Source: Escherichia phage APECc02. Taken from it: a stretch of DNA of 64,000 nucleotides. The DNA lies in sequence record NC_041869.1; one strand, written 5' to 3'. The notes below the pieces were generated by a model. That model saw nothing but the letters and a program-made list of their open reading frames with translations, was not told the origin of the DNA and ran no database searches. Positions 1-64,000 of this stretch are shown here, in pieces. Made by a program: the position numbers and the translations under genes. Within the stretch, counting starts at the first letter, position 1. Each line of letters opens with the position of its first letter.

Positions 1-561
1 CTCCCAGTTAAAATTGATAACTGTGTTGGAGCACCCTACAAGGATAACCATATCATTGCTCGTAAGAGAAGTCAACAGGTCATACATGTCTGTATACTTC
101 GGAGCTACTTCTCCGAAGAACACCACATTAGGCTTAACCCAGGTATACTTTCCTGCGTCTACCTCAGAGTATCCAATGTCCTTAATGACGTCACTTCCTT
201 CATCGTCCTCATAGACTATTTCTGGCAAATACCCGTGGACATGTAAAATATCTTCATGTTTTACACCAGCACGCTCCAGCAAATCATCTACATTGGTGGT
301 AAGGTTGATCACACGACCAGACCAGCGGGAATACCACTCAGCGATCCGAAGATGTGCAAGGTTAGGCTCAACACTGCCTAAAGCTACACGACGTGCATTG
401 TAAAAGTCATGCACCTTATAGTAGTTCTTGGCAAAGGTGTGGATGTTGCACACCTCATCGATGCTGAAATTCTCCCACATTGCAGTGCTACCAGATCGGA
501 AAGTGGGAATACCAGATTCAGCGCTCAAACCAGCACCGGAGATAATAATCAGTCGTCGCAT
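1..561 (-). CDS. Sir2-family NAD-dependent deacylase/NADase-like protein (C-terminus cut by window edge)
   Basis: Reverse ORF running off window start; ATG at 561..559 with GAGGA upstream; translation MRRLIIISGAGLSAESGIPTFR...TTNVDDLLERAG...HVHGYL...VVFFGE...ILVGCSNTV matches the canonical Sir2 motifs (GAGxSxxSGIPxFR, TQNIDxLhxxAG, HG, VVFFGE); no Zn-ribbon cysteines. Confidence 0.7.
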   Translation of the reverse strand, partial: MRRLIIISGAGLSAESGIPTFRSGSTAMWENFSIDEVCNIHTFAKNYYKVHDFYNARRVALGSVEPNLAHLRIAEWYSRWSGRVINLTTNVDDLLERAGVKHEDILHVHGYLPEIVYEDDEGSDVIKDIGYSEVDAGKYTWVKPNVVFFGEVAPKYTDMYDLLTSLTSNDMVILVGCSNTVINFNWE

Positions 562-569
562 AAGTGTCC

Positions 570-920
570 TCAGTAGATGTTTTGTTTAATCTCTATTCCA
601 AACTTTTTAAACGAGTCAGCTGCAAGCATGAATTTACGAGCCGCTGATGGGTTAGAAGTATGCACGAAAATCTTCACGTTGTCAACTACAGGAGGCTTAC
701 CAAATACAAATTTTTCCTCTAGGATGCAGAAGCAATCGTATCCTTCAAAAATTTCTCCCAAGTCGCTGTCAAAATGCCACTCAGAAACTCGTCTATAAAG
801 CTTTCTCTTGTCATTGATGAAATCCATAAACTCAGAAGAGTTCTTCAGCCAAAGAGCATCTTGGAGCCCGTAATTTGACGGATCTCTCAAGTCATCCAGC
901 CACACAATCAACTTCTTCAT
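570..920 (-). CDS. hypothetical protein (116 aa), translationally coupled between RNA ligase and Sir2 genes
   Basis: ORF from track; start overlaps ligase stop by 4 nt; stop 8 nt before Sir2 start; no motif recognised. Confidence 0.5.
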   Translation of the reverse strand: MKKLIVWLDDLRDPSNYGLQDALWLKNSSEFMDFINDKRKLYRRVSEWHFDSDLGEIFEGYDCFCILEEKFVFGKPPVVDNVKIFVHTSNPSAARKFMLAADSFKKFGIEIKQNIY

Positions 921-1852
921 TGCATATAGTCCTCGTTGTGGAAATAGTAGTCAAGTATCTCGCGGCGTTCCTGCTCAAGGAGACAGTTCCACACATCTTC
1001 TGTGTAATTGCTACGAATGAAGTTTACCATGCCGTAAAACTCTTCGTCAACACGTTTAAAGATATCCTCATCCCAAATCTTCCAAGCTTTACCTCTCATT
1101 ACGGCCTTCCGTGCCAAATAGTACGGAGACTTGATCTTCAGCTGCAGATCATAAGGGTAGTAAGGCTTACGAATCATATACCCTTCACCTCTTGTTTCTG
1201 CAGCTAATTCTTTTGCATAACTGAACGGAATTTCACGCACAGTGTGAGGACGTTTTGCACCAAGGTATTTGGCAATCCCATCTAAAGCTGCCTCTGGTAG
1301 CATTATTCCAGAATCATTATATCTGCAACCTATCAAATATGCGCCATGATCTTCCTGAACAATATGCGGATCTGAAGGGTGACAAATTTCAAACATGAAT
1401 GTCATGTTTTCATTGCCCATAACCTTCTTGATAAGATCTAAATTACCACATTGCTCCTGGATGGTTTCCTTTGCGAGGTTACAATATGGAGAATCAAGAG
1501 ATCCGGTTGTTGAGAACAATAGTTCACCTTTATGAGAGGATACCACACCAAGGAATCCGTTCTTTTTCTCTACCGCCGTCACAAGCTTATTGTCAGGCAG
1601 GTTGGTGGAGTTTTCTCCCAAGTTAAACACTTTTGTGAAGGGCCATGCCACAACATTTCCTTCATTACCGACAACAATGCCTCGGCACTCCAGTAAACGA
1701 GGGGACAAATGCCATAAATTGTTGTAAAATACTTTTCTGGCATATTTATAGATCTTTAACCCAAGATCCGGGTAATATCTACTGGTTACAAGACCTTTGT
1801 CAACTAGGTCGTCTGCATTAAAATACTTCATCATACGTTCCTCATTTGTCAT
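917..1852 (-). CDS. ATP-dependent RNA ligase-like nucleotidyltransferase
   Basis: 311 aa ORF; covalent nucleotidyltransferase motifs in correct order: motif I KxNG (EKKNGF), motif IV EGxxxK (EGYMIRK), motif V LKIK; adjacent to kinase and phosphatase genes. Confidence 0.6.
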   Translation of the reverse strand: MTNEERMMKYFNADDLVDKGLVTSRYYPDLGLKIYKYARKVFYNNLWHLSPRLLECRGIVVGNEGNVVAWPFTKVFNLGENSTNLPDNKLVTAVEKKNGFLGVVSSHKGELLFSTTGSLDSPYCNLAKETIQEQCGNLDLIKKVMGNENMTFMFEICHPSDPHIVQEDHGAYLIGCRYNDSGIMLPEAALDGIAKYLGAKRPHTVREIPFSYAKELAAETRGEGYMIRKPYYPYDLQLKIKSPYYLARKAVMRGKAWKIWDEDIFKRVDEEFYGMVNFIRSNYTEDVWNCLLEQERREILDYYFHNEDYMQ

Positions 1853-1895
1853 TTTGTCAGTCTATCCTGCCACACAAATAACCTAGTGTCAACAC

Positions 1896-1924
1896 TTGAA
1901 ATTAACAAAACAGTTAGGTATACT
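1896..1924 (+). promoter_or_regulatory. sigma70-like promoter TTGAAA-17-TATACT upstream of kinase gene
   Basis: -35 at 1896-1901, -10 at 1919-1924, in divergent intergenic region. Confidence 0.4.
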
Positions 1925-1952
1925 ATCGTTGAAATTAAAACGGAGTATTACT

Positions 1953-2363
1953 ATGTCTAAAATGCTATATATCGTGCGTGGTCTACCAGGGTCTGGCAAA
2001 TCAACACTGGCAAATGCGCTATCTTTAGAAGGTCTGTATCCACATTTTGAGAACGACATGTTCTGGTACGACGATGATGGAAATTACAACTGGGATGCAA
2101 GTAAAGTAACACTTGCAGCAAAATGGTGCAAAGATAACGTAGAAGATATGATGCGTATGGGATACGACCGTATCGTGGTAAGTAATACGTTTACAAAAGA
2201 AAAATATGTGCAAGAATATATTGACATGGCGATCAGTCATGGGTATAGTTATACCGTGATCGTGGTTGAAAACCGCCATGGTAATAAAAGCATTCATGAT
2301 GTTCCAGACAGGGTTGTGGATCGTATGGAACGCCAGCTTAAAAATTGCATTAAACTTAAATGA
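1953..2363 (+). CDS. P-loop polynucleotide kinase-like protein
   Basis: ATG at 1953 with GGAG upstream; Walker A GLPGSGKST near N-terminus; small AAA_33/Pnk-kinase-like size (136 aa). Confidence 0.6.
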   Translation: MSKMLYIVRGLPGSGKSTLANALSLEGLYPHFENDMFWYDDDGNYNWDASKVTLAAKWCKDNVEDMMRMGYDRIVVSNTFTKEKYVQEYIDMAISHGYSYTVIVVENRHGNKSIHDVPDRVVDRMERQLKNCIKLK

Positions 2364-2370
2364 GGAATGT

Positions 2371-2925
2371 ATGAAATACTTTGTAACAAGCGACACACAC
2401 TTTCTCCACCAGCGGGTCATGGAGTTCGACTCATGTCAAAAACACAGATCTCAGTATGATCACAATCTTGACAGTATGAATGCGGGAATCATCACCGAGT
2501 GGAACTCTGTTGTGTCACCTGCAGACACTGTGTTCCACCTGGGAGATATTGCGTGCACTAATGATAAGAATATCAACAAATTGCTCCCAGATGTTCTAAA
2601 TATGTTGAACGGACATATTATTCTTGTTCGTGGTAACCATGACACAAGGACGACTGTCAGAATTATGAAAGAGTTCGGTCATGAGGTTGTAGATTATTAC
2701 GAGCTTCGCCACAACAAGAATTTGATCTGTATGAGCCATTACCAGTTTGCAAAGTGGAACAGAAAGCCTCACGGATCAGTCCAACTGTTCGGTCATGCTC
2801 ACGGAACCACACAGCAGTTGTTTGGCAGGCAGTTTGATGTCGGTTGGGATGTGTGGGGGAGACTCTTACCATTAGAAGAGGCATACCGTATTGCAATGAG
2901 TCTTGCTATTGACAGCGGGGAGTAA
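2371..2925 (+). CDS. calcineurin-like metallophosphoesterase (putative 2',3'-phosphatase)
   Basis: ATG 2371 with GAGG upstream; motifs DTHF, GDI, GNHD typical of metallophosphoesterases. Confidence 0.75.
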   Translation: MKYFVTSDTHFLHQRVMEFDSCQKHRSQYDHNLDSMNAGIITEWNSVVSPADTVFHLGDIACTNDKNINKLLPDVLNMLNGHIILVRGNHDTRTTVRIMKEFGHEVVDYYELRHNKNLICMSHYQFAKWNRKPHGSVQLFGHAHGTTQQLFGRQFDVGWDVWGRLLPLEEAYRIAMSLAIDSGE

Positions 2926-2972
2926 TCCCTGCTATTTTAAAGAAAATTGCCACACAAGGAGAATCAGGAGAT

Positions 2973-3323
2973 ATGAAAGATGGGGATAAGCTGCTATATC
3001 TTAAAGTCCCCCTTGAAATACTGTCTATGTCAAAAGTTTTGAATGACACAACTGGGGAGGTTGTTGTTCTTGACTTGTATGACAAGATCGTATACTGCTA
3101 CCTGCACAACTGGTATAAGCTTGGAGGAAGTTCACGCTTCACACCCAGCACAAGGAAAATTGCAGCAGATGTTGGGATAAAGAAAACAAAAGCAGCAGCG
3201 TGCGTTAAAACTTTAGAATGTGCAGGAGTGGTTGAAATATCCACACAAGGGAGAGGTAAAAGATGCACATTTTCCAAAGTTTTGCCACCAGAAGAGGTTA
3301 TTCGAATGTCAACAACTGGTTAG
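2973..3323 (+). CDS. hypothetical protein, possible DNA-binding (helix-turn-helix-like segment)
   Basis: 116 aa ORF immediately upstream of iteron array; segment TPSTRKIAADVGIKKTKAAACVKTLECAGVVE resembles HTH. Confidence 0.4.
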   Translation: MKDGDKLLYLKVPLEILSMSKVLNDTTGEVVVLDLYDKIVYCYLHNWYKLGGSSRFTPSTRKIAADVGIKKTKAAACVKTLECAGVVEISTQGRGKRCTFSKVLPPEEVIRMSTTG

Positions 3324-3397
3324 ACCAGTAAAAACTTAAATATCTGTACTATAAGGATTCGTATGTTTTATGTTCGCTCTGGAACAGAGGTTAGTAA

Positions 3398-3480
3398 CTG
3401 TCCGTGATACGGACACTACTGTCCGTCACGCGGACACATCTGCCCGTAATACGGACACTAACTGTCCGTGATACGGACAC
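3398..3480. repeat. array of four 17-bp palindromic sites TGTCCGT-N3-ACGGACA at 21-bp spacing (iterons/operators)
   Basis: Copies at 3398-3416, 3419-3437, 3440-3458 (one arm degenerate CTGCCCGT), 3462-3480; followed by an AT-rich tract 3481-3600. Confidence 0.75.
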
Positions 3481-3983
3481 ATAAAGAATATAACTAAAAT
3501 AACTAAATAATAAAAAATAAAAGATCTAGTACTTATGGTACTAAGTACATATACTTAACTTATGTAGAATATACTAGATCCTAAGTACCATGTTTTAAAT
3601 TTATTACTTACTATGGGTAGTGTCGGCCCTTCATTGGCACTCGCCTACGAGGGGCGAGATGCCGGGCCTCCCTGGTGCACACAATAACAGAAGTGCATAC
3701 ATGCAGGTCTGTTAACATGTGTGGGAGCGAAGCGATAGCGCAGGCCAAAGGCCGAGCACTGATGTGGACCACCGACGAAAGCTTGCCAGCGCCGTAAGGA
3801 GTCGGTTGAGAGTCTCCCGCGCGAGCTTGGATGAAGTTTATGTGTGGAAACGGACAAGAAGGCCCCTAAATCGCTCCACAGCTATATAAACTATACCAGG
3901 TAAGGCAATCGCACCAGTTTGATAGAAAAGCTCGTTACAAAGCGATACAGTGAGTTTTTCTATAACTTGAAGAGGAGGTAGTT

Positions 3984-4562
3984 ATGAGTCCACGCAAAGA
4001 TGACCGTGAAAAGATTGCAAAACGTTATCAGAATGAAGAACAGATGGAGAAAACTTTCAAGTGGAAGCCAGGTTTCCAGCGTAATCATTCTAACGCTCGT
4101 GATCGTAAGCATCCGGATAAGTGGTTAACACCGCCAAATGATGGCATTCAGGTTGGTGATGAGAAGGAGCTGTCACCTGGAAAAGATGGCAACTACATTC
4201 GAACTAAGGAAGCAGGTCCAAAGGATGACAGCTATCTTGTAGATAAGGTTCTTGACGGTGTTGATGTAGGTGTTGACACTGTACGAAACCTTTTTCTTGG
4301 TTGGTATCGCACAGGGTTTTTCGACATCAAGGCTATTCGTCGTGTTTGTGATATTAAAAAGTCTGCCTACGATGATGATTCCCTACATCGCACTCTGAGA
4401 CAATACTCAGAGAGATACGGTCATCCAGTTATCACTCTTGACGATATTAACGAAGTTATGTATCATGTAGAGGTTGTTGCAGGTAGGTTCGGTGATGCAT
4501 ATCTCGGTATTCTCTCTGCAAAGGATGAGGTAATGTTAAATAAGATTTACTATGAACGCTGA
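3984..4562 (+). CDS. hypothetical protein
   Basis: 192 aa ORF with GAGGAGG RBS. Confidence 0.5.
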   Translation: MSPRKDDREKIAKRYQNEEQMEKTFKWKPGFQRNHSNARDRKHPDKWLTPPNDGIQVGDEKELSPGKDGNYIRTKEAGPKDDSYLVDKVLDGVDVGVDTVRNLFLGWYRTGFFDIKAIRRVCDIKKSAYDDDSLHRTLRQYSERYGHPVITLDDINEVMYHVEVVAGRFGDAYLGILSAKDEVMLNKIYYER

Positions 4563-4572
4563 GGGGCGATTA

Positions 4573-4761
4573 ATGAACAATCCGGTAGCAAAGAACTGTA
4601 ATAAATTCAACAAGTCTGCGATTCACACTGACAGGAAAAAGAGTTGGTTTCCTGACATTGACGAGGAGCTTGAGAGTTACTTTGAAGATTTAGTCACCAA
4701 TGCAGAGGAGGTTGCGATTAAAGAATACGCAGACAGGAGGGATAAGGCCGGAATCTGTTGA
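4573..4761 (+). CDS. hypothetical protein
   Basis: ATG 4573 preceded by GAGGGG; 62 aa. Confidence 0.4.
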   Translation: MNNPVAKNCNKFNKSAIHTDRKKSWFPDIDEELESYFEDLVTNAEEVAIKEYADRRDKAGIC

Positions 4762-4786
4762 CAAAAATAATGTTACCTGATAAGAT
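4758..4786 (+). promoter_or_regulatory. sigma70-like promoter TTGACA-17-TAAGAT
   Basis: -35 4758-4763, -10 4781-4786, upstream of 4838 gene. Confidence 0.45.
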
Positions 4787-4837
4787 CTGCAATATGATGT
4801 GATACAATTTTAACTTACGAGGTCTACAGGTAATGCT

Positions 4838-5080
4838 ATGTTTAAGGTTAAGCTCGTTTTTCGTTCCATGAATGAGGATTATTTAGAAGATGAAGGTGAA
4901 TTTCGTGCACTGGATGATGCAATAGATTTTGCCAACGACTTAGCTTGTATGAATACGGGTTATGGGCTATGCTGTTGGGATGGTGGTGTTCAGATCGGTG
5001 ATAGCAAGATCTTCTACTTCTACCCTGAGCCCGATAACAAACAAATTAAGTATGTTTTATTTATTTGTGCTTTACAATGA
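4838..5080 (+). CDS. hypothetical protein
   Basis: 80 aa ORF. Confidence 0.45.
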   Translation: MFKVKLVFRSMNEDYLEDEGEFRALDDAIDFANDLACMNTGYGLCCWDGGVQIGDSKIFYFYPEPDNKQIKYVLFICALQ

Positions 5081-5367
5081 GGTTGTTTTCGTGTATCATG
5101 ATGAATATCCAATTTAAAGATGAATTTGATGGCTTTATCTCCGGATGCTTTGAAACAGGGTTCGGAGAAGGCTGAGTTACCCTTAGAGGGCTTGATAGTG
5201 CACCACACTTAAAATGGTAGGGGCAGCCAGCACATGACGATGTGACCCCAGCCAACCTGTAATAAGGTCGAGCCAAAGCGCGGTAATGGGCTCTGGTAAC
5301 CCACTTGTTGGGTCTTGCTGGTCCAGGACGCTGGACAAGTCGCAGGGAATACCACCCTGCGGCGAAC

Positions 5368-5396
5368 TTGACAATCAGTATTTGCTATGATAAAAT
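5368..5396 (+). promoter_or_regulatory. sigma70-like promoter TTGACA-17-TAAAAT
   Basis: -35 5368-5373, -10 5391-5396, 29 nt upstream of ATG 5425. Confidence 0.5.
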
Positions 5397-5424
5397 CCAC
5401 CTATCACGTGATAATGGAGGAAAC

Positions 5425-5763
5425 ATGGCGGATACAACTAAAAAGCGTCGCCGTAGAGGCAGACCTCTGAAAGAGGAGTCCAACGCCATTCAGCTAGAGA
5501 AGAACATCCTTGATATGAAGGAATCTTTTATAGCGATGGTTCCAGAAGCTCACAAAGTTTTAAGAGAGCTGATGTTGGACCCGAAAACCAAACAAAATAT
5601 TCGTCAAAGCATTGCAGAGTATGTTCTTGATAAGGCAGACCGAATGCAGGAAGAATATGATGAGATGTTTGGTGAAGAGGAAGAGGTGGTAGTAGAAGAG
5701 GCTGAAAAACCAGCACCTTTTATGCCATTTACCACAGAAATACAGCCTGTTGGCAATAGTTAA
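5425..5763 (+). CDS. hypothetical protein, basic N-terminus (KKRRRRGRP) and acidic C-terminus
   Basis: ATG 5425 with GGAGG RBS; 112 aa. Confidence 0.5.
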   Translation: MADTTKKRRRRGRPLKEESNAIQLEKNILDMKESFIAMVPEAHKVLRELMLDPKTKQNIRQSIAEYVLDKADRMQEEYDEMFGEEEEVVVEEAEKPAPFMPFTTEIQPVGNS

Positions 5764-5772
5764 AATATTTTC

Positions 5773-5801
5773 TTGACAAACTTTGCTTAACAGTGTAATA
5801 T
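5773..5801 (+). promoter_or_regulatory. sigma70-like promoter TTGACA-17-TAATAT driving tRNA array
   Basis: -35 5773-5778, -10 5796-5801. Confidence 0.5.
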
Positions 5802-5859
5802 TGTAAACATGGTCTCCCACCTTTTCTGGCGGCTAAGGTGTAAAAGAAAGCCACCCAGT

Positions 5860-5934
5860 GCCCTGTTAGCTTAGTGGATAAAGCAGCGGCCTTCTAAGCC
5901 GTTGACACTGGTTCGAGTCCAGTACGGGGTGCCA
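5860..5934 (+). tRNA. tRNA-Arg (anticodon TCT)
   Basis: Manual cloverleaf fold: acceptor GCCCTGT/ACGGGGT, anticodon loop CTTCTAA, T-loop TTCGAGT, encoded CCA. Confidence 0.8.
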
Positions 5935-5938
5935 AATT

Positions 5939-6025
5939 GGGGAGTTATCCCGTAGAGGTAGCGGTGTAGACTGTAAATCTATTGTCATTGCGACTCGGGT
6001 GGTTCGACTCCACCACTCCCCACCA
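5939..6025 (+). tRNA. tRNA-Tyr (anticodon GTA), long variable arm
   Basis: Acceptor GGGGAGT/ACTCCCC, anticodon loop CTGTAAA, T-loop TTCGACT, encoded CCA. Confidence 0.8.
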
Positions 6026-6139
6026 AATTTACATTTTTAAATGCATAAATCATACAGATAATGGCATTGATATTTATCGTCGTTTATACTAGTCACTAAC
6101 TGCTCGAAAATCAGTGTCATTATCAGTATTGTTTATAAA

Positions 6140-6230
6140 TGAGGGTAGGGAGCAATGGTGCTCAAGCGGTCTTGAAAACCGTCCCGTTGAGGATGACTCG
6201 ATGATGGTTCGATTCCATTACCCTCAGCCA
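6140..6230 (+). tRNA. tRNA-Ser (anticodon TGA), long variable arm
   Basis: Acceptor TGAGGGT/ACCCTCA, anticodon loop CTTGAAA, T-loop TTCGATT, encoded CCA. Confidence 0.7.
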
Positions 6231-6328
6231 TATTGTTGACCTTGTAATTAAGCGAAAGCCGGAAGCAGAACCGGATTATCAAATGTTACAGTCGTCATCG
6301 CCGACTAGCAACATGGTCAACATACTGA

Positions 6329-6427
6329 GCTAGGTAAGCCCTTTGGCAAGGGCGAGGATTTTTAATCCTGAAAATAGACGAGGTAGTCGTTGAATACATA
6401 GGTGGTTCGATTCCATCACCTAGCACC
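6329..6427 (+). tRNA. atypical tRNA-like gene (possible tRNA-Lys TTT variant or pseudogene)
   Basis: Perfect acceptor GCTAGGT/ACCTAGC, D-arm GCCC-TTTGGCAA-GGGC, T-arm GGTGG-TTCGATT-CCATC, but anticodon arm is AGGA-TTTTTAA-TCCT (4-bp stem) or 5-bp stem with 5-nt loop, then about 30-nt extra arm; only CC encoded at 3' end. Confidence 0.35.
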
Positions 6428-6432
6428 TTTTT

Positions 6433-6508
6433 GCTGATGTAGCACAATTGGTAGTGCAATTGATTTGTAATCAATAGGTTGCAGGTTCGAGTCCTGCTAT
6501 CAGCACCA
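6433..6508 (+). tRNA. tRNA-Thr (anticodon TGT)
   Basis: Acceptor GCTGATG/TATCAGC, anticodon loop TTTGTAA, T-loop TTCGAGT, encoded CCA. Confidence 0.8.
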
Positions 6509-6509
6509 T

Positions 6510-6584
6510 GGCCCTGTAGCTGGAAGGTTCAAGCAAGCGACTCATAATCGCCAGACGGTGGTTCAATTCCACCCAGGGCCACCA
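6510..6584 (+). tRNA. tRNA-Met/Ile2 (anticodon CAT)
   Basis: Acceptor GGCCCTG/CAGGGCC, anticodon loop CTCATAA, T-loop TTCAATT, encoded CCA. Confidence 0.75.
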
Positions 6585-6595
6585 AATAATAAATA

Positions 6596-6672
6596 CTCCG
6601 CGTAGCTCAGCTTGGTAGAGCGCCTGATTTGGGATCAGGAGGTCGAGTGTTCGAATCACTCCGTGGAGACCA
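6596..6672 (+). tRNA. tRNA-Pro (anticodon TGG)
   Basis: Acceptor CTCCGCG/CGTGGAG, D-stem GCTC/GAGC, anticodon loop TTTGGGA, T-loop TTCGAAT, encoded CCA. Confidence 0.75.
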
Positions 6673-6718
6673 CTTTCAGTTATACTTTAAACATATACAA
6701 ACAAAAGGAACCTTTAAA

Positions 6719-6988
6719 ATGTATACACTTAAAATTGTAGAGCGTGTAAATCCAACCCATACTGTAGATTTTCGTGACGATTTCAATCCTCTGGCTGTAA
6801 ATCTTCGAGAGTCATATCATGAACTCAGCTGCGATGCAGTGGTGGTCTTTTTTGAAGACAACTCTGAAGGGGCAGTAGCTTGTGTTGTTGATAGTGAGCA
6901 GAAGTTTTATATTTACAGAGATGTAGATGCATACTTGATGAATGAAAATGCAGTTACTGTTAGAATCATCCACCGAGTGCCTCGATAA
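6719..6988 (+). CDS. hypothetical protein
   Basis: ATG 6719 with AAGGAA RBS; 89 aa. Confidence 0.45.
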   Translation: MYTLKIVERVNPTHTVDFRDDFNPLAVNLRESYHELSCDAVVVFFEDNSEGAVACVVDSEQKFYIYRDVDAYLMNENAVTVRIIHRVPR

Positions 6989-7044
6989 GTATTAGTCTCC
7001 TTTTAGTTAGTTTCGATCTATTTAGGTTACTCAATTTTAACCCG

Positions 7045-7084
7045 CCCCGTTAGCTGTATAGCTGTATAGCTGCGGGGTTTTTTC
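7045..7084 (+). terminator. rho-independent terminator candidate
   Basis: CCCCG...CGGGG stem followed by T7 run; loop contains AGCTGTAT x3. Confidence 0.5.
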
Positions 7085-7101
7085 GTTTCTGGAGCCTTAA
7101 A

Positions 7102-7500
7102 ATGATTTCAGTTTTAACATGGCTGAGTAGGTATAGAGGGATCATAAAAGGTTTAGTTTTTGCAGCTGCGCTAGGTACAGCTTATCTTGGGGCCGTATAT
7201 TGGTTTAACTCTAAGCTTAATGAAGCCTACCAAGAGGGTGTGTCAGCAACAGAGTTAAAGTGGGAACGGATCCTTGATCAGCAACAAAAGCAGGCCGACA
7301 AAATTAAAATGGGCCACGCAGAGGAGGTTAAAAACCTTGAAAAATCCCTTTCTGATCTGCAGGATAAATTAAATATGGCTGAGAAGGCAGGTAAAGAAAA
7401 GCAGATTATCTACCTCCAGTCACCTGAAGGCAAGAAGTCAACACTTCCTGATCAGCTTATAGATATTTATAATGAGAGTATCAATCAGGAGGATCAATGA
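7102..7500 (+). CDS. i-spanin-like protein (N-terminal TM helix plus coiled coil)
   Basis: Hydrophobic segment LVFAAALGTAYLGAVYWF then charged coiled-coil; followed by overlapping lipoprotein gene. Confidence 0.55.
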   Translation: MISVLTWLSRYRGIIKGLVFAAALGTAYLGAVYWFNSKLNEAYQEGVSATELKWERILDQQQKQADKIKMGHAEEVKNLEKSLSDLQDKLNMAEKAGKEKQIIYLQSPEGKKSTLPDQLIDIYNESINQEDQ

Positions 7501-7784
7501 GAGTTGCTACACTGTTTATTGCGTGCTTGTTATTATGTGGGTGTGCAACCAGCGTTGAGAGAGAATACAAGATTGACCCTCCGGATGTAGGAAGGTTGAT
7601 TGTTAAACCCCCGGAAGGTGCCATGAAACCACCTGCTAAAGCTATGCCTTTGAAGAAAGGTGCTCCAGATGCAGTAAATTCTGGCATTATGAGGGATAAT
7701 AATTTGTCTTGTAGCAATGATAGAGCTAAATTGATCATTTTGCAAGACTATATTAGAACACTGTTTCCAAAGGAGAGAGGTTAA
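7497..7784 (+). CDS. o-spanin-like outer-membrane lipoprotein
   Basis: Signal/lipobox LLLCGC then Pro-rich mature region; start overlaps upstream stop (ATGA). Confidence 0.55.
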   Translation: MRVATLFIACLLLCGCATSVEREYKIDPPDVGRLIVKPPEGAMKPPAKAMPLKKGAPDAVNSGIMRDNNLSCSNDRAKLIILQDYIRTLFPKERG

Positions 7785-8218
7785 TGTCTAAGATTTCTAA
7801 GATTTACGGACCGTGTTCTGAAAAGCAGAAGATGATCCTCGAAAACGATGCAGATATTTTGGTAATCGGCGGTGCCGCAGGGTCTGGCAAGTCGTTCCTC
7901 TTGCAGTTGATGCCGCTTAAAATTATTGATGACCCACACAGCTCTGTGGTTATGTTCCGAAGAACAACCCCGCAGTTGGAAGGTGAGGGTGGACTATGGC
8001 CTAAAGCAGTAGCTATTTATAGTGATCTGCCTGAAAACATTAAGCCAAAGTTTAGAGAGAAGGATCATAAGTTCATTTTTCCACGGTTTGATCCGAGCAC
8101 TGGCAAGTGGGATAGAAGCAAAAAGGGAGCTGTTGTAAAATACTGCCACATGGAGTATGTACAAGATAAGCTTAACCATCAGGGGCTTGAGTACACCATG
8201 GTTTGCTTCGATGAGGGT
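7784..8218 (+). CDS. terminase large subunit, exon 1 (ATPase domain)
   Basis: Walker A GGAAGSGKS, Walker B-like MVCFDE; ORF stops at 8219-8221 immediately after DEG, inside intron. Confidence 0.75.
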
Positions 8219-9101
8219 TAATTTGTAGCTCTCGTAAAACCTCCCTAATTGCGGGGAAATCTTTATTATTGACACCACCAACCTGTTATGGTAACATAAT
8301 AGAGGCTTCGAAGAGAGATCGAAGGTATGGTAACAGTGTGTTAATTTAGATAATCCGCAGCGAAGCATCCGAGAGGATGAACGTTCAACGACTAGTCGAA
8401 AGACGTAGAATCAAGCGATTCGAAACGGGAGGGTGAATGTGTAATACTAAAAAATGTATGGATTGCCAAAGAGTTCTGCCTATTGATGATTTCTTTTTAT
8501 CATCTAAGAGCAAGGATGGATACTCAGGTACATGCAAGGAATGCTATATGTACTACAGGAAGGGTGGATCTCGTAAAAACAAAAATATGGTTAAGAGAGA
8601 TGACGCAGCATTGTTTATTCAAGACTTGCTGAAGAAAGGTGAACTTTTTGAATGCAAATCTTGTCATGAAAGTATGCTCGCTGATAGTTTTTACACAAAA
8701 CGTGACTATGGTAAAGTATATCTGGTTACGAACAGGTGTAAGATGTGTGAAAAGTTTTATCAGATTGAGAAGAAATTTCACATAACAAAAGATGAATACT
8801 ATCGTCTACTCTCAGATCAAGATCATAAGTGTGCCATTTGTAGAATATCTCTTAATGAGTATAGGACGCAAGGGTACAGAGATTTCTTTTGTGTTGATCA
8901 TGACCATAAAACTGGTGCTGTAAGAGGGTTGCTTTGTGATAAATGCAACAGAGCTTTAGGTTTCTTCCAAGAAGATGAGGAAACTATTCTTAGAGCGGCA
9001 GAGTATTTACACATTCATAAGATATAGTCTGGTCTGCATGGAGACATGCAGCTGCCTGAAAATGGCGGGGCAAGACTAGCGACCTTGCCCGAACATAAAC
9101 G
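8219..9101 (+). mobile_element. group I intron with embedded HNH homing endonuclease gene
   Basis: Conserved core elements P (aattgcggggaaatc 8247-8260), Q (aatccgcagc 8352-8361), R (gttcaacgactagtc 8383-8397), S-like (9072-9084); exon 1 ends in T 8218, intron ends in G 9101; flanking exons are in frame. Confidence 0.75.
8437..9027 (+). CDS. HNH (endonuclease VII-like) homing endonuclease, intron-encoded
   Basis: GGGAGGG RBS; Cys-rich N-terminus; motif FCVDHDHKTGAVRGLLCDKCNRALG. Confidence 0.8.
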   Translation: MCNTKKCMDCQRVLPIDDFFLSSKSKDGYSGTCKECYMYYRKGGSRKNKNMVKRDDAALFIQDLLKKGELFECKSCHESMLADSFYTKRDYGKVYLVTNRCKMCEKFYQIEKKFHITKDEYYRLLSDQDHKCAICRISLNEYRTQGYRDFFCVDHDHKTGAVRGLLCDKCNRALGFFQEDEETILRAAEYLHIHKI

Positions 9102-10223
9102 ACACAGTTCGAATGGGAGCAGATAGACTATCTGATGTCTCGTCTGCGATCTCAGTCAAAGTATCCATCAAGAATGGTTATCAGCTGTAACCCTGATTCA
9201 GAACACATGCTTGCCAAACTGGTTAGGTGGTGGTTGGACGATGAAGGGTATCCAGATCCGGAGAAATGTGGTAAGAAAAGGTATTTTATCAGGCGTGACG
9301 GTGAATTTATCTGGGGAGACTCTAAAGAGGAGTTGATAGAGAAATACACCACGGTTAACGGACTGGGTGTGGAGATCAAGCCAAGACCGTTGTCATTCTC
9401 GTTTATAGGCGCAACAATATTCGATAATCCTGTCTGCTTGAGAGACAACCCAGAATACCTTGCTTTCCTTGAAGGTCTGCCTGAGCTTGAAAAAGCCCAG
9501 CTTCTTCATGGTAACTGGTTTGCAAAGCCTGAGGGTGCAAACTATTTTCAAAGATCTTTCCTTCGTGATGCCGATAGAGTACCTCTTGGATCAGTGTCTT
9601 GCAGGGCATGGGATAAAGCAGGAACCGAGAGAACTTCCGGTAATAAATTTCCTGACTTTACCGCCAGTGTCAAGGTAAGTAAAGATAGCGACGGCTTTTA
9701 TTACCTGTCCGGGGATTATTGTCCTGAGAACGTGGATGACGGGAGGTATTCCACAGGTCTGGAAGGCAAGTTCTGTAAAAAGGCTGGTGAACGAGATGTG
9801 ATCATCAGGAAACAGGCGCAGTTTGATGGTGATGATTGTATAATCGTATTCTCTGTGGACCCCGGTCAGGCAGGTAAGAGTGAGTTCTTAACCTCCTCCA
9901 GATCCTTGCTTGCCGAAGGGTTTAGGGTTGAAGAAGACCCAATGCCTTCCAACAAATCTAAACTGACAAGGTTCTCACCTTTTGCCAATCTTGCCCAACA
10001 AGGAATGGTGAGGATTGTAAAATCCAGTTTCCATCCTGATACTCTGGAAGCATTTCTGACTGAACTTGAAAAATTCAACGGGGAAAGATCAACATTTAAC
10101 AGAAAAGACGACTGGGCCGACTGTGTAGCTTCTGCGATTAATTTCCTGGAGAAAGAGGAGGTAGCACTTCCTTGTGTGATTCCATCAATCTCATCACCTT
10201 CTATGTTCAAGCGTTTTATCTAA
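9102..10223 (+). CDS. terminase large subunit, exon 2 (nuclease domain)
   Basis: Same frame as exon 1 when 8219-9101 is removed, giving ...FDEG-TQFEWEQIDYLMSRL...; long ORF directly upstream of portal gene. Confidence 0.7.
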   Translation, partial: TQFEWEQIDYLMSRLRSQSKYPSRMVISCNPDSEHMLAKLVRWWLDDEGYPDPEKCGKKRYFIRRDGEFIWGDSKEELIEKYTTVNGLGVEIKPRPLSFSFIGATIFDNPVCLRDNPEYLAFLEGLPELEKAQLLHGNWFAKPEGANYFQRSFLRDADRVPLGSVSCRAWDKAGTERTSGNKFPDFTASVKVSKDSDGFYYLSGDYCPENVDDGRYSTGLEGKFCKKAGERDVIIRKQAQFDGDDCIIVFSVDPGQAGKSEFLTSSRSLLAEGFRVEEDPMPSNKSKLTRFSPFANLAQQGMVRIVKSSFHPDTLEAFLTELEKFNGERSTFNRKDDWADCVASAINFLEKEEVALPCVIPSISSPSMFKRFI

Positions 10224-10226
10224 GTG

Positions 10227-10255
10227 TTGCCAATCTTAATTAGATGTGGTAGAAT
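10227..10255 (+). promoter_or_regulatory. promoter TTGCCA-17-TAGAAT (TGGTAGAAT extended -10)
   Basis: Between terL and portal. Confidence 0.35.
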
Positions 10256-10273
10256 AGAGTAATCGGAGATACT

Positions 10274-10300
10274 AGCCCTCTAACACGAGGGCTATTTTGT
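10274..10300 (+). terminator. hairpin AGCCCTC-TAACAC-GAGGGCT followed by T-rich tract (attenuator/terminator candidate)
   Basis: Perfect 7-bp stem, then ATTTTGTT. Confidence 0.35.
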
Positions 10301-10325
10301 TATACTGTTTTGAGGGGTAAAGCTT

Positions 10326-11882
10326 GTGTCCAAAAAGAACCGCAGGAAACACAACGCCACAGCCAAAACTGTGAATAAATCTGGGAACGCAGGCGCACCA
10401 ACTCATAATGTTCGTATGAGTGAGATCGGTTCTGGCGCACTTTCCCAAATTATGGCAGAATCGCAATCTATGATGGTTGAGGAATTGCGTTGGCCTCAGC
10501 TGATTGCCACCGTGGAGACTATGAAATGTGATTCCACAGTTGCTACTGCCTTAGATACAAAATATGTTTTCATCACGAAAGCATTCAATGATTTTAAGAT
10601 CCTCTATAATGTTAAAAGTGAAGACTCTAAGAAAGCTGCCGAGCTTATAGAGTATTCTTTGCGTAATTTGGCAAACCAACAAACTCTTCGAGATATTGCA
10701 AGAAGCGCAGCTACCTTTAACGAGTATGGTTTTTCACTGTTTGAGAAAGTATACCGCAGAGAGAAAGAAGGTAAATATGCCGGGATGCTTCTTATTGATA
10801 AAATTGCATTCCGACCTCAGGCCAGTTTGTCCAGATCAGAGCCGTTTGTCTTTGACAAGAATAGTAGAACACTGACAGGTATTTATCAATCACCTAATGC
10901 ATTTCTAAACACTCAGAATGCACGCTGGGCTGGACCTCTTGCTGCAATGCCTTCAAAAGGCTTTAATGAGCCTGAAATTTTCATCCCTGCTAAAAAGCTT
11001 ATGCTCATGACCCTGTCAGGAACAGAATCTAACCCTGCAGGTGTGTCACCGATGATAGGTTGCTACAGATCTTTCCGTGAGAAAGTTCTGATTGAAAACC
11101 TTGAGGTTGTTGGCTGTTCCAAAGACCTTGGTGGTGTGCTTGAGCTGAAAATTCCTTCCAATATTTTGAACAAGGCCAGCATTGACCCGAATTCAATGGA
11201 AGGGAGAATGGTTGCAGACCTTATGCTTGACGCAGCAAACGCCCATAGTGGTGAGCAAAGTTTCTTTATACTTCCGTCTGATAGAGATAAGTCTGGTAAA
11301 GAGCTTTACTCCATGACCCTGAAGGGGGTTGACGGTATGGGTAAGCAGTATTCCACTAAAGATTTGATTGATGCCCGTAAGAAGGCGATTCTTGACCGTT
11401 TCGGTGCTGGCTTTATTAACCTCGGTAACGATAACGTTGGATCCTTCTCTCTGTCTGAGTCAAAACAGTCTATCCATGGTCATTTTGTTCAGCGTGATAT
11501 AGATATTATCACTGAGGCCTTCAATAAAGATCTTATTCCACAGCTTCTGGCATTGAATGGTATCATCCTTGAAGATGATGATATGCCTAAACTGAAACCT
11601 GGTCTGATTGAAGAAGTGGATATGGAGAGCTTCTCCAAGTTTGTCCAGAGGATCGGTGCTGTAGGTTACTTGCCAAAAACTCCTGCAGTAATTAATAAGA
11701 TTCTTGAAGTTGGCGGGTTTGATGAAAGATTTGACGAGGACATGGATCAGGAAGAGCTGATGAAGCTCTTGGGCCAGGACATTAGTAGGGCTGGTGATGG
11801 AATGGCTGCAGGATCCACTGGCAACGGCACTTCTAAGATGTCATCAACCAGAGATAATTCCATATCCAACATGGAAAATTAA
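10326..11882 (+). CDS. portal protein (putative)
   Basis: GTG start; 518 aa; position directly after terminase and before scaffold/capsid genes. Confidence 0.55.
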   Translation: MSKKNRRKHNATAKTVNKSGNAGAPTHNVRMSEIGSGALSQIMAESQSMMVEELRWPQLIATVETMKCDSTVATALDTKYVFITKAFNDFKILYNVKSEDSKKAAELIEYSLRNLANQQTLRDIARSAATFNEYGFSLFEKVYRREKEGKYAGMLLIDKIAFRPQASLSRSEPFVFDKNSRTLTGIYQSPNAFLNTQNARWAGPLAAMPSKGFNEPEIFIPAKKLMLMTLSGTESNPAGVSPMIGCYRSFREKVLIENLEVVGCSKDLGGVLELKIPSNILNKASIDPNSMEGRMVADLMLDAANAHSGEQSFFILPSDRDKSGKELYSMTLKGVDGMGKQYSTKDLIDARKKAILDRFGAGFINLGNDNVGSFSLSESKQSIHGHFVQRDIDIITEAFNKDLIPQLLALNGIILEDDDMPKLKPGLIEEVDMESFSKFVQRIGAVGYLPKTPAVINKILEVGGFDERFDEDMDQEELMKLLGQDISRAGDGMAAGSTGNGTSKMSSTRDNSISNMEN

Positions 11883-11949
11883 AAATTATCAACACAGGGG
11901 GTTGCAAAACCTCCTTTGGCGTGATAAAATAATCCACATGGGGAATAAG

Positions 11950-12369
11950 ATGCCACAGGAAGAAATGATTTCCTACGAAATCATCTACGAACCTGACACT
12001 AAAGATGCTCACGGTGAGTGGATGAGTAAAGACACCATCAAAAAGGCTAAAGATAACTGGGACGCAGCATACGCCGCAGGCCTAGTTTCTGAAAACCTTT
12101 TTCACTTGACCTCTACAGATGCTTTCACTATTGAAAAGACGTGGATTCAAGAAGAGTTTGATGTTGTAGTAATTGGCACTGAGCAGGTCATCAAGGCTGG
12201 CTCTTGGGTTGCTAAAGTTAAATACAATAATCCTGAATTATGGGAAGCTAAGAAGGCTGGCATTGTTGGTGGCCTAAGCATTCAGGCAACAGGTAATGTT
12301 GATGAAGAAACTGGTGAAATTACCAACGTAAACTTCGGGATCAGTGTTGTAGAAGAGGGCAATGAATAA
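11950..12369 (+). CDS. head morphogenesis protein (hypothetical)
   Basis: 139 aa ORF between portal and scaffold. Confidence 0.4.
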   Translation: MPQEEMISYEIIYEPDTKDAHGEWMSKDTIKKAKDNWDAAYAAGLVSENLFHLTSTDAFTIEKTWIQEEFDVVVIGTEQVIKAGSWVAKVKYNNPELWEAKKAGIVGGLSIQATGNVDEETGEITNVNFGISVVEEGNE

Positions 12370-13346
12370 TGTCTGAAAAAACGATTACTATTAAAGAGAA
12401 GGGGATTGCCCTGTGCCATAAGGCGCAAGGCTATAGCGCTAACAACAGACCTGTATCTCTTTTGATGAAGAGTGATCTTAAGCCTGAGCAGTTAACAGAC
12501 GATATTGTTAAGGCACTTCGCCAAGTTACTGTGGAGCTTAGTTTTGAAGAATACCTGCGTCGTTTCTTCGATATGTGGTATGATGATGCTAAAGCACTTG
12601 CACACATGCTCGGTTTTGAGATTGAAGAGGAGGCTTGGGCTAAAGAGCATCCTGATTGGGAATGGGCGCAAGCTGACGCAGAGTCTTGTATTGCATGGCT
12701 GGAAGAGCGTTGTGATAACGTGACCATTCATAAAGCTGCAAAAGAAGGTAAGCAGCTTAGCGTGGTAGATCAGTACAGCCTGTTAAAAACACAACAGATT
12801 TTTGAACAAGTAACCGCTGATCTCTTCGATAAAGAAGGGAACCTGATCAAGGCGGTACAGGAACCCGCTGAGGTGGATAAAACTGCCGAGGTGGATGATG
12901 TTGCAAAATCCGCAAATACCGAGGAGAATCCGGTGGACGTAACCAAAACTAAAGAGTATCTGGATCTGCTGAAGCAAGTAGAAGAGCTGAAAGCAACCCA
13001 GAGTAAAGCTGAAGAAATCATCAAGGCCCAGGTTGAAGTTGAAAAAGCTAAAATGCTGACTAAGGCTCAAGCTTTAAGCTTTGTTGGTGAAGAAGATCAT
13101 GCAACCCTGGTTGACTTCATGCTGGAAAAAGCTAACGAACCTATCGTAGCTATGCTGGAGAAAGCTCAAGCAAAAATTGAAGAGCTGGAAGCAGAGGTGC
13201 ATAAAACCAAAGAAGAGTTTGCCACCACTGAACATGGTAATGATGGCGAACCTGTTGTGGATGATATTGCGAAATCCGCAGAAGAAATTCTTGCTGAAAA
13301 CGTTGCAAAAGCACTTGCTCGTGCACGTGCAGAATCTACCAAATAA
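12369..13346 (+). CDS. capsid scaffolding protein (putative)
   Basis: 325 aa, acidic, long predicted coiled coil, immediately upstream of decoration and capsid genes. Confidence 0.5.
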   Translation: MSEKTITIKEKGIALCHKAQGYSANNRPVSLLMKSDLKPEQLTDDIVKALRQVTVELSFEEYLRRFFDMWYDDAKALAHMLGFEIEEEAWAKEHPDWEWAQADAESCIAWLEERCDNVTIHKAAKEGKQLSVVDQYSLLKTQQIFEQVTADLFDKEGNLIKAVQEPAEVDKTAEVDDVAKSANTEENPVDVTKTKEYLDLLKQVEELKATQSKAEEIIKAQVEVEKAKMLTKAQALSFVGEEDHATLVDFMLEKANEPIVAMLEKAQAKIEELEAEVHKTKEEFATTEHGNDGEPVVDDIAKSAEEILAENVAKALARARAESTK

Positions 13347-13365
13347 GACATTAACGGGGAAATAA

Positions 13366-13755
13366 ATGATTACCGCTCAATATTCTGATATCGTGCTCGG
13401 CAAAGTTGATTCTAGCGATGCTGGCTACAATTTTAAAGAGATGGAAATTACACTGACAGAGCACCATCATGCTGGTACTGTTGTAACAGAAACTGGCACT
13501 ATCGCTAACGATGATGGCTCAGACGTTTATGGTGTTCTTGTAGACCGAGCTCTGGTAAAAGATGCAGGAAAAGTTCATCTCGCTGAGCCTCTGCAAACAG
13601 GTCAGAAATATAAACTGGTTGTTGCAGTTCACGGTGTTACCTTTGCAAAAGATAAGCTGCTAGGGTCTAACGGTGAAGCAGCTAAGCAGGCTGTTCTTGA
13701 AAAGCTGGAAGCTCTGGGTAACAAAGTTCACGTCCAGACTCTTGGTGAAGAGTAA
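13366..13755 (+). CDS. head decoration protein (lambda D-like position and size)
   Basis: 129 aa ORF between scaffold and major capsid gene. Confidence 0.5.
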   Translation: MITAQYSDIVLGKVDSSDAGYNFKEMEITLTEHHHAGTVVTETGTIANDDGSDVYGVLVDRALVKDAGKVHLAEPLQTGQKYKLVVAVHGVTFAKDKLLGSNGEAAKQAVLEKLEALGNKVHVQTLGEE

Positions 13756-13803
13756 GCCCTAAATTGTTCGGGAAAATATTTAAGTTTTACTTTGGAGAAA
13801 TAA

Positions 13804-14811
13804 ATGATTACTCGTAAAGATGAATTTGGCATTGTTGATTTAGGTGCTACTCTGGACCTTGTTCCGCGTCAATTCCGACTGATTACTGGTATGGATCTGT
13901 TCGAAACCCGTCTCGGCACCTCAACAATTGCTCAGATTGAGCGTGTTGATGAAGTTGTAACCGACATTCCGGCACGCCGTCGTGGTGGTGAGCGTAACTA
14001 CGTTGGTAGTGAACGTGCTCAGGTTAAAAACCTGAACATCCCGTTCTTCCCTCTGGACAAAGGCATCACCGCAGCAGATGTTCAGAACTTCCGTCGTTAC
14101 TTCACCCCTGATGCTCCGAAAACTGTTCAGGACGTAGTAACCCGCGTTGTTCGCCGTATCCGTGTTTCTCATGAAGCACTGCGTGAGAAAGCGCTGTTCC
14201 AGGCTATTCTGGGTAAATCCTATGCACCTGGTGACACAACCTGTCAGTATGACTACTACACTCTGTGGGGTGTGTCTCAGAAGTCTGTTGAGATTGACCC
14301 TGCAAAAGCAGATCAGGATCCGATGGAGGTTCTGGAAGAAGCTCGTCTGCACATCGCGCTGCAAGCTGGCGATAACGCAGCTGGCTATCGTATTGTAGCC
14401 CTGTGCTCACCAGAGTTCTTCAGTGCTATTACCCATCACCCTCTGGTAGAACTGGCATACACCTATTACGGCTCTGCTCAGGAACCTCTGCGTCGCCGTC
14501 TGGGTGCTGGCGGTCAAGACAGCGTATACCGTGTGTTTGAGCATAAAGGTATCACCTTTATCGAAGATATCTCTGGCAATATTCCTAAGAAAGAAGCTCG
14601 CATTCTGCCGATGGGTATTGATCAGATGTTCCAGCTGCACTTTGCTCCGGCAGACGATGTTAACGAAGCAAACACTCCAGCACAGGAACTGTACATGTGG
14701 TATAAACACTCTGCATACCTGCGTGAAGAGAAGATTGAATCTGAAACTTCCATGCTGGCAGTTAACACCCGCCCAGAGCTGGTTGTTAAAGTAACTCTGA
14801 AAAGTGAATAA
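13804..14811 (+). CDS. major capsid protein
   Basis: 335 aa; gene order; highly expressed-type codon usage; strong terminator downstream; C-terminal SMLAVNTRPELV resembles lambda E-type ending. Confidence 0.7.
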   Translation: MITRKDEFGIVDLGATLDLVPRQFRLITGMDLFETRLGTSTIAQIERVDEVVTDIPARRRGGERNYVGSERAQVKNLNIPFFPLDKGITAADVQNFRRYFTPDAPKTVQDVVTRVVRRIRVSHEALREKALFQAILGKSYAPGDTTCQYDYYTLWGVSQKSVEIDPAKADQDPMEVLEEARLHIALQAGDNAAGYRIVALCSPEFFSAITHHPLVELAYTYYGSAQEPLRRRLGAGGQDSVYRVFEHKGITFIEDISGNIPKKEARILPMGIDQMFQLHFAPADDVNEANTPAQELYMWYKHSAYLREEKIESETSMLAVNTRPELVVKVTLKSE

Positions 14812-14835
14812 TCACTAAGGTGATTCATCCCATAT

Positions 14836-14866
14836 GGGGAGGGGGTTCTCCCCTCCCCTTTTTATT
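14836..14866 (+). terminator. rho-independent terminator
   Basis: GGGGAGGGGG-TTCT-CCCCTCCCC followed by TTTTTATTTATT. Confidence 0.7.
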
Positions 14867-14891
14867 TATTAGGGTTTACCAGGAGTGTCCC

Positions 14892-15737
14892 GTGAAGAGA
14901 GCTGTATATCCAGTTGAGTATGATCCTCTATTAAGAGTTTTCAACAATCAGTTAAGTTTTTATCAATTTTTAGCACAATATAATCCAGAAATCAATGTTG
15001 GTTTATCAGCCCTGCTGCCACCAACAGAATTCGTTATCGGCAGTGTTCACTATCCATGTAGAACGATTGTAGACTTCTTCGAGAAGATTGCAAAACATAC
15101 AGGCCTGCCAATTGATACTGGTATTTCAACTATCCGTATGGGTGTTATTCTTCTGTTCTTCACAGAGAACCTTGATGAAAGCACTTTAACACTGCAAAGC
15201 GGGGATGTCAATATCACACTCACCCCGTCAGTGTTTAAAGAGGTAGATGCGGCTTTCCAAGTTTCCGTGGCAGAGGGCCATCTATGGGACCCTGTAGGGA
15301 TGCCTAAAAAAGTGACCATAAACGATGAGCAATGCAACATTGTTTATGAAGAAGATACCCAAACTTTCACCATTGAGTGGCCTAAGAAACGTTCTCAGGT
15401 TGTAAATCTTGGGCTGGTTTCTACGATAGCTCCACCGCCTGAACCAGAGCCTGAGCCGCCTGTAGGCCCTACTGAACCCAGTGGTGACGGTGAAGAATCT
15501 CCAGATCCGGCTGCACCGGAAGGCACTGAGCAGGATCCTGAACAGGCACAAGAATCAAGATCTTCTCGCAGTGATGTTGATGCCCTACTACAGCAGGCCG
15601 CAGCTCTTAACAACGAAGATGACAAAAGTGGTTCAAAAGATGCACTCCAAACCTTCGCCAAAGAGTACGGTGTTACCTTAAGTAAGGCAAAAACTTTCCA
15701 AAATATGATGAAAGATTTTGAGGCTGCACTGGCATAA
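14892..15737 (+). CDS. hypothetical structural protein with PEPEPEPP low-complexity linker
   Basis: GTG 14892 with AGGAG RBS. Confidence 0.45.
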   Translation: MKRAVYPVEYDPLLRVFNNQLSFYQFLAQYNPEINVGLSALLPPTEFVIGSVHYPCRTIVDFFEKIAKHTGLPIDTGISTIRMGVILLFFTENLDESTLTLQSGDVNITLTPSVFKEVDAAFQVSVAEGHLWDPVGMPKKVTINDEQCNIVYEEDTQTFTIEWPKKRSQVVNLGLVSTIAPPPEPEPEPPVGPTEPSGDGEESPDPAAPEGTEQDPEQAQESRSSRSDVDALLQQAAALNNEDDKSGSKDALQTFAKEYGVTLSKAKTFQNMMKDFEAALA

Positions 15738-15796
15738 TTTTGTTAAGGCCCCTTCCAAATCAGGAATGGGGCTTTATTTTTACGAGGTATTTTCAA

Positions 15797-16417
15797 ATGG
15801 CATGGTATGAAGATGAAGAGATTATCACGTCCCCGCCTAACCATGATGGTGTAGTTGATACCCCAGAAGAACCACCAAAAGAAGATCCTGTACCTCCGGA
15901 ACCTGATCCAGACCAACCTCTTATTAATATTATGAGGTTGTTGCTTGGCAATGTTGATGAGGAAACCCTCCCTGACGAGGTAATTAAAACATTCCTTGAC
16001 ATGGAGAAGCTGAAACTAAATTATCCGGCAGACCCTGATAAGCTACCTCTGCTTAAGTACAATGTGCTTGTGCAGCTTGTGCGGTGGCTGATGATGCAGG
16101 AAGTGTCCAGCGGTAATGCAAGTATAACTTCCCGTCTGGAAAAAATAGGTGATGAGACCATAGAGATTCGTGGTGGATCTTCCTACGCCCAATGGAAAGA
16201 CTTTCTTGATTGGCTGCTGGCACACCCTGACTATGTAGATTCTGAGCTGGATGCTTACAGCAGAATGATTATCATTGGTGGTGTTCGTGTAGACGAAGGA
16301 ATTCGGGTTAAATTTAATGAAAACAGCAACGGACCGTTCGATGTCCAGGGGATTACACCTATCAGTGGTCTAAATAACCAACCTCCTCGCCACCCAAGAC
16401 GCAAACGCAGTTTTTAA
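15797..16417 (+). CDS. head-tail connector/adaptor protein (putative)
   Basis: 206 aa; position between capsid and tail genes. Confidence 0.4.
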   Translation: MAWYEDEEIITSPPNHDGVVDTPEEPPKEDPVPPEPDPDQPLINIMRLLLGNVDEETLPDEVIKTFLDMEKLKLNYPADPDKLPLLKYNVLVQLVRWLMMQEVSSGNASITSRLEKIGDETIEIRGGSSYAQWKDFLDWLLAHPDYVDSELDAYSRMIIIGGVRVDEGIRVKFNENSNGPFDVQGITPISGLNNQPPRHPRRKRSF

Positions 16418-16423
16418 AAATTG

Positions 16424-16452
16424 TTGCTTTTGATGTATCTTTGTGGTAAAAT
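16424..16452 (+). promoter_or_regulatory. promoter TTGCTT-17-TAAAAT with TGGTAAAAT extended -10
   Basis: Upstream of 16471 gene. Confidence 0.4.
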
Positions 16453-16470
16453 ACATTAGTGAGGGATATA

Positions 16471-16929
16471 ATGCTAAAGGTTAAATGTCAAACAAGGTTC
16501 AACCTAAAGCGCTTAGATCGCTTCTACAAAGACCTTGTGAGACTTGAAAGTAAAACAATAACCTACGGCTTTTATGACGAACCTCACCCGTCAGGCTTAA
16601 ATATGGCAACATTGGCAGCCATTCACAACTTCGGTTGGAACGGGCTGCCTGTTCGCAATTTCATGGAGACAGCCTTTGCATTTCATAGTGCTCAACTGCA
16701 GACTTTGACAGAAAAATTGTTGAGAGCTATGGCTAGAGGATCAAGTGCAGAGGCTATTCTTAAGCAGATGGGGGACACAGGGGCCAAAGCTATCCAGTTT
16801 GTTATTGAGGCTGGGCAGTTTAGTAATCCTACTGTTAGTGAGCAGTGGGCACAAGAAAAGGGCTTCAACGAGGCTATGCGGCATTACGATGTGCTGCTTG
16901 AATCTGCAACCTTTAAAATCGGACAGTAA
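16471..16929 (+). CDS. hypothetical head-tail joining protein
   Basis: 152 aa, GAGGGA RBS. Confidence 0.4.
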   Translation: MLKVKCQTRFNLKRLDRFYKDLVRLESKTITYGFYDEPHPSGLNMATLAAIHNFGWNGLPVRNFMETAFAFHSAQLQTLTEKLLRAMARGSSAEAILKQMGDTGAKAIQFVIEAGQFSNPTVSEQWAQEKGFNEAMRHYDVLLESATFKIGQ

Positions 16930-16944
16930 AAATAAGGGGGTTGA

Positions 16945-17370
16945 GTGGCAGCAGGTTATAAGCTGATAGGAAAGAACAGACTAATACCTCGTAAAACATT
17001 CAAAGGTCGCCACAGAGTGTATAACAAAACAGTTGGTGGCCCTTTTGCCAACGAGGGGTTAGAACTTGAGTATGAAGAGTTCGATGTCTTAGAGTGCGTT
17101 GTGCAGCCGTTGACAGGAAGGGCAGCTAAAGATTACTCCTCTCAAATAAACCCTGAAGGTGACAGACAGTACGAGGCTTTTACAGTTTACTCCTCAACCA
17201 AGTTGTATAGTCCGGATGAAGGAACATATGCAATGGCTGACCAAATTCAGCTGCCCGACATCCGTGGTGACTTGAAATGGTTTACTGTTTTAAAATGCGA
17301 TGCATATGTTACCTCTGGTGGTGGGAGATATAGATTTTTTGTGGTAGAAGAGCCTGAAGGAGAAAACTGA
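16945..17370 (+). CDS. hypothetical head-tail joining protein
   Basis: GTG start, 141 aa. Confidence 0.4.
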   Translation: MAAGYKLIGKNRLIPRKTFKGRHRVYNKTVGGPFANEGLELEYEEFDVLECVVQPLTGRAAKDYSSQINPEGDRQYEAFTVYSSTKLYSPDEGTYAMADQIQLPDIRGDLKWFTVLKCDAYVTSGGGRYRFFVVEEPEGEN

Positions 17371-17921
17371 TGGAAGCTTTCGAAAAAGTTTTTTCTGATC
17401 TTGAAACAACCATTGCTAAGCTCGTCAAGGTTGCCACAGGAAGAACTGTAGTTCTGGCAGAAAGCTTTACCATACCTAAGCCGGAAGGTGAGTTTGTACT
17501 TTTACAAACCTTGGCGATCAATCCAACCACTTGGGAAGATAATGAGTTTCAAGACGCGGAGGGTAATGCCTACGTCACCCACAGTTACACTGTTACTTAT
17601 CTGTTAACAGCTTATCGTGGCAGGGCATATGCTGCACTTAGCAGAGTATTGCAAGCAATAAACCTTCCGATGTTTTATGACAAGTATTTCCCTCTGGGAT
17701 CGTGCTTTGCCTACTCTAACAATTCAACAATCTCACCTCAAAGAGTGCCGTTGAATAAGCAGACGTATGAAAATAGAGCCACTGTGATGCTGACATTTAA
17801 CGTAAGGTTTGTTGAAACAGACATTGGGGCTTTTGAGGATCTTCAGGGAATTAAGGCTGAAATAACCACACACTTCCCTTCACCCAATTCTGGTAAAGCG
17901 GTTACAGACAGTGGTCAGTAA
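17370..17921 (+). CDS. hypothetical tail completion/terminator protein
   Basis: 183 aa, overlapping start/stop with upstream gene. Confidence 0.4.
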   Translation: MEAFEKVFSDLETTIAKLVKVATGRTVVLAESFTIPKPEGEFVLLQTLAINPTTWEDNEFQDAEGNAYVTHSYTVTYLLTAYRGRAYAALSRVLQAINLPMFYDKYFPLGSCFAYSNNSTISPQRVPLNKQTYENRATVMLTFNVRFVETDIGAFEDLQGIKAEITTHFPSPNSGKAVTDSGQ

Positions 17922-17993
17922 TCGTTATAATTGTGTAGTGTAATGATTACACTGCGTGTTTGATATCCGTGCACAGATATTAAGAGGAAACAA

Positions 17994-19370
17994 ATGCCAT
18001 ATTTAGATAAAGTGGTAGATGTTACAGTTAACCTCGGAACCCAGCCTATTGACACTGTAGGTTTCGAAACTCCCCTGTTCATCGCTATCCACAACAACTT
18101 TACTGAGCGAGCTCGCGTATACGCTGAGCTGGATCAGATGGTGGAAGATGGTTTCGCACAAGGCTCTGCAGCGTATGAGTTTGCAGCAAAAGCTTTTGGT
18201 GGTGTATTCCCTCCACAATACGTTATGATCGGCAGACAGGCCAAAGAAAAGACCACTGTAGATTTTAAAGGTATTGCTGCCGCAGCTGATACCGATGTCG
18301 TAATGACTATTGCAAAAGGTAGCTACAATACTTCTTTGATAGTGCCTATCTCTGGTGGAACAGGTGCAACTCAGATTGCAGAGTCAATGAAGACTAAAAT
18401 TGAAGCAGATGATAGCTTGAACGATATCACTGTAGAGGCTGCTGAAGGTGTTCTCACCATCACGGGTGATTGTACTGTTGGTTATCATACTGGCAACTAT
18501 ACAATCAAAAATATCGCCAATGCTGAAAAACCTTCTACAGTAGTTGATAAGATCAATGCTGAGCGTGACAATTGGTACTTCCTGTGCCATGAAGACCACA
18601 CCGACATTGAAGCATGTGCTAAGTGGGCTCAGGCTAACTACAAGCTGCATGTCTACTCTACTGCAGAAGATGTGACTGGTAAAGATAATAACATCGCCAC
18701 CAAACTGATGGCTGCACAATATGACAGTGTTGGCATGTACGATCCTCGTGCTGATAAAGATTTTCCAGAGGGTGGTATCGTAGGCGCTATGGCATCCAAC
18801 GATCCGTCTTACGGTGACAGCTTGCACTTAAAACAGATGCCGGGTGTGATTGCACCATCTCTGACTTTAACTCAGCGTATGGCGATTTGGGAAAACCACG
18901 TTAACTTCTACAGGATGATTAACGGTGTCGGTGCTTTCTGGGAAGGCAAGTGTGCTTCAGGTCAGTATGCAGACGCTATTCGTTTTGCACACTGGATCAA
19001 GTTCAGATCTGAAGAATCCATGTTTGGGTACATGCATCGTCGCTCCAATATGGGTTTAAGCATGAAGATGTCTGATGATGATCTTCCGGTTATCAAGTCT
19101 GTCCTGATGAACAACCCAATCAACACTGGCATTAAGAATGGTGCGATCCTGACAGGTTTCGACGAAGACAATAATGTATTCTACGACCCGATCATCACAG
19201 TTCCTAAACGTGCAGAAATCCCAACCAATCAGTTGGCTGCTCGTGTTCTGGAAGGTGTGAAAGTAGAACTGGTGTATAACAACGCCCTGCACTTCGTTCG
19301 TATCCGGATCAATGTCCTTCTGGACAAAGTTGGTTCTAAATCCACCAATGCTGTTGCAATGACTGAATAA
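17994..19370 (+). CDS. major tail protein (sheath-sized, 458 aa; sheath vs tube not resolved)
   Basis: Large ORF two genes upstream of the frameshifted tail chaperone; strong RBS. Confidence 0.45.
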   Translation: MPYLDKVVDVTVNLGTQPIDTVGFETPLFIAIHNNFTERARVYAELDQMVEDGFAQGSAAYEFAAKAFGGVFPPQYVMIGRQAKEKTTVDFKGIAAAADTDVVMTIAKGSYNTSLIVPISGGTGATQIAESMKTKIEADDSLNDITVEAAEGVLTITGDCTVGYHTGNYTIKNIANAEKPSTVVDKINAERDNWYFLCHEDHTDIEACAKWAQANYKLHVYSTAEDVTGKDNNIATKLMAAQYDSVGMYDPRADKDFPEGGIVGAMASNDPSYGDSLHLKQMPGVIAPSLTLTQRMAIWENHVNFYRMINGVGAFWEGKCASGQYADAIRFAHWIKFRSEESMFGYMHRRSNMGLSMKMSDDDLPVIKSVLMNNPINTGIKNGAILTGFDEDNNVFYDPIITVPKRAEIPTNQLAARVLEGVKVELVYNNALHFVRIRINVLLDKVGSKSTNAVAMTE

Positions 19371-19380
19371 GGAAGCCTAG

Positions 19381-19854
19381 ATGGAAACTCAAATTTTAAC
19401 TCCTTATGCGTATGACCCTAAAAAGGTCAAACTGTATCTGATGCAGCAGCGTGTCACTGGCTTCGCTGCTGACACCAAGATTGTTGTTTCAAGAAACGAA
19501 GACAACATTTACCCTCACGTCGGTGTGGATGGTGAAATGTCTGCGGCTCTGTCTCGTAACCAATCTGGTGTTATGACCGTGTCTTTGCAGAACACTTCTG
19601 TATGGAACGCTTACCTTTCTGACTGGCAGAAACAGGCATCGATTACTGGTCTGGTATTCTTCCCAGTTCTGCTGGAAGGTAGCCAGGGTCCTGGTATTTC
19701 CACAATTGGTTGGATCCAGAAACAGCCTGACCTGACTTACGGAACCGAAGTAGGTCAACTGGACTGGGATATCGGTATTCTGGATGCATGGCTCAACCGT
19801 GATAACATCACTGGTGCTCTTACTGGCCTCGCAGGTCTTGCAGGTATTATCTAA
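19381..19854 (+). CDS. tail tube-like protein (putative)
   Basis: 157 aa ORF immediately upstream of chaperone; followed by strong terminator. Confidence 0.4.
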   Translation: METQILTPYAYDPKKVKLYLMQQRVTGFAADTKIVVSRNEDNIYPHVGVDGEMSAALSRNQSGVMTVSLQNTSVWNAYLSDWQKQASITGLVFFPVLLEGSQGPGISTIGWIQKQPDLTYGTEVGQLDWDIGILDAWLNRDNITGALTGLAGLAGII

Positions 19855-19872
19855 GGGCACACTTTAGCATAA

Positions 19873-19900
19873 GCCTCACCTTCGGGTGGGGCTTTTTGCT
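19873..19900 (+). terminator. rho-independent terminator
   Basis: GCCTCACC-TTCG-GGTGGGGC then TTTTTGCTTTT. Confidence 0.7.
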
Positions 19901-19944
19901 TTTATGGTTTTGACACACGTTCTTGAATTGCTTGGAAGGTTAAA

Positions 19945-19973
19945 TTGACAATGCACCATAATCATGGTAAAAT
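19945..19973 (+). promoter_or_regulatory. promoter TTGACA-17-TAAAAT (TGGTAAAAT)
   Basis: -35 19945-19950, -10 19968-19973. Confidence 0.5.
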
Positions 19974-20016
19974 ACACAAATATGGTGCACAACATGACTA
20001 ATAAGGATGCTATAAA

Positions 20017-20490
20017 ATGGCTATAAACTTTAGACCTACAACAGAGATTGATTTAGCAGGGCACAACTTTGTGATCACCCACTGGGGACCGATGAAAGCA
20101 ATGAAAAACATGCCTAAAATCGGTAAGATTGTGGCTGTCCCGCTAGGTGCTATCGGTGGATCTATTATCTCAGGCGGTCAGAACATGGCAGAGGTCCTTC
20201 CTACAGCTCTGGCTTACCTGTTCCAAGAACTTGATGATAACTCTATCGAAGAGTTATTTAAAATTTTGTTCGAAGATATTACCGTAGATGGTGTGGATAA
20301 GCTTAACCCGGATGTTGTGTTTGCAGGGCATCTGCTGGAGATGATTAAGCTGGCAGGTAAGGTTCTGGAGGTTAACTACGGCTGTTTTTTCACACAAGAC
20401 GGTTTAGGAAGCCTTCTGGAGATGTTACAGCAGATGGGTATGATTCAGCAGGTGAACAACCTGGATCAGACTCCGGAAGAGCAGGAATAA
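20017..20490 (+). CDS. tail assembly chaperone (G-like)
   Basis: 157 aa ORF directly upstream of tape measure with slippery heptamer near 3' end. Confidence 0.7.
   Translation: MAINFRPTTEIDLAGHNFVITHWGPMKAMKNMPKIGKIVAVPLGAIGGSIISGGQNMAEVLPTALAYLFQELDDNSIEELFKILFEDITVDGVDKLNPDVVFAGHLLEMIKLAGKVLEVNYGCFFTQDGLGSLLEMLQQMGMIQQVNNLDQTPEEQE
20385..20391 (+). other. -1 programmed ribosomal frameshift slippery site T TTT TTC
   Basis: X XXY YYZ heptamer in chaperone frame; -1 frame is open from 20376 to 20750. Confidence 0.65.
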
Positions 20491-20750
20491 GCAAGGTTGT
20501 TGTGAGGGCCAGTGAGTGGGCAGCCAAGAACAGTTCACTCAACTGGTTCGACTTTCTTTGGTGTAGGGTGCTCAAGAATTTCAAAGGGGAAAATTTTGAA
20601 TCGCTAAATCTTGCAGATATGGCGTATTTCCTGAAGCTCTGTGAGTATCTTGATATCGAAGAATTCCTAGATACCGTCCAAAACAGGGAAATGGAGCGGG
20701 AGCAGAAGGCTGCCGCAGCTGCTGCGAAAGCTAAGCGCAGGAGAGGATAA
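20385..20750 (+). CDS. tail chaperone -1 frameshift extension (GT-like product with 20017..20390)
   Basis: -1 frame open across the 3' end of the chaperone gene and through ORF 20502..20750. Confidence 0.6.
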   Translation, partial: FFHTRRFRKPSGDVTADGYDSAGEQPGSDSGRAGISKVVVRASEWAAKNSSLNWFDFLWCRVLKNFKGENFESLNLADMAYFLKLCEYLDIEEFLDTVQNREMEREQKAAAAAAKAKRRRG

Positions 20751-20754
20751 TCTA

Positions 20755-20792
20755 AGGGCCGGATTCCTTTTCTGGGATCTGGCCCTTTTTAT
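20755..20792 (+). terminator. hairpin plus T-run
   Basis: GGGCC...GGCCC then TTTTTATT. Confidence 0.45.
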
Positions 20793-20804
20793 TATGAGGA
20801 AACC

Positions 20805-23141
20805 ATGGCTACAAACAAAATAGTTGCCACAACAGTCAACAAGATTGGCTTTGAGATAGAGAACTCCTCCTACAAAAAAGCTGTAGAGAAAATTCGCAGT
20901 ATTGGGAGGGAGTTCAGGAAACTGGGCGAGGATTTTAACTCAGCCAACCCCATGAGTAGATGGCAGGCGGTAGCTGTTAAAACCCAGCAGACAATGCAGC
21001 GGGTTGCCAGACAGCAATCTCAGGCAAATGCTAAACTGCACAGAGAGAGCGTAGCACAGGCCAAGAAAGAGGCTGCAGTAAGGGCTGCAATAGAACGTAG
21101 GGAGAATGCGAGACGTAAACAAGCTGTAGGTAATCTTACCGCTAAAAATCCAGAAATGGCTAGGATGCGTAAGTTCTACCAGCAGCAAGCTAAAGAGGCC
21201 AAAAAGGCTGCCAAATCTGCACCAGTGTCTTACGGTGGTTATAAGGCACCTAAGGCAAGAGTTTTGGCTAATGCCAAATCTTTCAAATATATCCCAGGTA
21301 ACCCTAATATGGGTGGTGTGGCTTCCGACCCTAACCTTGTGAAAGCTCAGACAGCCGCTATGAATCGTTATCATAGACAGCTAAGAAGAGACAGTAAAGC
21401 TGGTATGGATAATAGGCTTATGTCGGATCGTGAGGCAAGGAGAACCCACCTCTACAACTCCGCGATAAGACTTTCTGCCAAGTATGGGGCCGGATTCCGT
21501 GGAAGCTTGCCAGGATACTCAGAGTTAGAGTCCAGGTTTGCTCGCGGGGAGATGAAGAAGTCAACCTTTAACGCCCACCTGTCAGCGCTGCAGTCTGGGT
21601 TTAAAAGCGCCACCAGCCAAACGCTTACACTAGGCGATGCCATGAGAGACTTACGTAGATCTGTTATTAATGCAACAGCTGCGTATACAGCTTTTTCTGG
21701 ATTTGCTGCGGTTAACAGATCCGGTCACATGATGGAGGGGGCAAGTGCTGCTCTTACTGCTGTCACTGGAGATCCAAACAAAGCCAACAGTGAGGTTGCG
21801 TTTGTCCAGCAAGAGGCTATGCGTCTTGGTTTTGATCTCAAATCTGGTCTTCAAGGTTACGCCCAGATGTCGGTAAACGCCAAAAACCAGATGACAAATC
21901 AGGAAGTGCATGAGCTGTTTTCTGCATACTCCCAGTATGCTGCTGCTTATGGTGCCGATGAGGTAAAATACCAGCGCGGTATTATGGCTATCCAACAGAT
22001 GCTTGGCAAGGGACAAGTAATGTCCGAAGAACTGAAGCAACAACTTGCTGAAGCATTGCCTGGTGCATACGAACCTTTTATCAAGGCCACCAAAGAGGCT
22101 TTTGGTCTTTCTGAACTCTCCATGGATCAGTTCATGGACATGATGAAGAAAGGTGAGGTTAAAACAGCCAAGATCATGAAGTATGTGGCTAAGTACATGA
22201 ACGAGGCATCTGCAGCTGGTTATGAAAGAATGCAGAAGTCTAACGTGCTGGCAGAAAACAGACTGAAAACCTTCATCGAACTGACTCGTCAGAAACTGTT
22301 CACCCGTTGGTCTGACGAACTAACAGAGTTCTATTATACACTAATCCGCACTGGTGAGACTCTGCAATTTGTGTGGGATGCCTCTGGTGATTTTGTTAGC
22401 GGGTTTGTGAGAGGCCTTAACTGGGTAGTTGGTGAACTAAACAACACTATAGTCAAGATCCGCATGTTTTTCCTTGAATGGGGGATTAAATGGGGATTCA
22501 TAACAGCTAAGACGAAGGAATATTCTGAAGAGCTTCATGACACCTTTAGCTATGCTAAATGGGCAGGGTTTGCTGCTGCCATCATGCTGGTAGTCAACGC
22601 CCTAACAAAAGGTTTTGTCATGGCATCCATGCTTGTAAAAACCTTTAAATTCCTTAACTCTCTAAGGGGTGCAGCTGGAGCAGCGGGTGCCGCTACTACA
22701 GAAGGATCTGGTGGTGGAGCTCCGGCAGGAAAAGGTGGGGGTGGCCTCAAGACACCTGGTGGCAAAGTTGGTCTGCTCGGTAAGCTGGGCATTATCGGTA
22801 CAATACTAAGCGCCGGGGAATTATTTAATGACCGTTACAACCCACTAAGTGAAAGAAATCAGCAGCTAGATACTATCAGCGATATGATTCGCAAAGATAT
22901 CATATCGGGAGGTAACGGGTTTGTTAATCCTTTGGACACCTTACCTGGCGGGACTCTTCCGTTGCCGGGTGGCCCTGGTTTTGCTTCTCAATTAAGAACT
23001 ATGGAAATGCTACCTTTAGAGATCAGTGATGGGAAAATCACGATTTCAATAGATGAGGGTGAGTTTAACAAAATATTTGATGCAAAACTTGAGTGGGAGA
23101 ACAATAAAGATATCAACTTCATGTCTACCGACCTTTGGTAA
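20805..23141 (+). CDS. tail tape measure protein
   Basis: 778 aa, coiled-coil-rich, Gly-rich stretch GAAGAAGAATTEGSGGGAPAGKGGGG, follows chaperone/frameshift pair. Confidence 0.8.
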   Translation: MATNKIVATTVNKIGFEIENSSYKKAVEKIRSIGREFRKLGEDFNSANPMSRWQAVAVKTQQTMQRVARQQSQANAKLHRESVAQAKKEAAVRAAIERRENARRKQAVGNLTAKNPEMARMRKFYQQQAKEAKKAAKSAPVSYGGYKAPKARVLANAKSFKYIPGNPNMGGVASDPNLVKAQTAAMNRYHRQLRRDSKAGMDNRLMSDREARRTHLYNSAIRLSAKYGAGFRGSLPGYSELESRFARGEMKKSTFNAHLSALQSGFKSATSQTLTLGDAMRDLRRSVINATAAYTAFSGFAAVNRSGHMMEGASAALTAVTGDPNKANSEVAFVQQEAMRLGFDLKSGLQGYAQMSVNAKNQMTNQEVHELFSAYSQYAAAYGADEVKYQRGIMAIQQMLGKGQVMSEELKQQLAEALPGAYEPFIKATKEAFGLSELSMDQFMDMMKKGEVKTAKIMKYVAKYMNEASAAGYERMQKSNVLAENRLKTFIELTRQKLFTRWSDELTEFYYTLIRTGETLQFVWDASGDFVSGFVRGLNWVVGELNNTIVKIRMFFLEWGIKWGFITAKTKEYSEELHDTFSYAKWAGFAAAIMLVVNALTKGFVMASMLVKTFKFLNSLRGAAGAAGAATTEGSGGGAPAGKGGGGLKTPGGKVGLLGKLGIIGTILSAGELFNDRYNPLSERNQQLDTISDMIRKDIISGGNGFVNPLDTLPGGTLPLPGGPGFASQLRTMEMLPLEISDGKITISIDEGEFNKIFDAKLEWENNKDINFMSTDLW

Positions 23142-23153
23142 TAAACTGTGCAA

Positions 23154-23178
23154 GGGGGCTCCGGCCCCCTTTATTTTA
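23154..23178 (+). terminator. rho-independent terminator
   Basis: GGGGGC-TCCG-GCCCCC then TTTATTTTAT. Confidence 0.65.
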
Positions 23179-23184
23179 TCGGTG

Positions 23185-23213
23185 TTGTAAAAACGGCTAT
23201 TTTATGATACAAT
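23185..23213 (+). promoter_or_regulatory. promoter TTGTAA-17-TACAAT
   Basis: Upstream of 23247 gene. Confidence 0.4.
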
Positions 23214-23246
23214 ATCTAGATGGTATCGGAGTGTCCTGGAGAGGTT

Positions 23247-24131
23247 ATGCCAAGCAATATAGTTGATGAAAAAGACCTGTACAAGCCTCAAGAGGTTAAA
23301 TCTCCAAAGGCTGAAAAGGCAGAGCAGCAAACTGAAAGCGATGTAAAGTACACTATGTTTGTCAGCGGTCTTAACTATGGCGGTCGCAATACGGGGATGA
23401 AGGGTAAAAACTTTACTAACGATCTTGCCATTATCTTCGATCAGGTTGAGAATTACTCTTTCAAACATTCTGTTGATAAGACTGGGTTTGCGGTGGAAGA
23501 TAAATCTACCCTGTCAGACCACGCCGTAATTAAAGATGGTGTATTTTCTTTTACTGGTAGGGTAAATACATCCCCACACATAATCTATGAGCAAAACTAC
23601 ATTGATAGGAATACTGACTCTAAAAACCCTGCAGCATCTATGCGACCAGGCGCTGCATTGGAGGCTTTGACTGAGATTATCAATAAGCGACAGTTGGTTT
23701 CTTTGGTTACCGAGGAGAGACTTCTTGAGAACTACATCATAACCAGTCTTTCTGCCAACAAGTCTGTTGGTGAAGGCGCTGCAATGGTGTTTGATGTAGA
23801 ACTTACAGAGTTCCGCACATTCTACTTGAATAAGGTTGTTAATGCAACTGTATACAGCAATCCTAAGAAAGTAGGCAAGACCCAACAAAAAGGCGCTGTC
23901 AACGACTGTAAGAATGGTAGTAACGTAGGTAACAAGAGGGACACAGGAGCATTCGCAGACACTGCATCCACAAACGCTGCAGAGGAGTGGCAGCCATACA
24001 AATCTATGATGTGGACAGATGAAAACGGTGTTACCCAATCGGCTGCGGATTGGTATTATCAGGAATATGGAAGACCTTCTACCATAGTCCCATCTGAGCA
24101 GGGAAACTACAACAAAGTTAACGGGAAATAA
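23247..24131 (+). CDS. hypothetical tail protein
   Basis: ATG 23247 with GGAGAGG RBS; 294 aa. Confidence 0.45.
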   Translation: MPSNIVDEKDLYKPQEVKSPKAEKAEQQTESDVKYTMFVSGLNYGGRNTGMKGKNFTNDLAIIFDQVENYSFKHSVDKTGFAVEDKSTLSDHAVIKDGVFSFTGRVNTSPHIIYEQNYIDRNTDSKNPAASMRPGAALEALTEIINKRQLVSLVTEERLLENYIITSLSANKSVGEGAAMVFDVELTEFRTFYLNKVVNATVYSNPKKVGKTQQKGAVNDCKNGSNVGNKRDTGAFADTASTNAAEEWQPYKSMMWTDENGVTQSAADWYYQEYGRPSTIVPSEQGNYNKVNGK

Positions 24132-24143
24132 GGGGAGCGTATA

Positions 24144-24524
24144 ATGGAGCTTAAAGATTGGTGCATAATCACCTTTGTGTGGGACATTGACGGCTTTCCT
24201 GACCAAACCATGCGTGTTGTTTTAGACAATGAAACGTATGAAATGCGTATGCAATGGAATGAGAGGGATGAGTCCTGGTGGTTATCTCTTGGTCCAGTAG
24301 GTGATAGCCCTTTAGTAACCAGAAAAGTAACAGCTTGTCAAGATATTTTAGACGGGCTGCATTACAGAGATGATTTACCGAAAGGAAGACTGATGGTGCT
24401 GTCGTTTAAAGACGATCAATATTGGGGTAGAGTTGGAAGATATAACCTTGGGGCGAGATCTGAGCTACAACTTGTATACGGCACCCCGGTTGATCTTTAC
24501 AAGGAACAGCAAGGGTTAGAATAA
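24144..24524 (+). CDS. hypothetical tail protein
   Basis: 126 aa ORF. Confidence 0.45.
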   Translation: MELKDWCIITFVWDIDGFPDQTMRVVLDNETYEMRMQWNERDESWWLSLGPVGDSPLVTRKVTACQDILDGLHYRDDLPKGRLMVLSFKDDQYWGRVGRYNLGARSELQLVYGTPVDLYKEQQGLE

Positions 24525-25528
24525 TGGCAGAGTACAGACGTAGAACATGGCGATTATTGTTTGGTCGTCCTGTAGAACATGGCGGCAAATCAAAAACCAA
24601 TATCCCAAAATCTGTTGAAAAGAAAGGGGAGAGTGATTCCGGAGTTTATGAAGTTAGCTCGGACACTGGTGCTGCCAATATAGAGTTTGACATACAAAAG
24701 GACAATACCAAAGAGCCAAACAAAGGTTATGTGACAGTTTACAACCTGTCTGACGATACAGTTAACTATCTGGACATGCATCAGGCTGATGCCCTTGCAG
24801 TTATGTTTGAAGCTGGCTATGATGATGAGAACCAGTTAATATTCTCCGGAACTGTGGAGTTTGTTGAAGACAGATGGGAAGGTCCGACCAGAAAAACTAA
24901 GTTCATCTTCGGGGATGGCACTGAGAACATCATTAAGTGCCAAAGCACAAGATCTTATCAGAAAGGCACACCTCTGAACTCTGTGCTTAATGACCTGCTG
25001 AAGGATATGAACTTGCCAAAAGGTAGGGTTGTTGGTTTTGGAAACCAGACTTTGCAATACTCTATGGCTTTCTCTGGAAACACTGCAGAGAACCTCCGCA
25101 GGTTTGCAAGGCTGACCAACTCCACATTTAGCGTTCAGGATGGGGCTTTGTATTGGACCAAGGTTGGAAAAAGGTTCAAAGACTCTGTGTTTGAAATAAG
25201 TGCAGAGTCTGGGATGCACGGATCTCCTACCCCTAAAAACCCAGAACCTGCTAAAAAACGAAAAGCTAAAGCTGCTGCCAAAGGTGGTTCGACATCTAAA
25301 AAGAAAAAGAAAAACCCGAGAGAGGATGTTGGCCTTACTGTAACCACATGCCTTAACGGAGCTATCCTCCCAGAGTCCACTATTTATCTTAAAAGCAAGC
25401 AATATACAGGCTTCTATAAGGTGATCACGGTGCATCATAAGGGCACCATAGAAGGTGGTGATTACACTACAGAGCTTGGCCTTGGGGAAACAGTGGGTGG
25501 AGTTGTTGACAAAACTGAGGAGGTATAA
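24524..25528 (+). CDS. hypothetical tail/baseplate protein
   Basis: 334 aa; Lys-rich internal linker. Confidence 0.4.
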   Translation: MAEYRRRTWRLLFGRPVEHGGKSKTNIPKSVEKKGESDSGVYEVSSDTGAANIEFDIQKDNTKEPNKGYVTVYNLSDDTVNYLDMHQADALAVMFEAGYDDENQLIFSGTVEFVEDRWEGPTRKTKFIFGDGTENIIKCQSTRSYQKGTPLNSVLNDLLKDMNLPKGRVVGFGNQTLQYSMAFSGNTAENLRRFARLTNSTFSVQDGALYWTKVGKRFKDSVFEISAESGMHGSPTPKNPEPAKKRKAKAAAKGGSTSKKKKKNPREDVGLTVTTCLNGAILPESTIYLKSKQYTGFYKVITVHHKGTIEGGDYTTELGLGETVGGVVDKTEEV

Positions 25529-26205
25529 TGGCAATAAATAGGAAAGATGCTGCTGTAAGATCCTTTATAGAAAAAATAATGAGGGACTACCACACCAGTA
25601 TCAGGGCCAGAGTTGTCAGTGTAGACTACAGTATCCCTTCTGCAGCCGTGCAGCCAATTGCTGAAACCACGTTTGATGACGGGGATGTAGAGAGATACCC
25701 TCTTATCTATGACGTTCCAATTCAGGTGATGTCTGCAAACAGCGGAAAGGCAAGGTTAACACTCCCTATTAAGGCTGGAGATGTTGTAGGATTGCAGTTT
25801 TCAGAGAGAAATGAAAACAATAACGACGATCAACAAACTCACGGTCTGTTTCCGGGGTGGGCAATAACCTCTGTTCATTCAGACTCAAACGCTTTACAGA
25901 TCGATCCTGATAACGTAGAGTTATGGAATGATAGGGTTTATTTTAAACTGACACCTTCTGGAGATTTTGAGCTTCAAACACCCGGTGGGACATTACGGTG
26001 CGACAGCAGCGGGGAGTTTTCTTTCACTAACGGGGCTGCCAATTTGCGAGCTGCTGTGGATGGGAATATCAGAATGAATGGTGCTACAATAGACCCATCT
26101 GGTAGAATTATAACTGCTGCTGGCGTGGATTTGGATTCATTCTATGCAGAATATAAAGGTCATACCCACTCTTGCCCTGATGGCGAGACAAGTGGACCAC
26201 ACTAA
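25528..26205 (+). CDS. baseplate spike-like protein (gpV-like apex motif)
   Basis: C-terminal GHTHSCPDGETSGP resembles the HxH metal-binding apex of P2 gpV-type spikes. Confidence 0.45.
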   Translation: MAINRKDAAVRSFIEKIMRDYHTSIRARVVSVDYSIPSAAVQPIAETTFDDGDVERYPLIYDVPIQVMSANSGKARLTLPIKAGDVVGLQFSERNENNNDDQQTHGLFPGWAITSVHSDSNALQIDPDNVELWNDRVYFKLTPSGDFELQTPGGTLRCDSSGEFSFTNGAANLRAAVDGNIRMNGATIDPSGRIITAAGVDLDSFYAEYKGHTHSCPDGETSGPH

Positions 26206-26217
26206 TAGAGGGCTTTA

Positions 26218-26934
26218 ATGGCTACGCTTTATAGTGATATATTGATGGACCCACAGACAGGCGATTTGGCGATAGACAAAGGTCTTGAGTTGATAGATTC
26301 AAACCAGGTAAGTCTGCGCCAGCGCTTGTGGATGAGGTTTAATACGTGGAAGGGGAGCTGGTACTTTGACGAACTGTTTGGCTTCCCTTATATGGACTTT
26401 CTCAGTAAGAAGGTCATGAAGACTGTTCTTGATAACAAGATCATGGAAGTGGCAAGACAAGAGCCGGATGTGCTAAACATCATAAACTTCCAGTCTACCA
26501 TGGACCGAAGATCGAGAACATACCAAGCGTTCTTTGAGGTTGTTACCAAAGAGAACGAGATTGTAAGGCTGGCTTTCGTAGGTCTTGATCAGTTCACCTA
26601 CCCACAACCTGATTCTGGGACAACCTCTCTCTGTGATGATGAGGGTTGGATTAAGTGGGCTAATAAACTGTACTACCTGATCAACTTCAGATTACCTAGA
26701 ACCGGAGATGCCACATGGTGGAACCAGTATGCTGGTCCTGAGATGGAAAACCCGATCCCTGTAGGCTCTCTGTTGACTCAGGATAAAGATCTGCTGATGA
26801 CTGAGGCAGAACAAACCATTAACCGCAATACCTGGACGCTTGCTCCAGATGAGCGCGAATACTCTGGTGTTATTGCTACCTCCAATGATGAGGCTATTGC
26901 CAACCAGTCTGGTCGTGCTATTGATGTTAACTAA
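26218..26934 (+). CDS. baseplate wedge-like protein (gp25/W-like N-terminal domain, extended)
   Basis: N-terminal pattern GDLAIDKGLELIDSNQVSLRQRLWMRFNTWKGSWYFDELFG typical of small baseplate wedge proteins. Confidence 0.4.
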   Translation: MATLYSDILMDPQTGDLAIDKGLELIDSNQVSLRQRLWMRFNTWKGSWYFDELFGFPYMDFLSKKVMKTVLDNKIMEVARQEPDVLNIINFQSTMDRRSRTYQAFFEVVTKENEIVRLAFVGLDQFTYPQPDSGTTSLCDDEGWIKWANKLYYLINFRLPRTGDATWWNQYAGPEMENPIPVGSLLTQDKDLLMTEAEQTINRNTWTLAPDEREYSGVIATSNDEAIANQSGRAIDVN

Positions 26935-26943
26935 GGAGAAATC

Positions 26944-27612
26944 ATGGCTGTAGCTTATCCTACAATACCAATTCCAGATCTTGAAGATGCAGAAACAGTC
27001 CTGAGTGATGACTTCTTGGTTGTCAACCAGACTGATGGGACAAGAAAGGCTAAGATTGACGATGTTGTCAACGATCTTAGCATTACTAAGATAGTCTATT
27101 TCACAGAAGGTGGTTATCTTAAGAGCAAGAAGGACTTTGCTTATGACCCAGAGACTAAGCGCTACTACACGTGGAACGGGGATTATCCTAAAATAATCCT
27201 ACCAGACTCCACTGTAGAGGGTGCTGGGGGCGTGTCTGCAAATGCCTGGTCTGTTTTTGGTGAGCTTGCTGCAACTTCTTCTGGCAGAATAGTTGATTAC
27301 GGATCTATCGGTGGTCAGCTTGATATGGATCTTGAAGTTGCGGATACCTTTAAGGTTCGACTAACTTCAAATACTACAATCTCTTTTGAAAATCAAACAG
27401 AAGGTCTTGAAGGGGTGGCGAGAACTATAACCGTATGCATTACTCAGACCTCTGGCGGCAACAAAGTCTATTGGCCTGGTAATGTTAAATGGTCCTACGG
27501 AAGAGATCCTATCCTAACATTTACAGCTGGTGCAACAGATATTTTCAAGTTGGAAACCTACGACAACGGGTTAACTTGGTACGGGGCACTGATTATCGCA
27601 GGAGCTATCTAA
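26944..27612 (+). CDS. tail fibre-like protein sharing N-terminal anchor domain with 30247 gene
   Basis: N-terminal 100 aa alignable with N-terminus of the 1479-aa fibre. Confidence 0.45.
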   Translation: MAVAYPTIPIPDLEDAETVLSDDFLVVNQTDGTRKAKIDDVVNDLSITKIVYFTEGGYLKSKKDFAYDPETKRYYTWNGDYPKIILPDSTVEGAGGVSANAWSVFGELAATSSGRIVDYGSIGGQLDMDLEVADTFKVRLTSNTTISFENQTEGLEGVARTITVCITQTSGGNKVYWPGNVKWSYGRDPILTFTAGATDIFKLETYDNGLTWYGALIIAGAI

Positions 27613-27613
27613 G

Positions 27614-30211
27614 ATGCGTATTCAACATAACATTGATAACGTATTTCAGATGATTGAGGGGCACAGGAAGTGCCTCGATAACAACACAGGTATTACCAAC
27701 ACCCCTACACAAAATAAGCTAGTAAACCCTGATGGTCTTATAGCTGCAGGGTGGGCAGGTAATAAGATAAATAATGATTGGGCAATGCATGAGTCCCAAG
27801 CTGTGTTGATTCTGGGATACATTGAAGCATACAGGGCATCGAAAAGCGATTTCTATCTGGATAGGGCAAAAGATGCTTGGGAAGCTTACAATAGCCATCT
27901 TCTGGGTGCATATGCAGTAGAAAGTAAAATGCAAAGATTGTCCCACTACCCTCTATCCACAGATGGGGTTCCATCACATGGTGGGTTTAAAGATGTGGTG
28001 GTGTCTTTTACCAACGGTAGAGGAAAAATCCCAGCTGGATCTCCGACATGGGGGGAATACCTTGACAAGGCATTCCAAGCGTATAACGGTGTGTTAGGAA
28101 GAAACACTGTAGACTCTGATGTTTACGGTGGCACAGATGCTAACCCAGATTGGACAACATCCGGATTAAGTTGGTGGGTTGAGTGGTACATAGCATGGGA
28201 TGGTAACCGCTATTGGGCTAACGGTAGCATAGCCGACAGTGGTCATACGTCTGTAGAGTTCGGCACAATCCAATTACAAGATAAGGGTGTTACAGGAAGC
28301 CACAAGGTAACCTATTGTGTGAGATTACCTCAAGAGCAAGGTGGATCGGTGATACCTGCAGGATCCCCTGTAATTGTAAATCCCATAAACGTGGTTGCAG
28401 ATAATCAGGCCCCAGAGTTGGACGGGGAAGAAATGTGGTGTGACGCTTGTTATCAACTCTACACCTTGACAGGTGAGGAAAAGTATTACACCGCGTTTAA
28501 ACAGTCTTACAACAAATTGCTTAATTTCAGTGATATAAACGCCTACGACAAACTGTTTAGGAAGACCACGTTGATTAAGGCACCGTTTACAGATGGTACT
28601 TGTCTTGTTGCAGGAACAGTTCCTGTCATGAGCAGGGACAGTGACGGGTATATCAATTTTAGAATGAACGCACGCCAGCCTTGCGAAATAATTCAAAAAG
28701 GGACTACATACAAAATAGGCAGAGATGCTGAAATTGTTATGAATTTCGGAGGAGAAGGGGTTCTGTTCCAGCCACATTTCATCCTTAATGATGGCAACAA
28801 TAACAAAAAACAGTACAGGATAGGGGTTCCTTTTGGAGGGGCAGGGGTAACAGAAATAGTTGCCAAGGTTACTGATTTCGTAGAGGTAGTTGGTAAAGAC
28901 GGTAATCCGTATCTCTTACCTAAAGAGGAAAACATTGCCGTAAGCGGTGGTGCTGGTGTTAGTATGCAGTATGATACCGACATCTACAACCACTCTGACA
29001 ACTTCACCCGTTGTAATATAGCAAGAGGTAAAGTAACTTTCAATTTTGGAAGAGAGATTTCTTTAAACTCAGTAACTTATCGATCAGATGATGAGATGGT
29101 AAGGGTCAAATTTCTTGACAAAGATAGGTGGTTATGGTATGCTGATCTATATGCCACTAATGGACAATGGATAACAGAAACTCTTACTCTAGGAGACTTC
29201 AAACTAGATCCGACACAACCTCATCACACCGAAGAAGAGATTAAACCTTTCTTTGCTAATCCTAAGGGGCTCACCTCTGTAGATTTCAGCCTAAGCGACA
29301 GACAGATAGGTAATGGCTTGTTTGATCTATATTGCGTCAACACACTGCCGCAATTTTATATTGCAGATAGGGATGCTTATCTAATCTGGTTTAGCGTATG
29401 GATGGCAAGCAAGACAGAATCAACCGCTAAGGTTGGCGATTGCTATGTCAGAAACTACAAGCAAGGTGCATACAGGCACACACCAGGTGTGTTCCCTGCC
29501 GGAAAGGTGATAGATAAGGAAAACTATCTCTTAGAGGAAAAGCCAAATTGGCCCTACCCTGGCATGCAATACCCAGCAGTATACTGCATGGGTGCAGAAA
29601 ACATAGATCGCCATAGATTGTCAAATACAATAGGCTTTCTGTATGACGCTCAAGTCTGGTATAATAATACATTTAAGACAGAGGGTCCAGTTGCCTCGCG
29701 TTATGTATGGCAGAGAGGTAATGAAGGGCTGACTGGTTGGTGGGAGATGGTAGATAACTCTAAGCTCCAGTCAAGATCTTTTGTTGCTGCGTGCCGCACA
29801 ATCTATGAGCTCAAGAAACATAAAGAACCTGTTGATGAAAGATTATTCCTGTTCTGCCAGAAATGGGCATGGTTCCTCAACAGATTCCAGTCATCTCATT
29901 CAGGAAATCTACCTACAGACTTTAACACCTCTGGGGGATATTCTTATCAGGACAGAGGAGACAGGATGTGGGTGGTAGGTGAATGGCTTGCAGGTTGCTG
30001 CTGGCTAGGTCTGTGCGGGTATTCAGAGACAATACCTCAAATAGATATTGTTGTAGAGGCCTGTGTGAAGCTACTGCAAAAGCACCACTTCATTAATGGG
30101 GATAATGTTTTAAACGGCTGCTGGGCAGTTTCTGATCCGGTTGGCTATCACTCTGGCGAAATCCTTCGCGGTCTGGGCCTTTATGCTCAATACCGTGGAT
30201 TGTACCTTTAA
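27614..30211 (+). CDS. large tail-associated protein, possible glycan-degrading domain
   Basis: 865 aa; no confident motif. Confidence 0.4.
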   Translation: MRIQHNIDNVFQMIEGHRKCLDNNTGITNTPTQNKLVNPDGLIAAGWAGNKINNDWAMHESQAVLILGYIEAYRASKSDFYLDRAKDAWEAYNSHLLGAYAVESKMQRLSHYPLSTDGVPSHGGFKDVVVSFTNGRGKIPAGSPTWGEYLDKAFQAYNGVLGRNTVDSDVYGGTDANPDWTTSGLSWWVEWYIAWDGNRYWANGSIADSGHTSVEFGTIQLQDKGVTGSHKVTYCVRLPQEQGGSVIPAGSPVIVNPINVVADNQAPELDGEEMWCDACYQLYTLTGEEKYYTAFKQSYNKLLNFSDINAYDKLFRKTTLIKAPFTDGTCLVAGTVPVMSRDSDGYINFRMNARQPCEIIQKGTTYKIGRDAEIVMNFGGEGVLFQPHFILNDGNNNKKQYRIGVPFGGAGVTEIVAKVTDFVEVVGKDGNPYLLPKEENIAVSGGAGVSMQYDTDIYNHSDNFTRCNIARGKVTFNFGREISLNSVTYRSDDEMVRVKFLDKDRWLWYADLYATNGQWITETLTLGDFKLDPTQPHHTEEEIKPFFANPKGLTSVDFSLSDRQIGNGLFDLYCVNTLPQFYIADRDAYLIWFSVWMASKTESTAKVGDCYVRNYKQGAYRHTPGVFPAGKVIDKENYLLEEKPNWPYPGMQYPAVYCMGAENIDRHRLSNTIGFLYDAQVWYNNTFKTEGPVASRYVWQRGNEGLTGWWEMVDNSKLQSRSFVAACRTIYELKKHKEPVDERLFLFCQKWAWFLNRFQSSHSGNLPTDFNTSGGYSYQDRGDRMWVVGEWLAGCCWLGLCGYSETIPQIDIVVEACVKLLQKHHFINGDNVLNGCWAVSDPVGYHSGEILRGLGLYAQYRGLYL

Positions 30212-30215
30212 CATA

Positions 30216-30235
30216 GGGGGCTGTTTGCCCCCTTT
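30216..30235 (+). terminator. hairpin GGGGGC-TGTTT-GCCCCC with short T tract
   Basis: Weak T-run. Confidence 0.35.
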
Positions 30236-30246
30236 CAGGAGAAAGA

Positions 30247-33200
30247 ATGGCTGATATTAAAGTTGTCAGAATCGAATCTCTTCCTGCCACTACCGCAGTG
30301 ACAGAGGATGATTACCTGGTTGTTCAACAACCAGACCTGACCCGTCGTGTAAAAATTGGCGATGTTGTCCATGTGGATGGGACTGTTTCTCATGTAATCT
30401 CCTTTAAGGAAGGTGGTAAGTTAAACGGCCCAATGGATTTTGCCTACTTCGAAGAGGAAGACCTCTACCTGCGTTGGAAAGGCGAATTTCCACACACTGT
30501 TCCTGCACTATCTTCACCGTACTCCGATGGTGGGATTACTGACGCTGCATGGATGGTATATACAGATCCGTCCTTAAGGGAGGAGCTGGAATCTACCATT
30601 GGCGCATCTATGATCATGACAGCCGAAGGGCAGTCTGTCCAGGATGTAATGGATGTTACTGTTCAAACAGCTAACGATGCTAAAGCACTTGCACAGCGTG
30701 TGGATTTTGGTACAGTGCACACTGTAGGTGATGTTATTCACCTTGATAACTTTGTAGGTCCTGCAGTTATTGAAGAGGGAAGAACCACCAACTACCCTTC
30801 TGTAGCAGCTGGTGAAAAATTTCTGAACGGTGTGGTATCTCGTCGTGATACTACAACTGTTGATGGTATTTTCCGTGGCGCTACCTCCGGGGCCATGTAT
30901 ACCATTGCAGTAACCAATGGTGTAGCAACAACAAAAAGAATAGCACTTCGTGATGAATTTAAACGCCTGGAGGCAAACAGCCCAACAAGAACAGTTATCC
31001 GTGCTGGAGATGATTTAAACACGGCAGGGTACTTGCAGCTTGATGCAACAGGCCGCTGGGGTATGTGGAACCAACAAACAGCCTCGTGGCAACCTCTTGC
31101 TATAGAGCAAGGCGGTACAGGAGCCAGGGATGCCGCAGGTGCACGTATTAACTTAGGGGCTTTCTATAAGCAACGTGCAGCCCTTGAGCCAAATTTCAAT
31201 ATCAATAACTTGACTGGTAATCAGGATGGTGTATACTACCAGCCGATGACTGCTTATGCAACCGAGGCAAATGGTTACCCTGCAGGTTCTGGTGCTGGTC
31301 ACTTGATTGTTTGGCAGAACAATGCTAACGGCGGTACAGGTTGTCGTCAGGAATACTATCCATTCTCTAACGTAGATGTTTGGTATTTGAGAACCTATCA
31401 AGCCAACACAAACCAGTGGACTGCATGGCAGCCGATGGTCAGACCTCGTAACGATGATACCTTTAGATCGCACATCGGTCTCGGGTCTAGAAATTCCCCT
31501 ACCTTCGGGCACCTTTACCTGTCTCAAAGTTCTGCTGATGTTAAGTCAGCATCAGGTATTGTTAACGGGGACAAATACAGCGCTGACGGTGTCCTTGAGC
31601 ATGGTTATAGGATCTACTCTGAGGTAAGAAACGACAATAAGGCTTGGTTGACAATCCACCTGCACAAAGGTGCAAAAGGATCTGAAACCCATAGATATTT
31701 AGGTTTCCGCGAAGACGGTGTATTAGACTGCCCTAAATACATGCAGGTTGGGGATCTTACTGGTCAGCTGACAAACTGGGGACTTGGAGAGTGGATACGT
31801 AGTTCAGGAGCAGAAAGAGGCTTCTGGGGATCTAAGAAAGCCGCCAAGATGGTTATCTGGGATGGCGGGATGGACGAATCCGGTAACGGCACTCTGGAAT
31901 GGGGTGTTTATAACAACCGGAAGGCCAAGTGGGAACCTCTACCTCAAGCCGCAGGTGGCACCGGGGCTACAACTCTAGTAGATGCTCAGAATCTGTTCAA
32001 AGTTCCTATAGCAGCAGGTGTGAAAGACTTCTTAACACTGCCAAGAACCGCAGGGATGGAAGATGGGAAATACTACCCGATCATCGTTAGAACAGATCCG
32101 TACTATGCTCCAGCAACTGGTACTGATATTACCATAGTTACCAGATCGTCATCTGGAAATGACCCTATGAACTGTGCTACCTTACAGTGTCACTATAGAA
32201 CTGGTGGTTGGACAGACAGAGGAGACTCTTTCTACGGGGTAGTAAATTTCTACCAGAATGAAAAAGCAATTCTTGGGATGGTTGCTCCAACAAGGGGTAA
32301 ACAAGAATATGTTGCTTTCTATGCAGAGGCGCGTGCTTTCCCTGTCAGCATATACGCAAGTAGAAATGTTGTCGAGGTGTTTACCAGGGAGCAAGATTAC
32401 CAGGTTGGCTCTGTAACAGACAATCAGGACGGTGTTAAGTTCGTTGCACCTCTCCAGTCAGCAGATTTGAATCTTGCTGTTCTTGGAGATAATAATACCA
32501 ACACCAGACCTATTGTTGACTTCAAAGGGACTTCAGGGTTCTACACTGGTGGCGGCACACAGTGGCACTATATAGGCACTGCTGAACGCTATGCTGTGAT
32601 GAGCAAAATGAATATGCCAAAAGTCGAGCTATGGGCAGACGGTCTTGACTATTTGTGCTACGGCAGTCCTAGAAAGGCGTTATTCTCTAATGCAGGCTTC
32701 CAGTGTGCATCAGATGGGACAGAGGATCTGACTAACGGTACGTTTACCTCTAAATGCGGTAATGGTGCTGGTCTCAAAGGTCAGGCAGAGTTCAGATCTA
32801 CTCCAGAGGCTGGTCAAGTTATTGTTCGTGATGTTGTAGGTTCTGCTCACAGATTCTACAACTTCAACAAAGATGGCACTTTCTCAGCTCCTGGTGGTTT
32901 TGTATGCCACACAGGTGCAGACTGGAACAACCAGTTCGGGAATAACAACCCTTCTAAAATAATGGCTGGTAACGTCAACGGACCTGAAGGTTCCATGGTT
33001 GTAGCAGGGTTGTCGGTTGGTTTTTCTGGAAACTACGCTTTCCAGATGGCAGGTCGTTTAGACCAGCTGTATACTCGTTCCATAGAGCAGGGAAACCACA
33101 GAGCGTGGAACAAAGTTATTCAGCACCGTGGTCAAGGGTTGGGAACTAATGACCTTAACGACTACAAGGCAGATCGTGAAGGGATTTACCATCAAGAGGC

Positions 33201-34686
33201 AAATGCCAACGCCACAGCGGAAAGAAATTACCCACCAGGACAGCAGATGGCTGGTACGCTGATCGTTCTTAGAAACTCCGCTAACGAAGGAACAGGTTGT
33301 ATCCAGATATATAAAATGTATCTTGGTGGAACATGGGAAAGGTATTACAATAACCTTGGCAGCGGAATGGCTTGGAGTCCTTGGAAGAGAACAAGCTTCC
33401 CAGAAAACACAACTGCTCCAGTTATGCCTGACTTGTGGTTGCCTTTAACCTCTAACCTAAAACCTGCATTGGGTGAAGGTGAGATGGTCTTCTCCAGACC
33501 TTCCACAGCAACCTATTTCACTAAGCGGGGTGTTATGGCTGTTGCACAAGCAAACCAACCACGTTTTGAAAGAGATGGGTTGCTTATCGAGGGGCAAAGG
33601 ACAAACCTCATGCTCAACAGTGAGGACCCAAGCAAGTGGGGTGCACAGCAAGCGATTACTGTCGGTAGCACTGTAACAAATACTAACGGCACAAAAGGCG
33701 CAAGATTTACAGTAAACACCACATCCGGTGTAGAAACAACAGCGTTAAACCTTGCCACTGTTCCAGCCACTAGGGGTGCCGATGTGACAGGTGCTGAGAA
33801 ATTCTGTACTGGGTCTATTATTGCAAGGGGAGGTAAAGCGAACCAGAGATTACGTGTAAGATTCGACATGTATGACGGATCCACCACAGTATTCCAAGGT
33901 GACGCTTATGTTAACCTGTCAACACTTGAAGTTAAAACAACAGGGGATGCAGCTGGGAGAATTAAAGTAAAAGCTGAGAGATGGCAAACAGCCGGACCTG
34001 CTTGGGTAAGGATTGCCGCTACGTTTGAGGCAGCGGCCTCTGACAAGAATATCGGTTGCCAGTTCCAGATTGCCCCGCCGGAGAGTTCTCAACATGCCGT
34101 AGGGGATTGGGTTGACGTTGCAATACCTCAGTTTGAGTTGGGATCTTGTGAGTCCTCGTTTATCCCTACAGGGTCTTCACCTGTAACCAGGGCGGCAGAT
34201 CTTTGTAAATTTCCAATGACGGATAACCTAGCGCCCAGACCGTTCACTATCGCCGCTACGGTTGATGCCAACTGGAGAGGCTGGGGCAAAGCTCCTAACG
34301 CAGCTCCTAGGGTTATTGATACAGAAGGTCATCAATCCGGTGCTGCATTTATCATGGGGTTTGGCTCTGCAACAAATATTGCAGATGATGGTTATCCATA
34401 CTGCGATATTGGTGGGTCAACCAGACGTGTCTATGAGATGGCTAAAGCGCGTAAATTGAAGATTGGGTTCAGGATAAAAGGGGACGGTAAAACATGCTCT
34501 TTTGCTAATGGATTGGTAAGTACGGAAACACAGTCTTCTTGGGAGTTCCTGGCAGGAGGCGCTTTCCTCCGCATTGGTGGTAAAACGGCGACAGGTGAAA
34601 GACACCTATTTGGTCATATTAAGGACATAAGAGTTTGGAACTCTGCGTTGACAGATACTCAACTCATGATGGGGAGTGTTGAATAA
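30247..34686 (+). CDS. tail fibre/tailspike protein (1479 aa)
   Basis: Very long ORF, Gly/Thr/Asn-rich; N-terminal anchor domain shared with 26944 gene. Confidence 0.6.
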   Translation: MADIKVVRIESLPATTAVTEDDYLVVQQPDLTRRVKIGDVVHVDGTVSHVISFKEGGKLNGPMDFAYFEEEDLYLRWKGEFPHTVPALSSPYSDGGITDAAWMVYTDPSLREELESTIGASMIMTAEGQSVQDVMDVTVQTANDAKALAQRVDFGTVHTVGDVIHLDNFVGPAVIEEGRTTNYPSVAAGEKFLNGVVSRRDTTTVDGIFRGATSGAMYTIAVTNGVATTKRIALRDEFKRLEANSPTRTVIRAGDDLNTAGYLQLDATGRWGMWNQQTASWQPLAIEQGGTGARDAAGARINLGAFYKQRAALEPNFNINNLTGNQDGVYYQPMTAYATEANGYPAGSGAGHLIVWQNNANGGTGCRQEYYPFSNVDVWYLRTYQANTNQWTAWQPMVRPRNDDTFRSHIGLGSRNSPTFGHLYLSQSSADVKSASGIVNGDKYSADGVLEHGYRIYSEVRNDNKAWLTIHLHKGAKGSETHRYLGFREDGVLDCPKYMQVGDLTGQLTNWGLGEWIRSSGAERGFWGSKKAAKMVIWDGGMDESGNGTLEWGVYNNRKAKWEPLPQAAGGTGATTLVDAQNLFKVPIAAGVKDFLTLPRTAGMEDGKYYPIIVRTDPYYAPATGTDITIVTRSSSGNDPMNCATLQCHYRTGGWTDRGDSFYGVVNFYQNEKAILGMVAPTRGKQEYVAFYAEARAFPVSIYASRNVVEVFTREQDYQVGSVTDNQDGVKFVAPLQSADLNLAVLGDNNTNTRPIVDFKGTSGFYTGGGTQWHYIGTAERYAVMSKMNMPKVELWADGLDYLCYGSPRKALFSNAGFQCASDGTEDLTNGTFTSKCGNGAGLKGQAEFRSTPEAGQVIVRDVVGSAHRFYNFNKDGTFSAPGGFVCHTGADWNNQFGNNNPSKIMAGNVNGPEGSMVVAGLSVGFSGNYAFQMAGRLDQLYTRSIEQGNHRAWNKVIQHRGQGLGTNDLNDYKADREGIYHQEANANATAERNYPPGQQMAGTLIVLRNSANEGTGCIQIYKMYLGGTWERYYNNLGSGMAWSPWKRTSFPENTTAPVMPDLWLPLTSNLKPALGEGEMVFSRPSTATYFTKRGVMAVAQANQPRFERDGLLIEGQRTNLMLNSEDPSKWGAQQAITVGSTVTNTNGTKGARFTVNTTSGVETTALNLATVPATRGADVTGAEKFCTGSIIARGGKANQRLRVRFDMYDGSTTVFQGDAYVNLSTLEVKTTGDAAGRIKVKAERWQTAGPAWVRIAATFEAAASDKNIGCQFQIAPPESSQHAVGDWVDVAIPQFELGSCESSFIPTGSSPVTRAADLCKFPMTDNLAPRPFTIAATVDANWRGWGKAPNAAPRVIDTEGHQSGAAFIMGFGSATNIADDGYPYCDIGGSTRRVYEMAKARKLKIGFRIKGDGKTCSFANGLVSTETQSSWEFLAGGAFLRIGGKTATGERHLFGHIKDIRVWNSALTDTQLMMGSVE

Positions 34687-35018
34687 TGAATATTTTTACC
34701 CTTGGATTCACTGACAGGGAGGACTTTAACGGTTTCATGGATGAAATCGGCTTTTATGAGAATGAGGTGTTGCAAAACACCCTTCTTGTAGAGGTTGTCG
34801 GGTTCATTTACACAGAGACTGGAGACACTTATGAGGCCGAAGATGAATTTGGCAACATGGTTGTCTACCCGGTTTGCGAGAAAAGTGAATTGTTTTATGT
34901 TAACGTTCTGGCTCTGGACGAGGATGCAGAAAACATCGTCTCTAAAAGCGGAAAAGTTGTAGATCCGATAAGGTTGAACATGTTCGACCCATCAGTATCC
35001 ACCTTGGAAGCACTTTAA
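34686..35018 (+). CDS. hypothetical protein (possible fibre chaperone)
   Basis: 110 aa, overlapping start with fibre stop. Confidence 0.35.
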   Translation: MNIFTLGFTDREDFNGFMDEIGFYENEVLQNTLLVEVVGFIYTETGDTYEAEDEFGNMVVYPVCEKSELFYVNVLALDEDAENIVSKSGKVVDPIRLNMFDPSVSTLEAL

Positions 35019-35025
35019 AGTATTG

Positions 35026-35050
35026 CCCTCGCTTCGGCGGGGGTTTTTTG
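35026..35050 (+). terminator. rho-independent terminator
   Basis: CCCTCGC-TTCG-GCGGGGG then TTTTTTG. Confidence 0.7.
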
Positions 35051-35086
35051 TTTGTATTGCGTATTAACTTAAAATCTGGTAAAATA

Positions 35087-35095
35087 ACTATCATA
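35087..35095 (+). promoter_or_regulatory. extended -10 element TGGTAAAAT
   Basis: Same motif as other late promoters in window; no clear -35. Confidence 0.3.
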
Positions 35096-35116
35096 ATTGT
35101 TTAACCTGGAGGCATA

Positions 35117-35707
35117 ATGTTTTTATGGGAAAGGCCTAGATACCTTCCAGATATTAGATTAGAGTTGCTGGCAGATATTGTCACGTTTAAAAGTCCGTTT
35201 ACAGGTAAAACGCAAAAAGTAACCTATGCCACGCCTAACTGGAAAGGCACTTTGACGGTCTCCAATATCAGCGAGTCACAGTTACTAGAGCTTAAGAGCT
35301 TTGTTGATCAGGTGTATAAAGATGGGAACATCTTTCTTATTAAAACTTACGGTCACTCGGTAACAGCTAACGAGCCAATCGCCCTTGGGCCTACTGGTAA
35401 CGACGATTTTTTGAAGACTGTTGGGTGGGAGCCAAACAGAGACATAGCCAGAGCCGGGGATAAAATATCTGTCAATGATGAATTGAAAGTGGTAACAGCT
35501 CCAGTGCGTAGCGATGGTGTTGGGTCTGCTGTTATAGGCATATCTCCAAGACTTAGAAAACCTATTGCCGCAGGGGACACCATGAAGATAATAACTCAAT
35601 CTCCGAAGGGTAGGTTTCATATCAGAGATATTTATAAAATTAAGCAAAAAGTCGATGCTATGCAAAAAGGTGATAATATAGTTATCAACTTCTTTGAGGA
35701 TTTCTAA
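35117..35707 (+). CDS. tail tip protein (lambda M-like position)
   Basis: 196 aa; first gene of L/K/J-like block. Confidence 0.35.
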   Translation: MFLWERPRYLPDIRLELLADIVTFKSPFTGKTQKVTYATPNWKGTLTVSNISESQLLELKSFVDQVYKDGNIFLIKTYGHSVTANEPIALGPTGNDDFLKTVGWEPNRDIARAGDKISVNDELKVVTAPVRSDGVGSAVIGISPRLRKPIAAGDTMKIITQSPKGRFHIRDIYKIKQKVDAMQKGDNIVINFFEDF

Positions 35708-36260
35708 GATGATCAGAGCGCCATTAGATAATTTATTTCTTGAAAAGCTGGAGCTTGATGGTGTTGAGATCTTAATTGCTGCAAAGCTGGAGCTACCGAC
35801 AGGAACTGTCAGGGTGTGCTCAGGCACTGGTGTTGTAGTAATTGAGGGGCAACATTTTATAGGGATAGGTGGATCAGCAACATTAACCGCTGTGTCTGAG
35901 AAAGATGCCACCAACTTCGGATCTGTGGTAGCGACATTGAACGGGTTTGATCCTAAGTATGTGGGTGATCTGCTAAAGACTGAGTATTCTGGTTGTCGTG
36001 CCACGTTGTACATTACCGCTATGGAGAATGGTCTGCCTGTTACAACTAATGGCTTGTTTGACGGCCTTATAACAGATATGGCTATTCAGACAGGTGAGAA
36101 TAGCGCTTTGTCCATATCCATCTCTTCCATCTTTAACAGTTGGTTAAGAGGTTTTCCTTATCGGTACACGGAGGAAAGCCACAGCTCAAGAAACGATAAT
36201 GACAGATTTTTTAAATATGTGGATCAGGTGGCGAGCCGCCCGATCATTTGGGAGGTTTAA
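35694..36260 (+). CDS. minor tail protein L-like
   Basis: 188 aa; N-terminal pattern LFLEKLELDG...VRVCSGTGVVVIEGQHFIGIG resembles lambda gpL family. Confidence 0.45.
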   Translation: MRISKMIRAPLDNLFLEKLELDGVEILIAAKLELPTGTVRVCSGTGVVVIEGQHFIGIGGSATLTAVSEKDATNFGSVVATLNGFDPKYVGDLLKTEYSGCRATLYITAMENGLPVTTNGLFDGLITDMAIQTGENSALSISISSIFNSWLRGFPYRYTEESHSSRNDNDRFFKYVDQVASRPIIWEV

Positions 36261-36685
36261 TGAGCACACACCCTCGTTTAGTGGATTGGCAAGAAAGATT
36301 GTGGAAAGTGTTTGACGAAGAGGCCACCATACCTTTTGAATGGGGATTCCACGATTGTTGCACCTTTGCAGCTAAGTGTGTTGATGCCCAATACGGAACA
36401 GATTTTCTTTCTAACTTCGAAGGAACGTATAAAACAGAGTTGGAAAGCAAAAGATGGTGCATGCTTCGTTTCAAAACTACACACCTGCCTACTATTTTTG
36501 ATCTCTTTATGACTCGACTGGATACTCCTAAACAGGTTCAGCGTGGCGATATTGTTATTTTCGAAGGTCTGAACGGGCTCACCGCTGGTGTGTTCTGGAA
36601 CAACCAGATTTGGGCGAAAGGTGATAAAGGGGTCTTTATGTTCGACATGAAAGATTCTATCGTTGTTGATGTCTGGAGGTATTAA
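36260..36685 (+). CDS. tail assembly protein K-like (NlpC/P60-like Cys motif)
   Basis: ATG 36260 with GGGAGG RBS; HDCCTF and GDIVIFEG motifs. Confidence 0.45.
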   Translation: MSTHPRLVDWQERLWKVFDEEATIPFEWGFHDCCTFAAKCVDAQYGTDFLSNFEGTYKTELESKRWCMLRFKTTHLPTIFDLFMTRLDTPKQVQRGDIVIFEGLNGLTAGVFWNNQIWAKGDKGVFMFDMKDSIVVDVWRY

Positions 36686-39600
36686 TGCCAATTGCAATGA
36701 TTGATAACATCGTTGCTTCTGCAAGATCTTCAAGTTATGACTGGAACGCATCCAAGGCAGCTCTGGCTGACAGCCTGAACACTGTGACCACCAGAACTTT
36801 GGATAAGATTTTTGAGGGCAACAAATCTTACAGAAGTCAGCAAGATAGACAAAAGCTTCTCAGATCTTCTGCTGCACCTTGCTCTGTAGTGTATGGAAAG
36901 ACACGCACATCTGGATTGCTTGCGTTTTTGGAGCAGGATAGCGACAGAACCCTCCATTGTGCTATTGTTCTTGCCAATCACCCTCTGGAAGGTATAGAAG
37001 ATATACTTATCGACGGTAATCCTATTTCCTCGTATGGAGATCTGGTATCGTGGGAGCTACATAACGACAGAAAAACATCTGATCCTTTCATGGGTACACA
37101 CTGCCCATCATGGTCACCTGACATGATAGGTAGAGGGATCAGTTGGCTACGTGCCAGCTTCAGGTTTGACCCTAACAAGTTTCCTTTTGGGTTGCCAAAC
37201 GTTACACTCGTTAAGGTTGGTAAAAAATGCTATGATCCTCGCATCAGTAAAGAGGTGTATACCAATAACGCGGCCTTGGTGATTCTAGACTATTTAAGAA
37301 CGTACCTTAAATGTCCTGACGAAACCATCAACTGGGAGTCCTTCAAGGAGGCTGCTAACATATGCGACGAGGCGGTAAAAAACGCAGACGGAACCAGTGA
37401 GCGCCGATACACCATTAATGGCGAGTTTGACATGGACGAGGCTCCGGCAAGCATTATGGCAGAAATGCTGAAAGCTTGTGGCGCAGATCTCAGCTATGTA
37501 GCTGGTAAGTATGGTTTGCTGGTTGGTGCATACTATGGCCCGGCAACAATGACGCTGAGTGAGGATTGTGTCTGTGGTGAGGTCAAGATCTATCCGGAAG
37601 CCTCATTTGACAAAAGATCCAACACAATAACTGGCAGATTCACTAGTCCGACCAAAGGGTATTCTGAAACAGATTTTCCATCAGTGTTTGTCCCAGAGTG
37701 GATAGAGAAGGATGGAGAAAGAAAGATAATCGATATAGACTATCGCTTTGTTACCAGTCCTTATCAAGCTCAGCGTGTTTCTGCAATCTTCCTAAGACGT
37801 GCCAGAGCTGGCAGGATTATTGAAGTCACCTGCAATATGCGAGGTTTCAAATTTAAACCTGGTCGTTACGTTACAATGGACCTCCCAAGTATTGGTATAG
37901 TGGGCCAAGAAATGAGAGTTCTTGAATGGGAGTTTACCAAAAAGGGTGGTGTCAAGGTAAAACTTCGTCAAGATGCTAAAGAGTGGAATGATGCCACAGG
38001 ACAACTTCCGGATTCTGGCGATGTAGATATTCCAATATCTCCATCTGGTGTAGCTCAACCGCAAAACTTCAGATATTCCGTTCTCCAAGCTGGAGAAGTA
38101 ACTCACGGTGTTTTGGCTTGGGACAACGTTGGGACCTACGCTCAAAATATTGTGCAGGTAAGAAAGAACGGAGAGATTGTTTGGACAGCACAAACAGTTG
38201 AGCAGTTTGTCCGAGTAGAAGGCTTGACCAAAGGGTCATACACAGCAACCGTGGTTGCAACATCTTATAAAGGTGGCGTATCTCCGGAAGCATATTGTGA
38301 GTTCAACATTCAGGCACCTGAAGCTCCTGTTTCTGTGGAGGTTAAACAGGGATACTTTGCTATTACCCTGATCCCGCACAGCAGAGACTTGGCTAGTGTA
38401 AGCACCCAGTACGACTTTTGGACATCTGGGATGACAAGATTGCCAGATACCAGTGATGCAACCGTTACTTCAAAAGCCACTCGTATGGGTGTTGGTTCAA
38501 CTTGGACATCTGAAGGTCTGCAGAACGATAAGATTTATTACTGGTATATCAGGACAACAAATGCTTTTGGTTCATCTGCTTTTGTGGAGTGTGCAGCCCA
38601 CTGTTACACATCCATAGAAGATCTTATGCCACAGATTGATGCTGAGTTCAAAAAGACAGAGACTTATAAAGAGCTTACCGCCAATCTTGATAATGCAGTC
38701 AAGGAAATGGATAAAAATGTTGGTGCAGTCAATGACCGTGTTACTAGCATTTTTGAAGAGCTTGGGGATACAATAGAGGGTGTTGTCAGAGAGACGACAG
38801 AAAAATTTACAGGGGTTAATGGAGAAATTTCTGCCCTTAACAGTAAGCTGGTAGCAGCTCAGCAATCCTTTGACGATAAACTTGCAGCAGAGTCTGGTAG
38901 GCTTGGGTCACTAATCGAGACAACAAATAGATCAACCGTTGATCTTGTTAATCGTAAAACTCAAGCATTGAGTGAGCAAATAACTGCAACGCAAGGTACT
39001 CTGCGGGAAGAGTTGAAGAACACTGAGAGCAAACTTAACTCCTCTATTCAAGAAACCAACAAGGCAACAACCGATCTGCTAAATAAGACAACGGAAGCTA
39101 TTAAGCAGGATCTGGTGGCAGCTACAGGGAAGATCACCAAGCTGGAAGATGATGTGCAGAAAGAGGTTGCCAATCTGCAAGCATCTATTCAAGAAACTAA
39201 TAGTACAACAGTTGATCTTGTTAATAATACAGCCACAGCGATCCGTCAAGAACTTACCTCTGCAAAACAAGAAATTGTTGACGAAATGGGTAATATTGAT
39301 GAGCTCAGGGCTACAGTATCTAATACCTCTAAAGCTGTAACAACACTTGAGGGTAAAATAGATGCTCAGTGGGGAGCTAAGATTCAGGTAGACTCCGCAG
39401 GGAATAAATATGTTGCAGGTATCCAGCTGGGGATGGAAGGATCTGGGGGCCAAGTTCAATCCTACTTCATGGTTAGTGCAAACAATTTTGCGGTATACAA
39501 CCCCGGAAATGGAACAGCAACCCTTGCTTTCGCAATCAAGAACAACCAAGCGTTCTTGAAAGACGCTTTTATAGAGAATGGCACGATCTCCTCTGCCAAG

Positions 39601-40284
39601 ATCGCACAAGAAATTTCGTCAAACAACTACGACGGCAACGGGTACCATAAATACGGTTGGTATATTAACAAGAACGGGCACGCCCAATTCATGGATGTGT
39701 GGGTGAAAGGCAACATCAACGCCAGTTCTGGTAACTTCACAGGGGCAGTTAACGCCACTAGTGGTACCTTCCGTGGGGATGTTTATGCCAATAATGGTAG
39801 CTTTAGAGGCACCATAGATGCAACCGGAGGTACCTTCCGTGGTCGTGTAGAGGCTTCTGTTATCCGCGCTAACCAGTTCGAAGGTGCAATTGTTGCACAC
39901 AGGACTTACGGGGATTGTGCCCCAGTATATAACTCCCAGCAAAGGGTTTGCCGTTGGAGGTGGAGATACGTAGATAACGTTTCAGGTCAGGGTAAGAACG
40001 TAACATTCTTCTTTAAACTGAATGGTACTCTTGCCAGCTCCCAACTGAATGCATGGATAGCTGGTCATCAGATCCTTGCTGGCAAGAAGTATTTTAACGA
40101 CAACAACGGCATGTGTGCGGTAGGGATAACAGGTCTGGGTGAACAAACTATAGACATTGTTATCGAGATTTACACACCGTGGTCAACGTCGAGCGTGACA
40201 GGTGTCACAATCTCCTGTCCTACTGTGATAGTAAGTCGTTCAAACTCTAGCTTCCAGGGACCTTGGAACGAGTCTCACGACTAA
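36685..40284 (+). CDS. host specificity protein J-like central tail fibre
   Basis: 1199 aa; segments QGYFAITLIPH, IYYWYIRTTNAFGSSAFVE, KYVAGIQLGMEG align with lambda gpJ (recalled from memory, not searched); C-terminal G(S/T)FRG repeats. Confidence 0.65.
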   Translation: MPIAMIDNIVASARSSSYDWNASKAALADSLNTVTTRTLDKIFEGNKSYRSQQDRQKLLRSSAAPCSVVYGKTRTSGLLAFLEQDSDRTLHCAIVLANHPLEGIEDILIDGNPISSYGDLVSWELHNDRKTSDPFMGTHCPSWSPDMIGRGISWLRASFRFDPNKFPFGLPNVTLVKVGKKCYDPRISKEVYTNNAALVILDYLRTYLKCPDETINWESFKEAANICDEAVKNADGTSERRYTINGEFDMDEAPASIMAEMLKACGADLSYVAGKYGLLVGAYYGPATMTLSEDCVCGEVKIYPEASFDKRSNTITGRFTSPTKGYSETDFPSVFVPEWIEKDGERKIIDIDYRFVTSPYQAQRVSAIFLRRARAGRIIEVTCNMRGFKFKPGRYVTMDLPSIGIVGQEMRVLEWEFTKKGGVKVKLRQDAKEWNDATGQLPDSGDVDIPISPSGVAQPQNFRYSVLQAGEVTHGVLAWDNVGTYAQNIVQVRKNGEIVWTAQTVEQFVRVEGLTKGSYTATVVATSYKGGVSPEAYCEFNIQAPEAPVSVEVKQGYFAITLIPHSRDLASVSTQYDFWTSGMTRLPDTSDATVTSKATRMGVGSTWTSEGLQNDKIYYWYIRTTNAFGSSAFVECAAHCYTSIEDLMPQIDAEFKKTETYKELTANLDNAVKEMDKNVGAVNDRVTSIFEELGDTIEGVVRETTEKFTGVNGEISALNSKLVAAQQSFDDKLAAESGRLGSLIETTNRSTVDLVNRKTQALSEQITATQGTLREELKNTESKLNSSIQETNKATTDLLNKTTEAIKQDLVAATGKITKLEDDVQKEVANLQASIQETNSTTVDLVNNTATAIRQELTSAKQEIVDEMGNIDELRATVSNTSKAVTTLEGKIDAQWGAKIQVDSAGNKYVAGIQLGMEGSGGQVQSYFMVSANNFAVYNPGNGTATLAFAIKNNQAFLKDAFIENGTISSAKIAQEISSNNYDGNGYHKYGWYINKNGHAQFMDVWVKGNINASSGNFTGAVNATSGTFRGDVYANNGSFRGTIDATGGTFRGRVEASVIRANQFEGAIVAHRTYGDCAPVYNSQQRVCRWRWRYVDNVSGQGKNVTFFFKLNGTLASSQLNAWIAGHQILAGKKYFNDNNGMCAVGITGLGEQTIDIVIEIYTPWSTSSVTGVTISCPTVIVSRSNSSFQGPWNESHD

Positions 40285-40292
40285 CCTTTAAA

Positions 40293-40318
40293 GCCCCGCT
40301 TCGGCGGGGTTTATTTTT
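40293..40318 (+). terminator. rho-independent terminator
   Basis: CCCCGC-TTCG-GCGGGG then TTTATTTTTAT. Confidence 0.7.
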
Positions 40319-40327
40319 ATGCTCAGA

Positions 40328-40356
40328 TTGACTATTGTTACAAAATTTGGTAAAAT
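40328..40356 (+). promoter_or_regulatory. promoter TTGACT-17-TAAAAT (TGGTAAAAT)
   Basis: -35 40328-40333, -10 40351-40356. Confidence 0.5.
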
Positions 40357-40389
40357 ACCTTGTAGAGATTTTCATACCGGAGGAGTGAC

Positions 40390-41880
40390 GTGGCTAAGTA
40401 TGGATTGACAGAGGCTGGTTTCGTTATACCAACCCTAAATGACCTAATCGTTGAAACTAAGCAAAGCCTGATCCGTGCTTTTGGCGAAAACTTCAACGTA
40501 CAGAGTAACTCCGTTGCAGATAAGCTGACCACTATCTTCAACGAGCGAGAGTATCAACTTATTCTTATGGCAGCATCTGTATACGCATCACAGACGCTGT
40601 ATGGGGCAGAAGGTATTTATCTGGATGAGCTTCTTGGAAGACAGGGTATTTACCGAAGAGGCCGTTCTAAATCATCAGGTACCTGCCAGTTGACGATCAA
40701 CACAACTGTGCCGTACAATATGATTTATGATTCCAAAACTTATACGCTGGATAGTGGCAACTTTGTTCTTAGCAATGATGTGCAAGTGGCAGGGAATCTT
40801 ATTGCTCACAGAATAAATGCTCCAGACCTGAGGATTGGTAAATACAACTTTCAAATTACCAACCAGACAGATGGAAGTATCAAAACAAAAAGTTTGGTTT
40901 TAACAGATAAGGCTCTGGACTCTTCTGATCTGCCAAGCTTTTACGGAGAGATTAAGCAATTCATTGTCGATAATACAACCCTGTTGAACGACGATTTGAT
41001 TCAGATCGATATGTTGACAGGAACGTTGTGGATAGGGTACAATTCGAATCTTGATCAAGTTGGACTTAATAGTAGGGTAGATTTCAGAGTATCCCCGATT
41101 GTAGGGGAAAGAACTATCACCCTGGATGTTATCGCTAACGAGGCTGGTGAGCTGTCAAGAGAGGCAGAAACCGTGACAACAATGTCACCTACTCCCAGTG
41201 GATTTATCAAGCTTACCAACAGAGAAAGATTCAATGAGGGCAGGGATGTTGAGAAAGACTCAGAGTATCGCTTAAGAGCTTCCAGCACAAAACAGTTAAC
41301 ATCTAAGGCTACCCGTCCTGCAATCCTTAGCGCTGTAAGCGAGGTGAAAGGTGTTGAGAAAGTGAGAGTGTTCTCTAACAATACCGATAAAACTGATGCT
41401 AAAGGTATACCTCCTTACAAGTTCCAAGTGGTTGTGTTTGGTGGTGCAACGGAGGACATTTGCCAAGCACTTTACCAAACTATAGCCTGTACGAACAGGA
41501 CTTATGGTAATATTTTCTACGATGTCACTACATCTGACGGTCAAACTGAAAGAATTTATTACTCCAAGGCAAATACCTACCGCTTGGATGTAAGAATTAC
41601 CTACTCCGGTGCTGCGCTTTCCACAACCGAAAAAGATGCCATTGTAGAGGCTCTTTTGCAGGTTGTTAACGGACTGGATGTTGCAGATACGTTATACAAT
41701 ATCCAATTGGTCGGTGCTGCATCCGCTGCTGTGTCAATAGGCAGATTTAATAGACTGGTAATTCAAGTTAAATCCGTAGGAGCTTCTGATGAAGCTTACA
41801 CTACAAACGATATTGTTGCGAACATGACCGAGGTGTTTGACCTCGACGAAAGTAATATAACTTTCCAACAAACTATTTAA
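40390..41880 (+). CDS. baseplate J-like/tail protein (putative)
   Basis: GTG start; segment GIYLDELLGRQGIYRRGRSKSSGTCQLT resembles baseplate J family signature. Confidence 0.4.
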   Translation: MAKYGLTEAGFVIPTLNDLIVETKQSLIRAFGENFNVQSNSVADKLTTIFNEREYQLILMAASVYASQTLYGAEGIYLDELLGRQGIYRRGRSKSSGTCQLTINTTVPYNMIYDSKTYTLDSGNFVLSNDVQVAGNLIAHRINAPDLRIGKYNFQITNQTDGSIKTKSLVLTDKALDSSDLPSFYGEIKQFIVDNTTLLNDDLIQIDMLTGTLWIGYNSNLDQVGLNSRVDFRVSPIVGERTITLDVIANEAGELSREAETVTTMSPTPSGFIKLTNRERFNEGRDVEKDSEYRLRASSTKQLTSKATRPAILSAVSEVKGVEKVRVFSNNTDKTDAKGIPPYKFQVVVFGGATEDICQALYQTIACTNRTYGNIFYDVTTSDGQTERIYYSKANTYRLDVRITYSGAALSTTEKDAIVEALLQVVNGLDVADTLYNIQLVGAASAAVSIGRFNRLVIQVKSVGASDEAYTTNDIVANMTEVFDLDESNITFQQTI

Positions 41881-41891
41881 GGCGGCGAGAT

Positions 41892-42578
41892 ATGGCAGAG
41901 ATTAAGTCGGATGTTAACCACATCCACACTCTGCCAGATTTTGTTCAGGGGGGTCTTGACTACCTGCCTGGAGATTTTCTGGCTGAGAAGGTTAATTTAG
42001 TCACATTCTTAACCGTATACCTTAAAAGGTTGGAGGATGTTGATAAGATGCTGGTAGGTTTGGCTGAAGGAAGATTGCTTAACAATGCCAGCGGAAGATA
42101 CCTTGACGAAGTTGGTAATCAACTTGGTATTCTTAGGAATGGACTTTCAGATGCTGATTTTCGTGCCACACTAATTATTCAGCAGGCCGCAGCATCAAGG
42201 GGCGGGACTCGCGAAGATGTCATCTCCACCTTGCGACAATTGTTCGGAAGAGACAATTTCGATACGTGGAAAGGAGACAACTTCAGGTTTGACATAAATA
42301 TTAGAAAAACTTGCTTTGACATATTGCAGTCTATAGATCAGATCTTAGATATGCTACCATTGCCTTGTCATTTGCGTCTTACAGAATCGCAAGGGCAAGC
42401 TTTTGGTTTTGAAGGGGACTCTACAGCTCTTGGCTTCGGATCAGTGTGGGAAGAAAACCAATTCGGAGTTGGTGGGCTGGCTACTTTGCTATATGTTCCT
42501 GACGTAAGACCTGATTGGGACACCACAACCATTTATTGTGAAAGTATTACAGTAAACGCAACTAGACAGGAGGGTTAA
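41892..42578 (+). CDS. hypothetical tail protein
   Basis: 228 aa. Confidence 0.35.
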   Translation: MAEIKSDVNHIHTLPDFVQGGLDYLPGDFLAEKVNLVTFLTVYLKRLEDVDKMLVGLAEGRLLNNASGRYLDEVGNQLGILRNGLSDADFRATLIIQQAAASRGGTREDVISTLRQLFGRDNFDTWKGDNFRFDINIRKTCFDILQSIDQILDMLPLPCHLRLTESQGQAFGFEGDSTALGFGSVWEENQFGVGGLATLLYVPDVRPDWDTTTIYCESITVNATRQEG

Positions 42579-44650
42579 TGGCAACAGCTGTTTTTAAACC
42601 TTACCGTGATTACTCTACAATGGCTGCACAGTTTCACTACCGAACAGTTCAGGATACTGCCGTTCCTGGTAGGGATTATAATCATGTTGAGGGCGATGTA
42701 ACTATCCCAATTGGGGCAACCAGTATTGAGATCCCCGTGGAAATTGTTGACAAATTACCCAACAGGTTACCAAGAAGCTTCTTTATGGAGTTTTCATCAA
42801 AATCTCAAGGGGTGATGATTGGGACACAAAGGGCGAAATGTACAATAGTTTCAGATGAGAATCTTGACAGGATATCCTGGGATACTGTTGAGGAGAGAAT
42901 GTTTCACCCAAGATATTGGGTTACAACCACTCAGCAGACTGAAAGTACCTGTATTGTTGCAGATGACAACTGTTGTATTAACCGTTTAGTGTCAAGAACA
43001 TATGGAGGTATGGCTGGGTGCATTTGGGAAACAGTTGACAAGTATGACCATTTCGGTATTGGGTTTGATGATCACTATGAGATGAGAAACACCAAGCTTT
43101 GGTTCAGAATGTCAATAACCAATGCCAGCAACTTCTCCACTCCTGAAAAGATGATTATGACTGTAGACCTTGTTGATGGCACAATCATCTATGTTCCTTT
43201 AGCTCAATATGCTGTCAGCATCTCAGAGGATAAGAATGTTGCAGAGATTCATATTGATTTCGAGGACTGCGTCGGGATGGATCAGAACAACAACATGATG
43301 GGTGTTGATCCTCGGCAGGTGAGAAGGATTTTAATACCGCTTATGCCTAAAGACTGGGTAAGTAATAGCACAGACCCGAGAACGGAAAATGTAGAGTGTG
43401 AGTTGCGCCTAGATCTGCTTCAGCCAGACACGGGCTGGAAAATGATGCAACTTAACAATATTCAGGTTAAAGAGCACGACGTCGGGATCTGCACCGCATA
43501 TGACGATATGTGGAACGTATCTCCTTTAAGGGTGTTGAACAATATCAAGCGTCTGGGCTATACCGGAACCATAAACCACTATGTTGGTATGAGTCATTAT
43601 TATGACTACACATGGTCAGGAACCCAATGGTCTATAAACAGAACAGGGGCGCTAAACGCTGCAGCTTATAAATGGCATGATGATTTTATGTACAATGCCA
43701 AACGACACAACTTCGACGTTATGCAGTCTGTAAGTTTTGAGCTTTACAGCGATGCCTGTCCGTTGGAATGGACCCAAAGAGACTGGAACGATAACTACGC
43801 TAAAACAGGGTATACACCTTGTAGCTACCTCCTGTCTCCAACCATTGAAGAGGGTATGAATTTCCTTACGGCAGTATTTAAGAATTTTGCATCAGCCGCT
43901 ATGAGAAACAACCTGCCAGTGATTATGCAGGTTGGTGAACCGTGGTGGTGGTTCAATACCGATACTCGTAGACCTTGTATTTATGATTACCCTACAAAAC
44001 AGGCGTTTTATGATGAGACAGGTGAGTATGCATTAGATATTGGGACTATTGACGATCCTAAAACTGGCGGTGTTTACGACAAGTATGTAGCATTTTGTCG
44101 TGGTAAGCTTGGCGCTCGTATTGCGGCTATTTCAAAGGCAATAAAGGCACACGCTGCATCAGCTCAGATGACAGCTTTACTGTTTTTCCCAACTATTATG
44201 GAAACCGAGCTTACGCAAAAGCTGAACCTTGCCGACCAATATAAAAAAGAAGCAGGTGCTCTTGATTTCTTCTGCACCGAGTGCTACGATTGGGTGATGC
44301 AGGGAGGTATTGAAAAGGCAAAAGAGTCTGTAAACATACCTATCGTTAAGTTAGGTTGGCAACCGTCTGAAATACAATACCTTGCAGGGTTCGTTCCTAG
44401 TAAAGAGCTTGCTCCGGTATATGGCTACGACCCAACCAGGAATTACCAAGAATTTTTATGGAGATGTATTTGCGGAAACATGGCAACTATAGAGTATAGA
44501 TATCCTGAGGTAAAACAGTATGTGTGGGCATACCCGCAAGTAATGTCTGACAGCATCACTGTTACCGCTAGAGATTCTACCGTGCTTCATATGGGGCAGG
44601 TTGCTCTGAAAGGGTATGTAGAAGATGTTGTCCCGCCAGACTTCTCATAA
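42578..44650 (+). CDS. tail fibre/tailspike protein, possible glycosidase-like C-terminal domain
   Basis: 690 aa, aromatic-rich C-terminal half. Confidence 0.4.
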   Translation: MATAVFKPYRDYSTMAAQFHYRTVQDTAVPGRDYNHVEGDVTIPIGATSIEIPVEIVDKLPNRLPRSFFMEFSSKSQGVMIGTQRAKCTIVSDENLDRISWDTVEERMFHPRYWVTTTQQTESTCIVADDNCCINRLVSRTYGGMAGCIWETVDKYDHFGIGFDDHYEMRNTKLWFRMSITNASNFSTPEKMIMTVDLVDGTIIYVPLAQYAVSISEDKNVAEIHIDFEDCVGMDQNNNMMGVDPRQVRRILIPLMPKDWVSNSTDPRTENVECELRLDLLQPDTGWKMMQLNNIQVKEHDVGICTAYDDMWNVSPLRVLNNIKRLGYTGTINHYVGMSHYYDYTWSGTQWSINRTGALNAAAYKWHDDFMYNAKRHNFDVMQSVSFELYSDACPLEWTQRDWNDNYAKTGYTPCSYLLSPTIEEGMNFLTAVFKNFASAAMRNNLPVIMQVGEPWWWFNTDTRRPCIYDYPTKQAFYDETGEYALDIGTIDDPKTGGVYDKYVAFCRGKLGARIAAISKAIKAHAASAQMTALLFFPTIMETELTQKLNLADQYKKEAGALDFFCTECYDWVMQGGIEKAKESVNIPIVKLGWQPSEIQYLAGFVPSKELAPVYGYDPTRNYQEFLWRCICGNMATIEYRYPEVKQYVWAYPQVMSDSITVTARDSTVLHMGQVALKGYVEDVVPPDFS

Positions 44651-44662
44651 TCAGGAGATAAA

Positions 44663-45703
44663 ATGTCAAAACCTAGTTTTCCATTAGAGATTTGGGCAGA
44701 GGAGGATCAGGTTCTGCCTAACACCCACAGACAGAACAGGCTACGCCCGATTGATGATTTGTGGAGAAAAGGTTGGGATCTTGGTCAAAAGCCCTCATGT
44801 GAAGAACTTAACTATATTTTCAATATGCTCGGGACTTGGGCAAAATACATTGCTGACGAGCAGATCCCCGCTCAAGAAGGCCGTTATCTGGTACGTGATA
44901 ATAACTTGAGCGATCTTTTGAACATCCCTGTTGCCCGTAGAAACCTTGGGATTATCACTAAGGAAGAGGCAGACGCCAGGTATGTAAAAGTTACAGGTGA
45001 TACAATGACAGGCCCCTTGGGGTTGCAACGTATCAACTTTAAAGCTGCCGAGACAGATAAGGCTTGGATAGAGACAACTATTGGCCCAGATAAGACAACT
45101 CTCGACTTTGGGTTAAGTGATAATACCGGGTCGTTTGATGATGGTGGTACATCTACAGTGGATGCGTTCCGTTGGAGATTCCAGCCAACTCAGCCGGATA
45201 TTAATCCAGAGTTCACTTTGATGTACCTTAACGCGATCACGGCTAACCGTGCGCTGTTGAAAGTGGTAGGCAATGTTGAAGTTGTCGATAACATGAGGTG
45301 CAATAACCTTACTATCAGCAATACAGCGACATTCACCAACTGTAATGTGGCTAGTCAGTTGACGGCTGGGTCAGTGTATGTTAATGGTGGTGCAAGTTGT
45401 GACAGTATGGTTGTAAGAAGCCAGCACTGTGTTGTCGGTAACAGAAATGTGGTTCGCTCTGTGAACGGAGTGACGGCTAACGGTAACGGTGATGTAACGA
45501 TCACTATCCCGCAGACAGGTGTGCAAGACATCAGAATCGGTGCAAGACTTGTGGACGGAGTTTCTGAATCTCCAATCCGCAACGGCTACGTTGTCACAGG
45601 CTGGCATTTCGGTGACAAAAAAGAGATGCGTGGTTCAACCTACTGGGCAGGACCTTTACAAAAACTTGTAAATGGTCAATGGATCACTGTTAATTATGCA
45701 TAG
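44663..45703 (+). CDS. receptor-binding tail fibre protein (paralog A)
   Basis: 346 aa; termini conserved with 46718 gene (ends GPLQKLVNGQWITVNYA). Confidence 0.55.
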   Translation: MSKPSFPLEIWAEEDQVLPNTHRQNRLRPIDDLWRKGWDLGQKPSCEELNYIFNMLGTWAKYIADEQIPAQEGRYLVRDNNLSDLLNIPVARRNLGIITKEEADARYVKVTGDTMTGPLGLQRINFKAAETDKAWIETTIGPDKTTLDFGLSDNTGSFDDGGTSTVDAFRWRFQPTQPDINPEFTLMYLNAITANRALLKVVGNVEVVDNMRCNNLTISNTATFTNCNVASQLTAGSVYVNGGASCDSMVVRSQHCVVGNRNVVRSVNGVTANGNGDVTITIPQTGVQDIRIGARLVDGVSESPIRNGYVVTGWHFGDKKEMRGSTYWAGPLQKLVNGQWITVNYA

Positions 45704-45717
45704 ATCGGAGGACTAGC

Positions 45718-46302
45718 ATGAAAATACTTCAAGAGTTTAAACTTTACCAACCGGGATCTGGCGAATACCGCACCAACAAGGAAACCAAGGAGCTGACCCC
45801 TCAAGAGGTTGAGGATTACACAGCATACACTGGGTATTTTTTACGTAATGATGATGGCGATTGGTATGTGCAGTCACGAACATTGCGACAAGAAAATCCG
45901 GGTTGTATCTTCCTACTTGTTGACGAGAAGGGAATTCTTAAGACATCTACAGAAGAACCTGATGCCTTATGGCCTGCTCCAGGTCTTCGTGTGGTTATCG
46001 CCAAAAAAGAAGAGGTACCAGAAAACATTATGCTTCACCACGACGCTTTGCGTTTAGTTGGTGATGAATTTGTCACAGATAATGAATTCTTTGTTCAACA
46101 GGCAGAGGGTGTCATAGAGACAGAACTTGCTTGGGCTACTGCTAGAATTGGTGCCTATCAAGACGTGATTGACCTTGAATATGATCTTACTGATGACCAG
46201 AAACGTAACATCAGAGATTTGAAAATGTACAGGGTAAAACTTCTTGAAATAGATACATCTAAAGCCCCTGACATTTTCTTCCCGGAGCGACCTACCCTCT
46301 AA
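45718..46302 (+). CDS. tail fibre assembly protein (Tfa-like)
   Basis: 194 aa; C-terminal DDQKRNIRDLKMYRVKLLEIDTSKAPDIFFPERP matches the conserved Tfa ending. Confidence 0.7.
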   Translation: MKILQEFKLYQPGSGEYRTNKETKELTPQEVEDYTAYTGYFLRNDDGDWYVQSRTLRQENPGCIFLLVDEKGILKTSTEEPDALWPAPGLRVVIAKKEEVPENIMLHHDALRLVGDEFVTDNEFFVQQAEGVIETELAWATARIGAYQDVIDLEYDLTDDQKRNIRDLKMYRVKLLEIDTSKAPDIFFPERPTL

Positions 46303-46313
46303 GAGGAGGTGTT

Positions 46314-46628
46314 GTGGAGTTGGATTTGGCGGCATTGTACGGTATCTGCATGGGTACCGTTGTCCCGATCTGTGTATGGGCTTTCAACCAGTGGCACACC
46401 AAATGGAAAGGCATTTCCAAGAGGTTGGATGAACTGGAGAAAGACCTCATCTTAGTGAAAAACAGTATGGTTACAAAAGATAAACTTGATTCCGTTATCG
46501 AGACCCGGTTAAGCAAGCTAGAGGCCGATATTAACGACCTTAAGCAGGATGTCAGGACAGATGTCTCCGGTATCCGAGCTGATGTACAAAAGATTTTGCA
46601 CATGCTCGTAGAGCATAGTAAAAGGTAA
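46314..46628 (+). CDS. hypothetical membrane-anchored coiled-coil protein
   Basis: GTG start with AGGAGG RBS; N-terminal hydrophobic helix LAALYGICMGTVVPICVWAF. Confidence 0.45.
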   Translation: MELDLAALYGICMGTVVPICVWAFNQWHTKWKGISKRLDELEKDLILVKNSMVTKDKLDSVIETRLSKLEADINDLKQDVRTDVSGIRADVQKILHMLVEHSKR

Positions 46629-46717
46629 ACAAAGGTCAGAACGGAAAGGACTCCGTTCTTGCATTTTGTTCTCTAAAGTGTTAAAATAGTCCTAAGGAAT
46701 TTTCTCAGGAGAACGCG

Positions 46718-47761
46718 ATGACTAAACCAGTTATCCCTCTTGATATTTGGGCCAATCAGGATGTTGTGCTTGAAAATACGGGAGAGTTGAATAAGTCTCA
46801 ACCAAAAAAAGAAGAGAGATTGAAAGGTTGGGATATGGCACAAAGAGTGGCATGTGAAGTTGTTAACTTTGAACTTCACATGCTTTCTGCGTGGTTAAAG
46901 CATCTAACAGAAGATGTTGTCCCAGGATGGGATAATAGATTCTTAAGGGTCACTAATAATCTAGCAGACGTTCCAGACAAAGCTGCTGCACGTCAAGTTC
47001 TCAATGTATACTCGCCTGAAGAAATGGACGATTTGTATGTTGACAAGTCTGGAGACATAATGACTCAGACTCAAACTTTAGGTCTTCAAAGAATCGAGTT
47101 TGCATCTGCGTCAACAGACAATGCGGCAATATATACCACCATAACTCCAGACAAGACGACGATGGATTTCTGGATTATGGACAACATCGGTGGTGCTGAC
47201 GGCACAGACCTTGATGATCCTTCTCACCAAATAGACGGGTTCCGTTGGAGATTTCAACCTTCTGGTGGGCAGCCTGTGTTTTCGGCTATGAAGCTCAATG
47301 CTATAACTGCCAACCGTGCAAGACTGGCCATCCAAGGAAATCTTGAATGCAACGATGCAAAAAGTTCCTCTGCAAATGCCAATGCGGTCACGATACCAAG
47401 AGCCACTGTTAACGGACAACAATCCTGCGGAAGCGCTCAAATAGGTGGAAGAGTTGATTGTAACGATGAAACAGTCAGGGGTCAATATGCAACAGTTGGT
47501 GGAAGAAACGTGGTCCGCAGGGTAAATGGTAACGGCGCAGACAGTAGTGGTAACCTTACTATCCCTATGCCCAGCAGAGGGGTTGATGATGTAAGGATAG
47601 CAAACCGTTTCAAAACCACCTACAGAGAGTCAAGAGTCTACCCTGGACATGTGATGTGCTCTGGTAACTACGCTTATAAACACCCTTATCAAGGTGATTA
47701 CTGGACAGGTGCTATCCAAAAACTTGTAAATGGTCAATGGATCACTATATCTTATGCTTAA
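46718..47761 (+). CDS. receptor-binding tail fibre protein (paralog B)
   Basis: 347 aa; ends GAIQKLVNGQWITISYA; N-terminus similar to paralog A. Confidence 0.55.
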   Translation: MTKPVIPLDIWANQDVVLENTGELNKSQPKKEERLKGWDMAQRVACEVVNFELHMLSAWLKHLTEDVVPGWDNRFLRVTNNLADVPDKAAARQVLNVYSPEEMDDLYVDKSGDIMTQTQTLGLQRIEFASASTDNAAIYTTITPDKTTMDFWIMDNIGGADGTDLDDPSHQIDGFRWRFQPSGGQPVFSAMKLNAITANRARLAIQGNLECNDAKSSSANANAVTIPRATVNGQQSCGSAQIGGRVDCNDETVRGQYATVGGRNVVRRVNGNGADSSGNLTIPMPSRGVDDVRIANRFKTTYRESRVYPGHVMCSGNYAYKHPYQGDYWTGAIQKLVNGQWITISYA

Positions 47762-47772
47762 AAAGAGGGTAA

Positions 47773-48039
47773 ATGAAACTAACTCAGTTTTTATGGGGAC
47801 TGGTTGCGGCATCTGATGACCCTACGAAAGTGTCCCAAACTAAGCTATGGTCGAACATAGGCATGGCGGTGATGACTGGGGTGTTTATTCATATGGGGTA
47901 TAATGATACGCTTCCTGAATGGTATGCGTGGATATACGCGCCTTCAGTAGCTTGCCCCCAGCTTATTAGCAAATTCATCTCGCTCCGGTGGGGTTGCCAG
48001 CACCCTGACCACGTTAAAAACGAAGAGCAAAAAGCTTAA
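47773..48039 (+). CDS. hypothetical small membrane protein (two predicted TM segments)
   Basis: 88 aa; hydrophobic segments FLWGLVAASD and IGMAVMTGVFIHM, charged C-terminus. Confidence 0.4.
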   Translation: MKLTQFLWGLVAASDDPTKVSQTKLWSNIGMAVMTGVFIHMGYNDTLPEWYAWIYAPSVACPQLISKFISLRWGCQHPDHVKNEEQKA

Positions 48040-48048
48040 GGAGAAATC

Positions 48049-49809
48049 ATGGCGCAAGACATGACAAGCTTTGAGCAGGCGGTAGATCAAGTAATTGTTG
48101 ATTCTGAACGTTTGCACTTGGTTGTCAACGGTAACGCTGTGGATGAAGTTGTCGTAGAGGATGGGACCACCATCCCTACGGTACGAAAAGCCATGCTTGA
48201 CAACCTTTATTTTAAAACGCCACCGATCCCTTGGGCGTATGGTGCATCCACAACAGTTTTTAACCAGCTGTACGAGTTTAAAGGGGACACAGGCCCTCAG
48301 TGGTGGTACGCTCCCGCAGCATCAAAATCTAACCCGGTTAGAATGCCAGCAGATCCTTCACAATCTCCAAACTGGAGATTATATACCGACTCTGCAGTAA
48401 TGGCAAAATACTACGCAAAACTTAACAGCCCGAGGTTCGAAGGTGACCCACGAGTACCTACACCTCCAATGGACGATAAGTCAGAGTCCATAGCAAACAC
48501 AGAGTTTGTTGTTGACTATGTTGATAGCATATTTAAAGCCATGGAGGGGATGAAAGTTACTGTAGGGTCTTTGGTGGTAAAAGGTCTTACAGAACTCGCT
48601 AACACTATAGTTGGTGGCACCCTTACCTTACATGGACCTGTTAATGGGGCAGATTCTACTGCACGCTTTAGGAATCTAATCCTCACGGCAAATACTTCTA
48701 CACTTACTTTTGCGTGGAGCGATCCTAAGCATGCAGACTGGAGAAGTACAGAGCTGCAACCTCATGAAGTGTCCACCCACAGGGTTATAGCTGACAGGGT
48801 TATAGCTGACACTATAACTTCTGGGAAACCAGTGGCTAATAATAACGATGTGCATTTTGATGGTCTGGGTAATAACTTTTTTGACTACGTGTACATTCGT
48901 GGTAATGCCATGAAGGCAGCAACCGAACCGACATTGCAGGTCGATGGGACCACCAGGGTTAAGAACCTTGAGGTGACAGGTACCGTTACAGGGATAACAT
49001 ACTCTGTCGATGGCACCATGATCTACCCTAGCTATATTGAAAGCACGGGTGATGCATTGATAAATGGCGATTTGGAGGTTGGCGGGTCTGTAGTTATTCG
49101 AGGTACAGCCTCTATCCAAAATATAGCTCTGAATACTCTAAGAGTCAATGAGCGTGCAACTTTTGAAGGAGAAGGGCTTACAGCCAATAAAGGTACAATT
49201 ACCGAGCTAACCACCACCACTTTAACTGCAACAACTGCAAACTCTGAAAACTGCAACATTACCAGAAACTTGCAGGTAAATGGAGATGTTAGTTTAAACG
49301 CCGCAGGGACTGGCACCACCCACCTTCACAACCTTGAAATATCCGGCACAGTGACCGGGTGGCTGCCAGACTTCTCTAATGTCAACTTTGTCTGTAATGG
49401 CATTAACTCCAGTGGTAAGATAACCACCTCTCAAGAAATTGAGGCGGGTAAAACCATTACTGCCCCTACTTTCCACGCAGGAAAGGTAGATTTTGACTTA
49501 GAGGAGGTTGACGCGTCCAGTGGGACATGGACACCTAACGGGCAGGCCAGCATGTATGTTGTCCACGCGAAAGGGGATTTTACAATAGGACAGTGGCCTG
49601 GGACATCAGCGGAAGATAAACCTTATCCATTCACTGCAGTTATCTATGTCATTCAGGATGCTGTAGGTCACAACGTGACTTTGCACGATAAGTATGCTAT
49701 CCTGTCGGCAACACCTGTTATTAACAACAAGGCTAACAGTGTTACCTTGCTGCAATTAACGTATTGTGGTGTTGGTGATATTGTAGACGTAGTAATTGCA
49801 CAACGTTAA
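48049..49809 (+). CDS. tail fibre protein
   Basis: 586 aa, Thr/Gly/Asn-rich repetitive beta-type sequence. Confidence 0.5.
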   Translation: MAQDMTSFEQAVDQVIVDSERLHLVVNGNAVDEVVVEDGTTIPTVRKAMLDNLYFKTPPIPWAYGASTTVFNQLYEFKGDTGPQWWYAPAASKSNPVRMPADPSQSPNWRLYTDSAVMAKYYAKLNSPRFEGDPRVPTPPMDDKSESIANTEFVVDYVDSIFKAMEGMKVTVGSLVVKGLTELANTIVGGTLTLHGPVNGADSTARFRNLILTANTSTLTFAWSDPKHADWRSTELQPHEVSTHRVIADRVIADTITSGKPVANNNDVHFDGLGNNFFDYVYIRGNAMKAATEPTLQVDGTTRVKNLEVTGTVTGITYSVDGTMIYPSYIESTGDALINGDLEVGGSVVIRGTASIQNIALNTLRVNERATFEGEGLTANKGTITELTTTTLTATTANSENCNITRNLQVNGDVSLNAAGTGTTHLHNLEISGTVTGWLPDFSNVNFVCNGINSSGKITTSQEIEAGKTITAPTFHAGKVDFDLEEVDASSGTWTPNGQASMYVVHAKGDFTIGQWPGTSAEDKPYPFTAVIYVIQDAVGHNVTLHDKYAILSATPVINNKANSVTLLQLTYCGVGDIVDVVIAQR

Positions 49810-49818
49810 TATATCTAA

Positions 49819-49844
49819 CCGCTCCTGACGGGGCGGTTTTCTTA
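49819..49844 (+). terminator. rho-independent terminator
   Basis: CCGCTCC-TGAC-GGGGCGG then TTTTCTT. Confidence 0.6.
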
Positions 49845-49857
49845 TCTGGAGAACACA

Positions 49858-50295
49858 ATGCTTCCAATCCCTTTGCTAAAACTTGGTCGTCATTTCCTCG
49901 ATAAGAGGGGTGGAATTAAGGAACTTGCTGTTCTGTCATACCCAATAGACAACAGTGATGGTACAAGCAACACAGTATCCTATGTAAATAGCTTAGCTAT
50001 ACTTTTTGATGATGGTCAGCTTAATATTACTGGCTATAATAGGTTCGGAGAGTGTCGGACTGGAGATCTTGATACAATAAACTATCCTAATGAGGCAGCT
50101 TGGAACGTAGACCATGTTTGGAGAGCTGACCGTGCATTTGTAATCCGCACATTCGATAATAAATTTTTCTATATTGGTTGCACAGCTGGTCTTATCGGGA
50201 TCGGAGGCAGCAGGTGGAAACGATGTTTGTGTCAGAGAGTGGGCACCTTTGCCGGAACAGATCGTAACAGGGTTGCATTTGGACACCCATCCTGA
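49858..50295 (+). CDS. tail fibre-like protein, N-terminal segment (frame 1)
   Basis: GGAG RBS; overlaps open frame 2 from 50144. Confidence 0.4.
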   Translation: MLPIPLLKLGRHFLDKRGGIKELAVLSYPIDNSDGTSNTVSYVNSLAILFDDGQLNITGYNRFGECRTGDLDTINYPNEAAWNVDHVWRADRAFVIRTFDNKFFYIGCTAGLIGIGGSRWKRCLCQRVGTFAGTDRNRVAFGHPS

Positions 50296-51223
50296 GAGAC
50301 TTGTTGAAGTAATGGGTGGCGTAAACAATACAGTGTGGGTAATTGCTGCACCAGAGGCTGATGGTATGCTTCACCTGTACGGCTCTGGCAATAATACTTA
50401 CGGCTCTCTTCATGTTGACAAAAGTCAACACGCTACTCCAGTTAAGATCGGTGAAACATCTGAAAGTCCAGAGACAGGTCCTTGGAAAAATCCAAGAATT
50501 AATTGTGAAGTTCATGACAACTCGGTTATTTTTGGTGGTCCTAACGGATTCTGGATTGCAGGTTACGATTTCTTAAGAAATAACAGCAAAAACACACTAG
50601 TTTATCCAGCCGAGCATGTGACTCTTGACCAGTTTAAAGGCATCCCGGTGGGCGAGACATGGAAAGGGTTCATGTGTGGACCTAATGGTGCAATTATAGC
50701 CACAGAAAGGATGCACAAACCTGATGACCAACAGCTTGTTAATGTGTTTTATGGTCAGGATGTTTGGGGTGACGACACGTGGAGAAGCCTTAACATCACC
50801 TATACCCATGAAGTAATTATGGCTCGCGGGTACGGGACTAGTGGAATTTTCTTCAATAATGGTACAAAACAGTACCGTGGTTTCTCCAGAAACCTGTGTA
50901 ACGATATTGGTGCTCAATCTGCTAATAATAGTCCTAGGGCCAATTTTATTCATTACAGAGCGCTGGCAACAGCTAAGTTTGTTGAACAGACAGAGCCAGT
51001 AAGCTGGACAGAAAGCGTTTATTTTCAAGGGATCCACAGGGAAGGTTTCTTAGGCACATTCTGTGTGGTAAATGGAAAGCTTTGGTGGTCAGGAATACCA
51101 CGTGGTAGTTTTTCAGGATCTAATAACCTCTTTAGCGGCAGACTTAACAGCCAAGGGTTGCTAAAGTTTTCTCAGGTATTAAATGGAATCTACCTGTCCA
51201 AAGTATTTCATGGAAGCAAATAG
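50174..51223 (+). CDS. tail fibre-like protein, middle segment (frame 2; no ATG/RBS, likely continuation)
   Basis: 349-codon ORF; first in-frame start candidate is TTG without RBS. Confidence 0.4.
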   Translation: MVAQLVLSGSEAAGGNDVCVREWAPLPEQIVTGLHLDTHPERLVEVMGGVNNTVWVIAAPEADGMLHLYGSGNNTYGSLHVDKSQHATPVKIGETSESPETGPWKNPRINCEVHDNSVIFGGPNGFWIAGYDFLRNNSKNTLVYPAEHVTLDQFKGIPVGETWKGFMCGPNGAIIATERMHKPDDQQLVNVFYGQDVWGDDTWRSLNITYTHEVIMARGYGTSGIFFNNGTKQYRGFSRNLCNDIGAQSANNSPRANFIHYRALATAKFVEQTEPVSWTESVYFQGIHREGFLGTFCVVNGKLWWSGIPRGSFSGSNNLFSGRLNSQGLLKFSQVLNGIYLSKVFHGSK

Positions 51224-51324
51224 GTGATAACAAGCTGCTGGTTACCCCTGCCTGTCAGTTCAACGCAACTCTTAACGTTGATCCTGCTGTTGCGGCAAAC
51301 TCAGCTAAAGCTTCTGACTTCTCT

Positions 51325-52530
51325 GTGTCTAACACTGCTATGGCAGATGTGAGGAAGATTGACACGCTGAACGCCAGAATTACCTGTAAAAACACTTATG
51401 GCACATTCCAAATCATCAACAACTTCACAGATGCTGATTCTAAGGTAGTGAGGACAGCAAGCCAGACTCTGAGTTTAGGGACTCTGGCCTATGCGGCCCT
51501 GATCACCGAACAGTCGGCAACACTCCAAGGAGGCGGTGTAGGCAAGTCCATTGCAACACCTGTGTGGAAGCCGAATGAGTGGGTTGTGTTTGATTTGACT
51601 GTGGACTTCTCCAGTGATAATAACTGGACATGGGTAAGGAATTGTTTGTCACAGTTGATGGGCGGTCCAAGCTCCGTTAGTGATAGTCACGACTCTACTG
51701 ACCCGAGTGTGTTCCAGGTAGGTAAAACTCACCCAGAGACTGGAGAAACGTTGCCTGACAGGAAGTATGCGTTGGTTTGCATCTCTTACGGGAAGGCAGA
51801 TGTCACCTTCTCAGGGACACACACTTATAACGGAACCTACAATTTCTCAAGGAAGTATAGTCTCAAAGCAGGGAACATTATAGACGAGGTTGGTGCACTG
51901 TATAATCCTGGCAACGGCATAGGGATTGTGGGTGGTCAACTGCAGATGCAGGAACCTTCTATTACCCCTTCCAACGTATCTGGGATTAGAAAGACTTGGG
52001 AAAGTAGCAATACCAACATTGCAACAGTGGATGCTACCACAGGACTGGTAACATTTAAAGCTACTGGGAATGTCACCATAAAGTTTGTAGTTACAGATGA
52101 TGCAGGCCGCAAAACGTCCTCAACATCATTCACTGTCAAACAGATGGCACCTCAGTGGTTTATTTGGGAAGGAAATCCTCTTGACGGGGCCTACCCTAGA
52201 CCTGCAGGAACGTCTAATATGAGGGTCTTTACCGGTCCGGTAATGAACAATCCGACCACAACCACCAACCCTACATTTTTTGGTGCTTACATACCTGAAA
52301 TTATTGGCCTACCAAGGAACCAGATACAACTGCTTTTCGGAGCAGGTGTTGATGGTCTAGCCACTTTTGGGTACAGTGACAACATTGATGCAGCCAGAAG
52401 CTCGGGTTGGATTGGATTTAAGTTTCAGTGGAACCCTGGTGGTAGAACATTAGGTCTTGCAAGCATAGGTGTTATGCTACCTGGTAACCAGCAATACCAT
52501 CTCGAAGCTTATACAAACTTCCCTAGTTAA
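51325..52530 (+). CDS. tail fibre-like protein, C-terminal segment with bacterial Ig-like (BIG2-type) domain
   Basis: Frame 1 is open from 51148; Ig-like segment ITPSNVSGIRKTWESSNTNIATVDATTGLVTFKATGNVTIKFVVTDDAGRKTSSTSFTV. Confidence 0.45.
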   Translation: MSNTAMADVRKIDTLNARITCKNTYGTFQIINNFTDADSKVVRTASQTLSLGTLAYAALITEQSATLQGGGVGKSIATPVWKPNEWVVFDLTVDFSSDNNWTWVRNCLSQLMGGPSSVSDSHDSTDPSVFQVGKTHPETGETLPDRKYALVCISYGKADVTFSGTHTYNGTYNFSRKYSLKAGNIIDEVGALYNPGNGIGIVGGQLQMQEPSITPSNVSGIRKTWESSNTNIATVDATTGLVTFKATGNVTIKFVVTDDAGRKTSSTSFTVKQMAPQWFIWEGNPLDGAYPRPAGTSNMRVFTGPVMNNPTTTTNPTFFGAYIPEIIGLPRNQIQLLFGAGVDGLATFGYSDNIDAARSSGWIGFKFQWNPGGRTLGLASIGVMLPGNQQYHLEAYTNFPS

Positions 52531-52540
52531 CAGGAGGAAA

Positions 52541-52572
52541 ATAAAAAGGGGCCAAACGGCCCCTTTCTTTTT
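52541..52572. terminator. bidirectional rho-independent terminator between convergent operons
   Basis: A-run, GGGGCC-AAAC-GGCCCC, T-run. Confidence 0.7.
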
Positions 52573-52576
52573 ATAA

Positions 52577-52777
52577 TTAGTAATATTCCCAACACGACCC
52601 ATCTTCAGACGGCTGGACACGCTTACCTTCATGATCGACATAGGTGTAACCACAGCCTTCACAGATAACAGGTGCCGCATAACCTTCCTTCCACTGCTTC
52701 TCCGTGATCAATCCTTTCAGATCTCCGCAGTCACGACCAAACAACTCTTCAGAACAGTCTTTACAAAAATCAGCCAT
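52577..52777 (-). CDS. hypothetical Cys-rich (zinc-ribbon-like) protein
   Basis: 66 aa; CKDC...CEGCG. Confidence 0.4.
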   Translation of the reverse strand: MADFCKDCSEELFGRDCGDLKGLITEKQWKEGYAAPVICEGCGYTYVDHEGKRVQPSEDGSCWEYY

Positions 52778-52843
52778 CTCTATCAGTCTCCATATTTAAC
52801 CAATCTATATTACATATTGCCGAAGAAACAGTATTTCATTTCA

Positions 52844-53062
52844 TCACAGATCTCCAACAACTTCCCAAATACCCCAGTGAGCATCTATATCCTTGATAAA
52901 GTATCTTTCTCCACGGTTTGTCCACACACCTATCCCAACTTTACCATCTATCCCATTGTATACATCTGCCTCATACTCTTTGCCCGGTGTAAAGTGTACA
53001 CCCATCATAAGGGCTGTTATTCCGTTAGGATTTTTAAATTTAACAAATTTTACTTTGCTCAT
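52844..53062 (-). CDS. hypothetical protein
   Basis: 72 aa. Confidence 0.4.
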   Translation of the reverse strand: MSKVKFVKFKNPNGITALMMGVHFTPGKEYEADVYNGIDGKVGIGVWTNRGERYFIKDIDAHWGIWEVVGDL

Positions 53063-53063
53063 A

Positions 53064-53393
53064 TTACTTAATCCTTGCAGTTACAGTAGCGCTATACCCC
53101 ATGTAGTTATGAGACATAAAGAATGTAAGCCCTTTAAGTTCAGGATTCTTTCTAAGAAATCGTTTCAATTTTCGAATGCAATTAACACCATGATCATAGT
53201 TTGAGAAATTAAATTTAATACCCTGCTCCATCATAGTGCACACTTCTTCATGGGTATGCCATTGTCTATCGTGGTCACAAAACCAGTAACCAATACCTTC
53301 TTTTTCTTGGATATGCAATCCCCAAAATACTTTATGCATTGGATATTTTGGTTTTCTACCATGATAATGTAGTTTAATATTCACATGTGCCAT
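53064..53393 (-). CDS. hypothetical protein
   Basis: 109 aa. Confidence 0.4.
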   Translation of the reverse strand: MAHVNIKLHYHGRKPKYPMHKVFWGLHIQEKEGIGYWFCDHDRQWHTHEEVCTMMEQGIKFNFSNYDHGVNCIRKLKRFLRKNPELKGLTFFMSHNYMGYSATVTARIK

Positions 53394-53562
53394 TTTTTGT
53401 TACTCCGTTCTGTATCTGTGATAATGAGAATAGCAAACTGGGGTGTGTGCTGTCAACAACATTTTTTAAGCGTTTTGGGGAAGTTTTTTGAAAGGTGGGT
53501 GTAATCACAAGAGAGGGTGGAGTTATTGAAGGCACAGGCCTCTTTTGAGGCCTTAAAATCGA

Positions 53563-53943
53563 TTATGACACTTTGACGTAGCGCTCTGACAGAGCTGGAA
53601 AGCCAAAAGCAGTACCTACACTGCCGTACGCTATCCACCATTGAAGTTCATCGTGACACCATTTTCCGATCAGAAAGGTGCTTGGGTAGCGGGTCAGTAT
53701 TTTGGCATAAGCTTTAGGGTCTGCATCCTCTGGGATAATGATGCTTGGAACATCTTTGTTATGACCACAGCAGCAGTTTAGAGTTTTCAATCCTGCCGCC
53801 CATAGACTCATGATAGGCTTAGCCATGCACTTATCAAGGCACACACGTTTTTTGCCGTCTCGAAGTTTTTTAGGCACATCGACGATAACATTTGGATGCT
53901 TGGCACCTTTCACTTTCCAATTATAGGATTTACACTTGCACAT
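53563..53943 (-). CDS. hypothetical Cys-rich protein
   Basis: 126 aa, CxC...CCCGH. Confidence 0.4.
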   Translation of the reverse strand: MCKCKSYNWKVKGAKHPNVIVDVPKKLRDGKKRVCLDKCMAKPIMSLWAAGLKTLNCCCGHNKDVPSIIIPEDADPKAYAKILTRYPSTFLIGKWCHDELQWWIAYGSVGTAFGFPALSERYVKVS

Positions 53944-54150
53944 TTAATCAGTCTCCGTCTAGAAAGCAATACTTTACTTAAAATCTTTGTCACCTATTAC
54001 GATTGCACGAATCCACTCATTGTGATGTTCAATGGCGGTAAGGTGTAACATAATGCAGTGATTGTCATTACTAAACACGGTGCGGTAAGCTTTGGCAGCA
54101 CCATGATATAACTTCCACATCAGGTAATGATATCTTCGCCTCATGACTCT

Positions 54151-54621
54151 TTACTCCGGTTCAGGGTCTGGGTAATCTTCAATAATAAAGGGCCATCCGT
54201 TCCGCTTAGCCTCAGACTTATACTCAATCTCCTTCATTGCAAACTCTAACTGATTCTTAGCCGGAATACATGCCGGAGAATCATCAATCCAGATATCTGG
54301 GTAGATATCAAACTGCGCCAGATAGGCTGCCTTCTGAACACCACCAGTATAAAACACACCAACATCAAGCTCCTTGCGCCAATACTCAATGTCTACATTG
54401 TCTTGAGTAATGAATCGGAAAGTCACAAGGTAGACTGTCCACCCCTCCTTCTTCAGATCCCTGGTCAGGCGGGAGAAGATGAAAGGGCTCGCATTAAACG
54501 TTCCATCAAAGTCAATGGCAATGATGTGCGTGCCGTGGCGAGTCTCATATGGATTGCTCGTGGTAAGATTGCTGTAATTAAAAGGGACTTCTTCCCCGCA
54601 GTAGCTGTAGTCCATATTCAC
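54151..54621 (-). CDS. HAD-superfamily phosphatase
   Basis: Motif I IAIDFDGT (DxDGT). Confidence 0.6.
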   Translation of the reverse strand: MNMDYSYCGEEVPFNYSNLTTSNPYETRHGTHIIAIDFDGTFNASPFIFSRLTRDLKKEGWTVYLVTFRFITQDNVDIEYWRKELDVGVFYTGGVQKAAYLAQFDIYPDIWIDDSPACIPAKNQLEFAMKEIEYKSEAKRNGWPFIIEDYPDPEPE

Positions 54622-54893
54622 ACCTTCTCGTTGATAAATTTACGGGCGGTTTGGTGAGTTGTTTCTGCTGTCTTCAGAATGATATTAATTTTATTGTCAA
54701 GATCATTCATCTCTGCAGTTAATTCAGGAATCTCTCCGGCATGCATGGTAAAATCATACATAGACATGCCCAGAATCTCATTGATGCGGCGGTTGCATTC
54801 TGCAGCACGCTGGTTCATTTTCCAAGCTAACACCAAAGCCTCCTGCGTAGCCTCTAGTGCAAAATCTAATACGTCGGCCTCTTCTTTCGTCAT
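54618..54893 (-). CDS. hypothetical protein
   Basis: 91 aa, overlaps downstream start by 4 nt. Confidence 0.4.
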   Translation of the reverse strand: MTKEEADVLDFALEATQEALVLAWKMNQRAAECNRRINEILGMSMYDFTMHAGEIPELTAEMNDLDNKINIILKTAETTHQTARKFINEKV

Positions 54894-54952
54894 CTCAGTC
54901 TCTCCTGTTGTATTGTTGTTGGTAGGTGCATGAATACCTTATAACTCACCTT

Positions 54953-55519
54953 TTATTCAAACTGTAATAGCAAGTCCACTACCGCGCTAGGTCTGTCAAC
55001 AAATTCCCCAGGTCCACATGCCCACAGAGGGTATCCGTCTACATACCGCCAAATCCAACCTGCGGTGTGGAGTTCGAGCAGGGCAGTGCCGTCCTTACTG
55101 TCAACCACTCTTTCCCACAGTGTTGGGCAGCGAAGCTTGAGAATCGGATCACCCCCCTTATACCCGTCCATGTAGATACCCATTGCAAAGTTCAGCATCA
55201 TCTTTTTGTGCACTGATCTCTTACTGAGGGTGCTCATCACTTCCTCTTTGTGAATGTTTGTAAGCTTCTCTTTGGCTACCCGCAGATCGTTGCAACCATT
55301 GTTCAGCAGATCTTCCAAACACTTAATCCGAAGGTCGTGAATGTCTTTGTCGTGTACCGTTGGCACAGGGTCGTAGCGGTATAGCACTGTTGATACGAGG
55401 TTGCTCGGGTGTGGGTCTGACAGCAACCCATAGCCCCAATACTCTTCTGTATCTGAAAGGACAAGACACCCAATGTCTCTGTCAAGCTTTCCTGTGTTGT
55501 AAGCCACATTGACCGCCAT
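54953..55519 (-). CDS. hypothetical protein
   Basis: 188 aa. Confidence 0.45.
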   Translation of the reverse strand: MAVNVAYNTGKLDRDIGCLVLSDTEEYWGYGLLSDPHPSNLVSTVLYRYDPVPTVHDKDIHDLRIKCLEDLLNNGCNDLRVAKEKLTNIHKEEVMSTLSKRSVHKKMMLNFAMGIYMDGYKGGDPILKLRCPTLWERVVDSKDGTALLELHTAGWIWRYVDGYPLWACGPGEFVDRPSAVVDLLLQFE

Positions 55520-55521
55520 GA

Positions 55522-55767
55522 CTATAGCTCCACTAGCAAAGTGCTTTCAAAGTGACGTTCATGCAGACCGTTGTAAGGGACCACTTCCACAACGCCATCA
55601 CGGACATATGGGGCCATCATGGTGGTATAATCTCCAAACGGGTTGGTATTGTCACTAACCACAACCACCTTCTGCCCTTCCTTGGCAGAGTGCCAAATAG
55701 ATCTGCACTTCATCAGGTGTTCGAGAGCCCCAGGTAAAATTTTGTTACGTTCTTTACGGGTCTTCAT
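55522..55767 (-). CDS. hypothetical protein
   Basis: 81 aa. Confidence 0.4.
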   Translation of the reverse strand: MKTRKERNKILPGALEHLMKCRSIWHSAKEGQKVVVVSDNTNPFGDYTTMMAPYVRDGVVEVVPYNGLHERHFESTLLVEL

Positions 55768-56213
55768 AACAGGTATAGCTCCTTATGAAAGTGATCTTTT
55801 AATTTCTCACTGAGAAACTTCTTGATACCTTCCTCTAAAGTGTTTTCGATGTAGTCCAGCTTAACTGCTTCGATGGACATATCATAGATCGCCAGCTCTA
55901 AGCTGTCAAGTCCCATCATAGCATGAACCATAAGATTTTCATCTTCAGATACATTCAGGGGACTTCCTATGACATCTGGAGGCAGAATAGTTTCCCAATT
56001 ATTCTGGGTGGTAGTTCTCCCTCCCTCTGCTTTACGGCGCAGTTCGAATGTGTTCTTAGTGTAGAACACTTCATAAGAAACGATACGACTGTCGCTCTCA
56101 TAATAAACGAAGTTCAGGTAGGAGCCTAGCCGCAGTCGGCAAACTTCCACCCCAAACCATTGTTTCTTATAAGAATTTAGGCTAATGCTGTCGCATTCAC
56201 GTTTGCTCAACAC
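55764..56213 (-). CDS. hypothetical protein
   Basis: 149 aa. Confidence 0.45.
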   Translation of the reverse strand: MLSKRECDSISLNSYKKQWFGVEVCRLRLGSYLNFVYYESDSRIVSYEVFYTKNTFELRRKAEGGRTTTQNNWETILPPDVIGSPLNVSEDENLMVHAMMGLDSLELAIYDMSIEAVKLDYIENTLEEGIKKFLSEKLKDHFHKELYLL

Positions 56214-56229
56214 GGCTCTCTCCTTTTTG

Positions 56230-56463
56230 TTAATCTTCGTAAATCAAGATTTCTGCTTTAGGTTTTCGTGCTTTCAGGTCCAGCTCTATCCAGTGCACCA
56301 TAGCTGTTTCAAGAAAAACAGCTTGGATGCATCCGTCCTCAGCGTGCCCTACCAACATAACAAGATCTTCACCTTCGTCATCTGCATCACGAACATAAAG
56401 AATCTCTCCAGATTCAAAGTCTTTCACAACCTGATTGTTGGATAATTTACGAATTTTTGCCAT
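56230..56463 (-). CDS. small paralog family member D (77 aa)
   Basis: Shares G-E-(I/V)-h...D...V core with upstream paralogs. Confidence 0.5.
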   Translation of the reverse strand: MAKIRKLSNNQVVKDFESGEILYVRDADDEGEDLVMLVGHAEDGCIQAVFLETAMVHWIELDLKARKPKAEILIYED

Positions 56464-56464
56464 A

Positions 56465-56728
56465 TCAGAAACCCTCTAAAAAGCTCTTGTAGAAAACAAT
56501 CTCAGTATCCACACCAGTCACGATCTTGTCGTTCCTGATTTCATCGGTAAGATAGGTGTCAAAACGCAGAACCTGTGTGGTGTTGTCACACATCCACTCT
56601 GCTGTGACCATGGCGAAAATCTTAGCATCTTCATTATCTGGTGTGAATGTTACCACCTCACCGCATTTAAACTTTTCGATAGGTTGAGTGTTAGCTTTCG
56701 GTTCTGCGATAGTGATTTTTGTGGTCAT
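56465..56728 (-). CDS. small paralog family member C (87 aa)
   Basis: KCGEVVTFTPDNEDAKIFAMV aligns with PCGTVVSCDGDGIQNIVMIV of member B. Confidence 0.55.
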   Translation of the reverse strand: MTTKITIAEPKANTQPIEKFKCGEVVTFTPDNEDAKIFAMVTAEWMCDNTTQVLRFDTYLTDEIRNDKIVTGVDTEIVFYKSFLEGF

Positions 56729-56991
56729 TATTCTCCTCCTTCTTTTGAATAGCTTGTCTCTCCAAGGATGGTAATTTTGGTGTCAAGCTCTGTAACTTTC
56801 ATGTTTGGTGGCAGATCGTACAACTCATTATTTTCTAAATCAAACCCCCACACACAATGTTCTCCTGTTTTGACAATCATAACTATGTTTTGAATGCCGT
56901 CTCCGTCACAACTTACCACGGTCCCACACGGGAAGCTGTCTGCACGCTTTTTGTTCTTCACCTTAGAATTGAATACAATGCTAGTAGCCAT
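56728..56991 (-). CDS. small paralog family member B (87 aa)
   Basis: About 40 percent identical to member A by eye (MAT..F.S..K.KK, GTVV, VK, FDL, LP..VTE.D..I.ILGE). Confidence 0.55.
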   Translation of the reverse strand: MATSIVFNSKVKNKKRADSFPCGTVVSCDGDGIQNIVMIVKTGEHCVWGFDLENNELYDLPPNMKVTELDTKITILGETSYSKEGGE

Positions 56992-57254
56992 TATTGTTCC
57001 TCCACCATAACTTCGCCAAGAATTTCTATGCAGGCATCCATTTCTGTAACAACCAAACTGTGAGGTAGTTCTACAAACACCTTTCTGAACAAGTCAAATA
57101 CCCCAACATATATGTTTGCAGGATGTGATTTTACAACAAGTGCTGTATTCACATCCCCAAGCTCATCAACAAACATCACCACAGTGCCTGGAGCTACGGA
57201 AGACAGATACTTCTTAGTTTTACGGTTTGATGCAAATTTTAACTCTGTTGCCAT
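56991..57254 (-). CDS. small paralog family member A (87 aa)
   Basis: Identical length to B and C; TAATG stop/start overlaps. Confidence 0.55.
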   Translation of the reverse strand: MATELKFASNRKTKKYLSSVAPGTVVMFVDELGDVNTALVVKSHPANIYVGVFDLFRKVFVELPHSLVVTEMDACIEILGEVMVEEQ

Positions 57255-57269
57255 AAATAATCTCCTCCT

Positions 57270-58751
57270 TTATTTAGCGTACTCGATTAATTCCACAGTT
57301 TTCCCAAAGCTCGGGATATAATTTTTATTATACCCCTCGGTGAGAACCCATAAAGTATCGTACTTTTTCCACTTGTTGTCAACAGCCTTTTGTTCAAAGT
57401 TATGCTCAAAGTATAGGTCGGTCAGGACGATGACATCTTTTGCATTCGGTATATTGGCATCCAGATACTCGAACACGCAAGCAGCTGTTGTGCCCCATGT
57501 TGAGTGGACCTCATAGTTGATCATCTCGTCTATGTTGCCGCGAGTGTATACTTTGACCTCTCCAACCTCGGTTGACCAACAGAACATTGTAACCTTAAAC
57601 TCTTTATACAGATTGCACAATCCGGTGATTTCATTGAACATTTTCTTTAAAGTTCTTTGAGAGATCGAGCCAGAAACGTCTAAAGCCACCACAATATCTA
57701 TAGTGTTTTCAGGATTACGACCGGGAACAATAACGTGCTGGTTCTTGTTTATAGCCCCAACTTTTCGCATTGTGCTGGTCAAAGAACCAGATCGGCGACC
57801 AGGTTTTCTGTAGGTCAGTTCAGCCTTTCGTTTAGACAACATGCGTTGCTTAATAATGTCTATATAGTTGATTACAGGCTTACCCCTGTTCTTGACAAAC
57901 TCACGCACCGCCTCAGGGCAACGGCCTCCGGAAGCTTGCATTGCTGCCTCCAGCATGTCACCAGAGTCCTGCATGGCCTGATCTTTATCAGATTGGCTGA
58001 TTACAGGTTGTGGCTGATCATACCCCATAGCCTTTCCAAGATCATCGCTGGTGCCACCGTTCCCACTCATGTGATCATCGGTTTGTCGCTTATCTCCTTG
58101 AGAGTTCTCACCTTTACCGCTCTTACTTTTACCGTTATTCTGATCTCTTTGCTTATCAAGAACTGCATAGACGTTCTCAGCAATCCATCCATGAAACTTC
58201 ATGTCACAGTAGCAGCTGGCTAAGAAGCCAAAAGGCTTACCTTTTACGAACGTAGTGCTTTTCCCTTTCGGGAAGAAAACACAAGGTGGCTTGCTAAAGT
58301 CAACCACAAGACCTGTGTTGATAACGTGATCACAAGCAATATTGAACAGTTCCGGCTCAAAGCTTTTACCACGGACCAGGTGATCACAGATAATATGACC
58401 CACCTCATGTGACAGAAGAAAGGCTACCTCTTTCACAGATTTGGGGGAATAGAAAACTTCAGCCATCTCAAACTGCTCGTCAGTTAGAGAAGCCTTAAGA
58501 ATAGCCTTGCGTTCATCAGCCAACCCCATAATGAACTCAGGACTGTAATAGATGCGTTTATGGTCGGTTGCCATGGTGGAGCACCATGTGTGGTTTTCTA
58601 CGAACTGCAACCCTGACAGCAGTGTGCCATAAAACGGCAGCTTTTCAAGGAGATACATACGTGCAGCCTGCAACATTCTCAGGGCATCATCTTTTTGTGA
58701 GGCAATGATTTCTGAACTTCTGCTATCCATTAAAACTCCAGAAGGGGCCAT
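57270..58751 (-). CDS. metallopeptidase-vWA fusion protein (HExxH N-domain, von Willebrand A C-domain)
   Basis: HEVGH zinc-binding motif; MIDAS-like VVALDVSGSIS. Confidence 0.65.
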   Translation of the reverse strand: MAPSGVLMDSRSSEIIASQKDDALRMLQAARMYLLEKLPFYGTLLSGLQFVENHTWCSTMATDHKRIYYSPEFIMGLADERKAILKASLTDEQFEMAEVFYSPKSVKEVAFLLSHEVGHIICDHLVRGKSFEPELFNIACDHVINTGLVVDFSKPPCVFFPKGKSTTFVKGKPFGFLASCYCDMKFHGWIAENVYAVLDKQRDQNNGKSKSGKGENSQGDKRQTDDHMSGNGGTSDDLGKAMGYDQPQPVISQSDKDQAMQDSGDMLEAAMQASGGRCPEAVREFVKNRGKPVINYIDIIKQRMLSKRKAELTYRKPGRRSGSLTSTMRKVGAINKNQHVIVPGRNPENTIDIVVALDVSGSISQRTLKKMFNEITGLCNLYKEFKVTMFCWSTEVGEVKVYTRGNIDEMINYEVHSTWGTTAACVFEYLDANIPNAKDVIVLTDLYFEHNFEQKAVDNKWKKYDTLWVLTEGYNKNYIPSFGKTVELIEYAK

Positions 58752-58763
58752 TGGCCCCTGTCA

Positions 58764-59804
58764 TTATTTAACGTGTTTGAAAATACCTGCCAACTCGGTC
58801 ATTGTCATGCGGGTGGTCTTCATAAGATCTGTCATAGCTTTCTCCATAATTGGAGATACTACCATAAAGTTTCCTTTAGTGAAACCTTTATTCCAGTCGG
58901 TCACCAGTAGTGGTTTAAGTCCAGCTCCGAGACGTTCACCAGTTAAAGCACAGCATTTGCGAATATACGAACTCTTAAACTGGCTGAACGACAGATCAAC
59001 TTTCATACCTGCATCGTAGAACGTTTGACAATAGAAAGTGTAAGCCTTAGCAACCTCAACATCATCAGGCAGTGCAGGAACCTCTTCTGCAATCTCCTCT
59101 TCGACCTTCTGAGGCTCTTTTTCCTTTTCAGAGTTCTGTTCTTCAATTTCTTCTGTCACAGTTTCGTTTACGATGTCTGAAATGTGTTTGTTGGCTGCAC
59201 GATCAGCCATGAAATTTTTAAAGTCCTGCATTGGTGACATATCTTCTTCCTCTTCGTCAAAAAGTGCTAGTTTATCTTCTTCTGTCCCGTATTGCAAGAT
59301 GAAATCTTCAAAAGTATAATCACCTTTCAACTTCTCCATACGCTCTTCGCTCAGGTGGAGCATCATCTGCTGGACAATTTTTCGATCAGTTTTGTCTTTA
59401 ATCAGGATTGCAGTCTTTTTATCTACCAGACAGTCCTTCAGAGAGTTGCACCTCAATCCTACCACACAACAATTATCAATTGCGTAAGGACCTTCATCAT
59501 CTATCCGCTCCAGAGATGGATAGAAAGGATTTCCCAGCCCGTTTTCATCTGTGTGCATGTCGAAAGGTATAAGAGTGTAGTCGCATACCCCTTCTCCTAA
59601 AAGTTTTTTACCAAATAGGAGGTATTCTTCCCACGACAGGTCGAACTCTATATCTCGTTTCCGTGCATTATTCTGTTTGCGTCTATATTTTTTGAGCAGG
59701 CGCTCTAACTCTTCTGGTGTATAATATTTTTCAAGATTCATGAGTTGTTTCTCGTGCTCTGTAAGTGAAGAAATCGTATCAACTGTCCCAACAGATGTCA
59801 ACAT
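58764..59804 (-). CDS. hypothetical protein with acidic linker
   Basis: ATG at 59804 (track uses TTG at 59807); first gene of leftward operon. Confidence 0.45.
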   Translation of the reverse strand: MLTSVGTVDTISSLTEHEKQLMNLEKYYTPEELERLLKKYRRKQNNARKRDIEFDLSWEEYLLFGKKLLGEGVCDYTLIPFDMHTDENGLGNPFYPSLERIDDEGPYAIDNCCVVGLRCNSLKDCLVDKKTAILIKDKTDRKIVQQMMLHLSEERMEKLKGDYTFEDFILQYGTEEDKLALFDEEEEDMSPMQDFKNFMADRAANKHISDIVNETVTEEIEEQNSEKEKEPQKVEEEIAEEVPALPDDVEVAKAYTFYCQTFYDAGMKVDLSFSQFKSSYIRKCCALTGERLGAGLKPLLVTDWNKGFTKGNFMVVSPIMEKAMTDLMKTTRMTMTELAGIFKHVK

Positions 59805-59814
59805 CAAAAACGTG

Positions 59815-59843
59815 TTGACTTTACGCTAAATCTCCGATATAGT
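59815..59843 (+). promoter_or_regulatory. sigma70-like promoter TTGACT-17-TATAGT
   Basis: In divergent intergenic region 59805-59883. Confidence 0.5.
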
Positions 59844-59883
59844 GCACCCATTCGAAAGAAAACTAACATAGGAGCACTTACTC

Positions 59884-60783
59884 ATGGCAAATCTTAACAG
59901 TTTTAGCACCAGGTGGCAACAGGATATAACAACCAATCTCTCAGCTGGAGATATCCTTTCTGCAATTTACGAAGCTCTGGATGATAAAGCTACTTCAAAA
60001 GCGGTTTGTACCAACCCACTAATTCCTATAGTGATGAAGGTGATTGAGCGTAGATTGGTATCTGGGTCTGATAAGTGGACATATTTAGATAATGAAGGAC
60101 ACACCTATTCCAACGGGTATGTCGATATAAAAGTAGAATACGCGGTATCATACCGCCGGAGCGGTTCTGTAACTTTCAACTTCTCTGGAGGTTTTCGATC
60201 TCTGGCTACTTCACCTTTTGTTTCCTCAGAGGAGAAGTATGAGCTGCCATTTCTTTGGATGATGGCTAACGCGACAGGAAAAACCCCCGTTAGCATCCGA
60301 GTAAAATACAACTACAACGGATCTAGTAAGATCTATGCCGAAAGTGCCTCAGCAAGTTTTTATTTTGTGATGGGAGATGGAATCCTCAAACATATAAAGA
60401 TGTGTGATATGCATGATGTTATAAATGAAGTGACTGATAAGAATGTTCTGGTGAAGGATCTCAACAATTTTTATACACCGGGAGACTATTACGTCAACCG
60501 TCCACTGTGCATCTTTAATGCTGCACACCCTTTAGGTGAGTATTTGATTGCCAATAGTGATATTGCCAATAACCGCTTCGAGGTAGCAAGAGTACAGAAT
60601 GAGGTATTGACATCTTGCAAGAGCGGTGATAAGTTCACCGAAGAAGAGATGGGCGTTTTAGAAATGATGGGATATAAGTGTAGCCTTTGGGTAGATGAGG
60701 TGTTTAATGACGGCATCTATGGACAGGATATTTACCCGTTAAAGAAGTATACTGATTCCAGTTTAATTTGCGCGGAGATTTGA
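59884..60783 (+). CDS. hypothetical protein
   Basis: 299 aa. Confidence 0.5.
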   Translation: MANLNSFSTRWQQDITTNLSAGDILSAIYEALDDKATSKAVCTNPLIPIVMKVIERRLVSGSDKWTYLDNEGHTYSNGYVDIKVEYAVSYRRSGSVTFNFSGGFRSLATSPFVSSEEKYELPFLWMMANATGKTPVSIRVKYNYNGSSKIYAESASASFYFVMGDGILKHIKMCDMHDVINEVTDKNVLVKDLNNFYTPGDYYVNRPLCIFNAAHPLGEYLIANSDIANNRFEVARVQNEVLTSCKSGDKFTEEEMGVLEMMGYKCSLWVDEVFNDGIYGQDIYPLKKYTDSSLICAEI

Positions 60784-60785
60784 CT

Positions 60786-61058
60786 ATGATGAAGGCATGT
60801 GGTAGTGTATACTATGTGGGTGAGAATGTTCAGGCAGATAGCGTGTGGAAATCTATTAAGTCTACCACCGACGATGCCTTCTTGAGCGGACTATGTTTCC
60901 CCAACCCGGGAGACATCCTCCCTCACCCTGGAGATTTTGTTGTTAACAAGATGGACGGTTATACCGTGTGCCTGATGGTTGAAAAAATCTTTTTAGACAC
61001 TAGACACAATCACCGTCTTGTGTTAAAATTTCAAGAATGTAAAATGACAATTGCCTAA
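60786..61058 (+). CDS. hypothetical protein
   Basis: ATG 60786; 90 aa. Confidence 0.4.
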   Translation: MMKACGSVYYVGENVQADSVWKSIKSTTDDAFLSGLCFPNPGDILPHPGDFVVNKMDGYTVCLMVEKIFLDTRHNHRLVLKFQECKMTIA

Positions 61059-61071
61059 GGAGGCCTTACCT

Positions 61072-61428
61072 ATGTCTAAAGTTACTTATCGTGCAGCTAT
61101 TTACTGCAATGAACACCCAATCAATAATGATGGTCACTGTCTTTTTAAAGAAAATCAGTTGGGCTGTATTGTCCTCCCTGATGAAGGGAAAGGTTATCTG
61201 ATTGCATTGACAGGGTTTGAGCCTGAAGCTTTGGAAGCCAACCTGGACTACCTGGTAGAAGAGGGTGCTGCAGACCTGGTTGCCAATGGCCTCTCCATAA
61301 ACCTCGACGAAGTGGAGCGCTTCATGGGCAATTACCGTGTAGTGCGTGAGTTTACTATCGAGGTGGAAACTCCAGAGTGGGGTAGCACTGAAACTAACGC
61401 CGAAGAAAAAGAAGAGGAGGTAGAATAA
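61072..61428 (+). CDS. hypothetical protein
   Basis: ATG 61072 with AAGGAGG RBS. Confidence 0.5.
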   Translation: MSKVTYRAAIYCNEHPINNDGHCLFKENQLGCIVLPDEGKGYLIALTGFEPEALEANLDYLVEEGAADLVANGLSINLDEVERFMGNYRVVREFTIEVETPEWGSTETNAEEKEEEVE

Positions 61429-61685
61429 TGAAAGTGCAGATTTTGACTAATGCCGAGAAGATGTTTATTGAAGATACGCCTTTTGAAGCTGGTGAGCTAC
61501 AGTTCGTTTATTTTGTTGACTTAGATAAGGTGTTCCCTGCACTGAATCTGGGTCTGGATGAAGTTCCTCATAAGGTTTTGTGCCAAGTTGTTCGTGCTTT
61601 AGCGGCAGATGGGGAGTTCCACACTCTTGAAGATATCCAGACCTACGGGTATCTTGAACTACAACGAGAAGAAGAGGTGGATTGA
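61428..61685 (+). CDS. hypothetical protein
   Basis: 85 aa. Confidence 0.4.
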   Translation: MKVQILTNAEKMFIEDTPFEAGELQFVYFVDLDKVFPALNLGLDEVPHKVLCQVVRALAADGEFHTLEDIQTYGYLELQREEEVD

Positions 61686-61687
61686 TA

Positions 61688-62068
61688 ATGGCCCGATGGA
61701 AGACAACAGTTGACCTTCATGATCAGTGGTTAGGACGCATCGCTGAAGACGGGAAACTAGTAGAGTGGGACAATAAGCATGTTAGCGAGTTGGCAAGCAT
61801 TGTGGCTGGCAAGTTACGCTCCAAGTTCCCTGAACAACTGGATCCTGATAATTCAAAGTTCGATCCTGAGTTGGAGGATGTTGTATACTACTTCGATACC
61901 GTGGATGACTACGATGCGTGGCTTGCAGCACGGGAGCTTTACCCACAAGGCTCCGCTATGCGCCAGATGGAAGAAGATTATCCTCCGTGTGAGCAATTCA
62001 ATAGCGCAATGACTTGCCTCTATGATTGGGCAGATAAGAACCTTGTCTGGATTCGAACTGCATTCTAG
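61688..62068 (+). CDS. hypothetical protein
   Basis: ATG 61688. Confidence 0.4.
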   Translation: MARWKTTVDLHDQWLGRIAEDGKLVEWDNKHVSELASIVAGKLRSKFPEQLDPDNSKFDPELEDVVYYFDTVDDYDAWLAARELYPQGSAMRQMEEDYPPCEQFNSAMTCLYDWADKNLVWIRTAF

Positions 62069-62083
62069 TAGGTGGTGGCAGGG

Positions 62084-62377
62084 ATGCCGCTTAGAAGAGT
62101 AATAAACATGTTATACCAGAAACACGAACTTTGTGCAGAAAAAGAGTTAAATTTTGACAAAGTTATCCACAGATATTGTTACGGGAAACCCGGAAGATAC
62201 CTAAAAAGGTGCACTCCAGCATTCTTTCACCCCAGCAGGCGACTAAGCCCTGAAGAAGCAACAGCAGAAAGGGTTGCATACAACTGGGAAGTTGTGTACG
62301 ATATTGACAGATCCGATGTGACATCTGTTTTGGAAAACTTCGAAAACACTTACACACAAGTAGAGGACTTTTACTAA
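62084..62377 (+). CDS. hypothetical protein
   Basis: ATG 62084. Confidence 0.4.
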   Translation: MPLRRVINMLYQKHELCAEKELNFDKVIHRYCYGKPGRYLKRCTPAFFHPSRRLSPEEATAERVAYNWEVVYDIDRSDVTSVLENFENTYTQVEDFY

Positions 62378-63561
62378 TGTCAAGAAACGTATTTGAAAGT
62401 GGTCAAATCACTGTCCGTGAGTTGCCAGCTATCATTCAGTTTGCCCAGCGTCATAACCGATCTGTCCTGATTTTAGGACCAATGGGCGTGGGAAAGAGCC
62501 AGGTGATGAAGCAGATCGCCGATAATATGTTCGGTGAGCGAGATGACAACCTGGTTGACGTGCGGCTGTCAGATAAAGATCCTGCCGACTTATCTGGGCT
62601 ACCTATCCCTGTAGAAGCTGATGGAACTACACGTACAGTGTTTGCAATTCCAGAATTTTGGCCTGCAGATCCGAACTGGAGTGGAATTATCTTTCTGGAT
62701 GAGCTTACTCATGCAGATAACTATCTGCAAAAGGTTGCAATGCAGATTATGCTCGACCACAAGTGCGGCACCTATGCATTCCCTAAAGGCTCTGTTTTTG
62801 TGGCTGCGGGTAACCGTTCTACAGATGGTGCTGTTCTTTCGGCGCTCGAAGCTCCTCTGGCTAACCGCTTTATCATTGTAGAGGTTACAAGCAATGCAGA
62901 GGTGTTTATTGAGGACTACGCATTCCTCAATGGGGTGCACTCCTCTGTAATTGGGTATCTGAAAAGAGTTCCATCAGCTATCGATAATTATGAGGCTATG
63001 GCTGAGATTAATTGTCCATCTTTTGCCACACCGCGATCTTGGGTTGCTGCATCTGACATCTTGCACGATTTTGACAGCGGTATTATTTCTGACGCTATGG
63101 CCCGTGTTCTTCTGCAAGGTGCTATTGGTCACACTGCAGCGGTAGAGATCTGGACCTACCACACCAAGAAACGCAACTTACCGGAAATCGGTCGGATTAT
63201 GGCAGGGGGTTGCAAAGAATACATAGGTCCTAAACAGCCAGACATCTTGTGGATTCTTGGGTCTGAAGGTTGTATCGCTATTCGTAATATGATGGAAAAT
63301 GCAAGTATCTCCGACGAAGATCTTGTTAGCTGTGTGGCAAACTTCCTCGATTTCCTTTGGGAAAATTTCAAGGACGAGAACCGAGATTTTGTATTCTCAG
63401 TCTTTATGGCGATGATGAAACCTAATGCCTTAGGAAATGCCTTGCTTATCGGTAAAGGGCGTGACAAGATTGTTGCTCAGCTGATTAAAGCATACCCAAA
63501 CCTGATGAAGATTGTAAAAGAGTTTGGTGAAGAGTTTAGCGCCATTTTGGCTAAAGCTTGA
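62377..63561 (+). CDS. AAA+ ATPase (MoxR/CobS-like)
   Basis: Walker A LILGPMGVGKS, Walker B IIFLDELTHA. Confidence 0.7.
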   Translation: MSRNVFESGQITVRELPAIIQFAQRHNRSVLILGPMGVGKSQVMKQIADNMFGERDDNLVDVRLSDKDPADLSGLPIPVEADGTTRTVFAIPEFWPADPNWSGIIFLDELTHADNYLQKVAMQIMLDHKCGTYAFPKGSVFVAAGNRSTDGAVLSALEAPLANRFIIVEVTSNAEVFIEDYAFLNGVHSSVIGYLKRVPSAIDNYEAMAEINCPSFATPRSWVAASDILHDFDSGIISDAMARVLLQGAIGHTAAVEIWTYHTKKRNLPEIGRIMAGGCKEYIGPKQPDILWILGSEGCIAIRNMMENASISDEDLVSCVANFLDFLWENFKDENRDFVFSVFMAMMKPNALGNALLIGKGRDKIVAQLIKAYPNLMKIVKEFGEEFSAILAKA

Positions 63562-63570
63562 GGAGGTTGT

Positions 63571-63951
63571 ATGGCTAAAGTAGGTAAGCGGGGAAACTAC
63601 CTGGTAGTATTGACCGAAGAGCCGGAGAAGGAGTACGAATGCAGCTCCACTTGCGTGATCGATATCCGAGAAAAAGATGTAGATGAAATCTGGTTTGAAA
63701 TATTGGACGCTTGCGATAGCAGTGATTATTTCTTCATCTATGTCAACGATAAGGCTGGGTTCTTCCATGACGACGGAGAGTTGCCGTATGAAATCTATGA
63801 ACTTGTAGAGGCTTGCCATCGTGGAGATGCGGAGTTGTTTGGCTTACGGCTGAAAAGCGGTAAATTCTTCTATCAAGATGAGTGCATGAATCTTCATAAC
63901 TTTGTAGAGGGAACTTGCAACGATGGAGAGATTTTGGCACACTACGATTAA
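63571..63951 (+). CDS. hypothetical protein
   Basis: 126 aa, GGAGG RBS. Confidence 0.45.
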   Translation: MAKVGKRGNYLVVLTEEPEKEYECSSTCVIDIREKDVDEIWFEILDACDSSDYFFIYVNDKAGFFHDDGELPYEIYELVEACHRGDAELFGLRLKSGKFFYQDECMNLHNFVEGTCNDGEILAHYD

Positions 63952-63963
63952 TTTCTAAGACCT

Positions 63964-63986
63964 CCCCCGCTTCGGCGGGGATTTTC
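63964..63986 (+). terminator. rho-independent terminator
   Basis: CCCCGC-TTCG-GCGGGG then ATTTTCT. Confidence 0.6.
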
Positions 63987-64000
63987 TATTTGGAGTTATT

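What the first reader, a model, noticed from the sequence alone, without database searches (positions are those of the whole stretch)
8219..9101. Self-splicing group I intron with HNH homing endonuclease interrupting the large terminase gene
Seen in sequence: the terminase ORF stops right after its Walker-B-like MVCFDEG; 883 nt later the same frame resumes (TQFEWEQIDYLMSRL...) and runs into the nuclease half. The gap contains matches to the classical group I core elements P, Q and R, an S-like element after the ORF, U at the 5' exon end and G at the intron 3' end, and a free-standing endonuclease VII-type HNH gene. Established knowledge: group I introns with homing endonucleases are known in phage genes but each insertion site is lineage-specific; an intron right after the Walker B box of terL is a notable site.
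Basis: partly seen in the sequence, partly recalled or inferred. Interest (0 to 1): 0.65.

Follow-up and report, generated by a model that had tools for sequence, protein, structure and literature searches.

The report
Known group I intron in terminase gene
The large terminase gene of this rV5-like coliphage is interrupted by a T4-td-like self-splicing group I intron that carries its own homing endonuclease gene; the reading is correct, but this intron is already published and annotated for the phage group.

Summary
terL exon 1 (7784-8218) and exon 2 (9102-10223) join in frame across an 883-nt gap. The joined protein is collinear with the uninterrupted TerL of the close relative Murica.

The gap is a group I intron of the T4 td type. 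P, Q, R and S are all present, the U8218·G8228 wobble sits in P1, and G9101 is the terminal G. An endonuclease VII-type HNH gene (8437-9027) lies in the P8 loop.

Rfam Intron_gpI scores the window copy 46.3 bits, below the cut-off of 50. The shortfall comes from the inserted ORF: the ORF-less allele of the same intron (JohannBauhin; also in rV5) scores 84.3 bits. Across eight related phage introns, 96% of core pair cells are paired and 19 of 35 pairs show compensatory changes.

It is not new. The 2013 rV5 genome paper has a section "Introns in terminase". rV5 RefSeq and BASEL GenBank records annotate terL as a join, some with a "putative homing endonuclease". Related terL introns in CB7 (splicing shown by RT-PCR) and LPML1 sit 6 nt upstream.

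I found no splicing or homing experiment for this particular intron. Verdict: correct interpretation, already known, low interest.

The parts
7784..8218 (+). terL exon 1 (145 codons: Walker A GGAAGSGKS; Walker B MVCFDE, then G)
   Evidence: ORF list and translation; PF03237 profile positions 2-104; collinear with the uninterrupted Murica TerL
8219..9101 (+). Group I intron, td-like (subgroup IA2-like), 883 nt, 38.8% GC against 44.1% for the window
   Evidence: RF00028 46.3 bits, E 1.3e-8; absent from Murica at exactly this point; the ORF-less allele scores 84.3 bits
8213..8233 (+). P1: GAGGGUUA (8213-8220) pairs with UAGCUCUC (8226-8233). U8218·G8228 marks the 5' splice site. The exon-1 frame stops at UAA 8219-8221, the first three intron bases
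   Evidence: Rfam alignment; coordinates; sequence
8240..8245 (+). P3 5' strand CCUCCC (pairs with 8427-8432)
   Evidence: 5 of 6 pairs show compensatory changes across 8 introns
8247..8361 (+). P4 (UGCGGG 8250-8255 / UCCGCA 8354-8359) enclosing P5 and its roughly 75-nt extension (P5a hairpin 8282-8305 with a GUAA loop; P5b hairpin 8306-8324). Contains the P and Q elements
   Evidence: P5a U-A to C-G compensatory change between near-identical alleles
8366..8379 (+). P6a hairpin CAUCC-GAGA-GGAUG
8383..8421 (+). R element with the P7 5' strand (GACUA 8390-8394), then P7.1 (8395-8404, GAAA loop) and P7.2 (8408-8421)
   Evidence: the presence of P7.1 and P7.2 is the subgroup IA hallmark (established knowledge, Michel and Westhof classification)
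8427..8432 (+). P3 3' strand GGGAGG, which also contains the Shine-Dalgarno GGAGG of the endonuclease gene
8435..8447 (+). P8 5' strand GAAUGUGUAAUAC, which contains the endonuclease start codon AUG 8437-8439
   Evidence: complementary to 9003-9016
8437..9027 (+). Homing endonuclease gene (196 aa). EndoVII-type HNH domain at residues 110-192, with CxxC at 132 and 167, DHDH at 154 and CN at 170-171. Two N-terminal Cys4 zinc-ribbon repeats, with CxxC at 7, 33, 73 and 101
   Evidence: PF02945 E 1.3e-21; PDB relatives Hpy99I 1e-5 and T4 endonuclease VII 1e-4; motif positions; precisely absent from JohannBauhin and rV5
9003..9016 (+). P8 3' strand GUAUUUACACAUUC, inside the last codons of the endonuclease gene
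9019..9030 (+). S element with the P7 3' strand (UAGUC 9025-9029). Overlaps the endonuclease stop codon UAG 9025-9027
9034..9101 (+). P9 (9034-9051, GAGA loop), P9.1 (9052-9068), P9.2 (9069-9089), the tail GAACAUAAACG and the terminal G9101. About 82% identical to the 3' domain of the T4 td intron
9102..10223 (+). terL exon 2 (373 codons plus stop): rest of the ATPase domain and the RNase H-like nuclease domain
   Evidence: PF03237 profile positions 111-211 and PF17289

Best explanation
The 883 nt at 8219-9101 are a mobile group I intron of the T4 td type. It interrupts the large terminase gene of an rV5-like coliphage (Vequintavirus) one codon after the Walker B catalytic Glu.

Splicing (inferred from anatomy). 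In the pre-mRNA the intron folds into the P3-P9 catalytic core. P1 pairs the end of exon 1 with the internal guide sequence, and the U8218·G8228 wobble marks the 5' splice site. A free guanosine attacks there. The terminal G9101 then takes the guanosine site in P7 and the exons are ligated to GGU|ACA, giving a 518-aa TerL.

Translation (sequence fact plus inference). Ribosomes reading unspliced RNA stop at UAA 8219-8221, the first intron codon, so they do not run into the core. The endonuclease gene fills the P8 loop. Its Shine-Dalgarno lies in the P3 3' strand, its AUG in the P8 5' strand and its stop codon in the P7 3' strand. Translation of the endonuclease and folding of the ribozyme are therefore probably mutually exclusive.

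Mobility (inferred). The EndoVII-type HNH endonuclease is predicted to cut intron-less terL alleles near the insertion site during mixed infection. Repair from the intron-bearing genome would then copy the intron in, together with the adjacent exon bases.

Shown here: boundaries, fold, family membership, and presence/absence polymorphism. Not shown: actual splicing, endonuclease activity and its target.
For: Identity of the phage. The window is about 98% identical to rV5-like coliphages.

Boundaries. Uninterrupted terL in Murica reads ...GATGAGGGC ACGCAG... and its protein is collinear with the spliced window product, differing at 3 residues and by a 3-codon N-terminal duplication.

Group I model. 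RF00028 gives a full-length match (model positions 1-253) at 46.3 bits, E 1.3e-8. The allele lacking only the ORF scores 84.3 bits. By comparison, the RT-PCR-verified CB7 terL intron scores only 35.2 bits (PMC7344957).

Structure. The minimum-free-energy fold of the ORF-less allele recovers P3, P4, P5, P6a, P7.1, P7.2, P8, P9 and P9.2, with z = -4.65. Across 8 related introns, 96.3% of cells pair and 19 of 35 pairs carry compensatory changes. Slid controls pair at 30-43%, and 0 of 500 shuffles reach the observed values. P8 has unrelated sequences in the endonuclease-bearing and ORF-less alleles, yet both form a stem. The 3' domain is about 82% identical to T4 td.

Endonuclease. It matches PF02945 at 1.3e-21 with intact zinc and catalytic motifs.

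Polymorphism. Of 117 Vequintavirus records, roughly 65 are intron-less, 23 carry the ORF-less intron and 28 carry the endonuclease-bearing intron.

Flanking bases. All 5 intron-bearing alleles examined have GGT|ACA. All 5 intron-less alleles have GGC or GGA followed by ACG.

Prior reports. The rV5 paper and public join annotations say the same thing.
Against: No experiment on this intron was found in the searchable literature. The rV5 and BASEL annotations are comparative. The Rfam score of the window copy itself is below the curated cut-off (46.3 against 50), and the default scan misses it. P7 and several core pairs are invariant and so add nothing to the covariation case. P10 is only about 3 bp (ACA with UGU 8224-8226, read from the sequence). 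No promoter for the endonuclease is established, and the single sigma-70-like match inside the intron is a consensus hit only. The helices for P7.1, P7.2 and P8 were chosen by eye.
Confidence: 0.93

Rival explanations
1. The insertion does not splice. TerL would be made as two polypeptides that assemble after translation, as reported for Aeromonas phage Aeh1 NrdA split by mobE and suspected for one CB7 gene.
For: Such non-splicing endonuclease insertions exist (PMC7344957). Exon 1 ends with its own stop codon. An ATG lies at 9135 with GGGAG 16-20 nt upstream. The window copy is below Rfam's gathering score.
Against: A complete and covarying group I core is present, with the U·G wobble and terminal G exactly where the frame is restored. 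The ATG at 9135 and its upstream sequence are identical in intron-less alleles, so they are not an evolved start. Initiation at 9135 would drop 11 conserved residues. The split falls one residue after the catalytic Glu, inside the ATPase fold. The related CB7 terL intron does splice.
Confidence: 0.03
2. The ribozyme splices, but the endonuclease gene is a decaying or inactive passenger. The intron would then spread among Vequintaviruses only by ordinary homologous recombination.
For: ORF-less copies of the same intron are about as common (~23 records) as endonuclease-bearing ones (~28), which fits a cycle of endonuclease gain and loss. No cleavage data exist. None of the five sampled intron-less alleles carries the GGT|ACA flanks, so susceptible targets may now be rare.
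Against: The ORF is intact and 97-100% identical in 28 records. All four Cys pairs of the zinc ribbons, the HNH zinc site and the DHDH...N motif are retained. It has a strong Shine-Dalgarno at correct spacing. A 41%-identical homologue occupies the same intron loop in LPML1 terL, which argues for long-term retention.
Confidence: 0.15
3. The gap is a chance or assembly artefact: a frameshifted or chimeric terL with an unrelated ORF between the halves.
For: None beyond the bare fact that the gene is split.
Against: The same 883-nt insert is found at 96-98% identity in about 28 independently sequenced phages. Its boundaries are precise against intron-less alleles, and the RNA-model support has E 1.3e-8.
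Confidence: 0.005

Closest known systems
terL intron 1 of Escherichia phage rV5 and other Vequintavirus (rV5 RefSeq NC_011041 three-exon join; BASEL phages HeinrichReichert, DrSchubert, MaxBurger, WalterGehring)
   Same: Same gene, same insertion point and the same ribozyme. The 214-nt 5' part is identical to rV5, and the 83-nt 3' part differs at 2 positions. The BASEL records carry the same endonuclease gene at 98.5-99.5% identity and annotate terL as a join plus 'putative homing endonuclease'. The rV5 paper describes 'Introns in terminase'.
   Different: rV5 itself has the ORF-less form, with a 22-nt P8 hairpin in place of the 586-nt cassette that carries P8 and the endonuclease gene. rV5 also has a second, 979-nt intron with a bIL170-like HNH between window positions 9418 and 9419, which this window lacks. 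The window additionally has a 9-nt duplication at the terL 5' end.
T4 td intron (subgroup IA2, experimentally self-splicing; encodes I-TevI)
   Same: The P, Q, R and S core, the P7.1/P7.2 insertion, and the P9/P9.1/P9.2 layout ending ...GAACAUAA(A)(C/U)G. About 82% identity over the 3' 79 nt. An in-frame stop lies just inside the intron, and endonuclease translation signals are buried in structure (the td facts are established knowledge).
   Different: Different host gene. The ORF sits in the P8 loop rather than P6. The nuclease is an EndoVII/HNH, not the GIY-YIG I-TevI. There is no P2 (alignment). P5 carries a large extension.
terL intron of Pectobacterium phage CB7 (Certrevirus, Vequintavirinae), spliced in vivo by RT-PCR (PMC7344957)
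   Same: A related td-like ribozyme in the orthologous terL, with the same P7, P9, P9.1 and P9.2 pattern. It also targets the Walker B region.
   Different: It is inserted 6 nt upstream, between the D and E codons (GAT|GAAGGT). Its endonuclease gene lies in the P6 loop and is unrelated in sequence. Its Rfam score is 35.2 bits.
terL intron of 'Listeria phage' LPML1 (Ounavirinae)
   Same: A group I intron (RF00028, 57 bits) with a 41%-identical EndoVII-type endonuclease (E 2e-48) in the same P8 loop, directly after P3'.
   Different: It is inserted between D and E of Walker B, 6 nt upstream of the window site. The host TerL is only about 36% identical. The record leaves it unannotated, as hypothetical proteins.
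terL group I intron of Lactobacillus phage LL-H (Mikkonen and Alatossava 1995, cited in PMC3606486)
   Same: The first reported group I intron in a phage terminase gene.
   Different: A siphovirus of a Gram-positive host. Its sequence and insertion site were not compared here.

Membership tests
Group I catalytic intron (Rfam RF00028) | Covariance-model score at or above the curated gathering score (50 bits) | tested here: inconclusive
   The window copy scores 46.3 bits (E 1.3e-8), a full-length match to model positions 1-253 but below 50. The same intron without the ORF (JohannBauhin) scores 84.3 bits. The proven CB7 intron scores 35.2 bits. The shortfall is the penalty for the 555-nt insertion in the P8 loop.
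Group I catalytic intron (Rfam RF00028) | P1 helix between the 5' exon end and the internal guide sequence, with a U·G wobble at the splice site | tested here: met
   8213-8220 pairs with 8226-8233 over 8 bp, including U8218·G8228. All 5 intron-bearing alleles have T at -1 and all 5 intron-less alleles have C or A.
Group I catalytic intron (Rfam RF00028) | Terminal G (omega-G) at the intron's 3' end, and exon ligation that restores the gene | tested here: met
   The last intron base is G9101. The join is in frame and collinear with intron-less Murica TerL. Alignment alone would also allow 8218-9100. The U-at-minus-1 and terminal-G rules select 8219-9101.
Group I catalytic intron (Rfam RF00028) | Conserved core helices P3, P4, P6, P7, P8 and P9 supported by covariation | tested here: met
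   96.3% of cells are paired and 19 of 35 pairs carry compensatory changes. Slid controls give 30-43%, and 0 of 500 shuffles reach the observed values. P8 forms a stem in all 8 introns with unrelated sequences. P7 is invariant and so uninformative. P6 was not tested formally.
Group I catalytic intron (Rfam RF00028) | Guanosine-dependent self-splicing | not testable with these tools
   This needs in vitro transcription with GTP, or RT-PCR. I found no such experiment for Vequintavirus; there is one for the related CB7 intron only.
Subgroup IA2 (T4 td / nrdB / sunY type) | Extra hairpins P7.1 and P7.2 between P7 and P3', and sequence similarity to td | tested here: met
   P7.1 lies at 8395-8404 and P7.2 at 8408-8421. 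The 3' 79 nt are about 82% identical to T4, T6 and RB7 td. Assignment to the subgroup from these features rests on the Michel-Westhof scheme (established knowledge). P2 is absent, unlike td.
Endonuclease VII / HNH (beta-beta-alpha-Me) nucleases, Pfam PF02945 | Profile score above the curated cut-off, plus a Cys4 zinc site and the catalytic His/Asp...Asn motif | tested here: met
   76.7 bits against a cut-off of 23.6. C132xxC135, D154-H-D-H157, C167xxC170 and N171 are present. It aligns to T4 endonuclease VII (1e-4) and Hpy99I (1e-5).
Homing endonuclease (functional class) | Gene embedded in a self-splicing element that is present or absent at one exact site among close relatives | tested here: met
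   Intron-less, ORF-less-intron and endonuclease-bearing alleles occur at the identical site in one genus. The endonuclease is restricted to this intron, and the next relative at 41% identity is also in a terL intron.
Homing endonuclease (functional class) | Site-specific cleavage of the intron-less allele and endonuclease-dependent intron inheritance | not testable with these tools
   Requires biochemistry and phage crosses.
Terminase large subunit (PF03237 Terminase_6N + PF17289 Terminase_6C) | One ATPase domain continuous across the junction, followed by the RNase H-like nuclease domain | tested here: met
   Exon 1 covers profile positions 2-104 and exon 2 covers 111-211 of PF03237. PF17289 follows in exon 2. 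More than 1000 phage records align through the junction without interruption.

The most novel reading that the evidence does not exclude
The intron and its endonuclease may be more than a selfish passenger. They could act as a competition weapon among co-infecting Vequintaviruses by cutting the essential terL of intron-less rivals, as shown for the PhiPA3 intron endonuclease (PMC11620839). On this reading, the strict linkage of synonymous flank variants records an ongoing arms race in which intron-less alleles have escaped the recognition site. The linkage is GGT|ACA with the intron against GGC or GGA followed by ACG without it. The 6-nt shift between the window site and the CB7/LPML1 site would then reflect retargeting of related introns within the Walker B hot spot.
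Probability: 0.25. Interest if true: 0.45.

Novelty: already known. Interest (0 to 1): 0.15.

Why it matters
Practically, automatic annotation of rV5-like phages often splits terL into two or three "terminase-like" ORFs plus a "recombination endonuclease VII". The default Rfam threshold misses the endonuclease-bearing form. Recognising the intron gives the correct 518-aa TerL, which matters because terL is a standard phylogenetic marker.

Biologically it adds little that is new. It is one more td-like mobile intron in a conserved catalytic motif. The natural three-state polymorphism (no intron, ORF-less intron, endonuclease-bearing intron) within a well-sampled, easily grown coliphage genus would make a convenient system for studying homing, endonuclease gain and loss, and intron-mediated phage competition.

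Tried and rejected
1. The default Rfam gathering scan of the window found tRNAs only. I needed the E-value mode.

2. cmscan did not detect the bona fide T4 td intron in L005 at E <= 0.01. RF00028 is therefore insensitive to ORF-bearing introns, and a sub-threshold score is weak negative evidence.

3. I asked whether the sigma-70-like TTGACA-17-TAACAT at 8269-8297 is an endonuclease-linked promoter. I rejected this as a correlate, because rV5's ORF-less intron has the identical sequence. Function remains untested.

4. MAFFT misaligned P7.1, P7.2 and P8 across the eight introns. I left these helices out of the formal pair count and checked them only in a hand-curated table, which is biased by my choice of strands. 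A few of the positions printed for the comparison loci in that table are first-occurrence artefacts (HdK5 intron-2 P3 and P9.2, Asterion P8).

5. My first flank comparison had a 2-nt offset error. It is corrected.

6. The CB7 endonuclease was tested as a possible homologue of the window endonuclease. It shows no similarity.

7. I considered intein, group II intron and programmed frameshift. I rejected all three: the insert has stop codons in the terL frame from its first codon, a group I core, and no reverse transcriptase or intein motifs.

8. I did not run the large protein-database, structure-prediction or metagenome searches. The phage collection and the literature already settled the question.

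Full report
**Observation.** The window is an rV5-like coliphage (Vequintavirus). The region 7700-10300 is 97-98% identical to Gotham, HeinrichReichert, JES2013 and many others. The terL ORF starts at 7784 and stops at TAA 8219-8221, directly after ...MVCFDEG. Joining 7784-8218 to 9102-10223 gives 1557 nt in frame and a 518-aa protein. Pfam Terminase_6N covers profile positions 2-104 in exon 1 and 111-211 in exon 2. Terminase_6C follows. The gap ORF 8437-9027 matches PF02945 Endonuclease_7 at E 1.3e-21.

**Is the insert precisely bounded?** Yes. A 111-aa peptide spanning the proposed junction matches a single uninterrupted stretch at 100% identity in Murica, vB_EcoM_10C2_SA_NWU and others. It also aligns through the junction in more than 1000 phage terL genes.
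- Murica DNA reads ...TTCGATGAGGGC ACGCAGTTCGAATGG...
- The window exons read ...TTCGATGAGGGT | ACACAGTTCGAATGG....
- Alignment alone would also tolerate 8218-9100. The group I rules (U before the 5' splice site, G as the last intron base) select 8219-9101.

**Is it a group I intron?** Three lines of evidence agree.
- *Rfam score.* The default Rfam scan does not report it. In E-value mode RF00028 matches 8209-9051 over the full model at 46.3 bits, E 2.3e-10 locally and 1.3e-8 for the whole window. It is the only such hit in the 64 kb. The cut-off is 50 bits.
- *Cause of the shortfall.* JohannBauhin and rV5 carry the same intron without the ORF: window 8433-9018 is replaced by a 22-nt hairpin. 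The JohannBauhin copy scores 84.3 bits. For calibration, the CB7 terL intron, whose splicing was shown by RT-PCR and cDNA sequencing (PMC7344957), scores only 35.2 bits. T4 td was not detected at all.
- *Similarity and fold.* The 3' 79 nt are about 82% identical to the T4, T6 and RB7 td intron. The core is about 72% identical to phiKZ introns. The minimum-free-energy fold of the ORF-less allele recovers the expected helices with z = -4.65.

**Anatomy**:

| Element | Coordinates | Notes |
|---|---|---|
| P1 | 8213-8220 / 8226-8233 | U8218·G8228 wobble |
| P2 | absent | |
| P3 | 8240-8245 / 8427-8432 | |
| P4 | 8250-8255 / 8354-8359 | |
| P5 and extension | 8259-8351 | |
| P6a | 8366-8379 | |
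| P7 | 8390-8394 / 9025-9029 | |
| P7.1 | 8395-8404 | |
| P7.2 | 8408-8421 | |
| P8 | 8435-8447 / 9003-9016 | |
| P9 | 9034-9051 | |
| P9.1 | 9052-9068 | |
| P9.2 | 9069-9089 | |
| terminal G | 9101 | |

P7.1 and P7.2, together with the td-like 3' domain, place it in the td-like IA2 type.

**Covariation.** I compared the cores of eight related introns:
- window terL intron 1
- JohannBauhin terL intron 1
- HdK5 terL intron 2
- phiKZ
- CB7 terL
- SPG24 nrd
- Asterion primase-helicase
- a crAss-like phage DNA polymerase

For P3, P4, P7, P9, P9.1 and P9.2, 96.3% of cells form standard pairs, against 30-43% when the 3' partners are slid by 1-3 columns. Nineteen of 35 pairs carry compensatory changes, and 0 of 500 shuffles reach any observed measure. 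P7 is invariant and uninformative. P8 has a different sequence in every intron, including the endonuclease-bearing and ORF-less alleles of this very intron, and always forms a stem (hand-curated). Among near-identical alleles, a U-A to C-G compensatory change occurs in P5a.

**The endonuclease.** It is 196 aa long.
- The C-terminal domain aligns with T4 endonuclease VII and Hpy99I. It keeps C132xxC135, D154HDH157, C167xxC170 and N171.
- The N-terminal half has two Cys4 zinc-ribbon repeats.
- It occurs at 97% identity or more in 28 Vequintavirus records only.
- Its Shine-Dalgarno GGAGG (8428-8432) is part of the P3 3' strand, its AUG lies in the P8 5' strand, and its UAG lies in the P7 3' strand. 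Ribozyme folding and endonuclease translation should therefore compete. This is an inference; the same kind of arrangement is established for T4 td and I-TevI.

Its next relative (41% identity, E 2e-48) is in 'Listeria phage' LPML1, an Ounavirinae phage. There it also sits in the P8 loop of a group I intron (57 bits) in terL, inserted between the D and E codons of Walker B. That is the same position as the CB7 intron, 6 nt upstream of the window site. The CB7 endonuclease is unrelated and sits in P6. The Walker B region of terL is thus a recurrent target, not a unique one.

**Population picture.** Of 117 Vequintavirus records, roughly 65 lack the intron, about 23 have the ORF-less form and about 28 have the endonuclease-bearing form. 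These are estimates from coverage counts. Some relatives (rV5, HdK5) also carry a second 979-nt intron with a different HNH between window positions 9418 and 9419, which is absent here. In a sample of ten alleles, all five intron-bearing ones have GGT|ACA at the junction. All five intron-less ones have GGC or GGA followed by ACG. The T at -1 supplies the U of the U·G wobble. The linkage fits co-conversion, and possibly escape of intron-less alleles from the endonuclease.

**Prior knowledge.** The rV5 genome paper (Virol J 2013, PMC3606486) has a section 'Introns in terminase' and thanks D. Shub for help defining the intron. rV5 RefSeq annotates terL as a three-piece join. The BASEL collection annotates the endonuclease-bearing form as a two-piece join plus 'putative homing endonuclease', and its methods state that intron boundaries were defined by comparative genomics. 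I found no splicing or homing experiment for the Vequintavirus intron itself.

**Verdict.** The claim of a notable, lineage-specific site is not. This is an already described member of a very well known class. Confidence that it is a functional self-splicing group I intron is 0.93. That the endonuclease is active in homing is likely but untested. Interest is low (0.15).

Noticed in passing
window 9418|9419 (terL exon 2, ...GGCGCAACAAT|ATTCGATAA, the conserved FIGAT|IFDNP motif): Relatives rV5 and HdK5 carry a second, 979-nt insertion exactly here. It has its own HNH gene (rV5 gp066, bIL170-like), a weak group I hit (34.9 bits) and recognisable P, Q and R elements. This window lacks it, so the terL introns assort independently among isolates.
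   Followed up: partly
window 8216-8218 and 9102-9104, compared with loci L001-L004, L009 and L016-L019: The synonymous bases flanking the insertion site are perfectly linked to intron state in 10 alleles. With the intron the junction is GGT|ACA. Without it the junction is GGC or GGA followed by ACG. This fits the U·G requirement plus co-conversion, and possibly endonuclease-resistant empty sites.
   Followed up: partly
L020 (OK283618 LPML1) 1796-2626; L007 (KY514263 CB7) 385-1347: Related td-like introns interrupt terL between the D and E codons of Walker B, 6 nt upstream of the window site. LPML1's intron carries a 41%-identical homologue of the window endonuclease in the same P8 loop and is unannotated in the record. 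LPML1 is an Ounavirinae (Felix O1-like) genome labelled as a Listeria phage.
   Followed up: partly
window 7787-7804: There is a tandem 9-nt duplication TCTAAGATT x2 at the start of terL (MSKISKIYG against MSKIYG in Murica). HeinrichReichert is likewise 9 nt shorter over 7400-10400.
   Followed up: partly
window 8269-8297: A sigma-70-like promoter match (TTGACA, 17 nt, TG-TAACAT; 10 of 12) lies inside the P5 extension, about 140 nt upstream of the endonuclease start. The identical sequence is present in rV5's ORF-less intron, so it is not specific to the endonuclease-bearing form. Its function is unknown.
   Followed up: partly
window 5860-6669: A tRNA gene cluster lies upstream of the spanin genes and terL. 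It has six hits at or above the Rfam cut-off, plus a further sub-threshold tRNA-like hit at 6141-6225. This matches the tRNA block annotated in rV5 and Murica.
   Followed up: no
window 10227-10294: A promoter-like site (TTGCCA, 17 nt, TAGAAT) and a strong terminator-like hairpin (10273-10294 followed by a T run) lie between terL and the portal gene. The hairpin coincides with terminators annotated in Murica, HdK5 and rV5.
   Followed up: no
GenBank MG0656xx records (hits H2-H8, H94, H244-H246): About 18 records named 'Campylobacter phage', with host Campylobacter jejuni, are 98-100% identical to E. coli rV5-like phages across terL and the intron. The host labels look wrong, or the records are contaminant assemblies.
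   Followed up: no
L014 (phita32) about 830-1581; PV435126 EPFV3 nrdD: Some Vequintavirus relatives carry another td-like intron, with a 3' domain about 77% identical to the terL intron, splitting nrdD. The window has no second group I hit anywhere in its 64 kb.
   Followed up: partly

What the first reader, a model, noticed from the sequence alone, without database searches (positions are those of the whole stretch)
20385..20391. Canonical -1 frameshift site linking the tail chaperone to a downstream extension
Seen in sequence: T TTT TTC heptamer in the chaperone frame about 100 nt before its stop, with the -1 frame open to 20750. Established knowledge: this matches the conserved G/GT chaperone frameshift of long-tailed phages. 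It supports the tail-module call and predicts a fusion protein of about 245 aa.
Basis: partly seen in the sequence, partly recalled or inferred. Interest (0 to 1): 0.4.

Follow-up and report, generated by a model that had tools for sequence, protein, structure and literature searches.

The report
Tail chaperone -1 frameshift site, rV5-like phage
This is the usual ribosome-slipping signal that lets a long-tailed phage make a short and a long tail-assembly chaperone from one gene; it is real and strongly conserved, but it is an ordinary example that public annotations of this phage group have missed.

Summary
T_TTT_TTC lies at 20385-20391 in the slippery register of the chaperone gene (TGT TTT TTC = Cys-Phe-Phe), 103 nt before its stop. 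The -1 frame opens 9 nt upstream and runs to 20750. The predicted fusion is 244 aa.

The window is an rV5-like myophage (Vequintavirus). Gene order is sheath, tube, chaperone (Pfam Phage_TAC_15), small ORF, tape measure.

One heptamer alone is weak evidence (about 0.1 expected by chance). The comparative evidence is strong:
- In 26 distinct sequence contexts, some with only about 30% protein identity, the three synonymous positions of the heptamer never change, while flanking ones do.
- The codon before the heptamer is TGT, CCT, AGT or TCT, so it always ends in T.
- A Rheinheimera phage has G_GGA_AAG three codons downstream instead.
- The -1 extension is as conserved as the chaperone core.
- In 20 of 36 distinct relatives no start codon precedes its conserved motif.
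- Citrobacter phage Moogle has the same heptamer in the same motif, annotated as a frameshift join.

No conserved stimulatory RNA structure was found. None of about 75 rV5-like and related records seen annotates the join. I conclude it is a new member of a well-known kind, of low interest. The fusion protein itself has not been shown.

The parts
17994..19370 (+). Tail sheath gene (context)
   Evidence: phrog_205 tail sheath, E 7e-118; Pfam DUF3383
19381..19854 (+). Tail tube gene (context)
   Evidence: phrog_280, E 2e-41; Pfam KPP10_Orf10; named tail tube protein in several public records
19871..19904 (+). Terminator-like hairpin plus T-run after the tube gene
   Evidence: Pattern scan: 10-pair stem followed by TTTGCTTTTA. 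Consensus match only
19945..19973 (+). Sigma-70-like promoter TTGACA-17-TAAAAT with a TG, upstream of the chaperone gene
   Evidence: 11 of 12 consensus matches. Consensus match only
20002..20008 (+). Shine-Dalgarno-like TAAGGAT, 8 nt before the chaperone ATG
   Evidence: Read from the sequence
20017..20490 (+). Short chaperone form (TAC-N, the gpG analogue), 157 aa
   Evidence: Pfam PF21822 Phage_TAC_15, 83.6 bits against a cutoff of 22. phrog_3840 tail assembly chaperone, E 5e-69. The AF2 model matches phage chaperones in BFVD, including Moogle's tape measure chaperone
20367..20371 (+). Internal Shine-Dalgarno-like GGAGG, 13 nt upstream of the heptamer; a possible but unproven stimulator
   Evidence: Position. 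The bases fall in conserved Leu-Glu-Val codons. GAGG is kept in most relatives but not all, so it is not a conserved element
20373..20375 (+). Last stop codon (TAA) of the -1 frame; the -1 frame is open from 20376
20385..20391 (+). Slippery heptamer T_TTT_TTC. The tRNA-Phe on UUU (P site) and the tRNA-Phe on UUC (A site) both re-pair one base back
   Evidence: Invariant in 26 of 26 distinct contexts from relatives, while neighbouring synonymous sites vary. Same heptamer at the annotated Moogle frameshift
20391..20490 (+). Dual-coding overlap. The 0 frame gives the 32-aa tail specific to the short form; the -1 frame gives HTRRFRKPSG plus a Gly/Ser/Asp-rich linker
   Evidence: Both frames are less conserved here than the flanking domains. 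The short-form tail has pLDDT below 50
20391..20750 (+). -1-frame extension (T part), 119 codons plus stop. The long form (TAC-NC) is join(20017..20391, 20391..20750), 244 aa
   Evidence: phrog_10409 and phrog_8811. 38-77% identical to relatives, similar to the chaperone core. Predicted helical, low confidence
20502..20750 (+). The 82-aa GTG-started ORF as conventionally annotated ('hypothetical protein')
   Evidence: Its start codon is not conserved in relatives. The conserved ISKVV residues lie upstream of it
20754..20797 (+). Terminator-like hairpin plus T-run between the extension's stop and the tape-measure start
   Evidence: 14-pair stem followed by TTTATTATGA. An equivalent hairpin is seen in Klebsiella and Salmonella relatives
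20805..23141 (+). Tape measure protein gene (context), 778 aa
   Evidence: phrog_5255, 1140 bits; Pfam TMP_3

Best explanation
The site is a programmed -1 ribosomal frameshift site in the tail assembly chaperone gene of an rV5-like myophage.

Proposed mechanism:
1. Most ribosomes translate 20017-20490 and release the 157-aa short chaperone.
2. A minority slip when tRNA-Phe occupies UUU (P site, 20386-88) and UUC (A site, 20389-91).
3. Both tRNAs re-pair one base back, on UUU and UUU. Decoding resumes at CAC (20391-93) in the -1 frame.
4. The product is a 244-aa long form. It shares residues 1-125 with the short form and continues ...CFF-HTRRFRKPSG-linker-helical domain, ending at 20750.

By analogy with lambda gpG/gpGT, the shared N part is expected to coat the tape measure protein. 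The C-terminal T part is expected to recruit the tube protein. A fixed low slip rate would set the ratio of the two forms.

Shown here: the sequence anatomy, the family membership of the N part, and strong evolutionary conservation of the heptamer, its register and the start-less -1 ORF.

Inferred: that slippage happens, its efficiency, and what the two domains bind.
For: - Anatomy: the heptamer is in register, and the -1 frame opens 9 nt upstream after 20 upstream stops, then stays open for 124 codons.
- Gene context: sheath, tube, chaperone, small ORF, tape measure.
- Conservation of the heptamer: in 26 distinct 51-nt contexts (Vequintavirus, a gut clade, Seunavirus, Henunavirus, Certrevirus, W70, phi92-like and Plateaulakevirus) the codons are always NNT TTT TTC.
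  - The preceding codon is TGT in 15, CCT in 9, AGT in 1 and TCT in 1.
  - Flanking third positions vary.
- Replacement: Rheinheimera Barbavirus has lost FF but carries G_GGA_AAG in register three codons downstream, with an open -1 ORF.
- Every relative has a -1 ORF of 107-149 codons.
- The T part is 38-77% identical to relatives, against 43-74% for the chaperone core.
- In 20 of 36 distinct extensions no ATG, GTG or TTG precedes the conserved K-N-S-S-L-x-W motif.
- Gene callers start the ORF at scattered positions, giving 43-102 aa, or omit it.
- Moogle has T_TTT_TTC in the same ...N-F-G-S-F-F motif and a joined CDS. Its genome paper states a translational frameshift (PMC4319497).
- The motif fits the E. 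coli rules: UUY A-site codons and all-pyrimidine heptamers are slippage-prone (PMC4066793).
- The folded core in the AF2 model ends at about residue 124, which is the shift point.
Against: - There is no direct evidence of the fusion protein.
- No conserved downstream hairpin or pseudoknot was found and there is no Rfam match.
- In E. coli, heptamers without stimulators gave only 2-10 times a background of about 0.05% (PMC4066793). Efficiency may therefore be low.
- In Vequintavirus itself a GTG at 20502 with a weak AAGG or AGGT upstream could allow some independent initiation.
- The relatives are phylogenetically related, so the 26 contexts are not 26 independent trials.
- The IMG/VR loci were retrieved with a peptide pattern that contains FF. 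This biases the amino acids, though not the codon choice.
Confidence: 0.85

Rival explanations
1. The downstream ORF is an independent gene. It is translated from its own GTG at 20502 as an 82-aa protein, as most public records annotate it, and the heptamer is incidental.
For: - A GTG at 20502 is preceded by a weak AAGG/AGGT.
- Public records call it a separate hypothetical protein, and phrog_10409 is built from such 82-aa calls.
- Only short ORF products are found in protein databases.
Against: - The start is not conserved. In 20 of 36 distinct relatives no start codon exists before the conserved KNSSLxW motif.
- Conserved residues (ISKVV, and RRFR right after the heptamer) lie upstream of the GTG.
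- Called ORFs begin at query positions 34-79.
- The heptamer's synonymous sites are invariant.
- Some low-level internal initiation in Vequintavirus alongside the frameshift is not excluded.
Confidence: 0.08
2. The frame change is made by RNA polymerase. Slippage on the T6 tract adds one U to a fraction of transcripts, and normal translation of those transcripts gives the same 244-aa protein.
For: - The site is a homopolymer run.
- The protein product would be identical (C-F-F-H-T-R-R), so nothing in the protein sequence separates the two routes.
- Transcriptional slippage is used in some bacterial and phage genes (PMC5009743).
Against: - The run is only 6 T in all 26 contexts and in Moogle. 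From my own recollection, not checked in the papers read here, known bacterial slippage tracts are longer, about 8-9 or more.
- The second Phe codon is always TTC and never TTT, so the run is never lengthened. This is partly explained by the -1-frame codon needing to start with C.
- The Rheinheimera relative uses G_GGA_AAG, a classical ribosomal heptamer that is not a homopolymer.
Confidence: 0.05
3. Chance. The heptamer and the open -1 frame are coincidental by-products of a conserved Phe-Phe motif and have no decoding role.
For: - About 0.09-0.1 in-register heptamers are expected in a 36-codon overlap.
- Six other in-register heptamers occur in neighbouring tail genes with no sign of function.
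Against: - Codon choice is invariant at three synonymous positions across four different preceding codons.
- A different slippery heptamer replaces it in Rheinheimera.
- The -1 frame is open in every relative, for 107-149 codons, and starts just before the heptamer.
- The extension is conserved at protein level, as much as the chaperone core.
Confidence: 0.02

Closest known systems
Phage lambda gpG/gpGT programmed -1 frameshift (Levin 1993; Xu, Hendrix and Duda 2004, 2013, 2014; summarised in PMC5009743)
   Same: - A two-ORF chaperone locus directly upstream of the tape-measure gene.
[quoted passage not shown]
- A -1 extension without its own conserved start.
- No required downstream stimulatory structure was found here. 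From my recollection, lambda's site also lacks one.
   Different: - The heptamer is U_UUU_UUC, not G_GGA_AAG.
- The phage has a contractile tail.
- The shift is 103 nt before the stop, so the short form keeps a private 32-aa tail.
- There is no detectable sequence similarity to lambda G or T: Pfam gives Phage_TAC_15 for the N part and nothing for the T part.
Citrobacter phage Moogle tape measure chaperone (KM236239, joined CDS; PMC4319497), and the 'GTTTTT' chaperone frameshift reported for Andersonviridae and Vandenendeviridae (PMC12846349)
   Same: - The same T_TTT_TTC heptamer in the same register.
- The same local motif: L-E-A-N-F-G-S-F-F in Moogle against L-E-V-N-Y-G-C-F-F here.
- The N part is structurally similar (Foldseek E 1e-4).
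- The gene order is the same.
- These families are described as relatives of Vequintavirinae.
   Different: - Protein similarity to the window is too low for tblastn at E 0.001.
- The Moogle shift is 49 nt before the stop, against 103 nt here.
- The papers read here do not state the frameshift for Vequintavirinae.
- None of the rV5-like records inspected annotates it.
Phage P2 E / E+E' and other myophage chaperone frameshifts (recalled from my own knowledge: Christie 2002; Xu 2004)
   Same: A contractile-tailed phage with a T-rich slippery run. As I recall, P2 uses T_TTT_TTG. A -1 shift makes the longer chaperone.
   Different: No sequence family in common was detected here. The P2 details are recalled, not checked with the tools.
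T4-like phages: separate genes for the short and the long chaperone (Vladimirov, Gautam and Davidson 2022, as described in PMC10885494)
   Same: The same two-isoform logic (TAC-N and TAC-NC).
   Different: Those phages encode the long form as an in-frame fusion gene. No such in-frame N+T fusion was found for this family in 5.8 billion proteins or 1.8 billion representatives.

Membership tests
G/GT-type tail assembly chaperone with programmed -1 frameshift | The locus lies between the major tail/tube gene and the tape-measure gene | tested here: met
   Order is sheath 17994-19370, tube 19381-19854, chaperone 20017-20490, ORF to 20750, tape measure 20805-23141
G/GT-type tail assembly chaperone with programmed -1 frameshift | The first ORF belongs to a tail assembly chaperone family | tested here: met
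   PF21822 Phage_TAC_15, 83.6 bits against a cutoff of 22. phrog_3840, E 5e-69. BFVD structural matches to annotated chaperones
G/GT-type tail assembly chaperone with programmed -1 frameshift | A slippery X_XXY_YYZ heptamer in the 0-frame register, inside the zone where the alternative frame is open | tested here: met
   T_TTT_TTC at 20385-20391. It is the only one in the 115-nt overlap
G/GT-type tail assembly chaperone with programmed -1 frameshift | The second ORF is in the -1 frame, has no conserved start of its own, and is conserved as protein | tested here: met
   No start codon before the conserved motif in 20 of 36 distinct relatives. T part 38-77% identical to relatives
G/GT-type tail assembly chaperone with programmed -1 frameshift | The slip site and the two-frame arrangement are conserved among divergent relatives | tested here: met
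   26 of 26 contexts invariant at synonymous sites. A compensating G_GGA_AAG in Rheinheimera. Moogle has the same heptamer
G/GT-type tail assembly chaperone with programmed -1 frameshift | The fusion protein is made at a low fixed ratio, is required for tail assembly, and is absent from virions | not testable with these tools
   Needs proteomics and genetics. The rV5 proteomics paper does not mention a chaperone or a frameshift
G/GT-type tail assembly chaperone with programmed -1 frameshift | The N part binds the tape measure protein and the T part binds the tail tube protein | not testable with these tools
   Inference from lambda (PMC5009743). The T-part model is too poor (pLDDT 51) for structural comparison
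Stimulated -1 frameshift of the dnaX / IS911 type | A downstream hairpin or pseudoknot 5-9 nt after the heptamer | tested here: not met
   Z-scores of the 59-nt 3' flanks run from +2.0 to -2.0. Only Aeromonas has a well-placed hairpin. RNAalifold on 13 relatives predicts 0 pairs. No Rfam hit
Stimulated -1 frameshift of the dnaX / IS911 type | An upstream Shine-Dalgarno-like element about 10-14 nt 5' of the heptamer | tested here: inconclusive
   GGAGG at 20367-71, with a 13-nt spacer. It falls in conserved Leu-Glu-Val codons. GAG is used in 19 of 23 Glu codons there, against about 50% in the window's tail genes. It is absent in several lineages
Programmed transcriptional slippage | A long homopolymeric A or T tract (about 8-9 or more, as I recall from the literature) | tested here: not met
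   The run is exactly 6 T in all contexts and is never lengthened. The Rheinheimera variant is not a homopolymer

The most novel reading that the evidence does not exclude
The two products may be alternative-C-terminus isoforms rather than 'short' and 'extended' forms of one protein.
- The shift falls exactly where the predicted folded chaperone core ends, about residue 125.
- The short form therefore carries a private 32-aa tail with a conserved pattern (G-F/L..L..L...G-M/L...V..LDQ).
- The long form swaps that tail for a linker plus a helical T domain.
- The 100-nt overlap is constrained in both frames.

If the tail has its own role, such as tape-measure binding or oligomerisation that must be absent from the long form, this would be a functional twist on the lambda model. 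A further unproven layer is that the two terminators bracketing the chaperone gene, together with the slip rate, jointly set the chaperone to tape-measure stoichiometry.
Probability: 0.2. Interest if true: 0.35.

Novelty: new member of a known kind. Interest (0 to 1): 0.2.

Why it matters
The main value is for annotation.
- In the rV5-like (Vequintavirus) records inspected, and in the Seunavirus, Henunavirus, Certrevirus, phi92-like and Plateaulakevirus records, the long chaperone isoform is missing.
- The downstream ORF is listed as a hypothetical protein with an arbitrary start, split in two, or omitted.
- PHROG families 10409 and 8811 ('unknown function') can be relabelled as the C-terminal part of the frameshifted chaperone.

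It also shows that one particular slip site, T_TTT_TTC in an N-Y/F-G-x-F-F motif, has been kept across phage lineages that share only about 30% identity or less. That adds a data point on how stable recoding signals are. It does not open a new question.

Tried and rejected
- **Downstream stimulatory RNA structure.** Single-sequence folds of the 3' flank in the window and five relatives gave no consistent stability. RNAalifold on 13 relatives gave zero pairs. A long-range helix in the window (about 20411-20421 with 20470-20481) has z of only -1.25 and is not conserved, so I rejected it.
- **Rfam** scan of 19800-20900: nothing at E up to 1.
- **In-frame N+T fusion proteins.** I looked for these as independent proof that the two parts belong to one polypeptide. 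None turned up among 73 hits in the 5.8-billion-protein set, nor in the 1.8-billion representative set.
  - The few long hits there are DUF285/LRR repeat proteins. I treat these as pattern similarity.
- **Sequence search of PDB** with profiles of the N and T parts: nothing significant.
- **NCBIfam:** nothing.
- **AF2 of the T part** with only 4 sequences: pLDDT 51, so no fold search was attempted.
- **Foldseek of the N-part model against PDB:** only a marginal hit to 5ir0.
- **Upstream GGAGG as a conserved stimulator:** not conserved, left as a possibility.
- **+1 frame:** closed within 5 codons of the heptamer.
- **Vladimirov 2022 paper:** could not be read.

Full report
**1. The observation**

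Window 20385-20391 reads TTTTTTC. The surrounding ORF runs from 20017 to 20490 (157 aa). In its frame the bases are TGT TTT TTC (Cys123-Phe124-Phe125). The run is therefore in the X_XXY_YYZ register needed for simultaneous -1 slippage of two tRNAs.

- The heptamer begins 103 nt before the TAA at 20488.
- The -1 frame carries 20 stop codons between 19803 and 20375, the last being TAA at 20373-75. It is then open for 124 codons to the TAA at 20748-50.
- That frame is the frame of the ORF 20502-20750.
- The +1 frame closes at 20405.
- Slippage followed by decoding of CAC (20391-93) gives a 244-aa product...NYGCFF-HTRRFRKPSG....

**2. Is it more than chance?**

On this sequence alone, hardly. In ten tail-module ORFs of the window there are 7 in-register canonical heptamers in 2842 codon positions. 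About 0.09 is therefore expected in the 36-codon overlap. The evidence that matters is comparative.

**3. What the locus is**

The window is an rV5-like myophage. It is 99% identical over this region to Escherichia phages EdH4, FFH2, FV3, V5 and more than 100 others of genus Vequintavirus.

| Gene | Coordinates | Evidence |
|---|---|---|
| Tail terminator-like | 17370-17921 | Pfam Phage_tail_terminator_9 |
| Sheath | 17994-19370 | phrog_205 |
| Tube | 19381-19854 | phrog_280 |
| Chaperone | 20017-20490 | Pfam PF21822 Phage_TAC_15, 83.6 bits, cutoff 22; phrog_3840, E 5e-69 |
| Small ORF | to 20750 | phrog_10409, 'unknown function' |
| Tape measure | 20805-23141 | phrog_5255; Pfam TMP_3 |

An AF2 model of the short chaperone (mean pLDDT 66) matches annotated phage tail assembly chaperones in BFVD. 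Among them is 'Tape measure chaperone [Citrobacter phage Moogle]' at E 1e-4.

**4. Comparative evidence**

I collected the homologous locus from three sources:
- 14 annotated phages (L001-L014);
- 36 IMG/VR contigs (L015-L050);
- a gut-metagenome clade (L051 and L052).

They span Vequintavirus, Seunavirus, Henunavirus, Certrevirus, phage W70, phi92-like Stephanstirmvirinae and Aeromonas Plateaulakevirus. Chaperone identity falls as low as 28-32%.

(a) *The heptamer is invariant.* All 26 distinct 51-nt contexts have NNT TTT TTC.
- The codon before the Phe pair is TGT (15), CCT (9), AGT (1) or TCT (1). These encode three different amino acids, always with T in third position.
- The Phe codons are TTT then TTC in 26 of 26.
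- Flanking third positions vary freely: Tyr TAC 19 / TAT 7; Gly GGC 20 / GGA 3 / GGT 1; the preceding Val/Ile codon (GTN or ATY) ends in all four bases.
- In the window's own tail genes, TTT:TTC is 75:47 and TGT:TGC is 7:9. This codon choice is therefore not the default.

(b) *Every relative has the -1 frame open* from just before the heptamer for 107-149 codons.

(c) *A compensating replacement exists.* Rheinheimera phage Barba19A has lost the Phe-Phe (it reads ...HYGCLTSGKSF...). It carries G_GGA_AAG, the lambda heptamer, in register three codons downstream, with the -1 ORF intact. A slip site replaced by a different slip site is hard to explain unless slippage is the selected function.

(d) *The -1 extension is a conserved protein.* Its C-terminal domain is 38-77% identical to relatives, against 43-74% for the last 40 residues of the chaperone core. 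The overlap itself is less conserved in both frames.

(e) *The extension has no start codon of its own.*
- In 20 of 36 distinct sequences no ATG, GTG or TTG lies in frame between the heptamer and the conserved K-N-S-S-L-x-W motif.
- Conserved residues (RRFR just after the heptamer, ISKVV across the 0-frame stop) lie upstream of the window's GTG at 20502.
- Gene callers accordingly start the ORF wherever a start codon happens to be. Annotated products are 43-82 aa. The ORF is absent in EF1-1, phi1_175008, V18 and 241Ecol014PP, and split in two in MiataMamis, although the frame is intact there.
- In a search of 1.8 billion representative proteins, the hits are 43-102-aa ORFs. Their first residues align to query positions 34-79.

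(f) *No in-frame fusion exists.* All 73 hits to the 244-aa fusion are 149-159-aa short forms.

**5. Link to known cases**

Citrobacter phage Moogle (Felix O1-like; Mooglevirus) annotates two 'tape measure chaperone' CDSs. [quoted passage not shown]
- Its short form ends ...LEANFGSFFEAS... with AGT TTT TTC.
- That is the same heptamer, the same register and the same motif as the window's ...LEVNYGCFFTQD....

- It covers Vandenendeviridae (56 alleles) and Andersonviridae (231 genomes).
- It describes these families as relatives of Vequintavirinae and Stephanstirmvirinae.
- It does not make the claim for those two groups.

The original rV5 paper mentions neither a chaperone nor a frameshift. None of the roughly 75 rV5-like and related records whose features I saw annotates a join, including Murica.

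The site is thus an orthologue of an already recognised frameshift, un-annotated in this clade.

**6. Mechanism**

The best reading is tandem -1 slippage of two tRNA-Phe on U_UUU_UUC.
- The motif fits the E. coli rules measured by Sharma et al. UUN and AAN A-site codons are the most shift-prone. All-pyrimidine ZZN codons are better than mixed ones. Motifs are better when X and Z are both pyrimidines (PMC4066793).
- I found no conserved stimulator. The 3' flanks fold no better than shuffles in most lineages (z from +2.0 to -2.0). Only the Aeromonas phages have a well-placed hairpin, 6 nt downstream, at -16.8 kcal/mol.
- RNAalifold on 13 relatives predicts no pairs, and Rfam finds nothing.
- In the window, a GGAGG lies 13 nt upstream (20367-71). 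That is the spacing at which internal Shine-Dalgarno sequences stimulate -1 shifts in dnaX and IS911 (my recollection of the literature).
- It falls in conserved Leu-Glu-Val codons. GAG is used in 19 of 23 Glu codons there, against about 50% in the window's tail genes. Several lineages lack it. I list it as possible, not established.
- Heptamers without stimulators gave only 2-10 times a background of about 0.05% in E. coli reporters. The long form may therefore be rare, which is compatible with the low gpGT:gpG ratio (about 1:30) needed in lambda (PMC5009743).

The roles of the two parts (N binds the tape measure, T recruits the tube protein) are inferred from lambda. They were not tested.

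**7. Rivals**

- *Independent initiation at 20502.* This cannot be the conserved route, for the reasons under point (e) of section 4. It could add a little product in Vequintavirus.
- *Transcriptional slippage.* It would give the identical protein, so mass spectrometry cannot separate it from ribosomal slippage. It is disfavoured because the tract is only 6 T, is never lengthened (the second Phe codon is always TTC), and is replaced by a non-homopolymeric heptamer in Rheinheimera.
- *Chance.* Excluded for practical purposes by the conservation pattern.

**8. Extra anatomy**

The shift point coincides with the end of the predicted folded core. The last confident helix is 106-124, and residues 127-157 have pLDDT below 50. 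The short form therefore has a private 32-aa tail with a recognisable conserved pattern, and the long form replaces it with a Gly/Ser/Asp-rich linker and a helical domain.

The chaperone gene is bracketed as follows:
- a terminator-like hairpin (19871-19894) and a near-consensus promoter (19945-19973) upstream;
- a second terminator-like hairpin (20754-20787) downstream, only 17 nt before the tape-measure ATG.

The downstream hairpin is also present in Klebsiella and Salmonella relatives. These are consensus matches only.

**9. Verdict**

This is a textbook kind of recoding site, orthologous to a published and annotated one in sister lineages, but missing from the annotations of rV5-like phages and several related genera. 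Novelty: new member of a known kind. Interest: low (0.2). The fusion protein and the slip efficiency remain to be shown experimentally.

Noticed in passing
window 6329-6427 (+), within the tRNA cluster 5860-6672: A 99-nt tRNA-like gene. ARAGORN cannot assign it and reports a 4-base anticodon 'atcc'. Rfam tRNA scores 35.5 bits, just above the threshold of 29. The anticodon arm reads AGGA-TTTTTAA-TCCT, and there is a long extra arm. It could be a degenerate or unusual tRNA.
   Followed up: partly
window 20754-20797 (+): A strong terminator-like hairpin (14 pairs plus a T-run) sits between the end of the chaperone extension and the tape-measure start codon, which is 17 nt further on, with no promoter between. 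Tape-measure expression would then depend on read-through. An equivalent hairpin is present in Klebsiella and Salmonella relatives.
   Followed up: partly
window 19871-19973 (+): A terminator-like hairpin after the tube gene is followed by a near-consensus sigma-70 promoter (TTGACA-17-TAAAAT with TG). The chaperone gene therefore looks like its own transcription unit.
   Followed up: no
Public records MG0656xx ('Campylobacter phage' C9, D1, C2, A13b and others): About 18-23 GenBank records named Campylobacter phages are 99% identical to E. coli rV5-like phages over this locus and carry no annotation. They look mislabelled or contaminated.
   Followed up: no
L051 1-1397 and L052 1-1444; L012 2120-2758: Mobile-looking genes are inserted next to the chaperone locus in relatives. 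A DUF723 protein sits directly upstream of the chaperone gene in a gut-metagenome rV5-like clade. An HNH endonuclease sits between the extension ORF and the tape-measure gene in Rheinheimera phage Barba19A.
   Followed up: no
window 20526-20654 (extension residues 46-88): This stretch gives weak multi-copy matches (E 1e-6 to 1e-3) to DUF285 / BspA-type leucine-rich-repeat proteins of 737-1311 aa. This is probably pattern similarity, not homology.
   Followed up: partly
window 20017-20490 (AF2 model of the short chaperone): The best solved-structure match is 5ir0, ORF19 of the Vibrio cholerae PICI-like element (Foldseek probability 0.96, E 0.19, target TM 0.60). It is a hint that this satellite protein may have a chaperone-like fold.
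   Followed up: no
L003 (PQ002171.1, Salmonella phage vB_Sen_SG_WM_SEW_6S): The record's taxonomy line says Demerecviridae. Its tail module, however, is a Seunavirus-like relative of the window: sheath, tube, chaperone and tape measure, with the same heptamer.
   Followed up: no

What the first reader, a model, noticed from the sequence alone, without database searches (positions are those of the whole stretch)
25528..41880. Mixed tail-tip gene content: lambda L/K/J-like block plus contractile-type baseplate-like genes
Seen in sequence: 35694..40284 encodes proteins that align by eye with lambda gpL, gpK (HDCCTF) and gpJ (QGYFAITLIPH, YYWYIRTTNAFGSSAFVE, KYVAGIQLGMEG). The same operon also encodes a protein ending GHTHSCPDGETSGP (P2 gpV-type spike apex motif), a gp25/W-like wedge N-domain and a baseplate J-like protein. 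The region is punctuated by internal terminators and TGGTAAAAT promoters. Inference: either an unusual hybrid tip architecture or modular acquisition of fibre cassettes; my family assignments rest on remembered motifs and could be partly wrong.
Basis: inference. Interest (0 to 1): 0.55.

Follow-up and report, generated by a model that had tools for sequence, protein, structure and literature searches.

The report
Siphophage tail-tip cassette inside a myophage
This rV5-like contractile-tailed E. coli phage has a complete baseplate of its own and also carries a conserved, intact four-gene tail-tip set of the kind that normally caps a non-contractile tail, so a tail tip appears to be kept in use without the tail tube it normally sits on.

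Summary
The window is a Vequintavirus (rV5-like myophage, about 97% nt identity to many isolates). It encodes a full contractile-tail hub and baseplate: tube initiator, plug, hub, phi92-gp138-type spike ending GHTHSCPDGETSGPH, gp25-like sheath initiator and two wedge proteins.

Between the sheath initiator and the wedge genes lies a variable fibre slot. Inside it, 35117-40284 is a four-gene cassette: distal tail protein (Dit), a gpL-like hub domain, an NlpC/P60-fold gpK-like protein and a gpJ-like protein.

- It has its own late promoter and is flanked by terminators.
- It is collinear with the module that follows the tape-measure gene in Queuovirinae siphophages (33/40/45/54% aa identity). 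Lambda is only a distant relative.
- Sister lineages (Mydovirus, phi92-like phages, W70) lack it.
- dN/dS of 0.00-0.06 matches the core baseplate genes.
- The J homologue was detected, weakly, in rV5 virions.

"Modular acquisition" is therefore well supported. Where the complex sits is unresolved. I favour a peripheral fibre-like appendage over an axial cone. I found no paper describing the module. Verdict: a new variant of a known kind, of moderate to high interest.

The parts
23220..24131 (+). Myophage tube initiator (its own Dit-like ring protein)
   Evidence: Pfam Dit_like PF21821 E=2.6e-22. Homologues in Ro1, W70 and a phi92-like phage. Annotated as tail tube initiator in JeffSchatz.
24144..24524 (+). 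Baseplate plug/spacer
   Evidence: Pfam Pam3_gp18 PF22479 E=8e-19. Corresponds to phi92 gp136.
24524..25528 (+). Myophage baseplate hub (gp27/Mu gp44 class)
   Evidence: phrog_196 'baseplate hub' E=8e-84. 55-57% identical to the hubs of the J-less relatives Ro1 and W70.
25528..26205 (+). Central spike of the phi92 gp138 / P2 gpV type, with an HxH apex motif (GHTH at aa 211-214)
   Evidence: PF18352 E=1.4e-9. phiTE 9cuy_Y E=5e-62 and phi92 gp138 3pqi E=2.5e-18. Motif coordinates 26158-26199.
26218..26934 (+). gp25-like sheath initiator with a Vequintavirus-specific C-terminal extension of 34 aa
   Evidence: phrog_120 E=1e-20. PF10934 on a 92%-identical homologue. Extension shown.
26944..30211 (+). 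Two fibre or adaptor genes shared with phi92-like phages (222 aa with Tail_spike_N; 865 aa)
   Evidence: PF18668 E=2e-10. 42% and 35% identical to phi92-like W22 proteins.
30247..34686 (+). Chimeric 1479-aa lateral fibre: a Tail_spike_N anchor on a shaft and tip related to Queuovirinae lateral fibres
   Evidence: PF18668 at aa 46-103. aa 169-981 and 1060-1473 are 33-44% identical to Queuovirinae lateral fibres. The C-terminal allele differs in a divergent lineage.
34686..35018 (+). 110-aa ORF linked to this fibre allele (possible fibre accessory protein)
   Evidence: 28-38% identical to the small ORF just downstream of the lateral fibre in four Queuovirinae loci. Absent where the fibre ends in Peptidase_S74.
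35025..35044 (+). Intrinsic terminator closing the fibre unit (rV5 t041)
   Evidence: 8-bp stem with 6 GC pairs plus a T-run. Listed for rV5. Conserved in the divergent lineage.
35077..35085 (+). Late promoter motif TGGTAAAAT driving the cassette (rV5 P040)
35117..35707 (+). Cassette gene 1: siphophage-type distal tail protein (Dit2, 196 aa)
   Evidence: phrog_1302 'distal tail protein' E=5e-50. 33% identical to Seuratvirus Dit, E=2e-30. Family profile hits a T5-like pb9 Dit, E=7e-4. dN/dS 0.01-0.02.
35709..36260 (+). Cassette gene 2: split-off hub domain I protein (gpL-equivalent, 183 aa, no Fe-S domain)
   Evidence: 40% identical to the Seuratvirus protein, E=8e-48. Profile hits T5 pb3 aa 36-179, E=1.4e-8. 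AF2 pLDDT 92; Foldseek hits T5 pb3, lambda gpL, RcGTA and T1. 0-1 nonsynonymous against 10-39 synonymous changes.
36260..36685 (+). Cassette gene 3: DUF6950, an NlpC/P60-fold gpK-like protein (141 aa). Cys is retained; both family-consensus His are replaced
   Evidence: PF22262 E=2.7e-33. 45% identical to the Seuratvirus protein. AF2 pLDDT 94.7; Foldseek hits MepS, LytE and RipD. Column counts.
36685..40284 (+). Cassette gene 4: gpJ-like hub plus central fibre (1199 aa). Layout: hub aa 1-490, FN3 493-652, variable helical stalk 660-880, tail-tip domain 878-1017, conserved C-terminal domain 1040-1199
   Evidence: An rV5 gp37 peptide, GYSETDFPSVFVPEWIEK, found in the rV5 virion preparation is identical to aa 325-342 here.
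40291..40312 (+). Intrinsic terminator closing the cassette
   Evidence: 9-bp stem with 6 GC pairs plus a T-run; best hit of the scan. Conserved in the divergent lineage.
40328..40356 (+). Promoter for the wedge genes (TTGACT, 17 nt, TAAAAT, with TGGTAAAAT; rV5 P036)
40390..42578 (+). Baseplate wedge proteins W1 (Baseplate_J, 496 aa) and W2 (228 aa, with a Vequintavirus-specific C-terminal extension of about 18 aa)
   Evidence: PF04865 E=4e-9, phrog_6 and phrog_4056. 50-60% identical to Ro1 and W70, about 30% to the phi92-like phage. Extension shown.

Best explanation
**Shown.** The window is a Vequintavirus. Its contractile tail has a complete, conventional central hub and wedge baseplate, homologous to those solved for phi92 and phiTE.

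The variable fibre slot between the sheath-initiator gene and the wedge genes holds a self-contained late transcription unit at 35077-40312. It consists of a promoter, four genes and a terminator.

The four genes are the tail-tip module that, in non-contractile-tailed phages, follows the tape-measure gene and builds the distal end of the tail:
- a distal tail protein (Dit);
- a hub-domain-I protein (gpL-equivalent);
- an NlpC/P60-fold gpK-like protein;
- a gpJ-like protein: hub domains II-IV, FN3 domains, a central fibre and a distal domain.

The nearest relatives are Queuovirinae siphophages of E. coli. The cassette was acquired in the Vequintavirus lineage and has been kept under purifying selection as strong as that on the core baseplate.

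**Inferred.**
- The J and L proteins form a trimeric closed cone capped by a Dit ring, as in lambda and T5. Here the cone is detached from any tail tube or tape measure.
- It is mounted at the baseplate periphery as one of the fibre sets (probably six copies). Its long, length-variable coiled-coil stalk presents a genus-conserved distal domain to a conserved surface ligand.
- The K-like protein, lacking its catalytic histidines, acts as an assembly factor rather than a peptidoglycan hydrolase.
- The proximal components (Dit and L) were remodelled to dock on the baseplate instead of on a tube.
For: **Identity of the phage and its own baseplate.**
-, together with the phi92 and phiTE structures.

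**Cassette homology and collinearity.**
- In the Seuratvirus KS_S4 and the Nonagvirus FritzHoffmann, the tape-measure gene is followed by genes of 194, 194, 144 and 1077 aa.
- BLASTP to the window proteins: 33% (2e-30), 40% (8e-48), 45% (6e-47) and 54% (E=0).
- In 80 IMG/VR loci found with the K-like family, 75, 76 and 80 also carry Dit, L and J relatives. 73 have an ORF of at least 550 aa within 6 kb upstream. None has a relative of this phage's sheath, tube, hub, spike or wedge proteins.

**Fold and profile evidence.**
- L is equivalent to T5 pb3 hub domain I and lambda gpL, consistent with the published domain equivalence.
- K has an NlpC/P60 fold.
- Dit matches a T5-like pb9.
- J matches lambda J, and its N-terminal half matches T5-like hubs and GTA megatron.

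**Lineage-specific acquisition.**
- The cassette is absent from Ro1, W22 and W70.
- Matches to the J N-terminal half fall at 95% or above (115 Vequintavirus records) or below 60% (siphophages), with nothing between.
- It is retained, with the same terminator and promoter brackets, in a lineage only 61-92% identical.

**Function retained.**
- dN/dS is 0.00-0.06, against 0.005-0.05 for hub and wedge genes.
- The rV5 J homologue gp37 was detected by virion MS.

**Hints for a peripheral position.**
- The genes lie among fibre genes, not beside the hub and spike genes.
- Hub and spike show no length change compared with J-less relatives. The sheath initiator and W2 have genus-specific C-terminal extensions.
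- Identity to Queuovirinae falls from distal to proximal parts (J 59, K 45, L 40, Dit 33%). Within Queuovirinae all four are 61-72%.
- Length-normalised spectral counts of gp37 relative to sheath suggest about 13-21 copies rather than 3. This rests on 5 spectra and is very weak.
- The J stalk varies in length, giving proteins of 1199, 1279 and 1381 aa.
Against: - No structural data exist for any Vequintavirus baseplate. The solved relatives phi92 and phiTE lack the cassette.
- Only J has been seen in virions. Dit, L and K have not, and the rV5 MS data are shallow (19 proteins).
- No docking partner for a Dit ring away from a tail tube is known in any phage.
- The divergence gradient could instead reflect a mosaic origin.
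- The SI and W2 extensions could serve the other genus-specific fibre.
- Genetic screens on K-12 found only LPS and NGR functions as receptors for these phages, so no role for J is visible there.
Confidence: 0.55

Rival explanations
1. Axial hybrid tip. The Dit ring stacks under the myophage hub and the J/L cone encloses the spike. The virion then carries a siphophage-type central fibre on a contractile tail, with one cone per virion that must open or be shed before the spike acts.
For: - In every known context the Dit-hub-J complex sits on the tail axis.
- The cassette has no gpI-like plug gene and no tape measure of its own. The spike could fill the cone lumen instead.
- The distal domain of J is conserved across the genus, as expected for a single terminal-receptor binder.
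Against: - Hub and spike are the same length as in J-less relatives and 49-59% identical to them, with no added docking element.
- In phi92 and phiTE the inner wedge domains pack around the hub and spike, leaving little room.
- The genes are separated from the hub and spike genes by 9 kb of fibre genes and have their own promoter.
- The stalk length varies by up to about 180 aa between strains.
- The crude MS ratio suggests more than 3 copies.
Confidence: 0.2
2. Only the J protein is structural, as a lateral fibre. Dit, L and K are assembly or chaperone factors, or are not incorporated, so no complete tip complex exists in the virion.
For: - Only gp37 (J) was detected in rV5 virions.
- Lambda gpK is not a virion component.
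- The K-like protein evolves fastest: 61% identity against 83-87% for the others in the divergent lineage.
Against: - J lacks hub domain I, which in lambda and T5 is needed to close the last ring with the hub domain II of J.
- L shows 0-1 nonsynonymous changes against 10-39 synonymous ones, and Dit has dN/dS 0.01-0.02. This is the level of structural baseplate proteins.
- The MS data set was too shallow to detect even the hub, spike or wedge proteins.
Confidence: 0.2
3. The similarity is superficial, or the cassette is a decaying relic of recombination with no present function.
For: - L, K and Dit give no BLASTP match to lambda L, K and M.
- K has lost its catalytic histidines.
Against: - E-values to siphophage homologues range from 1e-30 to 0.
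- The fold matches are confident.
- The ORFs are intact in more than 100 genomes and in a lineage 61-87% identical.
- dN/dS is at most 0.06.
- A virion peptide was found.
Confidence: 0.03

Closest known systems
Tail-tip module of Queuovirinae siphophages (Seuratvirus and Nonagvirus, e.g. KS_S4, FritzHoffmann/Bas20): TMP, Dit, 'tail protein', DUF6950, J-like tip protein
   Same: - Same four genes in the same order, with nearly the same sizes (194/194/144/1077 aa against 196/183/141/1199 aa).
- 33/40/45/54-59% aa identity.
- Same loss of the two His in the DUF6950 protein.
- The adjacent lateral fibre and the small ORF after it also have relatives here.
   Different: - In Queuovirinae the module follows the tape-measure gene and caps a non-contractile tail tube. 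Here there is no siphophage tube or tape measure.
- The host virion is a myophage with its own hub and spike.
- The cassette has its own promoter and terminators.
- The stalk of J is longer and variable, and the C-terminal domain is genus-specific.
Phage lambda tail tip: gpM, gpL, gpK, gpI, gpJ
   Same: - Same logic of a split hub: hub domain I in a small protein, domains II-IV plus FN3, fibre and distal domain in J, with an NlpC/P60 protein encoded between them.
- J shares its FN3 and tail-tip domains at 30-31% identity.
   Different: - No gpI homologue.
- The L-like protein has no 4-Cys Fe-S domain and no PF05100 match.
- The K-like protein has no JAB/MPN domain and no catalytic His.
- Dit is a 196-aa pb9-type protein, not the 109-aa gpM.
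- No pairwise similarity for L, K or M.
Phage T5 tail tip: pb9 (Dit), pb3 (hub), pb4 (central fibre)
   Same: - The Dit2 profile matches a T5-like pb9.
- The L-like profile and model match pb3 hub domain I.
- The N-terminal half of J matches T5-like hub proteins weakly.
   Different: In T5 the hub is one polypeptide and the fibre is a separate protein. Here the hub is split and the fibre is fused to it.
RcGTA baseplate: g12 (Dit), g13 (hub), g14 (peptidase), g15 (megatron)
   Same: - Four-gene order Dit, hub-I, NlpC/P60, large hub protein.
- Foldseek hit of the L-like model to 6tba.
- The N-terminal half of J hits proteins annotated 'megatron' or 'gene transfer agent protein'.
   Different: RcGTA g13 carries an Fe-S cluster, and g15 lacks the J-type FN3 and fibre parts. 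In RcGTA the module again sits on a non-contractile tube.
Baseplates of the related myophages phi92 (Justusliebigvirus) and phiTE (Certrevirus), solved by cryo-EM
   Same: Tube initiator, plug/spacer, hub, iron-type spike, sheath initiator, two wedge proteins and short fibres all have homologues here. The spike matches phiTE at E=5e-62.
   Different: Neither relative is reported with a Dit/L/K/J cassette. The phi92-like genome inspected lacks it. Their maps therefore cannot show where it sits.

Membership tests
Tip attachment protein J (lambda gpJ-like central fibre) | Paired FN3/Ig_J domains followed by the Phage_Tail_Tip fibre domain | tested here: met
   PF24489 E=2.8e-30, PF24421 E=3e-5, PF09327 E=3e-38. 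8iyk_J E=1e-26.
Tip attachment protein J (lambda gpJ-like central fibre) | N-terminal hub domains II-IV (gp27/Tal-like) | tested here: inconclusive
   - aa 48-503 are 57% identical to Queuovirinae J.
- Weak tblastn hits to T5-like hub proteins and to GTA megatron.
- The rV5 paper reports COG4733 and HHpred hits to Mu-type hubs.
- No structure model was made here.
Tip attachment protein J (lambda gpJ-like central fibre) | Encoded downstream of the tape measure in a non-contractile tail operon, closing the tail tube | tested here: not met
   - The gene lies in the fibre slot of a myophage, 13.5 kb downstream of the end of the myophage tape-measure gene, with the myophage's own hub and spike genes in between.
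- Homologues elsewhere do follow a TMP-like ORF: 73 of 80 loci.
Lambda gpL (Phage_tail_L, PF05100) | Tube-like beta-sandwich equivalent to hub domain I | tested here: met
   Profile against T5 pb3 aa 36-179, E=1.4e-8. Foldseek: T5 pb3 E=1e-6, 8iyk_L E=9e-5 with TMq 0.60.
Lambda gpL (Phage_tail_L, PF05100) | C-terminal four-cysteine [4Fe-4S] domain | tested here: not met
   There are only two Cys (C37, C101 in the 188-aa numbering) and none in the C-terminal 80 aa. The feature is described.
Lambda gpL (Phage_tail_L, PF05100) | Sequence-profile match to the family | tested here: not met
   No Pfam hit at E<=0.1. BLASTP against lambda gpL gave E=0.38.
Lambda gpK (JAB/MPN + NlpC/P60, C40 peptidase) | NlpC/P60 papain-like fold with the catalytic Cys in an x-D-C motif | tested here: met
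   Foldseek hits to MepS, LytE and NlpC, E=1e-5, TM about 0.6. D32-C33 are invariant in 116 family members.
Lambda gpK (JAB/MPN + NlpC/P60, C40 peptidase) | Catalytic histidines completing the triad | tested here: not met
   The family-consensus His at alignment positions 113 (95 of 116) and 116 (85 of 116) are Trp and Gln here. Position 113 is Trp in 7 of the 116 aligned sequences, and the Queuovirinae sequences read ILWTG / VLWTG there.
Lambda gpK (JAB/MPN + NlpC/P60, C40 peptidase) | N-terminal JAB/MPN domain | tested here: not met
   The protein is 141 aa and consists only of DUF6950. Lambda gpK is 199 aa and has HSHP near its N-terminus.
DUF6950 (PF22262) | Profile match above the curated cutoff | tested here: met
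   115.3 bits against a cutoff of 27; E=2.7e-33.
Distal tail protein (Dit) of siphophages | Homology to characterised Dit proteins, and position as the first gene after the tape measure in relatives | tested here: met
   phrog_1302 E=5e-50. The family profile hits a T5-like pb9, E=7e-4, collinearly over about 120 aa. It is the first gene after the TMP in KS_S4 and FritzHoffmann.
Distal tail protein (Dit) of siphophages | Hexameric ring stacked on a tail-tube ring | not testable with these tools
   Needs multimer modelling or cryo-EM. The phage encodes no siphophage tube protein.
phi92 gp138 / P2 gpV iron-loaded spike | N-terminal OB-type domain plus beta-helix, and a C-terminal HxH apex motif | tested here: met
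   PF18352 E=1.4e-9. 3pqi E=2.5e-18, 9cuy_Y E=5e-62. GHTH at aa 211-214. Iron binding itself was not testable.
gp25 / sheath initiator | Profile match, and position after the spike gene | tested here: met
   phrog_120 E=1e-20. PF10934 on a 92%-identical homologue. 25% identical (E=3e-14) to phi92 gp139 of W22, shown to be the sheath initiator.
Baseplate_J (P2 gpJ / T4 gp6 wedge) | Pfam PF04865 above cutoff; orthology to a solved wedge protein | tested here: met
   36.6 bits against a cutoff of 21.1. 31.5% identical (E=1e-64) to the phi92-type wedge protein.

The most novel reading that the evidence does not exclude
Vequintaviruses assemble a complete siphophage tail-tip complex (a Dit ring, an L trimer and a J trimer) that works without a tail tube or tape measure.

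One version: it serves as repeated peripheral receptor-binding organelles on a contractile-tail baseplate. The less likely version: it is an axial cone around the spike.

Its genus-conserved distal domain may bind a conserved surface component that knockout screens cannot see, for example an essential outer-membrane protein.

This would be the first case of a tail-tip complex redeployed as an accessory adsorption device. It would also be a natural example of grafting one tail type's host-recognition apparatus onto another.
Probability: 0.45. Interest if true: 0.75.

Novelty: new variant of a known kind. Interest (0 to 1): 0.62.

Why it matters
**Practical relevance.** rV5-like phages are among the most frequently isolated coliphages and are used in typing sets, food biocontrol and therapy cocktails. 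Which genes build their several fibre sets is still an open question. For phi92, fibre II remains unassigned.

**What this adds.**
- One 'tail fibre' gene turns out to be part of a whole four-gene siphophage tail-tip module. That changes what density to look for in maps and what to delete or swap in host-range engineering.
- It raises a structural question that can be tested directly: how does a Dit-hub-J complex assemble and anchor without a tube or tape measure?
- It documents transfer of an entire adsorption apparatus (tip complex plus lateral fibre parts) between siphophages and myophages that share E. coli as host.

**Status in the literature.** Automated annotations already label the genes 'distal tail protein' or 'central tail fiber J'. 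I found no paper that discusses the module.

Tried and rejected
**Sequence comparisons that found nothing.**
- BLASTP of the L-, K- and Dit-like proteins against lambda gpL, gpK and gpM gave nothing.
- phmmer of the same three proteins against all PDB sequences also gave nothing.
- The DUF6950 profile against PDB sequences gave no hit. Only the fold search resolved that protein.

**Searches with little yield.**
- The single-sequence word-indexed search for the L-like protein returned only 3 proteins. The exhaustive representative search was needed, and it found 627 proteins at E<=0.001.

**Signals no better than chance.**
- The generic sigma-70 promoter scan found 35 sites against 33 expected. 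Only the specific TGGTAAAAT motif is informative.
- The total terminator count (21 against 15.5) is barely enriched. The three strong + strand hairpins are what matter.
- Tandem Repeats Finder found no DNA repeat in the J stalk, so its length variation is not due to a simple DNA tandem array.

**Ideas considered and rejected.**
- The cassette is ancestral in Vequintavirinae: rejected, because it is absent from Ro1, W70 and phi92-like phages.
- The J distal domain is a hypervariable receptor-binding tip: rejected, because it is 93-100% conserved in nearly all genus records, with a lowest of 81%.
- The 110-aa ORF belongs to the cassette: rejected, because it travels with the fibre allele.

**Literature.** Eight literature searches and targeted reading found no description of the module. 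The rV5 MS data are too shallow for reliable stoichiometry.

Full report
**What the window is**

The region 25528-41880 matches more than 100 Vequintavirus (rV5-like) genomes over its full length, at 95-99% nucleotide identity in most of them. These are 131-140 kb myophages of E. coli. All genes of interest lie on the + strand in one long morphogenesis block.

**The contractile-tail set is real and complete**

Downstream of the tape-measure gene (20805-23141) lie the following genes.
- A tube initiator at 23220-24131 (Pfam Dit_like, E=2.6e-22).
- A plug at 24144-24524 (Pam3_gp18, E=8e-19).
- A hub at 24524-25528 (phrog_196, E=8e-84).
- A spike at 25528-26205. [quoted passage not shown]
- A gp25-like sheath initiator at 26218-26934 (phrog_120, E=1e-20; PF10934 on a 92%-identical homologue).
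- Further downstream, the wedge proteins at 40390-41880 (Baseplate_J PF04865, E=4e-9) and 41892-42578.

Every one of these proteins has a homologue in phi92 and phiTE, whose baseplates have been solved.

**The lambda-like set is real, but it is a four-gene cassette and lambda is not its closest relative**

*J-like protein.* The 1199-aa product of 36685-40284 has the Ig_J, Ig_J_second and Phage_Tail_Tip domains. It matches solved lambda gpJ at E=1e-26.

*L-like and K-like proteins.* The two small proteins upstream do not align with lambda gpL or gpK by BLASTP, and the L-like protein has no Pfam match.

*Where the J hub half is found.* A tblastn search with the N-terminal half of J found two groups and nothing in between. 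Vequintaviruses match at 95% or above. Siphophages of about 45-60 kb match below 60%, led by Queuovirinae at 50-57%.

*Collinearity with Queuovirinae.* In the Seuratvirus KS_S4 and the Nonagvirus FritzHoffmann, the tape-measure gene is followed by genes of 194, 194, 144 and 1077 aa. These are annotated as distal tail protein, tail protein, hypothetical protein and central tail fiber J. They match the window's 196-, 183-, 141- and 1199-aa products in the same order:
- 33% identity (E=2e-30)
- 40% (8e-48)
- 45% (6e-47)
- 54% (E=0; 59% over the first 660 aa)

. The unit therefore starts at 35117, not 35694.

**What each cassette protein is**

*Dit2 (35117-35707).* It matches phrog_1302 'distal tail protein' at E=5e-50. 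A profile of 88 family members matches the Dit of a T5-like phage collinearly (E=7e-4).

*L-like protein (35709-36260).*
- The exhaustive search found 627 relatives at E<=0.001, mostly 180-200 aa.
- Their profile hits residues 36-179 of T5-type pb3, which is hub domain I (E=1.4e-8).
- The AF2 model (pLDDT 92) retrieves T5 pb3, JBD30, lambda gpL (8iyk_L), RcGTA, T1 and Chi hub proteins.
- The lambda tail structure paper states that the N-domain of gpL is the hub domain I that gpJ lacks. Functionally this protein is therefore the gpL equivalent.
- It has only two cysteines and none of the C-terminal 4-Cys Fe-S domain, so it is not a gpL family member in the strict sense.

*K-like protein (36260-36685).*
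- It belongs to DUF6950 (E=2.7e-33).
- Its model (pLDDT 94.7) has an NlpC/P60 fold, with hits to MepS, LytE and RipD.
- The D-C pair of the HDCCTF motif is invariant in 116 relatives.
- The two histidines that most of the family conserves are Trp and Gln here. They are also missing in the Queuovirinae proteins.
- There is no JAB/MPN domain.
- I infer a non-catalytic role, possibly in assembly. Lambda gpK is not a virion component.

*No gpI.* There is no gpI homologue in the cassette.

**The canonical context of the module**

I examined 80 IMG/VR loci recovered with the K-like family.
- 75 carry a Dit relative, 76 an L relative and 80 a J relative.
- 73 have an ORF of at least 550 aa ending within 6 kb upstream.
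- The contigs are 5-82 kb long.
- None encodes a relative of this phage's sheath, tube, tube initiator, plug, hub, spike, sheath initiator or wedge proteins.

. The module belongs to non-contractile tails.

**Lineage-specific acquisition into a fibre slot**

Three related phages show what the slot holds elsewhere.
- The Mydovirus Ro1 (wedge protein 60% identical) has other fibre genes between the sheath-initiator and wedge genes.
- The phi92-like phage W22 also has other fibre genes there.
- W70, an unclassified member of the Vequintavirinae (wedge protein 50% identical), has nothing there.

None of the three has the cassette.

A divergent Vequintavirus lineage, only 61-92% identical in these proteins, keeps the cassette in the same place.

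The neighbouring genes also point to Queuovirinae.
- The 1479-aa fibre (30247-34686) carries a Vequintavirus-type Tail_spike_N anchor. Its shaft (aa 169-981) and tip (aa 1060-1473) are 33-44% identical to Queuovirinae lateral fibres.
- The 110-aa ORF after it matches the small ORF after those fibres.
- That ORF is missing in the lineage whose fibre ends in a Peptidase_S74 domain, so it travels with the fibre allele and not with the cassette.

**The cassette is a separate transcription unit**

- The best-scoring + strand terminator of the scanned region lies at 40291-40312 and another strong one lies at 35025-35044, immediately after and before the cassette.
- Each is followed by TGGTAAAAT, at 35077 and 40348.
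- The motif occurs 5 times in the window against 0.76 expected.
- These signals are the published rV5 late promoters P040 and P036 and terminator t041.
- The same brackets are conserved in the divergent lineage.
- The generic sigma-70 scan was not enriched (35 sites found against 33 expected).

**The cassette is functional**

- Pairwise dN/dS against four other Vequintavirus sequences is 0.01-0.02 for Dit2, 0.00-0.007 for L, 0.00-0.06 for K and 0.02-0.04 for J. The hub and wedge genes give 0.005-0.05.
- The rV5 virion MS data contain four peptides of gp37, the J homologue. One is the high-scoring tryptic peptide GYSETDFPSVFVPEWIEK, which is identical in the window protein.
- The data set is shallow, with only 19 proteins. 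The absence of Dit, L and K from it therefore says little.

**Internal anatomy of J across the genus**

- The first 660 aa and the last 300 aa or so are 96-100% identical between variants.
- The helical stalk (aa 660-880) drops to about 30-50% identity. Its length differs, giving proteins of 1199, 1279 and 1381 aa.
- The C-terminal 160 aa are 93-100% conserved in nearly all of the 115 Vequintavirus records (lowest 81%). Outside them there is only one weak match (30% identity), in a 60-kb siphophage.
- A conserved distal domain on a stalk of variable length is the reverse of the usual fibre pattern. It suggests a conserved ligand.

**Where the complex sits (inference)**

The central axis is already occupied by a conventional hub and spike. 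Several weak observations favour a peripheral position.
- The genes lie among fibre genes.
- Hub and spike show no insertion compared with J-less relatives. The sheath initiator (+34 aa) and wedge protein W2 (about +18 aa) have genus-specific, conserved C-terminal extensions.
- Identity to Queuovirinae rises from proximal to distal parts (Dit 33, L 40, K 45, J 59%). All four are 61-72% identical within Queuovirinae. This is what one would expect if the tube-facing end had to be remodelled.
- Length-normalised spectral counts of gp37 against sheath suggest more than ten copies, but this rests on five spectra.

An axial cone around the spike is not excluded. It would fit the missing plug and tape measure.

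Genetic screens on K-12 report only LPS-core and NGR functions as receptors for these phages. The ligand of J is therefore either dispensable there, redundant, or encoded by an essential gene.

**Comparison with what is published**

- The rV5 paper noted COG4733 and Mu-type hub similarity in gp37 and listed it among tail proteins.
- The LL12 and BASEL papers count it among the lateral fibres.
- Database annotations call the genes 'distal tail protein', 'tail protein' and 'central tail fiber J'.
- None of the papers I could search or read recognises a complete siphophage tail-tip module in these myophages, or asks how it is mounted.
- The recently solved relatives phi92 and phiTE are not reported with it, and the phi92-like genome inspected lacks it.

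**Verdict**

- The 'modular acquisition' reading is supported and made more precise: a Queuovirinae-type tail-tip cassette, with lateral-fibre parts alongside it, captured in the fibre slot.
- The architecture remains to be determined.
- I rate it a new variant of a known kind, with interest about 0.6.

Noticed in passing
window 42578-44650 (GMSHY at 43586-43600): The 690-aa protein after the wedge genes has the N4 gp65 'non-contractile tail sheath' N-terminal and TIM-barrel domains (PF23845 E=1e-79), plus a Calx-beta domain. It also contains the GMSHY motif that a 2026 preprint links to binding of the N4 glycan receptor. It is 42% identical to the phi92 gp142-type protein, but here it lies after the wedge genes rather than before them.
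   Followed up: partly
window 36260-36685: The DUF6950 / NlpC-P60-fold protein keeps the invariant Asp-Cys. It has Trp and Gln where 95 and 85 of 116 relatives have His, and the Queuovirinae homologues also lack both His. It is probably not a canonical peptidase, although some records annotate it as 'cell wall hydrolase'.
   Followed up: partly
window 38662-39324 (J aa 660-880): The helical stalk of the J-like protein is hypervariable in sequence and length between otherwise near-identical Vequintavirus J proteins (1199, 1279 and 1381 aa). The hub and the distal domain are 96-100% identical. No DNA tandem repeat explains this.
   Followed up: partly
window 30247-35018: The 1479-aa fibre is a chimera: a Tail_spike_N anchor joined to a shaft and tip related to Queuovirinae lateral fibres. 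The tip allele comes with the 110-aa ORF. Other Vequintaviruses (rV5, and loci L026-L028) instead have a Peptidase_S74 chaperone C-terminus and no such ORF.
   Followed up: partly
window 26830-26934 and about 42500-42578: The sheath initiator and wedge protein W2 carry C-terminal extensions (34 aa and about 18 aa). These are absent from Ro1, W70 and the phi92-like phage but conserved in the divergent Vequintavirus lineage. They are candidate docking peptides for the genus-specific appendages.
   Followed up: partly
hits H9-H11, H15, H21, H23 and others: Eighteen GenBank records named 'Campylobacter phage' (host given as C. jejuni) are about 97% identical over this region to E. coli Vequintaviruses. 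Most are about 135-140 kb long. The host label looks doubtful.
   Followed up: no
L027 (GCA_002973135.1 contig JZQG01000004, 73.7 kb) and Logan contigs L026, L028: An E. coli genome assembly contains a contig of a divergent Vequintavirus-like phage, 61-92% aa identical in the tail genes. Either lytic-phage DNA was present in the culture or the strain is in a carrier state.
   Followed up: no
window 5860-6672: A cluster of seven tRNA genes. One ARAGORN call (6329-6427) is 99 nt long with a four-base anticodon (atcc) and no assigned amino acid.
   Followed up: no
window 35694 / 35709 and 36248 / 36260: The mechanical ORF list starts the L-like and K-like genes at TTG codons (35694, 36248). Public annotations and the homologues fit the ATG codons at 35709 and 36260. 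The ATG at 35709 follows the Dit2 stop codon directly (TAAGATG), and the stop codon of K overlaps the start codon of J at 36685.
   Followed up: yes
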